This document shows positions 1 to 64,000 of a stretch of 64,000 nucleotides of DNA, in pieces. The stretch is from Eledone cirrhosa. Lineage: Eukaryota. The notes beneath the pieces are model-generated. The model was not told where the DNA came from. It was given only the letters and a program-made list of their open reading frames with translations, and made no database searches. The position numbers and the translations under genes were made by a program. The DNA lies in NCBI GenBank assembly GCA_964016885.1, contig OZ024746.1, forward strand, positions 25,110,001 through 25,174,000, in the 5' to 3' direction. Position 1 is the stretch's first letter; each line of letters starts with the position of its first letter.

Positions 1-600
1 ATCATTGTACATCCTGTAATGGCTTTATATTTTGCATTTTTTTTGTTCAGGAACGGCGTGGCAGCCGCTTAAATATTCGAAAATACCACCTTTTCGTTTA
101 CATTTCGGCCTTTTTGGCTCTAGCTCCCACATTTTTCAACCGATTTCGTTCAAATTCGAAACTCCCTCCCCCAGCATGCCCCTTCGTCAGTTACCTGCGT
201 TTCTCAGTGATAGAGGTCATCACCACCATCCCCCGCATGGCCTGTGTGTGGGCATAGATGAGTCATCGAGAAGCAGTCGCTAAGATCAACACCTTTTCAT
301 CAAAGCAGATATTATTTTACCTACCCAAGCAACGCTGGGTACTGGATACCTATGAAAGTTATACTATGTATAAATACATATATATATTTTATTTTACTAT
401 ATTTATATATAATATGTATCATTTGATATTCAATATACTATTATATCATATGCATACAATACGATAATATTATTATAAATAATAAATTCATGGTGTCCCT
501 CAATCCACCACCAAAAAAGAGACTTTCCTACATGCGCAAATATATTCTTACTCAATAGAATAATGCACAAATTTACAACACATATTGGTGAAGTCAATAA

Positions 601-1196
601 TCTATATATCTAAAACAGAGAATGTCTGTCTGTCAGCTTCCTAAAACTCGAGAACCACCCAACCGATTGTTTTCAAACTTTACACATGTAATACGTATGG
701 TCCTGTGAGTGTTTTGAGAAAAAAATTTCAAATTTTCAATGTCCTAGGGACTACATTAGGCGATTTAGCGATCTCTCTCTATAATTCTTGGTCTTTCTTT
801 TTAGATAGATACATAGATATAACGTTGCGCCCTTATAATATCTGTCTGTATGTCTGGCTGTCTGCATTACGACATTATGACGCTGTGTGTGTATATATAT
901 ATATAGTGTGTCACGTTTTTCGAAATATTTACTTCTGCGTTCACAGATTGATTTTTTTAGTTTCAGAAGATCCCGTTAAGGGTGAAAGCAGCGATTCTTT
1001 GTTTAAACTTTAATCTGTTATTTTAATATATATATATATATATATAATTATATATTCGTGTACAGATATTTTTGCATACACGATAACAAAATATGAACAA
1101 ACGTATTTATATCACGAGGCTCGATAAGGATAAATATATATCAAATGTATAAGAACCCTAGAGCAAATCCCGAGCAACGCCGGGCCATTCTGCTAG
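601..1196 (+). mobile_element. Non-autonomous Helitron
   Basis: 5' end A|TCTATATATCTAAAA; 3' GC hairpin cccgagcaacgccggg then CTAG|T. Confidence 0.8.
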
Positions 1197-4100
1197 TATA
1201 CCACTAAAACAGACTGTCCAGATAGGTTTTTAGGGAGGGGCTCAATGAGAAGGGTGAGTTTAGTGAAATGAAAATAACCTCACAATCTCAGACTGAATTG
1301 TTCTAAGAATAACAGTCTCTCCATTCCTCCAAATGCCCCCTTAGGCCCCAGTGCCCCCCCCCCCCGGATCTTCTCAATGTACCGGGAGGGGGCAGCACGC
1401 CCACTTTGAGAACCTTTGATGTAGAGTGTATATAATATTAACATACAAGGGTAGGCTAAAAAGTTCATAAGCTGACTAGGAAGGAATGATGCCTGGTGCT
1501 GTGCAATCTTGTATGCATTAATTTCAACTCTTCTTATTAATAACTGTATTGTTTGTTTCCAGGAACTATGCTGAAAAATAAACTCTCTCAAGTGGTAGTA
1601 CTAGTACTACAATAAAATGTGCTCAATACTAGTTGAGCCTGTCTAGTCTCAAAATGTGATCAGCAGGTGGTGATATTAAGTTAGACATGGTCTTGGCCAA
1701 TACTGGCCAAAAACCTATCAAAGTTATCAAAGTTAGTTATAGTCCAAGCCATTCCAACATGGAAAACAGATGTAAAAATGGTGATGATGATAAAGTTTTA
1801 TGCTGTTGTTTTTATTTTTAATTAAACTGGAAGGGCATCCACGCCGAAATACAGTTTCGTATGAATACGACGTGGTATCTGGACTAGACTTGTCTCATAA
1901 CATGACAACCTGTCTAACCCATGCAAGCATGGAAAGTGAATGTTAAATGATAATGATGATTACTAAATTTAAATTCTCACTTAATTATTCTTCATATTTG
2001 CATCCTTTCTTAGTTTAATGTACAAGTATTTCTGTAAATTCATTCAAATCTTGAAAAAAAAAAAATGTGTGAACATACTCTTTTACTGGTTTCAACCTTT
2101 AAGGGACTTAATTGATCACATCAACCTCAGTACTTTTACATTTTTTCAAGTGTCATACTTATTTTATTAAATTCCTTTTGTTAAGTTATGGGACATAAAT
2201 AGAGACATTATGGTGGCGGTGGTGGTGAAGATGGTGATGTTGGTGGTGATGATAATAGCGGTGGGCTTCTGGCATGAGCTGGATGGGTCATTACAGCTCC
2301 AGTTAGGTCTTATTGGGAATCACTACTCCTCTTGACATCGGTTTTACAGCTGGATGCTCTTTTTAATATCAACCACTTTACTGAGTGCACAGCACCAATA
2401 TGTTTATGTGTATGTGTGAATGAATAAATGCATGTTTGTATGAATGTATGTGTGCATGAAAATAAGTGTGTGTATGTGAATATACATATGTGTGTGTGTG
2501 TATGTGTATGTATGTGTGCTCATTACATGCATCTGTGCATGTATGTACATATGTATGAGTATATGTGTACATGTGTATGGGTATGTTTTTGTGTGTGTAC
2601 ATGTGTTAGTGTATGTATGTGTTTGTGTATGTATGTATGTGTTTGTTTATGTATGTATATATATGTATGTTTGTGCTCCCAATCTATTGCCATTGTGTGT
2701 TACTAAGAACTAGTTTCTATTAATGAATCATCAAGGATAAACTAACATCATGTGAGTTAACTTAGTTTGGGAGTCGAAGAAGTGTTTAAGTAGTGAGTCA
2801 ACCTGCTTGAAATATAAGTCAAATCTGCAAATCCCATCTACCGTCTTAAAAAATAAGAGGAAACATTAAATAATATTGTTCTAGATATCTCTAAAAGACA
2901 GGATGGTCATAGCTCTAACAAGTTTGACCTGGTGTTAACAATAATAATATAAACCCTGATAGATGTGTCACAGATTAGCAGTTTACTGTTCAATAAATTG
3001 ATTTCTTATAGTCACAAACCTAACTTAACCCTTTGATATTTATCTTAATTTATACAAGTCACTTTCATCGTTACACCAAGTTGAACTGAATTATAAAATA
3101 AGCCCAAGCTAGAGCTAATAGCTTCTCAATTCTGGGACCAGTGGAATCGTCCAGGTTCAATGGGAAGGCACTCCATAGGCTTAATTTTTACTCTTGGGCT
3201 AAAGACAGATACCTCAAATAGGACTAATAATATAACCAACTTTCTCATATTATAACAGAGAATACTGGTGTTTGCTGTCTAAAAATGTTTGAAGCAATCA
3301 AAACACTCGCGGCATTACAACGGGTGTATTTAAGTGAAATGAAAATCATCCCCTCTCTTTCTTCCGTGGTCTAATAGTTTTTGCTTTTCCCTTCTTTTTC
3401 CTCTCATTTATGGCATTTATAGCCCTTTCCTCTACTTTCCTAGACAGCTAGACCTGCACTTCTTTACCACTTCTCTCCTCTGTTCGTTGCTTGGTTTTTC
3501 TTTTTACTCCCCTTTTTTTCATATTTCCATCAATATTTGTAATGTTATACAACTGTGAATAAAAACAGTCTAAGTTTAAAGCTTCCTATACATTCAAAAA
3601 ATAAAATAAAATAAAACAATGTATTGGAATGGGTTCGAAGTTGGCTCGCTGACAGTTTCACTTATTTACTGAAAGCATCTCGCTAACTACCAAGCCCTTA
3701 CTCAACATAGGAGGTTAACTATTATTCAAGAACAGTTTAGCGCATTTTCATATGTGTGTAATAGAGAAAGACTTAGAGATAACATAAATGCATTAGTGTT
3801 GGAAAACAAAGTCCGGATGTTTCATTGTTTTAAAACTTGTTTCCACTCCTAAATTACAAGAGGAAATTCCTTGATTAACTTCCTAAAACACAAACGACTC
3901 TGGATTAATTCCAGAAACGTCAACGATTTGTTTATAAACCGATTAAATTCAGCAAATTATAATAAAAAATAATACACGCAACAAACTGAGAGAAGAAAAG
4001 GGGAGAAGGGAGGAGAAGCAAGTAGTGGGAGCGGAAAGAAAGGAGGTGAGATAGACAGAGGGAAAGATCGATATTATCGACAAAGAGCGTAGTGGAACTC

Positions 4101-4340
4101 CAAATAGATATAAATAAAACAAGGCTTATATCGATAACAATAATGGAAATGATAAAAAACTAAAAATATTTACAGCTGAGAGATTCTGTCAGAGATTGGG
4201 CAGGCTTGCCTCTTACGGAACCACTGATTTGACAGTAAGGTGGCAATGACATTTATTAACTTCGCACTGGTTTGTTTATAATTGGATCAAATCTCATGTT
4301 TCAAAGTTCACATGGATAATGGAGGGGGGGGGGGACAGAT

Positions 4341-4376
<36 letters not shown>

Positions 4377-4787
4377 AAATGAAATGAAAAATATACATAT
4401 ACTTTTACAGGTTTCAGTCATTAGATTGCGGTTGTGCTGGAGCACTGCTTTGAAGGGATTTAGTCGATGCTTTCGACCCCAGCTTAGTACGCATTTTATC
4501 GATCGCTTTTTTGCCAAACCATTAAGTTGCGGAATATGTACAGGCACAAACGTAAACACAGACCTAGACACATACACACAAGACGGGCTTCTGCAGTTTC
4601 CGTCTACCATATTTCACTCACAAAGCATATATATATATATATATATATATAGTTATATAATAAACAACATAAAGCAATTATTTCGTAAATGAAATAATTG
4701 CCTTATGTTGTTTATTACATAACTATTAAGCTCTGTTACCTACATAGAGCACTCTTTTTTCCTGGACTTTTCCGACGGAATTACTTC

Positions 4788-4852
<65 letters not shown>

Positions 4853-4982
4853 AGATATTTAATTTGTTGGAAATCCAACAAATATAGATGTTAACAACTG
4901 ATTCAAAGCACTCGACAGATTTTCTGGAGTAAGTATTCAATTGATATTAAATAAATGGAAAGTATATTTATAAAACCATATT

Positions 4983-5044
4983 TATTCTATTATATATATT
5001 TCAAGGGTACCAAAAATGTTGGTACACTATCATCAGATAAAATA
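4983..5044 (-). ncRNA. Minimal hammerhead, second family
   Basis: Reverse complement: tattttat-CTGATGA-tagtgtaccaa..ttggtaccctt-GAAA-tatatATA|atagaata. Confidence 0.55.
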
Positions 5045-5248
5045 CAAAATGTTTTATAAATATTTGACATGACCAAGGATGATATACCTTAACGGTTCAA
5101 GTTATCCTTGGATAACTTGAAGCGTTAAGGTATATCATCTATTTAATATCAATTATATATATATATAACGAAGGAAATGTGGTAAGGAACCAGGTGGACC
5201 ATAACGCACCAAAGTACTCAATACTTGAGGTAGTAGAGTGGGTAATAG

Positions 5249-5351
5249 GAACCAGTAAGACCCCGACAGCTGAGCTCAAGCCGTTTCGACGGCTAATTCC
5301 AGAATTAGCCGTCGAAACGGCTTGAGCTCAGCTGTCGGGGTCTTACTGGTT

Positions 5352-5352
<1 letters not shown>
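5249..5352. repeat. Perfect palindrome, 51-bp arms, 2-nt loop
   Basis: gaaccagtaagacc...gctaattc CA gaattagc...ggtcttactggttc. Confidence 0.9.
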
Positions 5353-5416
<64 letters not shown>

Positions 5417-6261
5417 ATATGCTGTTGACGGACCGAGAATGAGTATTCAATAGAGAAGTAGAGTTTAATAATGTTTTCTACTATAAGGACAACGCCAGTA
5501 ATTTTGGGGAGGGAAAAGTCGATTAAATCGACCCCAGTGCATTACTGGTCCTTTATTTTATCGACCCCGGAAGGATGAAAGGTAGAGTTTAATAATATTT
5601 CGCCGTCAGATAGCTCGAGACACGATCATTGTATGGATCTGTCTGATTCTAGATCTGCAGGTTCTTCGGACACATGCAATACTTTATACATAAATATATA
5701 AATATAATATATATTTATATATATATTTATATATATATTTATATAGTAGAACGATCGAGAATCGGAATATCGGCCCACGAAATCACGATAAACAATATCC
5801 GACATGTGTGGCAGAGGGCTCAATAGTTTGGAAAAACCAGAGCTATAACTATCGTTAAAATACCAACACACAGGGATCATGCCTAAAATCACCCGTGCAG
5901 CCGAAATATTTATATATATATATTTATATATATATTTATATATATATATGCAATCAAAAGGTTGTGAGTTCAATTATCAGACCGGGTGATGTGTTGTTTC
6001 CTTGAGCAAGACACTTTATTTCACATTGCTCCAGTTTACTCAGCTGTAGAAATGAGATGATAGGGACTGGGGTCTATATCATTCCACTGCAAAGTGGTCG
6101 TGGAGGTGCCACGGCAAAAACGAACTCAGCACTCACTGTAAATGAGGTTGGTGTTAGAAAGGGCATCCAGCTGTAGAAATCAAGCCAGAATCAGTTCCCG
6201 TCCCACCCTTGCAAGCAGGGAAAAAGCGAACGTAAAATGAAATGATGATGATGATGATATA

Positions 6262-6303
<42 letters not shown>

Positions 6304-6386
6304 AATTTATTATTAGAGATTCCAACCAGAATGGTTGCATTTTTTAAGGGTATGTCAATATTTACTTATAAAACTAACCTATATTA

Positions 6387-6452
6387 TATTTTATCTGATG
6401 AAAGCACACCATAGTTTACTCTGGTGGCCCTTGAAATATGTATAATGAAATA
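6387..6452 (+). ncRNA. Minimal hammerhead, second family (stem II degraded)
   Basis: tattttat-CTGATGA...GAAA-tatgtATA|atgaaata. Confidence 0.55.
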
Positions 6453-6778
6453 AATATGGTTTTATAAATATAGTTTCCATTTGTTAATATATTGTATATT
6501 TACTCCAATAATTTGTTGAGTGCTTTATATCAGTTATAAAAATATTGTGCTTGTTGTATCCCAACAAATTAAATATAACCTTTACATATATATATTTATA
6601 TATATATATTTATATATATATTTATATATATATATATTTATATATATGTGTAAATATATGTGTAAATATGTAAATGAAGTAATTCCGTCGGAAAAGTCCA
6701 GGAAAAAAGAGTGCTCTATGTAGGTAACAGAGCTTAATAGTTAAATATAGTTATGTAATAAACAACATAAGGCAATTA

Positions 6779-6839
6779 TTTCATTTACCAGTGGTTTCTT
6801 AAAAGCAAAAAAATTTTGCTTTCAATCATCAGAATGAAA
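6779..6839 (-). ncRNA. Type I hammerhead ribozyme motif (mirror copy in the same palindrome)
   Basis: Near-exact reverse complement of 6902-6961. Confidence 0.75.
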
Positions 6840-6901
6840 AAATCCTGGTGTATTTATTGGCGTTGGATTTTAATCCAACGCCAATAAATACACCAGGATT
6901 T

Positions 6902-6961
6902 TTTCATTCTGATGATTGAAAGCAAATTTTTTTGCTTTTAAGAAACCACTGGTAAATGAAA
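6902..6961 (+). ncRNA. Type I hammerhead ribozyme motif (intact)
   Basis: tttcatt-CTGATGA-[ttgaaagcaaa/tttgcttttaa stem II]-GAAA-cca c tgg-TA|aatgaaa. Stems I, II and III pair; GUA cleavage triplet. Confidence 0.8.
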
Positions 6962-6989
6962 TAATTGCCTTATGTTGTTTACTACATAA

Positions 6990-9178
<2,189 letters not shown>

Positions 9179-10864
9179 GGAACGAATGGACTAAATGAAA
9201 ATTTTTATCCTGGTATATATATATCCTGGTATTTAGCGGTCGAAACGGCTTGAGCTCAGCCGTCGGGGTCCTACTCGTTCCTATTACTCACTCTACTACC
9301 CTGAATACTTTGATGCGTTATGGTCCACCTGGTTCCTTACCACATTTCCTTCGTTATATATATATATATATATATATTTATTTATTTATATATATATATA
9401 TTTATTTATATATATATATGTACTGCCTCTGTTTTGTTCCCGTTCCATTTTTATCTATATATATATATATATATAATGAAAAATGGAACGGGAACAAAAC
9501 AGAGGCAGTACATATATATATATATAAAAGGATATGTGTAGTCGTTAAGTACCGAAAAACAACATGCGAGTCTTTAAAACATGCGACTCGGCGGTATACG
9601 CTGCCGAGAATGATATTTTATATAAGTACATTTGATTTAAAAGTAGCATGCAGCAAAATACATTATGATTATTAATGCAGAATAAGATAAGAATTTTCTT
9701 AAGAAAAATAAAACTCATATCTAGTAGCTTTCAAACATCTTGAGGTTAGATAACAGATTTTATCGTTTCTAATGTATAGGAATGAATGTCTCTAGAGGTG
9801 AGTGCGTGCGAGTGTATGTATGTGCGCGTATGTTTGAGTGTTTTTTTTTAAAACATTATTTTTCTTCTATGTATATATACGAGTATCAATGCGATATATA
9901 TATAGACACATTGTGGAACGATGTGACATTTACATCGTTCTCAAATGTACAACGGCGTGAATGAAATGATAATAACCGAGCTGAACAGCTGACAAGATTC
10001 TTGTCATTGCTGGCAGGTCATCTTACTCAAGTATCAAGTAGTACTCATGAGGGTACTTGGCTATTCCAGCGTTATCCTCATTATTGCCTAACATTATTGT
10101 AATATTGGGTGATGCTCATGAGAGTACTTGGCTATTTCTGCACCTTAGACTCGCTAACACCCCAAGCAATACTTGGTTTGCCTCAAAATTTTTAGACCAA
10201 CATTCCCTGTTAATTTCTATTGATTTGTTTCTTTTGTAAATCATATTCATCATATAGTGTGTTTATGTGTAAATATTATTACACCGGTTTATCGGTTCAA
10301 CCCGCCGGTAACCTATCTGTACAATTCAGCACTAACTGAGGCGAATTTCTGGTTCTTTAATAAAGACATGTTATCATAACCCAACATCTCTATATTTAGA
10401 AAGATGTTATATTTTGCAAAGTAAGAATATAGCCATATTAAATAGACACATACCTTTTTTCGTTGTTTAAAAATCTATTTTTCGAGTACAAGTAAAAAAA
10501 AAATATATATATAAAACAGCTTGATATAGATGAGTTCTGGCAGTCGTCTGGTTATTCCGAATATTTATTGGAGTTTTCTGGAGCAATATTCAACTGTTGG
10601 GGAACAGTAAATCTCATTTCCTCAAGGAACGACCGGACAACTTGTTTACATGATGACGAGGTCACCGAGACAGCGTGGAATCTATGTAAGGGAGACAACC
10701 AGGGAAATCAAGTGGAAATAATTCATGTTCAAATTTCTCATTTCACACACTCATTTCTTCTTTTTTTTTTAATCTTTCTTTCATTCTTTAAATAAGTCAT
10801 GGAGAAGAGGCAGTGCCCTTGACCTTTACAGGACCGCCTTGACTAGAAAGGTGAACGCAGCTTT

Positions 10865-11249
10865 CAGGGTCGGCGCTACCAATTAAGGCTAACTAGACAA
10901 CTGCCCAAGATGTAGAACTTTGGGAGGCGCATTACTAAACCTTAAAGGTTGAAAATTTGAATTATTAGATTAGATATATAATTTCCTGCGACCAAAAAAT
11001 AGATCGTGAAACATTTTTGACGCATAGCGTTGTAGAGAGGCGTGTCACATGATCTGGCGTGGTTGAGTGTGGACTGTGTAATGGAAAATGCATGCAAGTA
11101 ATTTTCTTTATTTTTTTCAGGGTAAGAAGTGTCAAAAACTATGTTTGTTAGCTTACCAAACTGTAGATTGAAATTATTTTATTTAGGAGAATGGGGCGCA
11201 AATTGTAGCGTTAGCCTAGGGTACTGAATACCCATGCGCGCTGGCCCTG
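10865..11249. mobile_element. Probable hAT-like MITE
   Basis: TIRs cagggtcggcgc / gcgctggccctg; TSD not clear. Confidence 0.5.
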
Positions 11250-11339
11250 CCCGTTTTAAATAGCCTGCAGATCAATATTTCCATGAACCATGGAGGTGAA
11301 AGACGATAGCAAAGTTTGCAACAGGATTAAGGATATAAT

Positions 11340-11520
11340 TGTTTCTACTTTAGGCACAAGGCCAGCAATTACCCAGTGCATTACTGGTACTTTATTTTAT
11401 CGACCCCGTAAGGATGAAAGGCAAAGTCAACCTCGGCGGGATTTGAACTCAGATCGTAAAGGGACGTAACTATGCTGGAAAGCATGGCGTCCGACCCTCT
11501 ACCGATACTGCCATTCCACC
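11340..11520 (-). mobile_element. Young tRNA-derived SINE, family A
   Basis: 14-bp TSD attaaggatataat; B-box-like gagttcaaatc; core gcctttcatccttacggggtcgataaaataaagtaccag shared with many copies. Confidence 0.85.
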
Positions 11521-12154
11521 ATTAAGGATATAATGGATTAAGGATATAATGGATGTAGATTATCTTATTATCTTATTAAGCTCTTTTCAAAACTGATTTA
11601 CAATTTCACGTTTAATGTATTAATATTAAAAAAATAATAAAATTATTCAATTGAATTAGTAACTTTGCCTTATTGTTTGACTGCAGAAAATAATCTAATG
11701 ATTTCTGATTTAGGCACAAGGACAATACTTTACGTCGATGAAATCGCCCCAGTGCATTACTAGTGCTTTATTTATCGACCTCATAAGGATGAAACGCAAT
11801 GCTAACTTCAGCAGGATTTGAACTCAGAACATAAAGGGCCATAACTAAATACTGCAAAGCATTTTGTCCAATGCTCTAACGATTCTGCCAATCCACTACC
11901 CTCCAATAATAACAGAACGTATAAACCCCTAGATTGGAAAAATAATAAGAGGCATGGGTTCCATTCCCATGTACACTAATGTCCATTTTCACATTCTATC
12001 GTCTGATACATTTTATTATTATTAGATAATTTTGTGAAGTCAAAAAATATGGCAAAGTTACCAGTTCAACTCAGTTTCCAAATTATACTGCCAGCTTATC
12101 ACAAGATGTTTACATAAAGTTATTTTATTGATTACTATAATGCATGTAGTGCTG

Positions 12155-12520
12155 GTGAATACACCCAGTGCATTTTATAAAGTGGTAGTGTTGGTTCCAC
12201 GATAAAATACACCTAGTACATTCTGTAAAATGGTAATAGTAGTACCACAATAAAATGCACCCAGTACACTCTATAAAGTAGTAGTGTTGTTGCCTCAATA
12301 AAATGTATTCAGTACACTCTGTAAAGCAGTAGTGCTGCTGCCATGATAAAATGCACCCAGTCTACTCAGTAAAGTGGTAGTTTTGGTGCCACAATAAAAT
12401 ACAATCAATACATTCTGTAAGGTGGTAGTGTTGATGTCACAATATAATGCAACCAGTACACTTTGTAAAGTGATAGTGCTGATGCCATGATAAAATGCAC
12501 CCATCACACACTGTAAAGTC
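12155..12520 (+). repeat. 48-bp minisatellite, about 8 copies, amplified from a SINE internal segment
   Basis: taaaatgcacccagtacactc-like unit at 12203, 12251, 12299, 12347, 12395, 12443 and 12491. Confidence 0.85.
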
Positions 12521-12857
12521 ATGGGCATTAAGAAGGCTATCCAGCCATAACAACAATGCCAAAATGGAATGTATAAGCAAGAAATGGTCATCTGACTTAT
12601 CTAGTCTCAGAGTGTGACAACCTGTCCAATCTATGCATGCATGGAATATAGACATAAAATGGTGGTGGTGGTGATGATGTCTTTTTTTTTTACTCTGTAA
12701 CATATATATATTATTTTTTAATGTTAATTTTTTTTTTTTACAGTTTATCAGAGATGGAAAGGCAGTGCCCATGTCTCTTTAATTTCCAGGGCCTCCAAGA
12801 ACAGAGAAGTTATCCACAAACCCCAAACCTAACCTGAATGTTTGAAACAGAGTGGAC

Positions 12858-13217
12858 CAGGGTAGAATTTACCTATTTGTGGGCCCTAACCAAAATCATC
12901 AGTGGGCGCCCAAATTTACAGAAATGTTGGCATGTTTCAATATCCAATATATATATTTTTTTTACTGTAATTTTTTTACGCTGGCCAAATGTCAACAAAT
13001 ACTACATAATATCATAATATTAAAATGTAAGAATATGAATTTCAAGACATCATTACATTTAATCAAGTTAGTTTTATATCGTGTACATGTTATATATGGG
13101 AATAATGAAAGAAATGCAATATATGCTGGCATGCAACAAATTAGTTTCTATGGGCTTCCAGATACCTGTGGGCTCTAGGCCAATGGCCTGCTATGCCTGT
13201 CGATAAATCCATCTCTG
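12858..13217. mobile_element. hAT-type MITE
   Basis: Imperfect CAG..CTG terminal inverted repeats with exact 8-bp TSD GAGTGGAC. Confidence 0.7.
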
Positions 13218-15247
13218 GAGTGGACCCTACTAAAATCACCCAAGGTACCAGGGTGGTGTTAAACTGAGCAATAGATTAAGTTTGCTTCCCAAGAATTCAG
13301 AATACAAAGAGCCAAAAGAATCACTGCCAGGTATCTCATGTGAAGGTCTAACAATTCCACCAATTCACCCTAGACCTATATTCTATTTTATTGACCCCGC
13401 CAACAGATAAATAACAAAGTTGGCTTCAGCGATTTAAAAAAAAATCATATTTATTGACTTATATATGAGTATATATGGTAAATCAAATACACTCCAGAAA
13501 TAAGGATGTATTGAGAAGTGTAATGGCTATCAAAAGGTATAATGTAGAGAGGACTTGTAAGTCATGTCAGACAATCTTTTAGTGCTGATGGTATGATAAA
13601 ATGCACCCAGTCAATGTTATGAAGTGGTTGGTGATAGGAAGAGCATCCAGTCAGAAATTGTTGTGACTACACCAGCCTGCACACGTAACTAGTCCTCCGA
13701 TCAAATTTCTATGCAGTAGAGCAGCATTCATTGCCTACGCTACACTCCATTCTTTTCTTTTGAAAAATTGTCCTCACTATGAAATATTATGAAATATAAT
13801 GTGAAACTGTTTTTCTTTCTTTACATTAGTTTTCATTTTTGTGTTTCTAATTTGCATTGTGTTGGCTTCACCAACACAATCATAACCACACACATACACG
13901 CACCGAACAGCTGATTTTATTGCAGTTATCTGTCTTGCTTTTTGTCTTTAAATTTTAAATATTTCATAGTGTGACATTTTGTCTCTTGACTTTAAATTTT
14001 CCAATTCATTATATTACAAGTATATGACCATATCATTGTGTAAAGGCACATGGCTTTGTGGTTAGGGTGTTTGGCTGACATTTGTAAGGCCATGAGTTCA
14101 ATTCTCATACCAAGATGTGTCCTAGAGCAAGACACTTTATTTTCATATTGCTCCAATCCACTTAGCTAGCAAAAATGAGTCGTACCTGTAATTCAAGGGG
14201 CTAACCTTGTCACAGATTGTGCCATGATGAATCTCCCAGAGAACTACATTAAAAGTGCGGATGCTTGTGGAATTTGAAGCTGTTACATGTTAATATCATG
14301 AGTCAGCTGTTCTATTGATTAAATCAACCAGAGCACTCCTCATTGGAAACGATGGACATCCAACAAAACCATATCATACTTTCTGTGACATCCTACAATG
14401 TTCACTCCTGTGTAGTGGAGTCCATTCTGTTGCAAGTAATCAAGCTAGATCTCCAATCCTGGAGGTCCTGAAAATAGCCATGGACATTGTCCTGACTAAA
14501 TAGTAAATGTAAAAGTATATTTTTTAAAAAGAGCTGATATCCATCTTTTCAATGAAAGATTAAAGATAAACGGGAAATAAAATTTTAAATATTTGTAAAA
14601 CAAAATTCCAATGATACATTTCAACTACGTAATCATTTTTGCACATAATTTGCTCATAATTAATTTGTTTCATCATTTATTTTTCTGTAGGAACTATATA
14701 CATGTATATCTGTGTGAATGTATGTGTGTATGTATGTATGTGTGTGGTGTGTGTGCGTATAATATATTTACACACATATATATATATATATACTCCTTTA
14801 TTATGGCTAAGTAGTGAGTCTTGTTACTCTAGAGTTTCACCTGTGTTACTCCAGAGTAGCCATAATAAAGGAATATTTAAACTATACTTTACTATTAAGT
14901 ACTCTTTTCTCTCATCAGTCAACTACATATGGATATATATATATATATATATATGATGTATTCATTGGGTTTTAGTTGTAATCCCAAGATGGATGAACTT
15001 TTAAGAAGTTTGCTTCACAATATTAAAGTTCTGGATTTAGTACCCACCCTATGGTATCTTGGGCAAATGTTTCTTAATGTAGCCTTGAGTTGGATAGGTG
15101 CCAAGGTATTCAGCACCCCTTTCTTCCTTTCGGTTAACCCTTTCTTCCTTTTGGAGAGTGTATGAGTTAGCACATATACAATCTCTATATTATTCACTCA
15201 TTCAAACAAACATTTTCTGTATACCAACACACTACACACACTCACAA

Positions 15248-15324
15248 GAAGAAGAAGAAGAAGAAGAAGAAGAAGAAGAAGAAGAAGAAGAAGAAGAAGA
15301 AGAAGAAGAAGAAGAAGAAGAAGA
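15248..15324 (+). repeat. (GAA)n microsatellite
   Basis: About 25 perfect units. Confidence 0.95.
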
Positions 15325-18300
15325 TTGCATTAATGCAAGAAAGGGGAAGGGTTATTTGTTAGTTTGAGAACTACTGAGTCAAACAGACTATAAATTGCCA
15401 AAAAGATAATTTGATCCCCAGACTGTATCCTTGAGCGATACACTTTATTTCATGTTGTTTCAGTTCACTCAGCTGACAAAACTGAGTTGTACATGTCGCA
15501 CATTTTGTTGCACTGAATGTCCTTGAGAACTATGTAAAAGGATGCACGTGTCTGTGGAATACTCAGCCACTAACACATGAATAGGTAGTTTCGTTAATTG
15601 AATCAACTGGTACATAAAGCACCATGTTGTAAATGTGGTTGATGTTAGAAAGGGCATCCAGCCATAGAAACCAAGCTAGAAATAGATCAGTATAAACAAG
15701 ACACGATCACCTGATCTGAAGTGATTCACAATGGGACAACTCGTCTAAACCATGCTAGTGTGTGAAGATGCTATAAAATAGCTTGTAAAACTGGGTATGG
15801 AGTTTGATTCCTTATAGCAGCTGATGGTGACATTTTTTTCGTCTTTAAGGGTCTTCTCCCTGTTTTATAATCTATTTTATATCATCTCCATGCATGAGCA
15901 CACCACTCTTTACATATTTTATTCTATTTGTTTCAAACCAATTTGTTTGCTATAAATGACTTTACATTTCCATAACAACAAATAAATAAAAGTGAAAATA
16001 ATTTGTGACTACATCCAGTTAGTGAACCAACAGGAGAGCCTCATTATGGTCGTTCTATCTGCTAGAAATAGCAACTAAGTCTTACTCAATAATACATCCA
16101 GCTTGGATGCTTTTGAAAATGAATGTAGTCCTAGATACACTAAGACATAATAAGGATTTCCAATCTAGGTACAAAATCTACAATTTGTGGGGACGAGTAA
16201 TTCAATTTTCTCAACTCCAGTATTTGACAGCTACTTTATTTTATCAACCCCAAAGTTGACCTTGACAGGGTTTGAACTCAGAATCTAAAAAGCAGGGAAT
16301 AAATGCTGCAAAGTATTTTATCTTATCAGATGTTCAATGATTCTACCAATTCACTGCTCTCACACTTAGACATAATAATACTATGGAATTGTCAGGGTTG
16401 GAACATGAAAGTAGTTTAATGATAAACCAACTATAGGGCTGCACAGTGAGGTCACACATAGAACTAAACTACAACTATTATGACAATAAATATGATTTAT
16501 TTAATAGTATCATAACCACGACAGTAATCCGAAATTAAGCAGACGATGGATCGTCTGCTCAGTTGCGTTAAGTTCTGCGTTCAGACTCTACAAGATTCTC
16601 TAATCTAACTTGTCACCTCTTTAAAATCGATAACTAGTAATGGGATGTGTATTCAACTTCATATGGGCTTCGGCAACGAGTGTTCCAGTTGTTCAATCAA
16701 CAGAACAGCCTGCTTGTGAAATCCATATGCTAGTGGCTGAGTATTCCATAGACATACACACCCTTAACGATTCAGCATGACACATTGTGTGATAGAGCTG
16801 GTCCTTTAAATAACAGATATGGTTCATTCGATGGGCTTCCAAACAGTTTCTGTCTACCCAATTTCACTTACATGTTTAGGATCGAAATGACATTGGCGCA
16901 GGATGCCCAGCTTAAGAACCTGCTGGACTATTTTGAGTCAAATAAATAATTTTGTTTATTAAAACTATTGGTTGCTACTATTGTTTAAAGGCTCCCACCA
17001 ACTCAGTTTCAGAGCTCTGTATAATACATCGAGAACTAATGCAACGAAATATCCCGTCACAACCAGCCTTCTGAATTATACAAAATCTCACAATATCATA
17101 AAAGGCCATTGACGCTATGTAAAAATAATTGAGCAGTATCTAATAAAAACAAATACCCACTATTAAAGAGAACAGAAAATGAAAAAGAAGAAAGAAAAAA
17201 AAGGATCAAACGGCGAAAGTGAGAATAATGGGGGGGGGGGGGGGGGTCACTACACTTCAATCTAGCACAGCTACGCCCCTTGGACAAAATAGCAAACGCG
17301 TTACCGTGGAGAGTGACCAGGGACACTCGCTGCTGCAACCACCCACCCCACGGGGCTCGCTCCTCAAGCGGACGCCGTCTTTCCGACGTTACAGAGGCAA
17401 TCAGCTTTTATTGTAGAGATGGCCGTAAAAAAAAAAAAGTTATAGGGGAAGAAATTGATAAAAACAAAAGTTACTATTCTGAATGAGGAAGAAGTCAGGA
17501 AAATGACATATCGCGAATTATAGTTAACATTCTTAAACAAATAATATTTCAATGGACAATACATAATTTGTACAATTTATATACTGGCATTAAGAAAAAT
17601 AACAAACTAAATCACATTTTATTCAGTATCTTATATGTAACAATGTTTTATTTAAGATAATTAAGTCTAAGTTGTAATGCATTTTTCCTGCGACTTTTTT
17701 CGTGTTCAGTTGAGTCATCAACCAAAGGAGTTCTTTCCGTTTTTCTTCAATATTTGCAAATCGTGTAAATAACAAACGGTGCCTTGCACCATCAACATAA
17801 TTACTATCCTCGTTGATATAAACAGTTAACAAGAGTAAAGAAGATACATGCATTTTACTATTTGTTTAGTTAACAATTTATCAGAAATTACACAGATTAT
17901 TATAAGAATGCATTTATGTTTATTAGTTATGCACACCGGGTAAATAAGAAATAACTCTTTTTCAAAGCCCGGTTGTCTCCCTTTGTACGAAATCGCGACT
18001 ATCTTGTTATATAAAGTACCTTATAAGTAAATTACACTTTGTTGAATGTTTTGAGAGAACAAAAGATAGAGAGGGAAAATACATATCCGTTTATATTTGC
18101 AAGTTGGGCTTTTAATAAGGATTTCTTTATTATCCACAACAACCTAACTATGTGATAAAAACACCCCATACAGAACTTGTATAATACATGTGCTGGATGT
18201 AACTATGTATACATACAACAGTACCTTCTACCGTCTTGATAGTTATCTCCTCTTGTATTATTGAACTGTGTCGCTAGGTGGCGCATGAGTAAGTAAGCTG

Positions 18301-18375
18301 GCGGATCATCATGTCGGACGTTGTTATGTTGTTGTGTATCTTTAGAGTGCCACGAACACTTACATTTTCCTGGTG

Positions 18376-19466
18376 ATGGACTCACAGTCCCCGCATAAAC
18401 ACAAACGAGCCAAAACACAGCATTTTAATCGGAAGGATGGGATAAAAAAAGAGGACGATGAGGAAGTTCTGGCCGCCACGGCAGCAACAGCCCCGTGTTT
18501 TGTGTGTGGGGCACTGGCGGTAGAGCATTTTATTGACACTAAGTCGACAAACAATATAAATAAACCACCAACAGATCTTACATCCCAGGCGAGAAATATT
18601 TGTTCCGTATGTAGGGATTTCTACCGTCACAGTACCATAGGGGATGCACACCTGGATTATGTCTGTGTTACTCAGGGTCAGATTAACAGACGGATATCAT
18701 TGAGGAACTCGAGTTTATTGACTTCGTCGAAATCTCCAGTTTCTGATTTGTGTACAATTAAAGCAGATGCTGTGAATAAATGTCGTTCTTGTTGGTACCT
18801 CAAATGCATCTCTTTTGGACTGAATGAAATTCAGGAAGTTATAGATGTTAGCCAACCCGAATCAGACCAACCTCCGAACAACACCACCAACAATAACAAC
18901 AACAAGGGAGATCCTAGCGACGATACGTGTATAGGGACTTCAGTTCCCATCAAAAGCGATTCACAGTCGTCATCGGGAAAGGAGTCCAATAATTCCAATT
19001 CAACTGCCTCTTTAAATGTAAGTTCGAGTCCTAGTGTGGTTAACAAAAATAAACAAAAACAACGCCATCCACAAGATCAACCCATACGGTTAGACATTTC
19101 CGAAAATACAGCCATCTCTCTAACAAAACCGAAACAATCCACGGTTCAGAAGCAATTATTAGCATCCACCCGGATGGATAATTCCCAGTCTACTAAAACC
19201 TCAGGCAAAGGAAATGAGCGAACGATTCCCACAGTTGTATCATCCGAGCTAGCTTCTTCGCAACACGCACAAGGGAAATTGCTAAAGGTTTTAAGTCAGC
19301 CGCAAAAATCGGCGAAACAGTTAAAAGCAGTCGTTGGAACACAAGTGATAAAAAAAACTAGCAATGTTCAACGACAAACGAAAACGTCTGTTTCAAATCC
19401 GACGAAAAGTCCCGTTAAAGGAAGGGACACTAGTAGCAGTCAACTTTCTTCAAAATATTCACAAAA
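18376..19466 (+). CDS. Multi-DBD nuclear-receptor-finger gene, coding exon 1 (contains loop-expanded DBD1)
   Basis: ATG at 18376. ORF has CFVC...CSVC...CVTQ...C...CRSCWYLKC..GL. Donor GTAAGT at 19467, phase 2, matches the phase of the exon 2 acceptor. Confidence 0.8.
18496..18822 (+). other. DBD1 (degenerate NR zinc finger, insertions in both finger loops)
   Basis: All 8 Zn-ligand Cys plus the terminal KC..G are present, with long insertions; P-box CSVCRD. Confidence 0.65.
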
Positions 19467-19558
19467 GTAAGTCTTTACTTAACATTTGTACCTTGTACCT
19501 CTCTATAAACACACAGTCACACACACACATAAACACACACATATATATATATATATAT

Positions 19559-19620
<62 letters not shown>

Positions 19621-20055
19621 AGTCAACGAGTAAAAACAACACAGGAGAACAATACAGTACAATGTTCTATATTATTTGGACGTGTTTAGAATACAGTAGT
19701 ATTTAAAACAAGCAAGCATTAACTGAACGAGCACTCAATACTGGTGGATAGGGTGCAGAAATTTATTTTCCAAGTAGAAATCTTCAAAGTTTCAGCATAG
19801 TGGCTTCATCATACATATATTGAAGTGTACTTCTATAATCACACAGTCACACACACATGTATATATATACATGTGTGGTGTAAAGTGGTGTGTTTTATGC
19901 ATGAGCACTCAATACATTTGAGCAGAATATTGCCCCCTTTTCTTGAGAAAACAGAACTATATATATATATACACACACACACAGCTATCAAGAAATAAGA
20001 ATAATTTTTAAAAGCTCACATTTTTAGCAAAGTTGATGATGTGTGTATAGATCTT

Positions 20056-20099
<44 letters not shown>

Positions 20100-20523
20100 T
20101 AAACACAGGCAGATATGTACACACCCAAATATTTGTTTTTATACCAACAACCATAGCAGTAAACTAAAGGATGAAAGAAGTGTCAAGCCAACATGCTTGC
20201 CCGACCTGCTAAAAATAGCAGCCAAATTTCCCTTAAATCGTACCCTATTGTCACAAACAGGAAATGACATATTAGACAATGTTAATGATCACACATCCCT
20301 AAAATGACGGGATGGTTACGACTGGTTGGGGATAAACACCAACTAACAAAAATATATGCTTAGTTGCATTACTGAGTTAAGTTACTGATTTCGTCGAATA
20401 CCTGACCCGATCGTAGCTCAAAAATCTATGTTAATTCTCTTTAATCTTGAACTTCAATAACACTGATAAGTATATATACATACCCAATGCTTTGAGTAAA
20501 CAGAAACCGTGTGGAAACCTGTC

Positions 20524-20568
<45 letters not shown>

Positions 20569-20698
20569 TTCCTGATGGTTTCTAATGAGTGAGACGGTTC
20601 TGGTCCTGTAGAATCTCATCTATATTAAAACTTTTATACTCTGCTATGTATTGAGTACCTTACTTACTGTGGTTACCTCCGATTCAACCCGGAATAAC

Positions 20699-20768
<70 letters not shown>

Positions 20769-21136
20769 CCATGATGAGTTTACACACACTCTGATTGCTT
20801 AGTACTTATAGTGTATTTAGTGGGATTCAACAGAGCTGAACAGATGAGGCGGATCTTCGTCCCACATCGCCGCCTGATGGAACGCTAATCTATATCACAG
20901 CCAACATTCCCCAGATATCTGTGAACTGTTTCCTTCTGTAGCTAGATTATAGGCCACTTGAGGTATTTTGAAAGTAAAATTTTGTTTCAAGAGTTTTAAC
21001 TTGATGCAGTTAATCGACAACTACATAAGATATACATATATATAAAAAATTAAGATGACAGAAAGAAGTTCATACATAGTTTAATTCTTGCAATTGTATC
21101 GATGCAAAGCTTTTCTTCAAACACATAACTAGACAA

Positions 21137-21225
<89 letters not shown>

Positions 21226-23394
21226 ACAACAAAAATAAAAACAAATGTTTTGTATGCACTTATCCAGTCCACTTACATGTTTAAAGTAAATTCATATATA
21301 TACATAATTGACCGACTCAGCAATGCAGGCCCAAACAGAGTAGGGGAGCATTCTCTGGTGTGCAGGAGTCCATGTGTCTGCTGCCTCATGGATTCTGTGG
21401 ACAGAATGGAGAAAACATTGCTCCCAAGGATGGCAAGGGAGACATGCTAGAATAGCCATTCCAACTCATGGACCTCGCTCCTGCGGGCAGCCAACTCCGC
21501 CTCGATAGTTAACATAGCCGGCCTCATAACAAGCTTTTCCCCTTTGCCCAATCATCTGCATACCCCCTCACCACCCATTGTCTTTCATTTCTTTTATCCA
21601 TGTCTTTCTTAGCCGTCTAGCTTCCTCCTCATTCATTTCAACCACTCTGCTCATCCAGTCATTTTCATCCTTCCTCAACACATAACTTAACCATCTCAAT
21701 CCATTTCGCTTCAAAACATCCATTACTGGCTTTGTTCTCATTATATTCTACAGTTTATTGTTTGTCTTCCTCACTCTCTCTGAGGGATATTCCACTCATC
21801 CATTGGACCATTCTCATTTCCATTCTGTCCAGCTTTCTCTGCTTCTCCACATTCATCATCTCTGTCTCATTTCCATAAATCATGGCACTTCTCATACATA
21901 CATCATACAAACACTTTTCCTTTCAGTTTCAGTGGCACTCCCCTCCTCATTAGCATGCCACTCTGTTCCTGGATTTCTTCCATGCTCTGTTCATTTGAGC
22001 TACTGTTATCTAGTCTGATCCACCTTCTCCCTTTGAGTAACTGTTATCTGATCTGATTCACCTTCTCCATTCAGTATATTTCGTAGGTAAAAAAAACATT
22101 TTCACATTTTCCATCTTCACATCATTCCTAAAATCCAGCTCAACATCCTCTCCATCTGTAGTCACCCCACCCCCTTACACACTACATTTTTTATGTACTC
22201 ACTCAGTACATATCATCAATCTAATCAAATTCACCCTTCCTGCAGATAACTACCTTCCATTTGTTATATGTGATAAACACACAAAACATGCACTGAATTA
22301 AAGACTCATAATACATGTAGGCAGCAAATTGGCTGAGTTATTAGAATGTCGGATAGAAAGCTTTGAGGGTATTCATTTTGGCTCTCTACTCTGAGTTCAA
22401 ATCCCATTGCAGTCATCTTTACCTTTCATCCATTCAAGGTCTATAAAAAAAAGTATCAGTCTAGTACTGGGGTCAATTCTTCCTCTATATCCCTTTCTCA
22501 CTTCCATTTTCTCACTTTCTATCCATCTCTGGAAGAAATATCTGCTGTGTTCAGACTTGAAGAGGAAATACTCTCCACCCGGTTTTAAAATATCCTAGAA
22601 GTGCCATATGTCTGTACAGCACCCATATGGCTCCCTCAGGTGTTACGAGACCAGATAGTATATTTATAGAGGTAATACAATGATTGTTATTAATGGTGGC
22701 TGTTTACTTTGAAGTTTAACCTACATCATTGATTTATGAAAACTGTTTTCATAAGCTAATAACGTCAGCAAAATTTCCTAGTAAACAAACACTCATCATC
22801 CTCTTCATCCTTTAATATTTGTCTTCCCCGTTAGCAAGGGCTGGTTTGGTCTTCACAGACCAAGTCAGTACTGAAGCAGAGCCACTGACTTTTCAGGTTG
22901 GCTGGACAACCTACTTCTTACATACATTCACACACTCTACCTAGTGCATTTTATTGTGGCATCGGCACTAAGGAGGTTGTCATGTCTTTGACACAGCTAA
23001 AGAGTCCTCCTGTCTTTTTGTTTGGCAGGTTTTCTACAGCTGGACACCCTATTTAATGAGTAGACATTGATCAAACCGCTGGAGCACTTATTGTCGAAAC
23101 TGATTGGGGTCAATTTCCTTTATTCACTATATAGACATAAGTGTTTCAAGGCCAATATTTCCGCTAAAGTAAGGGCTAGTTTGTGGGCCCTATGACAGTC
23201 TTCATACTCATCATGGGGTAGTATTTTATGGCTTTCGACAACCTTTTAGTCACCTTTTACAATGTAGCTATTCTCAACCAGATACAAATAGTAAATAGAG
23301 TAAATAAATATTTGTATTTATGTATGTTTATGTGTATTTCAATGTTTGTATTCAGTTAGCTTTTGCTTAATTCATTTCTATTTATTTATTACAG

Positions 23395-26300
23395 GAAAAC
23401 AAGTCCTGTGGGCATTGTTCTAACTCCCGAGGAATGCGTATGTCAAGTATGTGGTGACACAGCTTCTACTATCCATTATGGAGTACTCACGTGTCCAGAC
23501 TGCAAGCTATTCTATCGACTAAGCATACAGGACAGCTTTGCTGATGGCTACTACTGCAAACAGAAAACCCATGAAATAACAAAGAGAAACAGAGGCAAAT
23601 GTGAATACTGTTGGTACAAGAAATGCTGTAGAGCAGGAATGTCGAGGGATAAACCAGAGATTGGTGAGGCTGTTACTGTGATAAAAGTCGAGAACAAACT
23701 ACAGCAAGCAAAAACTGAAAAAACGAATCCCTTACTGAAAAAAGCCTCAGTGACGAAAGACCTAAATAAACAGACAAGCAAGGCCCCACAGCAAACAACA
23801 GAGCCTCAGAAAGTACCTCCTCCGCCCAAAAAAGATCTCAATTTATGTAAAGTGTGTGAAGATCGGGCTTTTAAGAAACACTATGGCATCTTAGCCTGTC
23901 CAGAGTGTGAAGTTTTCTTTAAAATGAGTATCCTTGATGATTTCTACGAAGGCTATTTTTGCAGGATTAAAAAATGCAAGGTGAATCGTTTTTGTCGAAG
24001 TAACTGTGAATATTGTTGGTACCAGAAATGCCTGCTTAGCGGTATGCAGAAAGATGGTAGCCAACTGGAAGAAGATAACAGCAGTCGTAATGAAGTTGTT
24101 TCATTGACAACAACACAACAAACGTTAAAGCCGGTTTGTAGCAGCATTGAAATAAAAGATGAAGAAGAAAAAGAAACAGAAGCATCAGTAACGTTAAACA
24201 ATATCAAGAAATGTAGCAAAGATAGCAAGGACTGTGGGAAGATTATCAGTAGCAACAAGACCAATGACAACCTTAGCAGTAAAACTGCAAACAAGACCAA
24301 CAACAACCTTAGCAGTAAAACAGTCAAAAACAGCAACAACAACCACCTTAGCATTAAAACAGTCAAAAACAGTAACAACAACAATAATGTCAATACTAAA
24401 ATACTAAACAACAGCAACAACAACAAGAGACTTGTCACTTCAACAGAATCAAAATCCACTGTAACTTCTGTGAAAAAAAGAAAGCCTGAAAGTATAGATG
24501 AATGCCTAGCTAGTTCTTCTAGACATCAGACCAACAGTAACCAAATCCCTAACAAACGTCCTAAAGCAGTTGGTAGTTTAGTAAGTAACATTCAGAGTAG
24601 TGCTAGTAACTGCTCGAGTGCACAACTGAACTCATCTCTAAACAGGAGTACAACTAGTACTTCTGCTGTCTTGTCATCAACAGCTTCATTCCAGTCTTTT
24701 TCGTCTTCATCTCATTCGTTAACATCATCATCACTGCCATCATCATTATCGTCGTCATTATTACCATCATTGTCATCATCATCATCTGTTTTATCCTTAT
24801 CATTATCCTCCTCGTCATCATCATTCACATCACAGAAACCAACCAATGTTATACCAATGCCAACGTCAGTTTCACATACAATAGTTACGTCAACAACAGT
24901 CACATTTTCGACACCCACTACTATGACATCAAAAATTCAGCCCAAATTAATGGCAAAGAAAAGTGTGGCACCCGCTAAAAGGAAAGTCTTGGATGACACC
25001 ACCACCACTAAGAACAACAACAAAGACTGCATCAGGCTTAATTCTGGTGTTAGTGCACATAACACGACATGTAAATTAATATCAACCCACGAAAAAGTTG
25101 TAACGACTAAGGAAGATTTTGTGAAAAATACCAGTGTTAATTCTGACTACAGAACTGATAAAAACAGTCATAGCAGTAGTGGTAGTAGTAGTAGTGGTAA
25201 CAGTAGCAGACTAAAGAAACCTTCTGTTTCTATAGCTGTCAGCACCTGCATTAATAAACCTTATGATGTAATGGCAATGAAAAGTAGCAAATTGACTAGT
25301 TTGGTTGCTGTGTCGGACAGTCGTAAGAACGATGGCAACAGTGGTAAGTGTACATCTACTACTATTACTACCAAAGGATTCATCAATCCCTTCCATTCTA
25401 CACTAAACACAAACATCTGTACTGTATGCGGTGATCAGGCTTCTGTTGTGAACTACGGAGTACTAACCTGTCCAGATTGTCGCATATTTTTCCAGATGTG
25501 TGTACAAGATGGTTTTGCTGCTGGTTTGAGCTGTTCCAAAAAACAACGGAATTGCTCAATAACCAAACTAAACCGGGAGAGCTGTGAATTCTGTTGGTAT
25601 AAGAAATGCCTTGCTGTTGGAATGCAGACTGACCAAATACTGAAGATGACGCCAACCTGTGATCGTTTTACTTTCTCTTTGCCTATAACACCATTGTCAT
25701 CAACTCAATTAGTGACTACCACAAGTAATTCTACAAGCCCAACAGCAATCTGTTTGGTGAGCTCTTTAGAGCGAGCTAAAAATTCCAGAAATATAAAATA
25801 TTCTTCTGTGTTACCTCCACCCTTTCAAAATGAAGAATTATGTGTTGTTTGTAGCGCACCTTTTGCAGAGATTTATTCTGGTGCAAAGGTGTGTCCAGAA
25901 TGTAAGAACTTTTGTGAAGAAAGTGCAGATTCAAAAATATGTTCTAAGTATGTCTGCGAGCAGACACAAAGCTGTACCATTGCCAATAGTAATTTGCCAC
26001 CAAAGGATCGGTGCAGCTATTGTTGGCATCAGAAATGTGTACAATGTGATTTGCTCAGTAAAGAAACAAATATATCAAGAGATTCACCCAGTTTGGAGAA
26101 GCAGGAAAAGAAAGACCGAATTCCTGACCCTGTTTTGGATAATCTAGTTTTCCGAGAATCGGTGGATATATACAGTGCTGTGTTGGACAACATCCTTCAA
26201 GATAAAACAAGTCCATCTCACACAGACAGTGAAATTATTGAACAATACTTTGATGAAAATACCCCAGACAATCAAATTTGTGAACTACCAAGTTTGATGG

Positions 26301-29300
26301 AGAGTATGTTTGAATCTTTAACTAAATCTTCTGAAGAAATAGAATTGATGCAGAAGAAATTTGAACGACTAAAAATGGAGAAGGAACGTGTTTGTGCTTT
26401 AAAGAAACAAAATGAACAAAATCAACCACCTATCACTTTGCCTGGTGCCGTAACGACAGACTGTGCATCGAAAGTAACCAGGCGTGTACTCCTTAACAGT
26501 AATGACACCCAGGTGAAGGAAAGTGGTTTAGCAATAAAAGACAGCCATAATAAACCAACACCCGAAGCCATGATATACCCGCCCTCTTATTTGTCTTCTA
26601 AAAGTTCCAAAACTGATTCCCTGTCTGACAACTCAATTCAAAAGTGTGATTCATCCCTTCTTAGTTTGGATTGGGAAAGAAAAGCAAATGAGAGATGTAA
26701 CTATTCGGAGAAAGACAGTTTTACTTCAATTGCAATGAAGGATTGTTCAATGGTAAAAGTAACTAATGAAGTTCCACAGAATATTTTTGACAGCTCAGAT
26801 GACATAACACCCGTGTCTGAATCTGTGCCCTTCATACCCATACCAGCAGCTGGAGAAAAACAGGTGAAAAAAATAGTTTTCAGGTCTGTGTTAGATCGAT
26901 GTGAAGAGGAAGATATATCAGAAAACTTTTCATCAGATATTGAACGATGTCATTTGGAACACGGAGAGCGAGAAACTACTCACCAAAAGTTAAATGAGCT
27001 TCAATTGAAGAAGGACAATGTGGAAGAAAAGCTGCAAATGCTACAAAAGAACATTGAGAAAGAACGGAAAAAGCTCCTAACTCTTCAAAAAGAACGGAAA
27101 CGAGCAGCGAAAATTTGTAAGTCCCTGGAATCTTCTAATCCATTATCTTTGGATCCGAAAATGCCACAACTAGAACCTGAATCTGAAAATATATTGCGAC
27201 CATCAAATATTGATCTTGTTAAACAGAAAGAACTGGAAACCAATGATTTTTCTATGATTGAGGTCAGTAGCCCAGTTGTAACAGAAGAGACAGACTCTGA
27301 GAAATTATGTCGAGTATGTGGAGATAGAGCTCCTGGAGTTCTCTATGGAGTGTGGACATGTCTGAAATGTAGTGTGTTCTTCCGCCAGAGTCTAGACAAA
27401 CAGATTTCCAGCCAGTATACTTGCCGAGATGGCAACTGTTACATCGACAAAACTAACCGAGGGATCTGTAGATATTGTTGGTACCAGAAATGTTTGGTTG
27501 TTGGTATGTCGAAACAAGAAAAGAGAATTGTTCCAATCATATCCCCAGTGGCTTCTCCAAATACTGGTCAACAGGATCAAAGTAGAACTGGTATGTTCCA
27601 CGAAGACAATGACCAACATCAGATCAAAGAAACCGAGATGGAGATTATGCAGAATGTATTCCCAGGTGATAAAGGACCATTAGCAAAAGATCTTACAACT
27701 GAAATATGTGAAGAAATACATGAAGAGATTGGAAATGTGGAAGAGGAACTTTGTGATATGTCTGATTTCAAGACAAGATCCAAAGGTAATAACAACTGTT
27801 CGGAGACAATTTTAGAAATAAAAATGTCCCAAACATCTACAAGTGAATCAACAAACACATCTTCTTTGGTTCCAGAATCTTCAAACAACACAGCGTTTGT
27901 CAATAATAACAATCAGGTTACTGACTCAGGATGTTCTGTTGATTTGGCCGATTCATTTCCTCCTCAAAAAGCTAAATGTGATTCCAATAACTCTTCCCTC
28001 TCTGCTGTCACAGATACGAATATATCTAATGAAGATGTTACTACAGCAACAGGGCCAAAAGGTCAAAATGATGTCTCTGTTCAATATGTCAGCTACATGG
28101 ACAATGACACTTCTTTGAATTCAAACTCTGAAAGTATGCCAGTAGTAACCTCAACTGATGTCACCACAGAAATACCAGTTGCAAACACCAAAACAACTTT
28201 GTCAGATTCTGACCAGACTTTGGATATACAAAAAGCACCAACGTTCCGGAGAATCTTACCTGAAAGCCTTAGTACATCAGTTGATCCATCTGTTGTCACA
28301 GAGGTCATTCCGGAGCCTTTATGGAATTCTGTTGATACTGAAATTGTCCAAAAGAAATCTGGTGATTCTGTCGATGATAGTGAAGGTAGTGCTGATAGAG
28401 TGACACCTGTAGATACCCTTGATTCAACTGGAACGATACATTGTGAGGAAACAGTTGATAATACCATTCCAGAGACTTTGAGAAATTTTACTGATAAATC
28501 TGTTATTACAGAAATTATTCCAAGTTCTTCAAGAAATTCTGTAAATTCTATGATTCGAGACTCCAATTGTGACTCTCCTGAGGCCCCTGTTGGCAAAGAA
28601 ATTATACCAGGAGCACTGTCTCAATTTATTGATAAACAGTCTCTTAATCCTATGGTACTGCCAGAACCTTCTGAGACCACTTCTGAATTTGCTGGGAACT
28701 CTGATAATGAAAGTTCTGTGTCAGATGGTAACCAGATGAAAGAAGCTAACGCTGACTACTCCATGTCAACCAGCCAAAACATTTCTTATAGATCTCGAAT
28801 GTTACCTGAAAAACCTTCTTTCACTATATTAAAAAGAACAACCTTTATGGCAAAGCAGAAAACCACCAGATCTGTTGATATGCCTTCTTTGTCTTTCCGT
28901 TACATGGTTAAACGTTGTTCTCCAAAACATATCACTAACCAAATGCAGCGCCGGATCAAGAAGTCAGTTCAAATGATTGGAAAAGCTAAGCTGAAAACTC
29001 CATTTTCAAAAAATACACCCCCAACCTCTTCACATCATGCTGCACTAAGAGAATATGAGTTTGATGATGATGATAGTGATGATGAACATTTACAACATTC
29101 TTCATATAAAGCACACAGTAGTGTGAAAACATCTAGAAAGATGATGAAGAAAAAAGCCAATTTAAAGACAGTATTGAAAAGGAATTTAGCATCTACCCCT
29201 GTGTGTAAACAACATCAACACCAGAAGAACACTTCAAAGTTTATTTCTACTGTTACCAAAACTGCTCAAAAAATTCCCTCCAAAAATAAGGGTTCATTGA

Positions 29301-32151
29301 AGGATACAAATTTAAAGATGGCACTGACAAAACCACTGCGTAAACGAGGCCGTCCACGGAAGATACAACCAACACTGGCCAACACTGAAATAGCAGTATC
29401 AAGTGAACTATCTCTGAACAATTCTGTTTGTGAAGAAGATAGAGAACAGCTCTTGAGTCCACCAGAGAACACCACTGAAATTTTATCTGTCATGCCTTCT
29501 GTTAATACTGGAGTCACTGAATTCAGTAAAAGAAACAAAATTAAGAATAAAGAAGACAGTGTGGATAACAATAGCTTGTGTAATGTCTGCGGTGATGTGT
29601 CACATGGAAAACATTATGGTATTGTGTCTTGCTCTAGCTGTCGGTCCTTCTTTTCACACATTACCGATTCCAAAACTAGCAAGAAATTTGATGTATGTAA
29701 TAAGTCATGTGTAATCAACAGTGAGACACGTCGATTCTGTCGGTACTGTTGGCTTCAGAAGTGTCTAGAGGCAGGAATGGTGAGAGGTTCCAGCAGAAGA
29801 GGTCGTCCACCAAAAGTTCGACTACAGACTAACCAAGCTGAAACTGTAACAAGCAATAACAATGAACTTTCCAGCGACCAAACTGAGACAAATAATTCAG
29901 AAACAACACATCCAGTACTCCATAAGGAGTCGGCCCAGAATGAAAGTATTGAGAATAATGACAATAATAATGACCTGTTTATTAACAACAATGATATCAG
30001 TACTGAAAATGATCAAGCTGATAGTATGGATGTGTCATCTGATGTGATGAAAGACAGGGACAATGATGATGATGAGGATGATGAGGAGGAGGAGGAGGAA
30101 GGGGAAATGAATGTGAAAGAAAGGCCTTCAGGAAGTTCAACACAAGCTGCAATATCAGATGCTGAGGAATCTAATGTAACAAACTTAGAAGAAATGTCTA
30201 ACAGTGGTTTAATTTCTCAAGAGAAGATACCATGTCAGATAAATAGAGAGGAGTCAACAGCCATTGATCAATCATCTATAGTTTGTATTAATTTAGATAG
30301 TAATTTAAATAACAGTAACATAAGAACTTCCACTGATTCAGAATCAATGGCTGCTGAAAAAGACTCTGATTCACCTGTAATTATTGAAGGTGTTCTAGAG
30401 CAGAGTGACAACGATAAAAATGATGGTGATAATGGTCAGAATCCTAGTTCAGCTAGCAGTGAAGAATGTTTCTGTAAAGTATGTGGTGATTTGGCCTCAG
30501 GAATTCACTTTGGTGTAGAAACTTGCTGGTCATGTACTATCTTCTTTAAGCAGAGTACCGACTCACGGACAACCAAAAAATACAAGTGTCATAACAAAAA
30601 CTGTTGTGTCACACCTGATAACTATGAACGTTGTTCTTATTGTTGGTTCCAAAAGTGTTTGCTTGTTGGTATGTCGAAGATGTTAATTCCTAGAAATCAA
30701 AGCCAAAAAGGAAAAGGTCAGTTCTTGGAGAACTATGTTTCAAACACAAACCAAAGCATCTCTTCAGGAACCCACCAGGAAAAGAGTGATAAACAATTGC
30801 CTATAGTTGTGACAACTTCAAACATAGTGAGTACATCACACAACACTTTGGTAACAGCCACACCACTGACATCTGTCGCAGCCACCATCAGTAGTACAAA
30901 CACTACAGTTTCTGATGCAACTTGTACAACATATGTTATGTCTCCTTCTAATAGAGAAGTTACTGCAGTTAGTACATTTAATCCTAGAAGTCAAACTGTC
31001 TCAGTAATTACCACAACACCATTAAAGACCAATGCAAACATTAATACTTCCATCACACTTGATACAGTTTCTTTGCAACCAAAATTATCGAGTAATAAAC
31101 AACCTACAGATTCTGTAGACACTGTTCAAAATAATCTTCAAACTTCACCTGTGAAATCTGTGTTAGTTGCTCCCAAGACTAGCTTAAATCAGATGCAGAC
31201 ACCAACTCATACTGAACAGATGTGCAGTATTTGTGATGACACTGCAATTGGTGTTCGCTATGGTGTGCAGACATGTCGTAATTGTTTGTGTTTCTTTCGA
31301 ACAGTACTAAATGGGGGAACCCCAATTGAAAAGGACCATGCAAATGGTAACTGTTATATTAATAAAGCCAATACTAACCGGTGTCGATTCTGTTGGTTCC
31401 AGAAATGTCTTTCAGTTGGAATGAGTGACAAGGTACAGATGAAAAAACAGCAAGGATTAATGGCACCAAGTAGACTGCCAACATCTGGGCAGGATTGTAA
31501 TACCAACAGTCCCAATATATGTGACCAAACCGATCCTGTATCAAGTTCTAGTAGTAGCAGTCCAGACATTATTACCACACTTCCAGCTAATGGTCTGTCT
31601 CTGACAACATCTTCACAAGTACAAATGTTACCAATTACATCCAGTCAATCAGGGTCGACCGGTACTACAACATCTCAGCCAAAGGATCTGAGTCCAAACA
31701 TGAGGACAACAACAAATGAATCCTCATCTGTGACCAGCCATAGTAAAGATGTTGTTAAGTTATGTAAAGTATGTGGTGATGTCTCCTTTGTGTCTCATTA
31801 TGGCATTGCATCTTGTTTAAATTGCAGTGTCTTTTTCCGTCGCAGTTTGGACAAACGATTGCACCGCACATATAAATGTCTCAACAAAGACTGTTTAATT
31901 AGTCGTGCCAGTCGCAGTCGCTGTTATTACTGCTGGTTCCAGAAGTGTTTGGGAGTCGGCATGTCCTACAAGGTTAAGCGTAAAATGCGCCATCAGAAAG
32001 AGAAATCAGTAGATCCAGTGGAAGTATCTCAGTCACCTAAGCACCTATCAACTCCTAATCAGAATGCTGCCAACCAAAATTCCAAGAACAACAGCAGTCA
32101 AAACAATACTCAGTTAATCTCAAGTCACAATAAAAGTCTTGTGACTGATAG
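23395..32151 (+). CDS. Multi-DBD gene, giant exon 2 (8,757 nt; DBD2-DBD10, two AT-hooks, coiled coils, S/T/N-rich linkers)
   Basis: Stop-free 2,930-codon ORF. Acceptor tttattacAG at 23393-94 and donor GTAAGT at 32152, both phase 2. Nine C4-C4 NR zinc-finger units. Confidence 0.93.
23441..24046 (+). other. DBD2 (23441-23641) and DBD3 (23846-24046)
   Basis: P-boxes CPDCKL and CPECEV. DBD2 has His in place of the second D-box Cys (CKQKTH). Confidence 0.9.
25418..26053 (+). other. DBD4 (25418-25624) and DBD5 (25841-26053)
   Basis: P-boxes CPDCRI and CPECKN. Confidence 0.88.
27308..27508 (+). other. DBD6
   Basis: CRVCGDRAPGVLYGVWTCLKCSVFFRQS...CRYCWYQKCLVVGM. Confidence 0.9.
29339..29362 (+). 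other. AT-hook motif RKRGRPRK
   Basis: Canonical RGRP core with basic flanks. Confidence 0.8.
29579..29815 (+). other. DBD7 followed by AT-hook RRGRPPK
   Basis: P-box CSSCRS; short C-x3-C D-box (CNKSC). Confidence 0.88.
30473..31963 (+). other. DBD8 (30473-30673), DBD9 (31223-31423), DBD10 (31763-31963)
   Basis: P-boxes CWSCTI, CRNCLC and CLNCSV. DBD9 has His in place of the first D-box Cys (DHANGNC). Confidence 0.9.
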
Positions 32152-33231
32152 GTAAGTAATAATCTAACATTTTTTCACATTTTCCTTGTGGAGATAGATC
32201 TATCTTTTCTGACTCACTGATTATGTTGTTAGAGCTCACATCAATGTAGGTTTCTTGGGTATTTTAATGATAGGGGCATCAATCCTATTATGTTTTGGTT
32301 GTTATCACTCACACTGCTGTAGGTTTAGGTAATCATTCAGAAGGTTGTATCTGAAAAGAAGTTTCTTGGATATCTTAATGATCAGGGCTCCACCTCCATC
32401 CCACTAGTTCTATCATTGTTACAACTGACACCTATGTAGGTTTAGCTAACCTCCTATGATGCATCTCATAGGAGGTTTCTTTGATGTTTTAATGATAGTA
32501 ATTTAACATATGGTTTTTATATAAAATTATGTTGGAAGATTATAATTTAAATTGGAATCCTTTAAAAAGAGTGGTTGTGTTTCATAGAACAAGAGGTGGT
32601 TGTGGTTAGGTTGGTATCAAAAGAGGTAAGTGACAAAAGATATGATTAATTCTGATTGAAAAGATTTTAATTTGGTGACACGAAAAAAATGAACAATCAG
32701 TCCACTCTGTAAGGTGGTTGTGTTGGTGACACAAGAAAAAAGCACCCAGTTCACTCTGTATTGGTCTCCAAGCCTAACTTATCTCATAATGTGACAACCT
32801 GTCTAACCCATGCAAGCATGGAAAAATAGACATTAAATGATGATGTGTTAGTATAGTTGAATATACATTATTTTCATTACTATTTTGATTGTGGTTGAAA
32901 AGGTTTTTGTATCGCTATGTTAGTTTCATTGTCATCATCATGTATTTTCCATGCTTGTATGGGTTAGATGGGCTGTCATGTTATGAGGCTAGATAGATCA
33001 GACGATTACATCTTGTTCATACGATCTGTTTTTGGTCTGGTTACCTACAATTGGATGCCCTTCCTAATAGAGTGGACTATGTGCTTTTTCTCACGGCTTT
33101 ACCACCCTACCTTGCAGGATGGGTTGAGTTCTTTTATTGTGGCACCAGCTCTTTGATATATATCTTTTTATTGTTATTTTGATTGTAGTTGGAAAGATTT
33201 GAATAAATATTTTTCTCATTTGTATTTCTAG

Positions 33232-33589
33232 TGAGCATGATCAGCTGTCTCGTAGATTCTCTCGACGTAGTGGCAACATACTCTGTAAAGTGTGTGGTGA
33301 CGAGGCCTCTACAGTACATGCAGGGGTACTCACATGTCACCCTTGTCGATCTTTCTTTAAACGAAGTGTAAAGAACAGCATCAACCGGAAGTATTCCTGT
33401 GATGATAAAAACTGCTCTATAACTAAGAACAACAAGAAAAGCTGTGATTACTGCCGCTATCGAAAATGTCTGGCTCTTGGAATGGCCAAAAATACTATGA
33501 AGCACAACAGTCAACCTTTAAAAGATAAAACAGATAGCCAAAAGATGGTTGAGTCTGCTAGCAATGTACAGATTGAATCTGTTAAGAGG
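33232..33589 (+). CDS. Multi-DBD gene exon 3 (DBD11)
   Basis: Acceptor tttctAG (33230-31, phase 2). CKVCGDEASTVHAGVLTCHPCRSFFKRS...CDYCRYRKCLALGM. Donor GTAATG at 33590, phase 0. Confidence 0.88.
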
Positions 33590-33652
33590 GTAATGTATAT
33601 TTTGGTACTCCTTATATATTTTAACAGTTATATAGAACATTATTTTGCAGAG

Positions 33653-33828
33653 GGCAGTATCGGTAGAGGGTCGGACGCCATGCTTTGCAGCAACGAGTTT
33701 CGGCCCTTTATAGTCTGAGTTCAAATCCCGCCGAGGTTAAATTTGCCTTTCATCCTTATGGGGTCGATAAAATAAAGTACCAGTAATGTACTGGGATAAT
33801 TGCTGGCCTTGTGCCAAAAGTAGAAATA
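33653..33828 (+). mobile_element. SINE family A (more copies ~34482-34662, 45290-45498, 50222-50405)
   Basis: TSD attattttgcagag; near-identical to the other copies. Confidence 0.85.
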
Positions 33829-34809
33829 ATTATTTTGCAGAGTTGTTAGAACATAGGGAAAAATGCCTATGTGAACCCAGTTTCGAATAGATACACTGTA
33901 TCTCTATGTTATAAGAGGCAACTAAAAGGGTTTGCATCAGGAAAGACAGTGTGGAAAAATGGACATAAAAACAATGATTGGGATGATCTATCAACATGGA
34001 GGGTATGTGAAGGTTTGACAAGACTGAAGAGTCCTCTCATCCTTTTTAGGCATGGTTTCTAGGTGCTCTTGGTTTCTGGGTGCTCATGGTTTCTGGGTGC
34101 TCTTCAGCAAAACTGAAGAGTCTCCACCCTTTTTCACATGGTTTCTAAGACTGGATGCCCCTCCTAACCCAAACAACTTAACATAGTGTAATGGATGCAT
34201 TTTATCGTAGCACCAATGCTAGTGTTACATTGTGTACTACAAGAGTAGCCTTTTTGATAGTTAGCTACCTGAAACTGCTGCTTGTTCTGATACAAAACTG
34301 GTCATTTTAAAGTGTTGATATTTCATCATAATTTTATGTAATGGAAAAGTTAATTACTTTATGAAAGTCCTCCGAATGTTTCATTATTTTCAGAATTATC
34401 TAGTCAAAACCTGTTGCCACACTGCCGGTAGAATACACACACACACAAACAGCCACAAAAAATAACTATATGTATTCATCAGCGGCAGTATTGGTAGAGG
34501 GTCGGACGCCATGCTTTGACGCATAGAGTTACGGCCCTTGCCATTCTGAGTTCAAATCCCGCCGAGGTTAACTTTGCCTTTCATCCTTACAGGGTCGATA
34601 AAATAAAGTACCAGTAATACACTGGGTAATTGCTGGCCTTGTGCCTAACGTAGAAACAATTATCATTTCCATGTTAGCATGGGTTAGACGGGTTGTCCTA
34701 TTTGAGGCAAGTAAGGTCAGGTGACCATGTCTTGCTCATACAGAACTGTTTCTATGGCTGGATGCCCTTCCTAACGCCAAGTGGTACTTCCATGCTACCT
34801 TCTTTTCAG

Positions 34810-35235
34810 TATTAGTGAGAGCGAGTACTTCATGGACACACATCTCTCCAATGATATCACAGTTTTCCCTGACACATTGTCTCGCAATCCTGAACACTTC
34901 ATACCTTAGGTCCTCACATTGCCGAACATGCTTAAATTTTTTAGTTTCTGCTTCTCTTACAAGGTATACTTGTCATCTAGCTTCTCTCCTAGCCTCCTGG
35001 TCATGTTCTCTACTTCCCCCATCCCGCCATTCTTTCCATGCCTTAACTGTCTCCTCTATCTTACTGTTCTATCACCAAGTCACTCTCCTTCTCTCTAGAG
35101 ACCTGCTCCAACCACAGATTTCGTTTGTTGCCTTCAGTAGGCTCCTCTATATTGTATGTCCCTATTTGCTCTTCCTTACTGTCAAAAGCCTCGTGCAACA
35201 TACCTCTAAATTAGTGAAATTCTTTTTTTAAAGTC
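34810..35235 (-). pseudogene. Degraded RTE-like LINE ORF fragment (other remnants ~21600-22010 on -, ~50950-51330 on +)
   Basis: Reverse complement translates to ..ATNEICGWS..AWKEW..GGSRE..EVFRIARQ..DIIGEMCV, with stops. Confidence 0.55.
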
Positions 35236-35589
35236 TATCATGATCACTTTCATTCTCACATTATAAACACCCATCTCTCTTTCACACACACTCTCTCTCT
35301 CTTGACAACAACTTTTCACTCCCCCTCTTTTCACCTACATATATGTTGTGACAGACAGGCAGAGGGAGAAACAGGTTCTCTTTTATAATATAGATTGAAA
35401 TAAGAGTCCTCACTACTCTATTTAACATGTATAAAACTTATTTTTTTCAGCTCTTGTTTTCTGACCATGTAAAATGGTTGTGTACAGGTGTAACTAAGTT
35501 TGAAGTTGTTTGTAACCTTTTAATAAATTTAAAAATTGTAATTTTATTAATAATGTTCTAATCTGTGGTATTAATCTTTATTTTTATAG

Positions 35590-35918
35590 AACCATTGCAA
35601 AGTCTGCGGCTTAGAAGCATCTGGGATTCATTATGGTGTTTTGACCTGTGGTAACTGTCGAGTGTTTTTCTTCAAGAGCTGTGAACAACAGAGTTTTAAA
35701 AACTATCAGTGTTCTTTGAAAAATTGTAACATATATAGTAATGGTCAAGTGAAGTGCTCCTATTGCCACTACCAAAAGTGTTTGAGGGTTGGTATGTCAA
35801 GAGATTGCATTAAACGAGGAAGACCACGCAAAGTAGATGAGAATATGTCCAAGGAAATGCCAGAACTGAAGAAACAGAAAACTAACAAGAATAACACTAC
35901 TAATAAACCTAAAAATAA
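35590..35918 (+). CDS. Multi-DBD gene exon 4 (DBD12 + AT-hook)
   Basis: Acceptor ttttatAG, phase 0. NHCKVCGLEASGIHYGVLTCGNC...QKCLRVGMSRDCIKRGRPRK. Donor GTAAGT at 35919, phase 2. Confidence 0.88.
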
Positions 35919-36058
35919 GTAAGTTTTATTTACTTTATTTCACTGACAATTTCAAAGTCTAACACAAAATATTAGTTTAGAAAATAAAGTACCAGTAATG
36001 CACTGGGTAATTGCTAGCCTTGTGCCTAAAGTAGAAACAATTATAATTTGTAAGTGAT

Positions 36059-36350
36059 ATAGCTGTCTCAGTGGCCTAGTTGGAGGAATCATAGACCGTG
36101 GTGATCTTGGTCTGAAGTTCGATCCTGGTCGGGTGTAGTGTTCCCGGTAAAACCTTTACAGGGCGGTGAATTGGCAGTATCGGTAGAGGGTCGGACGCCA
36201 TGCTTTGACGCATTGAGTTACGGCCCTTGCCATTCTGAGTTCAAATCCCGCCGAGGTTAACTTTGCCTTTCATCCTTACGGGGTAGATAAAATAAAGTAC
36301 CAGTAATACACTGGGTAATTACTGGCCTTGTGCCAAAAGTAGAAACAATT
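36059..36350 (+). mobile_element. Composite SINE: extra tRNA-like head fused to a family A body
   Basis: 16-bp TSD ataatttgtaagtgat encloses both parts; A-box tggcctagttgg and B-box gttcgatcc in the head. Confidence 0.7.
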
Positions 36351-36526
36351 ATAATTTGTAAGTGATGAATTGGCAGAATCATTTAAGCGTTGGATTAAAA
36401 TACCTGTGTGGCTCTCTGTGTTCTGAATTCAAATCTCACTGACATCAGCCATTGCCTTTCATCCTTTTAAGGTCAATGAATAAAATACCATTCCAATACT
36501 GGGGTTGGTTCTCTCACCTCTCAACT

Positions 36527-36569
<43 letters not shown>

Positions 36570-36920
36570 CATTATCGTTTAACGTCCATCTTCCACGCTT
36601 GCATGGATATATATACATTTAAACAACAACAGAAGGCCGGACTGGAAAATTTGCTTACTAAATTTAATTTCGTGAAAACACTATTCATATTTTGATGGCC
36701 CAGCTTTATCATCCGACTGGAGATAGAAAAAAATAGAAGATAGAAAATTCGATTTGGGGACAGCCTGCCAATATGGTGTTATATTGATATTAGATAGTCC
36801 CTGGTGACCGTTTGCTATCGATTTGGGAAATTTGAACTCCAACCGTTAAGCGCCAGAAATACCACCATGTATTTAGCATTATGTGAAGGCAGGCGACTCT
36901 AAGCTTCTTTAAGTTATCTC

Positions 36921-36960
<40 letters not shown>

Positions 36961-36963
<3 letters not shown>

Positions 36964-37395
36964 GTATAAAATTCCCTTGGGAGCTTTATAAGTATTGAAA
37001 TTTCCGTTGGAAACAGAAAAGGTCATAGAAGTGAAGAGTGCTCTATGTAAGTATCAGAGCAAAATCAATACTTATAAAGCTCCCAAGGGAATTTTATACA
37101 TTAAATTTTGCTCTGATACTTACATAGAGCACTCTTCACTTCTATGACCTTTTCTGTTTCCAACGGAAATTTCAATATTTATAAAGCTCCCAAGGGAATT
37201 TTATACATTAAATTTTGCTCTGATACTTACATAGAGCACTCTTCACTTCTATGACCTTTTCTGTTTCCAACGGAAATTTCAATACTTATAAAGCTCCCAA
37301 GGGAATTTTATACATTAAATTTTGCTCTGATACTTACATAGAGCACTCTTCACTTCTATGACCTTTTCTGTTTCCAACGGAAATTTCAATACTTA
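36961..37395. repeat. One inverted plus three tandem copies of a 107-bp unit between (TA)n tracts
   Basis: Units start at 37066, 37173 and 37280; 36961-37065 is a permuted reverse complement. Confidence 0.85.
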
Positions 37396-37685
37396 TATAT
37401 ATATATATGAAAAAATGGGGAGAAGAATACTGCAGGTTGCACATGGATAACATGTTATAAAATGAGTCCCTCATCAGTGATTTGCCGACGATCATAGATA
37501 TTTCATTGCATTAAAAATCACAATCATAGATATTTCATTGCATTATATCATCATTTCATCATTTCATTTTACGTCCACTTTTCCCTGCTTGCAAGGGTGG
37601 GACTGTGTGTGTCTGATGGTAGCTATGATGCTTCCATAGGCGGTATGCCAGTTGAGCACTCTATGTTCTTACAGAGCAGAGTGTG

Positions 37686-38300
37686 ATATAATATAAAACG
37701 AAAAATCAGTGATGCATCTGAACTAAATTTATTGTGTGTTATTGTTTCGCTGGCAGACAGCTCGAGACACGATTATTGTGTGGATCTGTCTGATTCTGAA
37801 TCTGCAGGTTCGTCGGACACTTCTAATAATTTCGGAATCAATTTTCTCAGGTGAGAAAATTTGATCCGACAAACCTGCAGATCCAGAATCAGACAGATCC
37901 ACACAATGAGAAAATTTGATCCGAAATTATTAGAAGTGTCCGACGAACCTGCAGATCCAGAATCAGACAGATCCACACAATGATCGTGTCTCGAGCTGTC
38001 TGCTGGCGAAACAATTGTAACACACAATAAATTGAGTTCAGATGCATCACTGATTTTTCGTTTTATATTATATATATATATAAAAAGAAAATTTTCGCTC
38101 TACACGGCTGAATACAATAAATGTAATCTGAGTTTTTCGAATATTAATAATAACATTCGATTCGTTTGCAATTATGCAAACAAGAGCAAGAATGAAGAGT
38201 TCATTCTACTGACATGGCTATAAAATTGAGGCTTGTTTGCATAATTGCAAACGAATTGAATGTTATTATTAATATTCGAAAAACTCAGATTACATTTATA
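37686..38300. repeat. Two adjacent fold-back inverted repeats
   Basis: Arms of about 160 bp (37686-38075) and about 65 bp (38118-38298). Confidence 0.85.
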
Positions 38301-38657
38301 TATATATATATATAGAAATAGCCGTCGAAACGGCTTGAGCTCTGCCGTCGGGGACATACTTTTTCTTATATATATATAAATCATCGTCATCATTTAACAT
38401 CCAAGGGTTGGACGGGTTCACATAGATCAAGTCAGTACTGAAGCATGGCTACTGACATCCCAGACAGGCCAAGGGGTCTGTATCCCACTTATATATATAC
38501 TCAATTATTTCCAAAATGATTTGAAACATATAGGCAGTGTTTTTCATTAGAAGTATGGATTTCATTTAAAACATGTGGAAAAGAGATATATTTATATTGA
38601 GTTTCCTCATAATTATTGTATTCTGTTTATATAATCTTCTTTGTTCTTTTTTTTTAG

Positions 38658-38960
38658 CAACTCAGCTGAAAACTCACAGTTGGTGAAGGAAAAACAAAAG
38701 GCTCCTTGTGTTGTTTGTTCTGATGTGTCCAGTGAGATTTACTGTGGGCTGTGGGTTTGCATTAGCTGTCGTAATTTCTTCCAGTACAGTATAGATAATG
38801 AGCGCAACGAGGGCTACAGATGCAAGTACAATAATCACTGCATTGTGAACAAAACTAGTCGGGTGTTATGTCATTACTGCCGCTTCAAAAAATGTCTAAT
38901 TGTTGGCATGATGAAAGAACAAGCTTACCAAGAATACAACAAACGGAAATGTTCTGAAAA
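38658..38960 (+). CDS. Multi-DBD gene exon 5 (DBD13)
   Basis: Acceptor (T)nAG, phase 2. PCVVCSD...CISCRNFF...CHYCRFKKCLIVGM. Donor GTAAGT at 38961, phase 2. Confidence 0.88.
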
Positions 38961-40005
38961 GTAAGTTGTTTAGCCTCTTTGATACCAAGCTGCTTTAAAC
39001 CACTTTTGGTTCTTTAATACAAAACTGTCATGAAGGGTTTCATAATTTAATCATAATCACCAGCTTAATACCGAGAAAGTTATATTACTAAATCACTCCA
39101 AATTCTTGATTATATTCAAAATTATTGGAAAATTATAGGCAGTGTATTTCATTAGAAATATGGTTATGAAAGGGTTATGTGTTTCAATGCTGTATTGTAC
39201 AATAGTATATATCTATGGTTTTTTTTTCCAACATTGTGTGTATGTGTGTATATATATATATACACACACAGATGTAAACCCCTTTTCAATGCAATACTAC
39301 AGAATATATCTATAGATTTTAGCCAACACTATATATAAAATGAATGTCATGTGACAGTCATTTCCAACAAAGCAGAGATGAGGTGATGATAATCATAACC
39401 AGGACTGACTTAGTCAATCTCAGTTGTCCTTAAGCTTCTCAAGGGGCTTCTGTCATCTAGGTCTTCCTGGGTCAGAGGAAAGACAATGGGACTTCTTTAT
39501 ATTTGTGGGTTTGTGTGGTTACCATTGTCTCCTTGTTGAGTACATCCACCCATGTAGACAAATGTTGTTGTTTTTTTGTCATGTTAGGGTGTCCACCTTT
39601 TTCTCACTCTTTATTTTATATTCGTTCTTTGTTTTCAATTTGTTGTTCTATATTAGTATGGAATTAATTAAAGAGCAGGTTTTAGAAGACTCCTCACTTG
39701 CATCAATGTACTGAAAATCCTCCTAGTGCCAGTGTCACAATAAAATACACCCTGTATACTCTGTAAAGTGGTTGGTGATAGGAAAAGCATCCATCTATAG
39801 AAAGCATGTCAAAACTGCAATATATGTAAGCTAAACATGGTCCCCAGCCTGTCTCAGATTACAGTAGCTTTAACTAAGACCTAACTTCATCTGTGATGAC
39901 CCATCTAGCCCATGCCAGCATAATAAAATGAATGTTAAATGATGATGAATGTAAGTATATATGAAAATGATTATGTATACTTTTAATTTAATTTTAATTT
40001 TTCAG

Positions 40006-40462
40006 TTCAACTGTCAACAATCATGAAAGGATAAAGCTGGCATGTAACCCCCGGCACTTTCCATGTAAAGTTTGTGGAGATCTTGCATCTGGTATACATT
40101 ATGGCCACTTCATTTGCGAAGGCTGTAAAGGGTTCTATCAACGGAGCATACGCAAGAAAATGGTTTATTTGTGCATCAGCAAAAATTGTATCATCAATAA
40201 GTTTACAAGGACACGCTGTGCCTATTGCAGGCTGCAAAAATGTTTGACTCTTGGCATGTCAAAAGAAGCTTGTAGGAAGGGTCGGCGAACAAAGGAAAAG
40301 CAAATGAGATTGATGAACCAACCCCGTGAGGTAGTTAATATATATGAGGAATATAGGAATCCAAACCCTACAGCTAAAGAGTGGATCAATACAGCACCAC
40401 GAAAAGAGCCATCAAGAGAACCAGTGGAATATATTGAAGACGCTGATCAGCCTAAAATGTAA
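40006..40462 (+). CDS. Multi-DBD gene exon 6 (DBD14, canonical CEGCKG P-box); ends either at TAA 40460-62 or at a splice donor at 40459
   Basis: Acceptor ttttcAG, phase 2. [75 protein letters not shown]. Confidence 0.88.
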
Positions 40463-42422
40463 GTTGTTTTTATAATCTATATTTATGAATGTGGCTGAGT
40501 GGTTAGAGAATTGGATTCACAATCTTGAGGTTGTGAGTTCGATTCCTGGACCGGGCGATGCGTTATGTCCTTGAGCAAGACACTTTATTTCATGTTGCTC
40601 CTTCTACCTGGAGTTGCGACCGATAGATAGTACTAGCAACTGGAAAGACCAACGGAAACATTGTTTCCTCGGTCCGATTTGACGAATGTCGATCGATCCT
40701 TAATTTATGAGAAATACATATTTTTAAAAGATGTGTTAGGAAGGGCATCCTATCATAGAAATCTTGCTGAAATATGGAACTTTTAAGCAAGATGTGGTTC
40801 TCTGACCTGCCTAGTCTTAGACCATGATGACCTGTCCAACACATGACAGCATGGAAAGTGGATGTAAAATGATGATGACTTATTTTTAAAAATGTTTTTA
40901 TATTATGTATTTTGTGAATGAAAGGACAAGCATTTAAAGCCATTTTTATTAACAAAAGCAGGAGTTAATTTTGCAAGCCCTATGACAAGCTTCTCCATTT
41001 TGCCCTCATGTCTGCATCACCCCTCATCAACCCCTAGCTTTCATTTCTTCTTCCATTGTCTTTAACCTATATCTTTGTTGGTCTTCTCCTTCCTCTACCA
41101 TCCACCACATTGAATGAGATCAATAAATCATTGTTTCTGCCTATGTTGAAGTTCTGACTGATAAGACAGTATTGGGATTTTGTCTGAATATAGGTCAATT
41201 AGAATATAGATCAACCACAAGGTGTCAGTTAATTTATGGAAAGCTCTACAACTGAACATGTTACCAATGTTATTTCTTACTAAAAATTAAACTCTCTAAG
41301 TCTACATTTGTTGAAAAAAATATGTGTAGACATGGCTATGTAGTTAAGATGTTTGGTTCACAACCATGTGATTTTTGGTTTGATCCCACTGGGTACCATT
41401 TTGGACAAGTATTTTCTGCTATAAGATTGGATTGACAAATACCTGGTGAGGAGAATTTAATAGACAGAAATTGAGTGGTAGCCTATCATATATATATATT
41501 TAAATGTCCATACAAATCTAGTATGCCATGACAGACTGGAAGTATCTATCACTTCTTACAGTTAAGAAACAAAACAGACAGAGATAAATGAATATGAAAA
41601 TTAAAAGAAAAAATTTAAATAGGGAAGACCAAGCATAAAAAAGATTTTTACAAGTGGAAAACAAGGGAAGCTGTAAAGCAGCTAAAAGTTTCTGTTCTTT
41701 AATATTTTCCTAACCTCCATGTACTCAAAGATTTTATTTATAGTTGATAGATCTTTTACAATATATTGTATCTCCAATCTTGGTAGTTTTATAATATATC
41801 ATCATCAATATCATCATCATCATTTAATATCTTATTTTCCTGCCAGCAAGCATTGATCGGGTCTGCATAGACCAAGTCAGTACTGAGGTAGGCAGGGCTT
41901 CTGACCTCCCAGATAGGCTGGGAGGTCTGCATCTCACATACATATGGTCTGACATTCTACCGTGTGCACATGAGAGGTTGACACAACTGAAGTGTTCGCC
42001 CAACCATTTGTTTGGCAAGCTTTCTACGACTGGATGCCTTTCCTATCACCAACCATTTTACAGCGTATATTGTGTGCGTTTATCGTGTAGATCACCAACA
42101 ATAGGGAGGATGTCATGCCCTTGACACAATATAACACAATAAAACTTTCCTGATGAAACAATTCTAGTCTTGTAGAAGTCATTTCTGTATGAAATAAATA
42201 TAAAGAATGATATTCAGGTCCCCCTTCCATCACTACCTCATTATCTAATCTCCCTCCCTTGCCTAGTTATCCCCTCACACACATGATCTGGCCATTTCTT
42301 CCCACATCCCGTTGTCTTCCTCTCCACCATGATTTCCAGTTCCTAGAGCCACCAAATGTCTGCCTGAACTATTAAGACTAAACTTAGAAATCTGAAATGG
42401 TTTTAATACCCTATTTTTCTAG

Positions 42423-42543
42423 GGATATAGCTTTATTTACAATTTCAAATCCAATAATTGTCTCTACTTTAGGCACAAGGCCAGCAATTACCCAGTGCAT
42501 TACTGGTACTTTATTTTATCGACATCCAATAATGTTGGCTTGA
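42423..42543 (+). CDS. Possible short terminal exon 7 of the multi-DBD gene
   Basis: Acceptor ctatttttctAG fits the phase-2 donor at 40459. Open to TGA at 42541-43, followed by AT-rich sequence with AATAAA at 43087. No homology support. Confidence 0.25.
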
Positions 42544-45500
42544 ATCAATTTCAGTGGTCGTAATATGAACTCAGTCTCAGAAAATGTATCACTATGAAAC
42601 GGACAGGCTGTAATATGAAGCTTTATAATTCAAGATACTTTTATATCAATTAGTGATTTTCTAAAGAAAAAAAAAAAGGAGACTCATGAGGAAAAAAGTT
42701 TTAAAAACCCTGGTTTAAAGTTTTGGACCAGTGTGTATGCCTTCGATCTGTCCAACACAACTAACCCTTTTCTAATGTTTCTGCTTATAACAAATTATTA
42801 TGATAAAATTAATAATTTAAAAGATTTGCCAAAGAATTTTTATATTTTGAGAATTATTTGATGTGAAGAAGTTTGAAACATTTGCCCGTATATTCCTTAT
42901 GTAACATTTAGAGGCTTTGCAGCAGAAATACCTTAATATTTTTTATTACAAATCCTTGGTAAATAAGTTCAGGTGTATGTTATAATGACAATGACTTTTA
43001 AAAATTGTAAATTAAGCAATGTCTTTTTAGAGTAACTTCATAAACTGGGCTTCTTGTCTGCTATGTCTGAAACTTGCAGCTTTGCAAATAAAAGACCCTT
43101 CTTAATCTTGGATAGAATTTGATAATTTTTGAGATGCACAATGAATCAAGGATGGTTGTCTCCACTGGATTGTATTTCCATTGAGAAATAGACACTGGTC
43201 AATTTAGAATGACAAAAATAATTACACAAGCTATTAGAGGTATTTGCCATAAAACCAAAATGTTTGTGTAACCCATGCCAGTATAGAAACTGGTACATTA
43301 CTACACCAGCTCCTGCAATTCTTTGGATATGTTTCAATAATTTAACTGTACTCAACATTTTACACACTATTTCCTCTCTACATAAAAGAATTAATTACAT
43401 TTAATTATTTATTTATGTTGCTACCACAATGTAATTATCTCTTGCAATCCTGTACCACATGAAATCCCATCAGCAAGACATTCTTAAAAAGCATATAACA
43501 GCATCTGAGAGACCGATAGCTCTGCTAGAGTACTGACTCGGTTTTTGAAGGTCTGTCCAACCCATGCTAGCAGGGAAAACGGAGATTGAATGATGATGGT
43601 GATGATATATGTATTAAAACTGAGGTGTTGGTACCTCTTGTGTTTCAATTTCTGGTGTGTGTGTATGTGCATGTGTGTTGGACCTTCGATAGTTGCAATG
43701 ATTAGTGTTCCAGCTGTTCAAACAATGGAACAGCCTGCTCATGAAATTAACATGCAAGTGGCTGAGCATTCCACAGACACTTGTACCCTTAACATAATTT
43801 ACAGGGAGGTTCAGCATGACCCAGTTTGTAGCAAGGCTGGTCCTTTAAATTACAGATGTAGTCAATTTGCTGGGTATCCAAACATGGAACAACAACTAAG
43901 TTGCATTGATTAATTGATCTTAGTATATTTCTTAGATTTATTGTTGTGACGGGTTAGGCAGGTAAAATTGGTAGCGGTGTTTCATTGGTGACAGTGGTGG
44001 TTGTGGTGATGGGGAGTTGCAATGGTGTTGATGGTGGTGGTTGTAGTCGTGGCAGTGACAGTGTTGTTGTTAATGATGATGATGACTGATGATAATTGTT
44101 GTTTGTAAAGACCATCTATTTCAAAACAATTAGGATACATCATTATCATCATGAATTTTGTTTCCTTTTCCACACTATGGAAACTTTTTCACCCTTTAAA
44201 CACCAGCATGCCCCAAATCAGTTCTATTTAAGTGTTCAAATTTAAATTTAAATGCTGGATTGAAATCTCATTATCACATGACAAAAAACATTAGCTTTCA
44301 GTAATTAATAATAAGGAACGGCTGAAAAGTTCATAGGCTGGCTAAGATACTCTCATGGAATAACCAAATGAGGTTTATTTTTCAACATATTCCCTGGAAA
44401 GGTCCTTGATTGATAGCAGAATGGAGGTCATCGGACTTTAATATTTTTACTCAATGATTAAAAATGTAAATATAGTAAAATCTTTCTCCTACCTCAAAAT
44501 TGCTAATCTTGTGCCAATGTTAGAAAGAATTATTTCATTACTTTAAGAAATACTTTTGTCTCAAATCTTATCTTAAGATATCAAACTAAAGTACTTCTGC
44601 TGAAATTCAAGGAAGTAACACAATAGCCACTTACCATGTTTTTCATCGCTTCCTTCAATGTATTAACATAGCCAATGATACACATAAACGCACTCACACA
44701 CACACAGATTTGCAAACATAAGAATAAGTAGATTTTATATATATGTGTGTGTGTACAGGTATCCACCTATTTATGGTAGGGCTGACAACGTTGTTAGAAC
44801 TCAATGCAGCCTTGAAGAGATGGTTTCAACAAGATTAGGCAGTGGGATATGTAGTTTTTGTAGTAGGCTCTCAGTGCATAAGGTTCCTTCAAAGATTCTA
44901 CTCAAGCAACAGTGTCAAGCAATAGTTCATTGTTTTACCATCGTTTCAGAGGTTTGATTGACCATGGTAGATCCATATATAGACTAGCAGATAGTGGTTG
45001 TCACTATCTATTTCTAGTCTCAAAATCCCTGATCTGAGGAAATAATCGTAAAACAATTACCTATTTAAGAACCTATCTTCGACTTCTGTTTTATTTTTAT
45101 TGTTCAATACACACACACATACGAATGAGATATTACTAATTAAGACTAGTAAGACCAATATTTAACTTAGTACTTTATACTTGAGGAAAGTGTAGGTAAT
45201 CCCGTCGATAAAATAAAGTACCAGTAATGCACTGGAATAATTGCTGGCCTTGTGTCAAAAGTAGAAACAACAATAATAATAACGATTTCTACTATAGGCA
45301 CAAGGCCAGCAATTTTGGGGGGTGCACCAGTCGATAAAATAAGCCCCAGTAATGCACTGTGCATTACTGGTGTTTTATTTTATCGACCCAGTAAGAATGA
45401 AAGGGAGAGCTAACCTCGCCGGAATTTGAACTCAGAACGTTAAAGTCCGTAACTCTATGCCACAAAGCATGTTGTCCAACGCTCTACCGATACTGCCAAT

Positions 45501-46695
45501 ATAATGATAATATTTGATGTGTTCAAAAAATATTTGTAAACACCAAAGTACATATGGGCAATGTCTTCTACTATAGTTTCGGGTTGACCAATGCCTTGTG
45601 AGTGGAATTTGGTAGACTGAAATTGCAACCAACACATACTCCATGAAGCTTGTCATATATGTATGTGTTCATGTCTATATTTACCTTTGTGTCTGTGTAA
45701 GTGTTTATGTCCGCCGTAACTTAGTGGTTTGACAAAAAAATAGATCAATGAAATGTACTAGACCTGAAAAAATAAGTAAAAGGAAGTCGATAAGATTGAC
45801 TAAATTTGTTCAAAGTGAAACCAGTAAAAGAATAAAAGTATATGTAAAACCCAGACAAACATGTGTTGTGTACGTGTATGTATATATGTTTGTGTGTATG
45901 CATGTATGTTTTTATGTTGATGTATGTTATATGTGTTATGTTTATTTTATGTGTGTATGAATATTATGTATGTATGTTATATGAGTGTGTGTGTGTGTGT
46001 GTGTGTATTTCATGTATGTCAGTCAGTCATTGCTGTAATGGATCTGCTTCCTACACCTTCCAGATTTACATACCAAATAACCCGATGACCATATAATTAA
46101 AATACAGCTTTCTTTCCTCGTCTATTATAGCTTAAGGTGGTGGTGGCGGTAGTTCTTGGTAGAGATGCTGGTGATAATGGTGGTGGGGATGATGATGATG
46201 ATGGTGGGGGGTGATAGGATGGTAGTGATGGGGGTTGATCACGGTGATAGTGGTGATGATGATGGTCGGAGGGTGTAAACAAAAGATCTTGGTTGGACAG
46301 CGGTAATGTATTAACTTGCCACTCTAGCTGTTGACCCTGTCACACTGTAACCCTCAAACAACTTTATGTTAATTAGAACACAACTAAACTATAAATATCC
46401 CCTGTGTAGTTGTAAAGTCAACCATTTATTGTTTATATAGTCTCTCTTCTCTTTTCTGGCCACTTTTACTTCCCCCTCTCTCTGTCATTTTAATTTCAAC
46501 CATTAACTCAAGATGATAAATGAGCAGCTCTGCCCCCCATCCTACCCTCATCTCTCCAGTAAAGCAACTAGGAGCCTCTCACAAGAAATTTAATCACAAT
46601 TAAAAGTACATAAATGTAGGTCTGCACATCGAACAGTGATGAGATTCCATCTATGCCAACCTCTAAAACAGATGACATACAAAGAAAAAACAAAA

Positions 46696-47151
46696 TCTAA
46701 ACTATAATAAAGTAAAGAGTGCGGGACTGCGGACGGTTTATTTCTTTTAATCCAGTTAGTAAAATAAGTTAGATTACTTTGAATAAGTAATGAATGAATA
46801 TTACATAATGTATCTACTAAATTTCGTAGCTGTTGATTAAACATATTTTATTCCTTATTTAAAGATTCACTTTAAAATTTTCAAATGTCAACACTTCTGG
46901 TTAACGATCGCTTAAATAAACATTCATATATTTCCGTCACTAATTTTCTCCTAATGCAGTTTAAATATAATATCGTCTTTTTTTAATGTATAATGGATTA
47001 CGTTACTGATTACATAAGAGACTGTAACGTAGTCTGCGTTCAATTTCTGTGTATATTGTCAATTACGATTTTATTTGTTGTATCAAATCTACATGTATAT
47101 ATACTCGCGTATAATATACGCGAGTATATATAAGGGTGGTTTTTCTGCTAG
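46696..47151 (+). mobile_element. Non-autonomous Helitron (family 2)
   Basis: A|TCTAAACTATAATAAAG ... gggtggtttttctgCTAG|T; homologous to the inverted copy at 58806-59486. Confidence 0.78.
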
Positions 47152-48067
47152 TATATTTAATAACGATTATAATATTCTAAATTTTGACACAAATGCCGTT
47201 TCATAGCTATCATGCATCCTTTAAGGCCTCCATGCTTCCCGAGATCCGCCAACAGAACATCTAACGCATACACACATGTACTTCCCTGACATTTGTGTAT
47301 TATTCTATGTACTATATTGACGAGTTGTAGTGCACCTGAGCACTTTACACAATAATTTCATTATTATTATTATTATTGTGTCCTTGAAGAAGACACTATT
47401 TCACGTTGCTTAAGTCCCCTCAACTGTAGAAATGAGTTGTGACTTCACTGGTCGGCATTTGTCTACCACTTGGACAACATCTGTGGAGTGTAGAGAGGTG
47501 ACAGGTATGCATTGGCAATTGCTGGCCTTCCACAAACAACTCTTCCCGGACTTATGCCTCAGAGGGGAACTTTCTAGGTTCAAATCCTATGGTCTTCGTG
47601 ACTGAAGGGGTCTTTATATATATATATATATAATCAGGTAAATTTATAGAAAAACACTGGGGTTCTTGTGGTAGTGGTGGGGTTCCTGGTTTCAACTAAT
47701 CTGATCTTCAAGTCCCTCGTAATAGACACCCCATTGTCGAAAACAAATGGGGAGGAGGGAAAACCTGAAAGGTTTCTTTGGTGACCCCCCCCCCTTTTTT
47801 TTCTATGCGTTTTCGTTTGTTTTTCAATGAATCTGACATTCAATTCACTCGCAAACGACTCCTTTTCCGAAAAGGCAGAGGGAAGGGGATTCTCATAATT
47901 ACAGATAAACACTTTTTTGCCATTTTGCTGGGGTTCTGTGAGAAATTTTTTCTTCCCTAGGTTTTTACATGCTTTTTCAACTAATCTGATCTCCACCCTC
48001 AGTACAAAGGCTCACATACACGCACACGCACACACGAATGAATGTGTGTGTGAGTATATGTATGTGA

Positions 48068-48107
<40 letters not shown>

Positions 48108-49170
48108 TCACATACATATACTCACACACACACACTGGACGTAAAACGGTGATGATGATGATGATGATGATGATGATATACAAAATCAACGCAACAAATC
48201 ATATATTACAATGCTTGCACGCACATTCACACAGGCATTCAAACAACACGATATACATATATATATATGTGTGTAAACACATACGGAAATACCGATTTAT
48301 GAAAATGAAACCATGAGGCCCTTCTGATACAAGAACGAAACGAATGGATTGAAAATACACCATATCTTCTCAAAAGAAATGATAGCCAGAAAAGTTTATA
48401 GAGAACTGTCAAGAAATGTTTGAAACCAGAATGTAATCGGACGAAATAGCTTGGCAGTTTAGCAACATAATTCTATGAGAAATTGTAGAAACTGAATTTC
48501 ATAGCGGCGATAGCACAGAGAGTCCTTCTTAAGTTTCCCGTTTTTTTCCCTCTCTTCTTTTATTTAAACATTGCCTTTCTCCCTTCCCTTCCTCTAAACA
48601 TTTTCCTTACTTTCGTTATTTAATTGTTTTCCTTTTTTTCTTCTTTTTGTTATTGCAAACATTATATAACCGAATTGAAATTTGTTGAATAAAGTATACA
48701 TAATTATATATGATCTAATTCACCCCGACACATTCACATACATTTACACAGACTCGGCTTAACACCCCCCCCCCCCCCCTCTTCATAACACCCAGTATGT
48801 TACTCGTCAGTTTAAAATAATCATTGAAATATTTCGTCAGCAGTTGCTGCAGTCTCTCATTCATTCAACACCTTTTGTTCGATACTCCAGTTAGTTTACT
48901 ATTTACCCATACACACAATTACATATAATTCAACCAGACACAATAACTTGGTATTCACCCGTACACACACTACTTACAATTCACGCGGATACGATATTAG
49001 TCTTGTAAACCAGATCTCTCTTTAATCAAATTCTCATTCATTTCAAACATGGATTAACATTTATTTTGCTTTAAATTTCTCACTCTTTTTATCATATTAA
49101 TAACATAACTATCTCAATCCGTATCTTATCGTCTCTCTGTATTTTATAGCTATCTGTCTGTCTATCTATA

Positions 49171-49209
<39 letters not shown>

Positions 49210-49420
49210 TCTACTATACGTATAACCTCATATACAAGCACACATAACAAACACACACACACACACGTATATATATATATATACATACACATCACACGTA
49301 CATACATATACACATCTAGCCATCTCTCAATAGATCTATCCATCCATTCTCTCTCTCCACACACGCACGCCGTGTTCGTAGAACTGTATTAATCAATAGA
49401 GTAGCACATCCATTGTGACA

Positions 49421-49500
49421 ATGGGATCAATATTGAGTACTACAGTGTTTACTTCGGACCTCGAAGATGTTGATGCCGTCATACACGATGGAGGAGAGAC
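49421..49500 (+). CDS. SCLY: Selenocysteine lyase exon 1 (MGSILSTTVFTSDLEDVDAVIHDGGET)
   Basis: Strong start context acaATGG. Donor GTAAGT at 49501 in phase 2, as exon 2 requires. Confidence 0.65.
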
Positions 49501-49549
49501 GTAAGTCGCTTTCTAAAAACATTCATTCCATCTTCATATTATCAACCGC

Positions 49550-49822
49550 AACCGCCGCCAACAACAGCATCATCATCATCATCATCATCACCACCATCAC
49601 ACACAACACTAACACCACCATCATTGCAATCACCATCACAACCACTAACAACAACCCCACCATCATTCCCACTATCACCATACAGCAACACTAACACCAT
49701 CACCAACAACAACCCCACCATTATTGCAGCTATCACCATCACAACCAACAACAACACTAACAGCAACACCACCACCAACAACAACGCACATCACCGCCAC
49801 ATCTCTTTCACCACCACCACCA
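49550..49822 (+). repeat. Compound (CAT/CAC/CAA)n trinucleotide tract at the start of SCLY intron 1
   Basis: Direct reading. Confidence 0.85.
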
Positions 49823-52800
49823 GGTTTTGAATTCCTGAAGAATATATTGTTTTTGCTGTTAATTGTTGTGTGAGAGACAATAATGGAGTGGCGTTAAGTT
49901 CCCGGTATCACCTTAGTGAAACTCCCCCTCCTCCACGACTTTGTTCCTTCATAACTTTCTTCAGATATACATTTTCCATAGTGTAAATTACGATTATGTT
50001 GATGGAATTTAAAAGAAACTTTTTTTTTATTTTTACAATTTAGAGTTGTAGAAATTACATGACTTTCCAGTATAAAATTTGACATTGATACTACTCATTA
50101 TCAACTTAAAATTGGAAAGCATGATGAACACAATTTCCTAATTTATGTTTAGCTTACTACAAACAAATGCAAAGTATTCAATAAACGAAAGCATTAATGT
50201 TGGAGGAACTACGTATACAATAATTGTTTCTACTTTTGGCACAAGGCCAGCAAATCAACCAGTACATTACTGGTACTTTATTTTATCGACGCCCGTATGG
50301 ATGAAAGGCAAAGTTAACCTCGGCGGGATTTGAACTCAGATCGTAAAGAGACGTAACTATGCTGGAAAGCATGTCCGACCATCTACCGATACTGCCAATT
50401 CACCACAATAATGAAAGTATTTTTTTTTTATATATTTAAATTAAAATATCAAAATAATCGTAATTTATATCATGAGGAAAGTCTCTGCTAAATTTCATTT
50501 AAAACTGAATATCAAGCCTTGTGTTTATAGTAAAAATTACGATATGTTAAATGCTGAAGATTCATTCTTTTCCCCTTTCAAAACTACTTCAATTCACTCA
50601 ACCCAATGAAAGAACCTCGACCTGTGAAAACAGCAGCTAAAACGAGGATAACACATAAGAACAAACACACACACACACCTTCATGGTACGTGGTTAGCTT
50701 TCTCACGATACTGGTGCCACAATGAAAAGCACCCAGTCAACTCTATAAAGTAGTCATACTGATGCAACAATGAAAAGCAGCAGTCCACTCTAATGTTAGC
50801 ATTAGGAACTACACCCCAAAAAATGTCGCATGAGCAAGCAATGGTCACCTGACCTGTCTAGTCTTATAATGTGGTAACTCATCTAACCCATGCAAGCATG
50901 GAAAATAGACTTTAAACAGTGATGATGATGATATGTGTGTGTTTGAATTGTTGCATGATAGTGAGGTGTGGACCATGAATGCAGAAGAACAGTTAAAAAG
51001 AAATGAAGCATGCATACTTTGCTGGATGTGTAATGTTTAATGTGCATGAGCAAAAGAGCACATGTGAGTTAATAGAAAAGCTAAGTATAAAAGGAATCAG
51101 ATGTAGTGTGGATGAGAGAAAGATGCTTGCACTGATATAGATATGTGATGTGTAAGAAGAGAGAGTTTGGAAAAATCATGTAGAGTGCTTAAAGTAAGTG
51201 GAGCCTCTGTGTGTGTGAGAGAGAGAGCAAGGAAAACAGGATTTAGTTGTGAAGAATGGCCTCAAGAAACTGAACACTCCTGAAGGATGTGATACAAGAT
51301 TATGTTGACTGGCAATTTGCTGTACCTGCCCATCAGTACTAGTCCTATAATGCTAAAAGTAAATGTGGTGAGGGAGTGGAGAGGTCCCTTTTAACCTAGT
51401 GTTGGTGTCACAATGGAACATACTTACCGAGGACCCTTTGGCCTTGTTGAGGACATGATATCTCTATTGTTAGTACAACAATAATTGCACCCAGTACTCT
51501 CTGTAAAGTTATTGGTGATCAAACAGAGACAATATAGGACAGAGAGGTCTCTTCAGTTTTGCTGAGTACATAACAACCTCACTAGTACTGAGGTCATAAA
51601 TTGCACCCTGTACATTCTGCAAAGTGGTTGATGCAATGAAGGACATCTAGCCATAGAAATCACGCCAAATATGGAACATATGTTCATAATATGGTTCTTC
51701 AACTAGTCTAGTCTTGGACTGTAACAATCCATCCAACCGATGCCAGCATGGAAAGTAGATATAAAATGATGAGTTTCACTCTACCAAATTTAACTCAGAA
51801 TACATTCATAAATCCAAAGCTAAAATAGAAAACTGTTTCCCAAGCTGCTATGCAATGTATACTTTTCTGCTTTCACTTGTCATAAATTTGGCATGTTTTT
51901 TACTGGTTGGAAGCTCTTTTTATCACCAACGACTTTATTGAGTGTATTGGGTGCATTTTATCGGACTGCCAATACTTGAGAGGCTGTCTGTCAGGACTTA
52001 ACCATGTGTCAGTTTTTATTCAGAGTTACTCTCCTAGACATATTACTTTTACTATAGCTTACAGAGCCCACATCTCCATGCAAGTATATATTTGGAGTTA
52101 CTACTCTCCTAGATAGGTTGCCTTCACTACAGTTAAGAGAGTCTATGTCTCCACTGTGCAAGTATTTATTCAGAGTTACTGCTCTTTTAAACAAGTTGCC
52201 CTCACTGTGGCTTTGCAGTGTCCATGTACACCTTGTACATATACGCATAGAAATAATGTTGGCAACACCAGCTGCGGGAGAGGCATGTTGTAGATACAGG
52301 CAAGCAGTAGCTACAATACATTTTCACTATTGCTCTTATGGAAGATGGTGGGAGCAGGAGTCAGACAACTGGGTGCAATGCAGAGAAATGAAGTTTACTG
52401 GTATATTTTATTCAGCCAGAGAAATTATCATGTTATCCAGAACTGCTCTACAATAATTCATATTTTCTACATGACATAATTATTTTTGAAAACAAAACAG
52501 AAAATTCTAATTTGAGTTTCCATTTACCAAATTTCACTGACAAAGCCTTGGTCATCCTAAGGCTATAGAATACCACATTTACCCCAGATACCACACACTG
52601 TGGTGTGATTGAACTTGTGACCACAGGGCTGCAAAGCCAACTTCTTAACCTCACATTTAAATTTCTGCAATAATAACAGCCAACTTATGTTTTTATTACC
52701 TTATTAAGTGGCCTGTTTCTCCTTGATAACTAGATTTTCAAGGGTTACTGCTTCAGCATATGGTAATATAATCATCTCTATACATATAGTAATATAACTG

Positions 52801-53499
52801 ATATAACCATATGTGGTATGAAGGTGCATGAGTGGTTAGAGCATTGGGCTTGCAATCATGAGGTTGTGAGTTCAATTCTCGAACCAGGTAGTTCGTTGTG
52901 TCCCAGAGCATGACACTTTATTTCATATTGCTCCACTCGGCTGTAAAAATAAGTTGCAATGTCATTGGTACTAAGCTGTATTGGCCTTTCCTTTCCCTTG
53001 GATAACTTGGTGGTGTGGAGAGGGGAGACTGGTATGCATGGGTAACTGCTGGTCTTCTACAAACAACCTTAACCAGACTTGTGCCTCAGAAGGGAACTTT
53101 CTAGGTGCAAAGCCAATGGTCATTCATGACTGAAGGAGTCTTTATATATATGATAATATAGGCTACTATCTGAATATTTATGGTAATATAAGCTACTTTC
53201 TGAGTGTATAAATATTTATAGGTAAAGATACGTACCTGTAATCAGGATATTGTTACTCGATATTCTGACATGACATTGTGTGCATGCCTAAACATATGAA
53301 GGTCAGCTGAAAAGTTCATATAAAGGAATGATGCTAGACGTGTGAAATCTCACATGCATTAATTTCACCTTTTTTTTAAATTAATAACAACACTCTTTCT
53401 TTCCAAGGACTATGTTGAAAAATAAAAATCATTTGGTCATTCCATGAAAGTATGGTCAGCCTATGAACTTTTCGGCTGACCCTTGTATCTATTTAACTT

Positions 53500-54040
53500 T
53501 CAGCCAGAATTTACCAGGTGGCACTGTTACTGTCTAACTTAATAGGATCATCTGATAAATTCTTTTAAGACGTAGTTTGGACTCTATAACTTAATCAAGT
53601 AGGGAATTGTTGTTGACCAAATCATATGCAGGTGTCGATGGTTTATCTGATATTTGTCCAGGAACTATTTGTAGTTTATATCTTTTTCATCCTTGATTTG
53701 TTTTGGTATATTGTTAAAGAGAGTAGGACCAATTGAGGTGAAATAGTTATGCTATGTTGAGCTTAAATTTTATAAGGAATTGATGGTCCAGGGACCAAAC
53801 CTTGTGTGAAGTTTATAGTCAATGCCAGCATCATTTGGGTAATATTGATGGAATATTTTCCACCCCATATAATTGATGTAAGCTCATGTTGACACTGGAG
53901 AATATATAGTTTGAGTTTTTTAATAGTTTTTTTTTTTTGTAATTGATCTCTGGGCTGCTTATTTTCGTAATACTCTGATTCATGCAAGGAGACCACAGCA
54001 GGTAGCAATAATCAAGATAGGGCCAGACAAAGGTAAGAGA
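53500..54040 (-). pseudogene. Degraded CR1/L2-like LINE 3' fragment
   Basis: Reverse-complement motifs YLDYC..LWSP and YFTSIGPTLFNNIPK. Confidence 0.5.
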
Positions 54041-54563
54041 CAAGAAGGATAATGATATGAATATTCTTAGAGTAGAAAGTTTTTGTTTATCTTTTATCCA
54101 GCAAATCCACTTTTTTATGTTTGTTAGACTTTTGCAGAGTAAAACAAATTTATAATTACTAAGATAGTGTTTCCATTAGACTTTTACAAATATCTTTATT
54201 TAAATAATTGATTTAATATAAAAACTGACACTTGGTAACATTTCTTACTGTCACAAAGTCTTTATCACCTGCCAGGTGACATTAAAACAGTATCTAAAGA
54301 TATTGTATGACCAGATCAGTAAAACATAACCTGGTTGTTATGTAAGGAGTTAATTTACTGAAAAATTTAATATATGACCAGGTCAGTGGAACATAACCTG
54401 GTCGTTATGTAAGGAGTTTGTTTACTGACCAATTCACTTCAAAACCAGGTCAGTGGATTGAAACCTGGCCATGAAATATAGAGTGGTTGTATTTGCTCCT
54501 TTCTTTTTTCTCTTGTTACTGTACAGTTATTTACATATTTTCATATATTTTCTTCCCCTACAG

Positions 54564-54688
54564 AATCTACATGGATTACAATGCTACAACACCACATGCC
54601 CCTGAAGTAATTGATGTTATTGCACACACGCTACAGAAAAAATGGTTTAACCCAAGTAGTGCCTACTTTACAGGAACTAAAGAATATG
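54564..54688 (+). CDS. SCLY: SCLY exon 2
   Basis: IYMDYNATTPHAPEV...WFNPSS, the class-V PLP enzyme N-terminal motif; AG/GT boundaries. Confidence 0.92.
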
Positions 54689-55069
54689 GTAAGGTCCTTC
54701 AGTTTGATTTTTTATAAAATTTTAATCTTTCAACAATGAAATTGATAATGTGTGATGATGGATCCTTTGTTGGTTTTTACGATGGCTGTTCAGTTGTTTG
54801 ATCTATCTTGAGTGATCCTTGCAATGTTTAAGGGGATTCTCTCACTCAAGTTTCCCTGGGTCAGAAGTAGGGCAAGGGTTAATATGAAAGGAGATTAATC
54901 ATATCTAGGACTGACATAAGAAGCCACCTTAGGTGGTCCTCAGTGTTCAAGGGGCTTCTGCCACTCAGATCTCCTTGGGACAGGTAGGGCAAGTGTTAAT
55001 ATGAAATAAGGATAATTCTATCCAGCACTGATAAAAGCCACCTTAGGTGGTCCTCTTTCTGGTGAGACC

Positions 55070-55376
55070 ACTACAGGAGAGGTATTTAGCTAAGAGTAAG
55101 CCATTGTACCTAGCATTTGTAGATCTAGAGAAAGGCTTTGATAGGGTACCACACTCTATAATCTGGTGGGTACTTAGGAAGCTAGGTGTAGACAAATAGC
55201 TTGTGGGGGCCATGCAGGCCATGTATAGAGGAGGAACCAGCAGGGATAGTTGGAAATTAGTACAGTGATGAATTTGAAGTGCAGGTGGGAGTCCACCAAA
55301 GATCAGTCCTTGGTCCACTTGTATTTATCATTGTACTTCAGACAGATGCTCCATGGAGCTCCTTTATACTGATGAT
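55070..55376 (+). pseudogene. RTE-type LINE reverse transcriptase fragment
   Basis: LYLAFVDLEKGFDRVP..IWWVLRKLGV, GVHQ.SVL.P, ELLYTDD, interrupted by stops and frameshifts. Confidence 0.8.
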
Positions 55377-55801
55377 AGGAAGAGCTTCCAGCCATGGAGT
55401 GTTTGCCAAGTAAACAAAGGGTCGGGAGAACCCTTCAGTCGTGTTATGAACGTGACAGCCTCCCTAGTCTTGGTGACCTACATGATAAATGCACCCAGTA
55501 AAGTGGTGATAAGAAGGGCATCAAGCTGTAGAAAACTTACCAGACAAAGGGTTGGGAGAACCCTCCAGTCATGTCAAAGGCATTACAACCTCTCCTGAGA
55601 ACTCAATGGAACGTAAGACTGTATATAAGCAAGACAGGTCCCTGGCTTGCTTGGGAGATCAGTGGCTCTGCTTCAGTACAGACTTGGTATATATAGATCT
55701 GTACAACCCTTGCTAGTAGGGAAAGCAAACGTTAAAATGACAATGATGATGATGATACATAAAATGATTTAACGATGTTGTTCTCTCTTTCCTGTTTCTA
55801 G

Positions 55802-55873
55802 TTAACCCTTCTCGGGAGTCCATTGAAGATGCACGGGAGCAAGTTGCTGATATGATTGGTTCTTCTCCAAAAG
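55802..55873 (+). CDS. SCLY: SCLY exon 3
   Basis: SRESIEDAREQVADMIGSSPK; phase 1-1. Confidence 0.9.
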
Positions 55874-56822
55874 GTAAGTACCTCTGATATTGCTATACAT
55901 TTTTATCTCTGAAACTTTACTTAATCATACAATATTATAAAATATCTGTAACAAATATGTAACTACCGCAGCTCCCTCTACAGTAGCATTTCTGCTATAC
56001 TCTCACCCTCACTCTCTCATTACTACATCTCTTCACCTTCTTGAGGTCACAATGATCTCACTAGTGTTGGTGCCATATTAATATCCACCTAGTGCACACT
56101 GTAAGGTGTAGTGCTGGTGTCAGAGTAAAATGCACCCAGACACTCTTTAATCCTTTAGCATTTAAACCGGCCATATCCAGCCAGAATTCTCTCACCTCTT
56201 TCTGTTCAAACCGGCTGTAACTGGCCACTCATACTGATATTAAGGTATTGTTCTCAAAATGACATTGAAATCTCATAAATTCGATATTATGTAAGATAAT
56301 TATGTGAGATAAAGCCTTTACTGCGAAAATACAATAGTATATATAGAGTAATGTAAATGCTAAAGGGTTAAATAGGTTGGCATTAGGAAGAGCATCCAGC
56401 TGTAGAAACCATGTCAAAATATGGAATGTATGAGCAAGACATGGTCCCTCAATGATCGTGACGACCCATCCAACTCATACAATTCTGGAAAAAAGACAAA
56501 ATGATAATGATGATGACATTCATTCAAGTGTGTCAACAAATGAATGGAAAGGAATCAACACATAATGTGGAAGATATGTATACACTCATTTTATGAAGGC
56601 TAAATAGTGAGTTTTGTTACTTTGGAGTTTTGCCTGTTTACCATAGGTTCATCAGACAAGACTCACTATTTAGCCTTAATAAAATAAATATTAAAACTCT
56701 ACTTCAGTATTGAGTACTCTTTTCTCTCAGCTGTCAACCACATATGGATATACATATATATTAACAGTTTAACTTAGTCATGCATTACTATAGGTTCCAT
56801 ATGTTTACTTTTATGAAACTGT

Positions 56823-56854
<32 letters not shown>

Positions 56855-57690
56855 TGATGGATGATATTGGTGATATATATCATCAACATCCTTATCATCA
56901 CCATTTTACATCTATTTTCCATGTTTGCATGGGTTAGATGGGTTTTCATGTTCTGAGGCTGGACATGCTGTTTATACATTCCATTCCATCATTGTTTCTA
57001 CCTTTGGGTGCTCTTCCTAATGCCAACCATTTCACTGCGTGTACTAGGTGTGTGTTTTATCACCACCTGCCAGAGTGAACTATCTTCATTTAATCATGTA
57101 AACTAAACTTGCTGCACACACAGCTTGCAGTTCACATCCAATATACTGATTCATCTTGTACAGTTTCTGATCAACTGAGAAATAATATTTATTCATAAGA
57201 AAACAACTGGGGCAATCAAGAAGAAATTTCCTTTACAAAGGTTGATTCAACCTCAGTCTATTTTGACATTTGTCTAAGATGCTACACAGTGAAATTCAAC
57301 TCAGAACTAGGCAATTAAAATCCTGCTAAGATCAACTTGGACTTTTGTCCTTCTGGAATCAATAATATAAAATACCAATCAAGCATAAATTTTTAAAAGC
57401 TGATTTAATTTACTCCTTTCTTTTTTACAAAACTAATTATTATTTGTGAAATATTTAGCCATATAAATACAAACTTATGCAAAACGACCTTTATTAAAGT
57501 GTTTAAAGTTAAATTCAAATATCATTATTACAAGACAGATAATATTAAATTTAAGTAGTTACATATTTGTTATTTTTTTTATTAGTTTGAAAGTTTTACT
57601 AGATCTCATAATTCTTGATTAAAACAAGAAGACAATATTCTTGTTTAAAATATGGTAACAAAACGGTTGCATTTTCTTTTTCTTTTCCAG

Positions 57691-57719
57691 ATATTGTCTT
57701 CACATCAGGAGGAACTGAG
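57691..57719 (+). CDS. SCLY: SCLY exon 4 (29-nt micro-exon)
   Basis: DIVFTSGGTE motif; strong pyrimidine tract with cAG, donor GTAATC. Confidence 0.9.
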
Positions 57720-57791
57720 GTAATCAATTTATTAATTTAATTAATTTCTTGAGGAAAATGAAATAATTAATTAAATTTCAAAATATTCTTA

Positions 57792-57976
57792 CGAGGGTCA
57801 GCTGAAAAGTTCATAGGATGACCAAGACACTCTCATGAGCTTAATTTTTTTACATAGACCCTAGAAAGAAACAATGTAGTTATTAATAAGAAGAATTGAA
57901 ATTAATGCATGCAGGATTTCACATCACTAGCATCATTCCTTCACAGTCAACCTATGAACTTTTCAGCCAACCCTTG
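57792..57976. mobile_element. Tc1/mariner-type MITE (other copies 53297-53485, 61213-61388; partial at ~1445 and ~44320)
   Basis: TA|cgagggtcagctgaaaagttcatagg ... cctatgaacttttcagccaacccttg|TA. Confidence 0.75.
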
Positions 57977-58229
57977 TACTGCAGGGACACATTTTCTCTA
58001 TTTCATTTTATAAACAGTAGCATTGTTGGTTACAGGCTTGCAATGGACCAGTCAGTGGTTCACTAAATTGTTAACAGCAAGAGTGGCAAGAGATAGCCTG
58101 TGAAACTCAGGTGGAACAAATACCACACAGAATATTTTTATTTAAAAATATTAGTCTATTTTGGCTTTCTCATTGATATACCAATATTTACATTTTTCAT
58201 TGAAAAATGTAAACATACAAATAATATAA

Positions 58230-58267
<38 letters not shown>

Positions 58268-58426
58268 ATCTCCAATTTAGAATAGGTATTCAGTATTTTG
58301 AATGTCATAAGTGACTAGAACAGTTGGTAGCAAAAAAGGCATCCACTTGTAAAACTTGGCAATTATATACTATCATATATAATACTCTACATACATTTAA
58401 TCTTTGTATATATATTTTTAACTTTG

Positions 58427-58458
<32 letters not shown>

Positions 58459-58461
<3 letters not shown>

Positions 58462-58780
58462 TGGTTAGAGCATTGGCCTTGCAATCGAAAGGTTGTGAGT
58501 TCAATTCTCAGACTGGGTGATGTGTTGTATCTTTGAGCAAGACACTTTATTTCACATTGCTCCAGTTTACTCAGCTGTAGAAATGAGATGATAGGAACTG
58601 GGATCCATATCATTCCACTGAAAAGTGCTCGTGGAGGTGCCACGGCAAAAAAGCACCCAGCACTCACTGTAAATGAGGTTGGTGTTAGGAAGGGCATCCA
58701 GCTGTAGAAATCAAGCCAGAATCAGTTCCCGTCCCACCCTTGCAAGCAGGGAAAAGCGGACGTAAAATGAAATGATGATG
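58459..58780 (+). mobile_element. tRNA-derived SINE family B with RTE-like tail (near-identical copy ~5950-6257; older copies ~14048, 40490, 52830, 61815)
   Basis: gtggttagagcattgg..gtgagttcaattc head, ttgagcaagacactttatttcac core, (gat)n tail. Confidence 0.8.
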
Positions 58781-58805
58781 ATATATATATATATGTTATA
58801 ATGTA

Positions 58806-59486
58806 CTAGCAGAAAAACCACCCTTCGGGTGGTTTTTTGTTGGCATGTGTAGTGTGTATGTTGATATTATACACAAATATATATGCATGTAAATAAAATC
58901 GTAATTGACAATATACACAGAAATTGAACGAAGTCTGTTTTTACTCTGTCTTCTGTAATCAGTAACGTAATCCATGATACATTTAAAAAAAGATGATATT
59001 ATATATAAACTGCATTATGAGAAAATTAGCGACGGAAATATATGTGATTATAAGTGTTATAATATAACGGCCGCTAACTGGAAGTGTTGACATTTGACAA
59101 TTTTAAAGAAGTGAATCTTTAAATAAGCTATACAATATATTTAATCAACAGCCACGAAATTTAGTAGATAAATTATGTAATATTCATTCATTATTTATTC
59201 AAAGGGCGGTAGATTGGCAGTATCGGTAGAGGGTGGGACACCATGCTTTGACGCATAGAGTTACGCCCCTTGCCATTCTGAGTTCAAATTCCGCCGAGGT
59301 TAACTTTGCCTTTCATCCTTACGGGGTTGATAAAATAAAGTACCAGTAATACACTGGGTAATTACTGGCCTTGTGCCAAAAGTAGAAACAATTATTTATT
59401 CAAAGTAATCCAACTTATTTTACAAATGGGGTAAAAAAATATATTCTGGATGCAGTCCCGCACTCCTTTCTTTATTATAGTTAAGA
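58806..59486 (-). mobile_element. Non-autonomous Helitron (family 2) with nested SINE
   Basis: CTAG end with hairpin aaaaaccacccttcgggtggttttt. A SINE at about 59205-59392 is flanked by the duplication ttatttattcaaag. Confidence 0.8.
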
Positions 59487-59503
59487 TTGTGTGTTTTCCA
59501 CAG

Positions 59504-59675
59504 GCAAACAACATGATTTTGCAGACTGGTGTGAGATACTTTAATGAAGATTGCTTCCCTGTTATGTCTGAGGTTTGTGGAAATAAAACAGTTCTACCAC
59601 ACTTCATCACCTCTAACTTGGAGCATGATTCTGTTAAAGAAGTCCTTGAATATTTTGTGAAGACCAACACTGCAG
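59504..59675 (+). CDS. SCLY: SCLY exon 5
   Basis: ANNMIL...PHFITSNLEHDSV. EHDS is the SCLY-type motif (NFS1 has EHKC). Confidence 0.92.
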
Positions 59676-60290
59676 GTTTGTTGTCTTTTCTTAACATCTC
59701 TTCCTCTTTTACCTATATAACTTTACTCTCTTTCAAACACACGCATGTAAAATTTGAAAGAATTTACTAAAATTATGAATTATGCTATTATTAAGATGGA
59801 AGATTTTAATTTAAATAGGAACATTTCAAAATGTGTAGTTTTATAATTATCTAAACTGTGTTTTTTTACAGTATGTCTTTACCATTTCTATAACTGAATA
59901 TCTTCATAATAATCCTTTTAGTTTCAGTTTTATTTACCACTGTTAAAATAATAAACTAGTTATGTATATAAAGTATGGTGTGCTCATGCACGGAGATGCT
60001 ATAAAATAGTTTATAAAATAAGGTGAAGACACTTAAAGACGGAAAAAGTTGCCATCAGTCACTATAAGGGATCAAACCCTGTATCTCCTAAATTCAAAAT
60101 GCCTAGCCGGTATCTAGGACATACTTGTAGCAACCGATGGCAACTTCTTTTTCCATCTTTAGAGATCTTATTTTATAGCATCTCCACACATGAGCACACC
60201 ATTCTTTTTATTAACTTTATCTCCTCAGCACTTTGTAAAAGTTCACGAGATTGGTTATGTATACACTATTTATGTATATTTTTATTGCAG

Positions 60291-60418
60291 AGGTTTCATT
60301 TGTTCCCGCCTCCCATCAAACAGGCAGTGTCGAACCTGATGATATAGTCAGGAAAATACGTCCTAACACTATCATGGTATCTATTATGGCTGCCAATAAT
60401 ATTACTGGTATTATACAG
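60291..60418 (+). CDS. SCLY: SCLY exon 6
   Basis: EVSFVPAS..GSVEPDDIVRKIRPNTIMVSIMAANNITGIIQ. Confidence 0.92.
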
Positions 60419-61449
60419 GTTAGTAAGGCTAATATCTATTTCATCATCATCATTGTTGTTTAACGTCTGCTTTCCCTTCTTGCAAGGGTTGGATGATTCT
60501 ACATAGACCAAGTCAGTACTGAAACGGGGCCACTGACCTCCCAGACAGGCCGAGGGTCTGCATCTCCCTTACGTATGGTCTTACGTTCTATTGAGTGTAC
60601 AGGGAGGTTGTCATGTCCTTGACACAACTGGAAGGTCCGCCCTAACTCCTTTGTTTTGGCAGGATTTCTACAGCTGGATGCCCTTTCTGTCACCAACCAC
60701 TTTACAGCATGTACTGGGTGTGTTTATTGTGTAGATCACTAACACTAGGGTGATCTACATCATTATAATCATTTTTATGCCTGCTTTTCTATGTATTTTT
60801 GACTGTAATGTTAATGGTGAGATTAAGTTCAACTTTACAACTCCCTCCAAACACTTCTTAACCCCTTTGGGACTCTATTACTTATGAAATACATTCTATT
60901 TCAATTAATAAATGAAGAATTTACTAAAGTTATTAATTATTTCCTTACTAAAATAGTAACTTAACATCTGGAAAATTATGTTGGAAAATTTTAGTTTAAA
61001 TAGAAACATTGAAAATGGGTGGCTTTGTTTCTTAGAAACAGAGCAGGTTTTGGTCAAGTTGGTGTGAAAAGGGTTAATAACAGTAAATAACCTCAGTATA
61101 ACTTGGTTTATTGCACTCTATTGCAATATGTGAATCTGTGTTGGTCTATTGTAACTTATTGCAAAGATATATGTGGGTTTTTTTTTACATCTATTTCAGA
61201 CTATTGTAAATACGTTGGTCAGCTGAAAATTTCATAGGTTGACCAAATGAGGTTTATTTTTCAACATAGTCCCTTGAAAGAAATAATGAAGTTATTAATA
61301 AGAAGGGTTAAAATTAATGCATGCAAGATTTCACAGTACTAGCATCACTCCTTCATAGTCAGCCTATGAACTTTTCAGCCAACCCTTGTATATGTGAATC
61401 TGCTTTCGTTTATTATAAAGATATATGAATTTGTTTTGGTTTATTGCAG

Positions 61450-61608
61450 CCAATTGCAAAAATATGTAAATCTGTTCGAGCTGTTAAAAGGAAGACTGGT
61501 GAAACCCAACATATTTTCATACATACAGATGCTGCTCAGATTTTGGGCAAAGCTGAAGTCAATGTTAAAGAGATGGATGTCGACTATATGACTATTGCTG
61601 GACACAAG
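61450..61608 (+). CDS. SCLY: SCLY exon 7 (PLP lysine)
   Basis: HTDAAQILGK...VDYMTIAGHK. Confidence 0.93.
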
Positions 61609-62406
61609 GTTAACTATTGTGTTTTTATATTCATTTATTTAACATACTTTGTGTGTTAACTACTGTTAAGACAAAAGAACTGGGATTATTATAATAGTAT
61701 GTGAAAAAGACATAGAGTGAACACAACTTGAGAATAGGAAGTGATTAGAAAATATCGATGATCCAGGCTTAACATTTATGTAGATGGCCATATCAGGATA
61801 TATTTTAATCAGTAGGCACTTGGCTTAGCAGTTAAGGTGCTGGGCTCACAATCATAAGGTTGTGATATCAATTCCTGAACTAAATGGTGCGCTGTGTCCT
61901 TGAGCAAGACACTGCTTTATTTCACATTGCTCGAGTCCATTCATCTGGGGAAAAATGTGTTATGATTAAAGGGAGACTGGCATTCATGAGTGATTTCTGG
62001 TCTTCCACAACAAAACACTTTGTCCAGACTTGCACCTCGGAGAGGCAAATGCATGGCCTGTGAGTCTTGGTAGCATTACCCGTGGCCAGCCAATGATGGA
62101 TGCAGAACCCATGGCCAGTCACAACCAAAGGAATCGTTTCCTTCCTTAGTAGCTCCAAAGCAGAATATATTTTAATTAGCTGCTCCTACAAATGAGCCAT
62201 GAAAAGGATCGTTTTGCACTTGAAATTGTTAAAATACATCTACCTTTCAAGACTATAATGTTGTCCCAATTGAACTTTATTATTATAGCCATTTATACCC
62301 AACCCCAGACAGAATTAATTAGAATCTATTGTTTATTTTTACTGTTATCGTTAACAATATTTATTTTTCTTGTTAACTTGTTATTTCTTTCTATTGTAAA
62401 CCTTAG

Positions 62407-62513
62407 TTTTATGGACCCCGAAATGGTGCTGTATTTGCTTGTGGTTTAGGGAGCCATACACCGCTCTACTCACTTCTAAAAGGTGGAGGCCAAGAGCAAG
62501 GTTATAGACCAGG
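62407..62513 (+). CDS. SCLY: SCLY exon 8
   Basis: [36 protein letters not shown]. Confidence 0.93.
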
Positions 62514-63173
62514 GTAAGTAGTTGTTTAAGATATTTTACATTTTTTACTATTGTTTTTTTAAATCTTTTATGTTAATTGTGTGTGTCTCTGTATGTTATA
62601 AGAAGTGACTAAAAGAGTTGGTGTCAAGAATGTCATCTGGCTATAAAACATTGCCTGAAAAAGTCTCATCTAATCAATGCCAGCATGGAAAAGTCAACAT
62701 AATCATGATGATGATAATGATGAAAAAACAATGATCACATTCAAAGCAATATATTGCTGTATTTCAGCTTCTTACTTTGACCCTTATTTGTTATTGCTAT
62801 TGATGATGACAATGATGACGCTAATGATGATGGTGATGATAAAGATGGTGTAATTATTGCATCATTCTATTTCTGCTATAAATGATCATGAGATAAACTA
62901 CATTGCAGTATTTATTCTGGCTCTCTGCCCTCATGCTGGTATTCATGTTCAATTGAGTGAACTGGAGCAGCATGAAGTGTCTTGCTTAAGGACACAGCAC
63001 ACCTCATCTGAGAATTGAACACATGACCTTATAATTCTAACCACTAAGCACATATGCCTTTACCTGACTACATATGCATACACTCTCACACACACAAAGA
63101 CAAATACACACATTAATAATTCTTTCTTTTTTTCCAATTTAAAAAAAAAATTATGATATTTCTTTTATTGTAG

Positions 63174-63210
63174 AACTGAAAATACAGCAATGATTGTTGG
63201 TTTGGGAATG
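63174..63210 (+). CDS. SCLY: SCLY exon 9; gene continues beyond the window
   Basis: TENTAMIVGLGM; donor GTAGGT. Confidence 0.88.
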
Positions 63211-64000
63211 GTAGGTTATTGTATATTCTTTATTCATGATGGATTGTTCCAAATTTAGACATTTATTGTTAAAATATCTAACATCTTGTTAGCATAGCTC
63301 ACAATATGTTCCTAGCCATATTTTAGTTTGTAACTCTTTTGATACCAAACTGCGTCTGGCTCTAAGATACCATGTTATTTATTTTGAAGAGTTTTTATTT
63401 ATCCAAAAAAATTACTTCATAGTTTTATGCAAGAATCTTTATGTTCCAAACAGCAATTTAATAATGAGAACGTTCCATTAGTTGTGTAGATGCCTGTTGA
63501 ATACCTATTCGTGTGAGTGGTAGTGCTGGTGCCACAATAGAATGCACCAAGTACATTCCATTAAGTGGTTGACATTAGGAAAGGCATCCAGCCATAGAAA
63601 CTATGCCGAAATATGGAACATGAGCAAGATGTGGTTTCTGTGACCTGTCCATTCTTAGACTATGATGACTCACACCCCCTCATCCCAGCCAATGCCAGTA
63701 TGGAAAGTGGATGTTAAATGATGATGGGTGGGGGAGCGAGGTTGATTCTGTGTATATCTTCACGTTGACACTGGTAAAAAAATTTAAAAAACCGTGCCAT
63801 TTGTTTATGTCCCCCAATTTAACAGCGTTGAAGTTCAGTGAATTCAGTACCATACTTAAAAATAAGGGTTGGCACCAGGAATGGCATCCAAATACAGAAT
63901 AGTGCCTCAAACTCAAGATGTCCTGTCCAACCCATGCCAGCATGGAAAAGTAAGCATAGAATTGATAATGATGGTGGCAGTTAACATTCCCTCTAAACTG

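Follow-up and report, generated by a model that had tools for sequence, protein, structure and literature searches.

Fourteen nuclear-receptor DNA-binding domains in a predicted upstream form of the coleoid SCLY gene

Proteins of the NR0A/Knirps type carry a single nuclear-receptor (NR) DNA-binding domain (DBD) and no other folded domain, together with a Knirps box or CtBP-binding motif. A second departure from the usual architecture, the 2DBD-NRs of Wu and LoVerde, is described in PMC10497141 as two DBDs (17-22 aa apart) followed by one ligand-binding domain (LBD), with P-P modules of the types EACKK-EGCKG, LPCKS-EGCKK or EACKS-EGCKG. In bacteria, MocR/GabR proteins (a GntR subfamily) are described as joining an N-terminal DBD, through a linker, to a C-terminal domain of PLP aminotransferase-like type, which serves for dimerisation and for effector sensing. 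The Sec lyase SCLY, in turn, is presented in PMC6770646 as a homodimer that was detected in nuclei by immunofluorescence. Here we compare with these systems a locus in a 64,000-nucleotide stretch of the Eledone cirrhosa genome (the window; coordinates are window positions, and all exons, domains and motifs lie on the forward strand). We propose, with a probability of roughly 0.93, that SCLY in coleoids is expressed from two starts, of which the internal gives a 447-aa enzyme and the upstream a 4,184-aa fusion in which SCLY follows 14 DBDs in the position of the LBD.

The fourteen-domain array

The original prediction had joined six exons through GT-AG introns (phases 2, 2, 0, 2 and 2) into a protein of about 3,760 aa with 14 NR DBDs and no LBD, and this exon structure was confirmed, the frame running into a TAA (40460-40462) after 3,764 aa. 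The domain count (1+9+1+1+1+1 per exon) was recovered as Pfam zf-C4 (PF00105) stretches, 13 of them full length; DBD1 was matched in part only and fell below the cut-off (19.3 vs 21.1 bits), with large loop insertions and an AlphaFold model at pLDDT 45. This divergent domain (18496-18822; eight Cys, two loop insertions) lies in coding exon 1 (18376-19466), whose product is 64% identical to the O. sinensis N-terminus and has its Sepia counterpart in P0245. Coding exon 2 (23395-32151; 8,757 nt) carries DBD2-DBD10, with approximate starts at 23438, 23843, 25415, 25841, 27302, 29576, 30470, 31217 and 31757, and is followed by exons 3 (33232-33589), 4 (35590-35918) and 5 (38658-38960), each GT-AG spliced and each with one Pfam zf-C4 domain (DBD11, DBD12 and DBD13, respectively). 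Exon 6 (40006-40458), which is 85-97% identical across coleoids, combines the NR1-like DBD14 with a hinge of about 70 aa leading to SCLY. The linkers between DBDs measure tens to hundreds of residues (i.e. the domains are not tandem-packed) and include two putative coiled coils of heptad-like look, conserved in O. sinensis (26327-26413 and 26975-27103), as well as a conserved non-DBD block with repeated E-I/V-I-P motifs (28238-28630), near-invariant parts of which are common to Sepia P0389; this block had no Pfam match, and its best atlas score (0.78) is a lead at most. Three AT-hooks, as originally reported, were found as RGRP motifs, one free-standing (29342-29362) and two within the C-terminal extensions of DBD7 (29798-29815) and DBD12 (35815-35832). 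The LBD (PF00104) was absent: none of its 27 genome matches falls on contig C6, and the Pfam scan of P0003, P0389, P0006 and P0007 did not detect it.

The canonical P-box EGCKG is found in DBD14 only (12 of the 13 full DBDs lack it; DBD13 reads ISCRN). The best PDB match of DBD14 was RAR-alpha (E 4e-29), and in E. cirrhosa it reads YQR at positions where its orthologues read FRR. D-box spacing is x4, and not the canonical C-x5-C, in nine of the 13 window DBDs (DBD14 included), a spacing that recurred in seven of 254 canonical-P-box DBDs compared, all of them DBD14 orthologues. The zinc ligands are retained, with Cys-to-His swaps in DBD2 and DBD9 that are common to decapodiforms. Zinc thiolates react with selenium compounds, and the array might be mainly something other than a DNA reader, i.e. 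a protein or RNA scaffold, or a Cys/Zn-rich sink (~28 zinc sites) for metal and for selenide fed to it by the attached lyase. We consider this improbable: the 12 recognition helices without canonical base-contact residues, the preservation of zinc ligands even through His substitution and the conserved non-DBD block would fit it, yet position-specific recognition helices were kept between octopods and Sepia (85-90% identity for DBD8, 10 and 11; 92% for DBD14), the three AT-hooks and basic C-terminal extensions suit DNA binding, and 14 distinct conserved sequences would be superfluous for a sink. The originally suggested role of the array as a multivalent chromatin reader remains plausible.

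The junction with SCLY and its conservation in coleoids

The original prediction had ended the protein at 40462 and treated SCLY as a separate downstream gene; neither claim was confirmed. The TAA sits inside a phase-2 splice donor (40459-40464), exon 6 ending in AT directly before a GTAAGT identical to that at exons 1, 2, 4 and 5, and of the 872 stop triplets counted in flanking non-coding DNA just 3 share its context. Across an intron (40459-54563) that skips the short-form first exon, exon 6 joins SCLY exon 2 (54564) and keeps the reading frame, which stays open up to the SCLY terminator, so that the predicted spliced long form comprises 18 coding exons and a 12,555-nt open frame (4,184 aa), every intron being GT-AG. 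On these grounds the array very probably belongs to a longer, 5'-extended form of SCLY and is not a free-standing protein, and its C-terminal folded domain would therefore be a PLP enzyme, not an LBD. In E. cirrhosa read data (three runs) introns were covered as by DNA, and no exon-6 splice was among the joints listed.

The identical junction, with a hinge of 69-73 aa, was found in O. sinensis (XP_029638073.2), O. vulgaris (CAI9724068.1), Argonauta (GAB1611135.1) and Sepia (CAE1274831.1), and, listed by handle, the exon-6/SCLY join is that of P0001, P0003, P0006, P0389, P0007 and P0388. The last two, from the squid/cuttlefish side, are Logan contigs free of introns: P0007 (685 aa on 2,578 nt) takes in the tail of exon 4, DBD13 and DBD14, continues into SCLY and groups with Sepia in the tree (support 98/97), and P0388 (2,967 nt) crosses from the tail of exon 6 to SCLY. 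Because introns are absent, both are inferred to be of RNA origin. A further Logan sequence, P0273, combines the short start with an identical enzyme core. Continuity from exon 1 to SCLY draws on gene models for the exon 1-4 links, with no single spanning contig. Only five of the 124 SCLY-like proteins compared bear DBDs, all five coleoid (the other 119 have none). Identity to Sepia amounts to 77% in the DBDs (380/492), 62% in SCLY (253/409) and 35% in the linkers (343/985), and the DBDs are position-orthologous, most positions having been retained since the octopod/decapodiform split. The likening of the array to multi-C2H2 proteins consequently holds only weakly, given the long linkers, the single-copy locus and these retained positions.

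That the main product is instead a 14-DBD protein standing alone and closing at the donor TAA, with the SCLY join a low-level read-through copied between species by annotation pipelines, appears very unlikely. Such read-through has a precedent in human UBE2F-SCLY, listed as a read-through NMD candidate in PMC12748216 and PMC5455099; the names of the O. vulgaris proteins were apparently taken from the O. sinensis entry, an O. vulgaris model of 3,526 aa (P0002) breaks off behind exon 4 and lacks SCLY, and three cuttlefish-side Logan sequences (P0390-P0392) stop at the same donor read-through. Against this, octopods and decapodiforms agree in the position of the in-frame join (models of four species and the two intron-free contigs), any phase-2 GTAAGT donor gives this stop (exons 1, 2, 4 and 5 included), and P0391 and P0392 begin at the first Met in exon 6, as expected of unspliced genomic contigs. 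The ends of P0390-P0392 moreover imply that intron 6 exists on the cuttlefish side.

The enzyme and the two starts

The shared acceptor of both isoforms opens SCLY exon 2 (54564-54688), followed by exons 3 (55802-55873), 4 (57691-57719), 5 (59504-59675; His-Asp selenium-specificity motif), 6 (60291-60418), 7 (61450-61608; DAAQ motif and PLP lysine), 8 (62407-62513) and 9 (63174-63210); the last four, which include the catalytic Cys-His and the stop codon, follow just beyond the end of the window (L001; window-equivalent 64222-64305, 65234-65336, 65899-65974 and 71825-71996). An alternative first coding exon (49421-49500; phase-2 donor), a 50% match to the N-terminus of the short O. bimaculoides SCLY P0005, opens with the shared exons the ordinary 447-aa enzyme. 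SCLY is single-copy in the genome, and the 420 C-terminal residues of the long form, which constitute it, are 47% identical to mouse SCLY. The His-Asp, DAAQ, GHKF and Cys-His motifs are intact in the window gene and in all coleoid forms, including the equivalents of Asp146, Cys388, His389 and the PLP lysine (residues as given in PMC6770646). An NFS1 identity was rejected, the orthologue P0007 matching SCLY in the PDB far more strongly (E 2e-133 vs 1e-55) and the tree also placing the enzyme with SCLY; its predicted model superposes on human and rat SCLY structures at TM 0.92-0.94. PF00266 (Aminotran_5) occupies 3763-4158 of P0003, and the Pfam content of the fusion proteins is limited to zf-C4, Aminotran_5 and a sub-cut-off Beta_elim_lyase match.

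CpG-undepleted regions (unstranded) coincide with both 5' ends, at 17000-19500 for the long form (o/e 0.79-1.27 per 500 bp) and at 48000-49500 for the short one (1.03-1.14), in a window whose median is 0.39 and whose gene body is CpG-depleted; they are candidates for an upstream and an internal promoter. RGGTCA was not enriched around either of the two starts (1.0 and 0.5 per kb vs 0.8).

Since the SCLY exons are common to both isoforms, intact catalytic residues are no proof of their use in the long form. It is conceivable, although we lean against it, that the fusion is real and the array a working chromatin factor, with SCLY serving as its 3' end, as an NMD-safe frame and perhaps for dimerisation, and with selenium chemistry irrelevant to the long form. 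The short isoform would then account for the intact active site, the DBDs are better conserved than the enzyme, the hinge is flexible in the model, and, as an early stop in SCLY exon 2 would precede 11 junctions, NMD avoidance alone could explain the conserved frame. On the other hand, five coleoid proteins keep the hinge within 69-73 aa and share a conserved block right behind DBD14. Furthermore, donor read-through gives an instant stop, with poly(A)-like hexamers from 41122, so that the array could easily lose SCLY, yet the splice was kept in both coleoid lineages.

Proposed role and comparison with known systems

Returning to the two-start reading, the long form very likely comprises, judging from its sequence, 14 NR DBDs, three AT-hooks, low-complexity linkers, the ~70-aa hinge and a full SCLY. 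Most likely, an NR1-type DBD exon was captured before SCLY prior to the octopod/decapodiform split and then tandemly duplicated. Building on four observations (a spliced frame that stays open, conservation of the junction, retained zinc ligands and intact SCLY motifs), we propose that the long form would be nuclear and DNA-bound, DBD14 reading AGGTCA-type half-sites and DBD2-13 (with their altered recognition helices) and the AT-hooks adding other or low-specificity contacts. The SCLY homodimer would replace the LBD as dimerisation module (in long-long or long-short pairs), its PLP site binding or turning over selenocysteine at chromatin, and the protein could thereby link gene regulation to selenium/Sec status or to selenide released locally. 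That it is a SCLY-dimerised DNA-binding protein bringing Sec-lyase chemistry or sensing to chromatin is, in our estimate, an even chance. More tentatively, it may be an NR-derived transcription factor with SCLY as sensor, an animal counterpart of MocR that reads Sec/selenium through the PLP site or frees selenide on chromatin, its dimer of 28 NR fingers binding and looping targets. In the predicted model the hinge is of low confidence (pLDDT <50 at residues 218-270), so the model shows no allosteric path.

The newness lies in the architecture, both parts being already known and the function inferred: beyond this family of coleoid proteins, our searches found neither an NR with a metabolic enzyme replacing the LBD nor one with 14 DBDs, and the literature searched gave no description, the databases holding unexplained gene models only. 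Should the long form act in the way proposed, it would give an animal a direct route from selenium or amino-acid sensing to transcription, and would be a genomic novelty of coleoids concealed under the labels 'SCLY' and 'uncharacterized'. It would also offer a natural test for the role of SCLY in mammalian nuclei, which PMC6770646 leaves open. Moreover, the 12 altered recognition helices, many coleoid-conserved, offer a panel for the range of NR-fold DNA specificity.

The original prediction had placed the array beyond known architectures, and it is indeed the largest found (the next largest have 4-6 full DBDs), but arrays of several DBDs also occur elsewhere. Chains with several diverged NR DBDs are likewise seen in the Caenorhabditis brenneri model CAL2035663.1 (P0130; five), the ENA protein P0127 (six, forming their own clade apart from the array) and Dinothrombium P0132 (three); the ten non-fused multi-DBD proteins scanned have at most six full DBDs and lack PF00266. 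With canonical NRs the array has in common the C4 double zinc finger, but it lacks the LBD and mostly has x4 D-boxes. It resembles NR0A/Knirps-type proteins in having NR DBDs without an LBD, and differs in its 14 DBDs and in an Aminotran_5 enzyme in the LBD position. Like the 2DBD-NRs, it has more than one NR DBD and an EGCKG P-box in the last; unlike those described in PMC10497141, it has 14 DBDs, no LBD, spacers much longer than 17-22 aa and no EACKK, LPCKS or EACKS first P-box. In short 68-column trees DBD14 joined the 2DBD first domains in one (80/83) and was unplaced inside the canonical set in the other, and array DBDs did not group with 2DBD domains at starred support.

The 420 C-terminal residues match the motifs and, as modelled for the orthologue P0007, the fold of SCLY (human 3GZC, rat 3A9X; a class V PLP enzyme), from which the coleoid long isoform differs by ~3,760 extra aa with 14 DBDs. 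As in human UBE2F-SCLY, upstream exons are spliced into SCLY, but whereas that transcript is listed as an NMD-candidate read-through, the coleoid join keeps the reading frame and has been conserved among coleoids. In MocR/GabR, as in the fusion, DBDs and a linker precede a C-terminal PLP-fold domain (of a different fold class), and the regulatory logic might, as a balanced guess from analogy, be the same, independently reached. The fusion has zinc-finger DBDs, not winged HTH (the GntR winged-HTH is not among its Pfam matches), and a class V SCLY, not an AAT-like domain; its enzyme is apparently active, judging from its residues, and common to a free isoform, so that the likeness is one of analogy, not homology.

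Probable splicing of the finger array into SCLY

The array of nuclear-receptor (NR) DNA-binding domains (DBDs) in the window and SCLY are, with a probability that we put at about 0.93, fused in one protein. At this locus (G000:C6:25110001-25174000, in a 3.0-Gb genome) six-frame translation of the window placed nine C4 double fingers in one open frame of 2,931 codons (23360-32152) and a single one in each of four smaller open frames. The six in-frame exons of the original prediction (18376-40458, phases 2,2,0,2,2) were borne out by their GT-AG boundaries, and its count of 14 DBDs (1+9+1+1+1+1) held for the 13 full Pfam zf-C4 domains (9+1+1+1+1), the exon-1 domain giving only a partial match below the cut-off. 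The missing ligand-binding domain (LBD) was likewise confirmed, as none of the 27 genome-wide PF00104 matches falls on this contig; a hidden LBD in 40459-54563 was rejected, since none of the 70 stop-to-stop frames of >=55 aa looked LBD-like by eye and PF00104 was negative on the contig. What did not stand is the end of the protein at 40462, with SCLY as a separate downstream gene. Translation of exon 6 up to the TAA at 40460-40462 gives a product of 3,764 aa, but the exon terminates in AT followed by GTAAGT (the hexamer that also closes exons 1, 2, 4 and 5), and as any phase-2 GTAAGT donor creates an in-frame TAA, this stop lies inside a splice donor; stop triplets with donor context are rare (3/872 in 40.5-54.5 kb).

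The frame continues into SCLY exon 2, which has a phase-2 acceptor (54564). The splice from 40458 to 54564, continued through 12 SCLY exons of which four lie just outside the window in the adjoining stretch L001, yields a 12,555-nt, 4,184-aa frame with no internal stop and with all introns GT-AG. A phase-2 donor likewise ends the exon at 49421-49500, which gives the ordinary 447-aa enzyme, with an N-terminus matching O. bimaculoides SCLY; SCLY is single copy, with no second one in the genome. CpG o/e is ~0.8-1.3 around both starts and 0.16-0.48 across most of the gene body, a profile that fits two promoters above a methylated gene body; octopus gene-body methylation is described, in excerpts of PMC9476566, as a mark of highly expressed genes. 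Reads X1-X3 (DNA-like, from one sample) cover exons 5, 6 and SCLY exon 2 without differing letters and do not bear on splicing.

A LINE-type retrotransposon (L001:2297-6471, minus strand; 925-codon open endonuclease and reverse-transcriptase frame, 451-codon frame upstream) lies in the last SCLY intron, just beyond the window. A dispersed ~170-bp SINE-like repeat, very high in read depth where reads were mapped, occupies introns (33655-33820, 34485-34660, 36170-36350, 59215-59390) and recurs inverted near 45350-45500 and 50250-50400. Inspection of intron 4 by eye showed a unit of ~120 bp in three tandem copies and an element with inverted repeats (37000-37400 and 37700-38060). At 6900-9300 lies a ~2.4 kb degenerate (AT)n microsatellite (core GC 10-14%).

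The fusion in other coleoids

An exon 2 search among proteins of 1,605-5,109 aa found a single cluster, represented by O. vulgaris CAI9724068.1 (zf-C4 and Aminotran_5) and also containing O. sinensis XP_029638073.2 (4,182 aa). SCLY shows the same join with four DBDs in Argonauta GAB1611135.1 and with eight zf-C4 stretches in Sepia pharaonis CAE1274831.1, and a separate Sepia gene model covers DBD1-2 on a contig equal in length to that of Sepia SCLY; one O. vulgaris model, which terminates after exon 4, counts against the fusion. Because homology-based annotation may copy a model from one species to another, we give more weight to Logan proteins from the cuttlefish/squid side: P0007 (685 aa, 2,578-nt contig) comprises the exon-4 tail, DBD13, DBD14 and SCLY, P0388 (2,967-nt contig) the exon-6 tail and SCLY, and P0273 a short first exon and an enzyme core identical to that of P0388. 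Their contigs are free of introns that span >35 kb in E. cirrhosa, and read-through of intron 6 is seen on the cuttlefish side (P0390-P0392), so spliced RNA would be their simplest source; among the Logan contigs found, none covers the entire message.

In the SCLY tree (Crassostrea left out), P0007 clusters with Sepia (98/97) and the window SCLY with Octopus and Argonauta (100/99), as fits an octopod. In all fused coleoid forms compared, the join position is identical and the hinge measures 69-73 aa. DBDs occur in 5 of 124 SCLY-like proteins compared, every one coleoid (a set without Nautilus, one of its searches being confined to proteins of 376-1,199 aa), and the SCLYs of bivalve, gastropod, chiton, brachiopod and deuterostome origin were plain. 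Set against this shared join, and with the truncated O. vulgaris model on its side, the possibility that the junction is read-through noise, like human UBE2F-SCLY, strikes us as very improbable. In an Elysia marginata SCLY model (P0291) the N-terminus is extended by ~300 aa of unrelated, basic and repetitive sequence, possibly an annotation artefact of this single model.

Conservation and growth of the array

The DBDs group by array position across species, and decapodiform-side counterparts exist for DBD2, 3, 4, 7, 8, 9, 10, 11, 13 and 14 (DBD5 and 6 fall in the gap between models, and only part of DBD12 is present in Sepia). The DBD count varies among coleoids, since the decapodiform-like fragment P0126 carries an additional and strongly diverged DBD between 3 and 4. 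Identity to Sepia is 77% for DBDs, 62% for SCLY and 35% for linkers, and paralogous DBDs inside the window share 26-60%. A transposon arms-race (KRAB-ZNF-like) reading was rejected, since the locus evolves slowly and exists in a single copy.

The EGCKG P-box is retained by DBD14 alone (85-97% identity across coleoids). In the remaining recognition helices the canonical Glu is missing, as is the Lys in most of them, and zinc-binding Cys is replaced by His in DBD2 and DBD9 of both octopods and decapodiforms; several altered helices are themselves conserved (DBD8, 10 and 11, 85-90% to Sepia), and we find it improbable that the array is a non-DNA scaffold or metal sink. At 40136-40144, in the DBD14 recognition helix, E. 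cirrhosa reads YQR, as against FRR in 4/4 orthologues examined, a position that usually makes DNA contact.

A shortened C-x4-C D-box occurs in 9/13 domains, DBD14 included, and among 254 canonical DBDs compared only in the 7 DBD14 orthologues; the sole such call in another receptor of the genome (own_C3a) proved to be a C-x5-C box misread by the search pattern. Of the signs that the array may have grown through duplication of a DBD14-like ancestral domain, the deletion they share is the best. A single clade for the array is not rejected by the AU test (p 0.36), nor do the trees demonstrate one. DBD2-13 are separated at 87/93, in a group that also takes in two C. brenneri domains on long branches (WIN_1, Osin_1, SepiaN_1, Sepia_6 and Sepia_7 omitted), and at 87/90 in a second tree, which additionally left out C. 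brenneri, P0127, P0126 and further rows that were redundant or on long branches; the trees span 68 columns. As candidates for the parent NR subfamily, RAR and ROR are the most similar to DBD14 and also give the top single-domain matches.

Outside the fingers, two of the three AT-hooks belong to the extension C-terminal to a DBD, the place of the minor-groove GR motif in NR1 receptors. A linker block (28238-28630) in which E-I/V-I-P motifs recur, almost invariant from octopods to Sepia, gave no Pfam match and nothing >0.78 in an atlas search, and may be an undescribed interaction motif. The AlphaFold model of DBD1 has pLDDT 45, the coiled-coil-2 homodimer prediction scored 0.15, and RGGTCA sites, through which autoregulation might act, showed no enrichment.

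The enzyme portion and comparison with known systems

The SCLY motifs (His-Asp, DAAQ, GHKF, Cys-His) are intact in the window and in all coleoid forms, and the P0007 model predicts a confident SCLY domain (TM 0.92-0.94 to human and rat structures) behind a low-confidence hinge. As both isoforms share the SCLY exons, intact motifs are no proof that the long form uses its active site, and an SCLY that is a passenger or dimer-only tail is possible, if rather unlikely. SCLY is a PLP-dependent homodimer (according to portions of PMC6770646). Placed behind DBD and hinge, it would take the LBD position and could provide LBD functions (a dimer interface and a small-molecule site); on this basis we propose a nuclear dimer in which DBD14 plus the remaining fingers and hooks form the anchor, and which would sense or turn over selenocysteine on chromatin, a mechanism whose chances we judge to be even.

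A profile search of 1.84 billion representatives returned, among the best 150 listed, other arrays with 3-6 full DBDs (nematodes, a mite and further records), in line with the expectation that 14 DBDs exceed other architectures; as these 150 did not include the 4,000-aa coleoid forms, 14 stands as the highest count observed and need not be the maximum. PF00266 was absent from the 10 non-fused multi-DBD proteins scanned. In five proteins (P0130 from the nematode C. brenneri, P0128, P0129, P0137 and P0008), 4-5 NR DBDs precede a tail of ~250 aa that has no Pfam match and looks alike by eye in four of them; these proteins may form an undescribed multi-DBD receptor group. P0127, P0133, P0136, P0154 and P0132 (ENA/Logan records, a mite) are further LBD-less arrays of 3-6 NR DBDs. 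NR-DBD arrays seem to have arisen several times. Within the E. cirrhosa genome, the NR DBDs at G000:C5:27146279 and C18:28142899 lie on separate chromosomes but hardly differ, which suggests a recent duplication of one receptor gene.

Among the papers that full-text searches listed (supplements excluded), none described this gene, although supplements of cephalopod genome papers could list it; databases label these sequences 'uncharacterized' or 'SCLY'. In the portions consulted, a 2DBD-NR review does not mention Octopus or cephalopods (PMC10497141), a cephalopod C2H2 paper has nuclear receptors only in a reference (PMC12513265), and a Lymnaea genome paper has 2DBD and NR0 genes only (PMC11589774). 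The architecture is new, and its function we infer: the long form contains a true SCLY, and by their defining tests falls outside canonical NRs, NR0A, 2DBD-NRs and MocR. Bacterial MocR/GabR regulators are likewise built of a DBD, a linker and a PLP domain (as outlined in part of PMC5320631), but their DBD is unrelated to NR DBDs, and the long form may thus, at best, work like MocR and is not a member of that family.

Follow-up and report, generated by a model that had tools for sequence, protein, structure and literature searches.

In the literature found, nuclear receptors (NRs) are described with one or two DNA-binding domains (DBDs). Receptors of the NR0A/knirps type lack a ligand-binding domain (LBD) and hold one canonical DBD. 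KRAB-C2H2 proteins combine tandem fingers with variable specificity positions. The 2DBD-NRs (2DBD-NRA/B/C) carry an LBD and two tandem DBDs with differing P-boxes, the first being EACKK, LPCKS or EACKS and the last of the EGCKG type (Wu and LoVerde 2023, PMC10497141). The supplementary NHRs of C. elegans show 95 unique recognition helices on a kept fold and a P-box that predicts the bound motif imperfectly (Narasimhan 2015, PMC4434323).

The window analyzed here is a stretch of 64,000 nucleotides from Eledone cirrhosa (OZ024746.1, positions 25,110,001 to 25,174,000 of the forward strand). The spliced model contains 14 NR DBDs over six exons in one open reading frame of 3,763 codons, and the array extends from the start of DBD1 at 18496 to the end of the final Cys of DBD14 at 40243, with inter-DBD spacers of 41-695 residues. 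The features of the locus are as follows.

18376..19466, + strand: exon 1, with the ATG at 18376; holds DBD1
18496-18807, + strand: DBD1, a degenerate copy interrupted by two long insertions; P-box 18601-18618
23395..32151, + strand: exon 2, 8,757 bases open; holds DBD2-10
23441, 23846, 25418, 25841, 27308, 29579, 30473, 31223 and 31763, + strand: starts of DBD2-10
33232..33589, + strand: exon 3, with DBD11 (33284-33469; P-box 33335-33352; 5/6 contact residues present)
35590..35918, + strand: exon 4, with DBD12 (35596-35781; P-box 35647-35664), then an RGRP motif
38658..38960, + strand: exon 5, with DBD13 (38707-38895; P-box 38758-38775)
40006..40458, + strand: exon 6, with DBD14 (40064-40243; canonical NR1-type P-box 40115-40132)
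49421..49500, + strand: own first coding exon of selenocysteine lyase, with a phase-2 donor
54564..63240, + strand: selenocysteine lyase exons 2 onward (tblastn), with a phase-2 acceptor at 54564

The P-boxes are, in order, CSVCRD (18601), CPDCKL (23492), CPECEV (23897), CPDCRI (25469), CPECKN (25892), CLKCSV (27359), CSSCRS (29630), CWSCTI (30524), CRNCLC (31274), CLNCSV (31814), CHPCRS (33335), CGNCRV (35647), CISCRN (38758), and CEGCKG (40115). The preliminary description had stated that all 14 differ and only the last is canonical, and each six-letter string is indeed found once, in that order, in the spliced model. Every P-box in the genome's 16 full ordinary NR DBDs follows E/D-G/S/A-C-K/R, so the variety in the array is not due to chance.

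Pfam zf-C4 (PF00105) gives 9+1+1+1+1 matches across exons 2-6, that is, DBD2-14. DBD1 stays under the cut-off (19.3 vs 21.1 bits), with a finger 1 of 31 residues instead of the usual 13; the N-terminus of exon 1 is matched by the Octopus records P0002, P0003, and P0021. Structure prediction, which covered DBD1 and DBD2, yielded a pLDDT of 95.4 for DBD2 (TM 0.90, rmsd 0.8 to the ROR-gamma DBD) and of 67 for DBD1, with both helices present. The earlier claim that the recognition helix has diversified under a conserved fold agrees with the DBD2 model and the differing P-boxes. An assembly error does not explain the array: in three DNA runs from one sample, possibly the assembly's own, the variants are 4 substitutions (3 synonymous, 1 linker) and an insertion of 3 bases in exon 2, with none inside any P-box. 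The gene is a single locus, with no other such array among at least 58 zf-C4 matches in the genome. An LBD downstream of the array was ruled out by profile and tblastn searches: the 27 matches to PF00104 include none on C6 and none near the locus, and 15 C-terminal LBD queries gave 0 matches in the window, 30 kb downstream, and 20 kb upstream. The linkers of exon 2 hold conserved coiled-coil-like and acidic islands, and this exon also has two RGRP (AT-hook-like) motifs; the ESM Atlas returned no usable match for the conserved linker at 26060-27250.

Compared with the 2DBD-NRs, the array shares tandem DBDs with differing P-boxes, a last P-box of EGCKG type and KxGRP-like tails, but has 14 DBDs instead of two, a lyase instead of an LBD at the C-terminus, and a spacer between DBD13 and DBD14 of 28-41 instead of 20-27. 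Its P-P module also differs from the EACKK-EGCKG of the 2DBD-NRs, the P-box of DBD13 falling outside their set of first P-boxes. DBD13 has the first DBD of 2DBD-NRA as its best profile in 3/3 orthologs, vs 0/20 ordinary DBDs of the genome, and these are also its nearest outside rows in the tree, although without support (69-70 columns). DBD14 matches ROR-like profiles equally or better than 2DBD-NR ones; its nearest outside rows are ROR-like (69-70 columns), and its best PDB match is RAR. The data are compatible with a monophyletic array (AU p=0.54, with 38/106 rows left out), and no separate 2DBD-NR gene was found in this genome. The NR0A/knirps type resembles the array in the missing LBD, but its single canonical DBD contrasts with 14 (13 of them non-canonical) plus an enzyme domain. 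The C. elegans NHRs likewise vary their P-boxes widely on a kept fold, but over about 270 separate genes rather than in one chain. The LBD-less arrays from Dinothrombium, C. brenneri and further records (P0018-P0025, P0045, P0088, P0089) are also zf-C4-only chains with differing P-boxes; they have 3-6 DBDs, mostly keep the finger-2 Arg, lack the lyase, and show no sign of orthology to the 14-DBD array. The KRAB-C2H2 proteins likewise have zinc fingers in tandem whose specificity positions vary, in contrast to which the array is a single gene with long unstructured spacers, mostly stable orthologous P-boxes, and no KRAB.

On balance, we favor with moderate confidence a coleoid 14-DBD, LBD-less gene, likely spliced in frame to selenocysteine lyase. 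DBD14 would be its only domain that reads DNA classically, and DBD1-10 would early have become non-classical interaction modules kept by selection. This reading builds on the sequence, the exon phases, the orthologs, the conservation pattern, and the loss of contact residues. Internal duplication, starting perhaps from a 2DBD-NR-like pair (DBD13-14), would have produced the copies before octopods and decapodiforms split. The finger-2 change from Arg to Trp may have freed the P-boxes from AGGTCA reading, after which they could have diverged and become fixed as new surfaces. DBD14 and the RGRP hooks would tether the protein to DNA, protein partners would be bound by the Trp-type domains together with the conserved coiled-coil islands, and DBD11-13 would form an intermediate class that changes faster.

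Orthologs of the array exist in Octopus, Argonauta, and Sepia, and the order of the 14 domains is identical in the window and O. sinensis. Every numbered DBD groups in the tree with its own ortholog (DBD2, 3, 11, 13, and 14 starred), which suggests that the copies diverged early and were then retained. In line with the preliminary description, the P-boxes do not drift like the linkers: against Octopus sinensis, 43/52 P-box positions of DBD1-13 are identical, vs 1720/2627 linker positions (p=0.011). Over the whole array the P-boxes (47/56) change no faster than the other DBD positions (698/810, p=0.69). Nor do P-box positions exceed free surface positions in conservation (41/48 vs 155/180), so that no special selection on P-boxes is demonstrated; among paralogs, P-box columns (0.11-0.18) and free surface columns (mean 0.29) are equally variable (p=0.25). 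In DBD2-10, 32/36 P-box positions are identical to Octopus, and 7/8 in DBD2-3 to a cuttlefish-like ortholog, where the P-box of DBD3 is unchanged; several odd recognition helices are common to octopuses and cuttlefish. A metagenome scan for ortholog DNA reduced 87 pattern matches to 1 locus, an ordinary NR fragment.

The zinc ligands and the YG/FF/KC..GM scaffold had been described as largely kept. This holds for the fold residues, of which, in ER-type numbering, F30 is present in 14, F31 in 13, K66 in 14, and C67 in 14 of the DBDs. It does not extend to the ligands of DBD2 (His as 6th), DBD9 (His as 5th), and DBD7 (5th displaced by one), nor to the DNA contacts: E25 is present in 1, R33 in 3, and R63 in 3 of the 14. 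By comparison, 237 distinct canonical-P-box DBDs, a set defined by E25 and K28 in which ROR and 2DBD rows are over-represented, hold R33 in 230 and R63 in 235 cases; the full conservation in 16-20 ordinary DBDs of the genome is no evidence, R63 and partly R33 being built into their extraction pattern. The near-invariant finger-2 Arg (R63) is Trp in DBD1-10 in 27/27 rows from five sources, a residue found there in 2/237 canonical rows. Counting six contacts (E25, K28, K/R32, R33, R56, R63), DBD14 and DBD11 each hold 5/6 and the remaining DBDs 1-3/6, vs 5-6 in 232/237 canonical rows, two of the six by construction. In three orthologs DBD14 has 6/6, with Arg at 32 where the window has Gln. Judging from these residues, the change to Trp in ten DBDs likely stops ordinary DNA reading.

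The modular sequence code proposed in the preliminary description is made doubtful by the loss of R63 and R33 (the latter, the helix Arg, absent from 11/14 DBDs), by variable spacers that set no register, and by a P-box-to-motif link that is imperfect even in worms (PMC4434323). An old, fixed version of this code, with a separate non-AGGTCA half-site for every DBD and composite or multiple targets for the array, is possible, if unlikely. It would account for P-boxes stable per position across species in intact, mostly basic domains; in C. elegans, NHRs whose P-boxes are altered recognize a variety of motifs (PMC4434323), and unrelated LBD-less arrays from a mite, C. brenneri and further records also have differing P-boxes. 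Yet those arrays keep the finger-2 Arg in 41/45 rows (9 duplicates).

Exon 6 ends in a phase-2 GTAAGT donor, and the array is predicted to splice in frame onto selenocysteine lyase, likely as an alternative to the exon at 49421-49500. That exon matches residues 1-24 of O. bimaculoides P0005 weakly (50% identity, E 0.064). The locus shares with an ordinary SCLY gene (PF00266) the intact exons and, downstream of the array, a first exon of the lyase's own, and differs from it by the alternative 3,763-residue NR-DBD N-terminus. A PLP lysine motif and a catalytic-Cys motif both lie in the window's lyase exons; the gene ends about 8 kb past the window. Gene models of O. vulgaris, O. sinensis, and Argonauta have DBD14 in frame with the lyase, and P0168, a protein of 685 aa from a contig of 2,578 bases, runs in frame from the tail of DBD12 through DBD13 and DBD14 into the whole lyase. 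PF00266 (class V aminotransferase domain) is found in fused orthologs, while PF00104 is absent from P0003, P0017, and P0168. Another O. vulgaris model, P0002, stops after DBD12, and no transcript was found that reaches from DBD1 to the lyase.

Selenocysteine lyase is a homodimer, and in the favored reading it would replace the lost LBD as dimerization module. In a variant that we regard as decidedly doubtful, a coleoid-specific NR would have exchanged its LBD for the lyase, which would supply both dimerization and selenium sensing; the 13 extra DBDs would be modules for interaction or DNA reading, each specific to its position, with diversifying selection still acting on the last three.

The site of the finger-2 Arg aligns to R104 of NR2E3. 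The human mutation R104W, a single change in another protein, abolished DNA binding in two papers and gave a homodimer signal of 173% in one. Net charge in the array ranges from +3 to +11, except for DBD5 (-1), the canonical mean being 8.9. Together with H18 and Y19 (each kept in 10/14), R56/K (10/14), and K66, this basic charge makes non-canonical DNA or RNA binding possible. Some NR DBDs bind RNA. A reading in which the targets of the Trp-type domains are RNA or structured nucleic acid, and not proteins or half-sites of B-DNA, fits the retained basic surface and the new aromatic residue conserved in every copy, but is very unlikely: DBD2, 4, 5, and 9 have low net charges (0 to +3) in some orthologs, and a structural model of NR2E3 has residue 104 pointing inwards.

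An arms race across the whole array, as first suggested, conflicts with the stable P-boxes of DBD2-10. In DBD11-13 P-boxes do change faster: Argonauta has the identical residue at 3/12 of their positions, compared with 106/164 for other DBD positions (p=0.011), 30/45 for free positions (p=0.019), and 51/109 for linkers, in a post hoc comparison among about 20 tests. At the first P-box position, 3/3 of these domains depart from Octopus, vs 1/9 in DBD2-10, and one decapodiform-like record has an additional DBD. Diversifying selection may act on these P-boxes, but relaxed selection fits the faster change equally well. Ongoing, KRAB-like conflict with transposons or other shifting targets, plausible at most for DBD11-13, is highly unlikely, since the gene sits at one locus with its domain order preserved, and no KRAB-like repressor domain was identified. 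The conserved odd helices and the likely loss of DNA reading in ten DBDs point instead to the old repurposing favored here. Decaying repeats or a gene-prediction artefact, with neutral P-box drift and a read-through lyase join, would suit the degenerate DBD1, the paralog variability of P-boxes, and the lyase's own first exon, but is extremely improbable. For the array it is largely refuted by the 8.7-kb open exon, Cys identical to Octopus in 132/133 positions, and P-boxes above linker identity; a mistaken join is opposed by a junction kept in four records with lyases 64-96% alike.

No published description of a 14-DBD, lyase-fused gene was found, and the predicted protein, conserved and without LBD, is a new architecture. 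Although the arms race is mostly not borne out, the array provides 13 naturally altered recognition helices on a common fold, together with an inherent Arg/Trp switch, a set suited to testing how NR DBDs alter or lose DNA reading. In cephalopods it may also point to a connection of selenium metabolism with chromatin. In databases, the fused protein is labeled 'selenocysteine lyase-like' or 'uncharacterized'.

Six-frame translation of the window reveals 13 regular nuclear-receptor (NR) zinc-finger starts on the forward strand, plus a degenerate 14th that sits in an upstream frame. Six exons, all with GT/AG boundaries, splice into a stop-free model of 3,763 codons:

18376-19466, + strand, exon 1
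23395-32151, + strand, exon 2
33232-33589, + strand, exon 3
35590-35918, + strand, exon 4
38658-38960, + strand, exon 5
40006-40458, + strand, exon 6

All 14 differing P-boxes of the preliminary description are present in this model in the form listed there, and the P-box observation is real. The window belongs to contig C6 of the 3.0-Gb genome, and its array is the only one among the 58 zf-C4 matches listed, a number that is a lower bound; the genome's ordinary receptors (16 full DBDs) have ordinary P-boxes. Four ordinary receptors (L016-L019 on contigs C5 and C20, three of them on C5) have CESCKA as their P-box and an intron in the same place, and presumably represent an NR1J-type expansion. 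Introns in the window carry numerous copies of a SINE-like element of high copy number. Long TA microsatellite tracts lie at 6991-9419, a tandem repeat of a 48-base unit (7.5 copies) at 12158-12519 and a 107-base repeat (3.1 copies, 99%) at 37065-37397.

The scaffold, described as largely kept, is so for the fold residues (F30, K66 and C67 in 14/14 DBDs, F31 in 13/14), but not for the contact residues E25 (1/14), R33 and R63 (3/14 each), with K28 in 9/14 (ER-type numbering). Among the distinct canonical-P-box DBDs of the search hits, R33 is found in 230/237 and R63 in 235/237. Position 63 is Trp in all 27 rows of DBD1-10, and the predicted structure of DBD2 is still the NR DBD fold. When NR2E3 is mapped with its first Cys as 47, where the five disease positions G56, R76, G88, R97 and R104 match the letters of a PNR-type search hit, position 63 corresponds to R104. 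NR2E3 R104W is reported to show no DNA binding (PMC2757917, PMC2773741) and to raise the homodimer signal to 173% (PMC2757917). On balance, we favor a divergence that is old and fixed, in which DBD14 would have retained classical DNA reading and DBD1-10 would have departed from it. A fixed, non-canonical DNA code is rather unlikely, and RNA binding is improbable.

Conservation was compared at the protein level only. Between the window and Octopus sinensis, identity reaches 47/56 at non-Cys P-box positions versus 698/810 at other DBD positions (p=0.69), 132/133 at Cys and 1720/2627 in aligned linkers, the latter below the P-boxes of DBD1-13 (43/52, p=0.011). P-boxes therefore evolve neither fast overall nor neutrally like the linkers, and an arms race across the array, one of the two readings that the preliminary description suggested, is largely unsupported. 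Conservation of the P-boxes does not exceed that of free surface positions (41/48 versus 155/180). Against the decapodiform-like ENA protein P0006 (DBD2-4), 8/12 P-box and 97/165 other DBD positions are identical, as is the whole DBD3 P-box, with 19/53 in the sole aligned linker. The DBD14 P-box is unchanged in 4/4 rows. The exception is DBD11-13, where 3/12 P-box positions match Argonauta versus 106/164 other DBD positions (p=0.011, post hoc among about 20 tests), with 51/109 in the linkers. Relaxed selection would explain this as well as positive selection, and an arms race seems slightly less probable still than RNA binding. Trp has a single codon, and its persistence at position 63 in ten domains and in different lineages would point to a newly selected function rather than decay. 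Decay or an artefact is very improbable.

Full-length orthologs are found in Octopus vulgaris (P0001, P0002) and O. sinensis (P0003; 4,182 aa, 14 domains in the same order), and fragments in O. bimaculoides (P0021, DBD1-3), Argonauta (P0017, DBD11-14) and Sepia (P0052, DBD1-2). The gene is therefore older than the octopod-decapodiform split, some 270-300 million years ago. P0006 comprises DBD2 (87% like that of Sepia), DBD3, one extra domain (residues 386-456) and DBD4; octopods lack this extra copy, so copy number varies. In a tree of 106 rows and 69 columns, wherever an ortholog was included, the DBD of the same number groups with it; DBD2, 3, 11, 13 and 14 are starred, and DBD4 and DBD12 are less supported.

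Differing P-boxes within one array recur elsewhere, since the representative search also found proteins that lack an LBD and carry 3-6 DBDs whose P-boxes differ, in a mite, Caenorhabditis brenneri and other records (P0018, P0019, P0020, P0022, P0024, P0025, P0045, P0088, P0089). These unrelated proteins mostly keep R63 (41/45 rows, 9 of them duplicates), in contrast to the E. cirrhosa array. Among the search hits, neither the class of Trp-bearing DBDs nor the fusion to the lyase was found outside this gene. C. elegans NHRs are reported to bind diverse motifs through diverse P-boxes without a clean code (PMC4434323), and 2DBD-NRC also shows P-box diversity (PMC10497141). No description of this gene was found in a search of mostly open-access literature, nor in passages of PMC11589774 and PMC12513265.

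As for its origin, nine DBDs including DBD14 share a shortened, four-residue D-box, which has five residues in DBD5 and DBD13. The first-DBD profile of 2DBD-NRA is the best fit for DBD13 in 3/3 orthologs and for DBD5, and for 0/20 ordinary DBDs of E. cirrhosa. No separate 2DBD-NR gene was found in the whole genome, although the number in gastropods and bivalves is two to four. PMC10497141 lists molluscan 2DBD-NRs for bivalves and gastropods only, and its main text mentions neither octopus nor cephalopods. Derivation of the array from a 2DBD-NR may be taken as a lead only, and the topology of the DBD trees leaves it undecided.

Domain and homology searches of the locus and the fused orthologs found no LBD after DBD14. 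The array ends in a phase-2 donor at 40458, which fits the phase-2 acceptor at 54564 of selenocysteine lyase exon 2; the lyase's own first exon (49421-49500, also ending in phase 2) can splice there as well. The fusion recurs in Octopus and Argonauta, where P0001, P0003 and P0017 are annotated as such, and in the transcript-like contig of the Logan protein P0168. The latter joins the DBD12 tail, DBD13, DBD14 and the entire lyase in 685 codons on 2,578 bases. Because the equivalent stretch spans more than 35 kb in the E. cirrhosa genome, this contig most likely represents a spliced transcript. Gene models aside, no record holds a single transcript from DBD1 to the lyase.

Linker islands at about 26080-26400, 26980-27100 and 28240-28720 are 85-100% identical to Octopus, and consist of two coiled-coil-like stretches, without a match in Pfam or ESM Atlas, and one region of repeated VITE/VVTE-I-I-P-like motifs. 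Three AT-hook-like RGRP motifs lie at about 29345, 29800 and 35815; two are kept in O. sinensis and the third in P0168.
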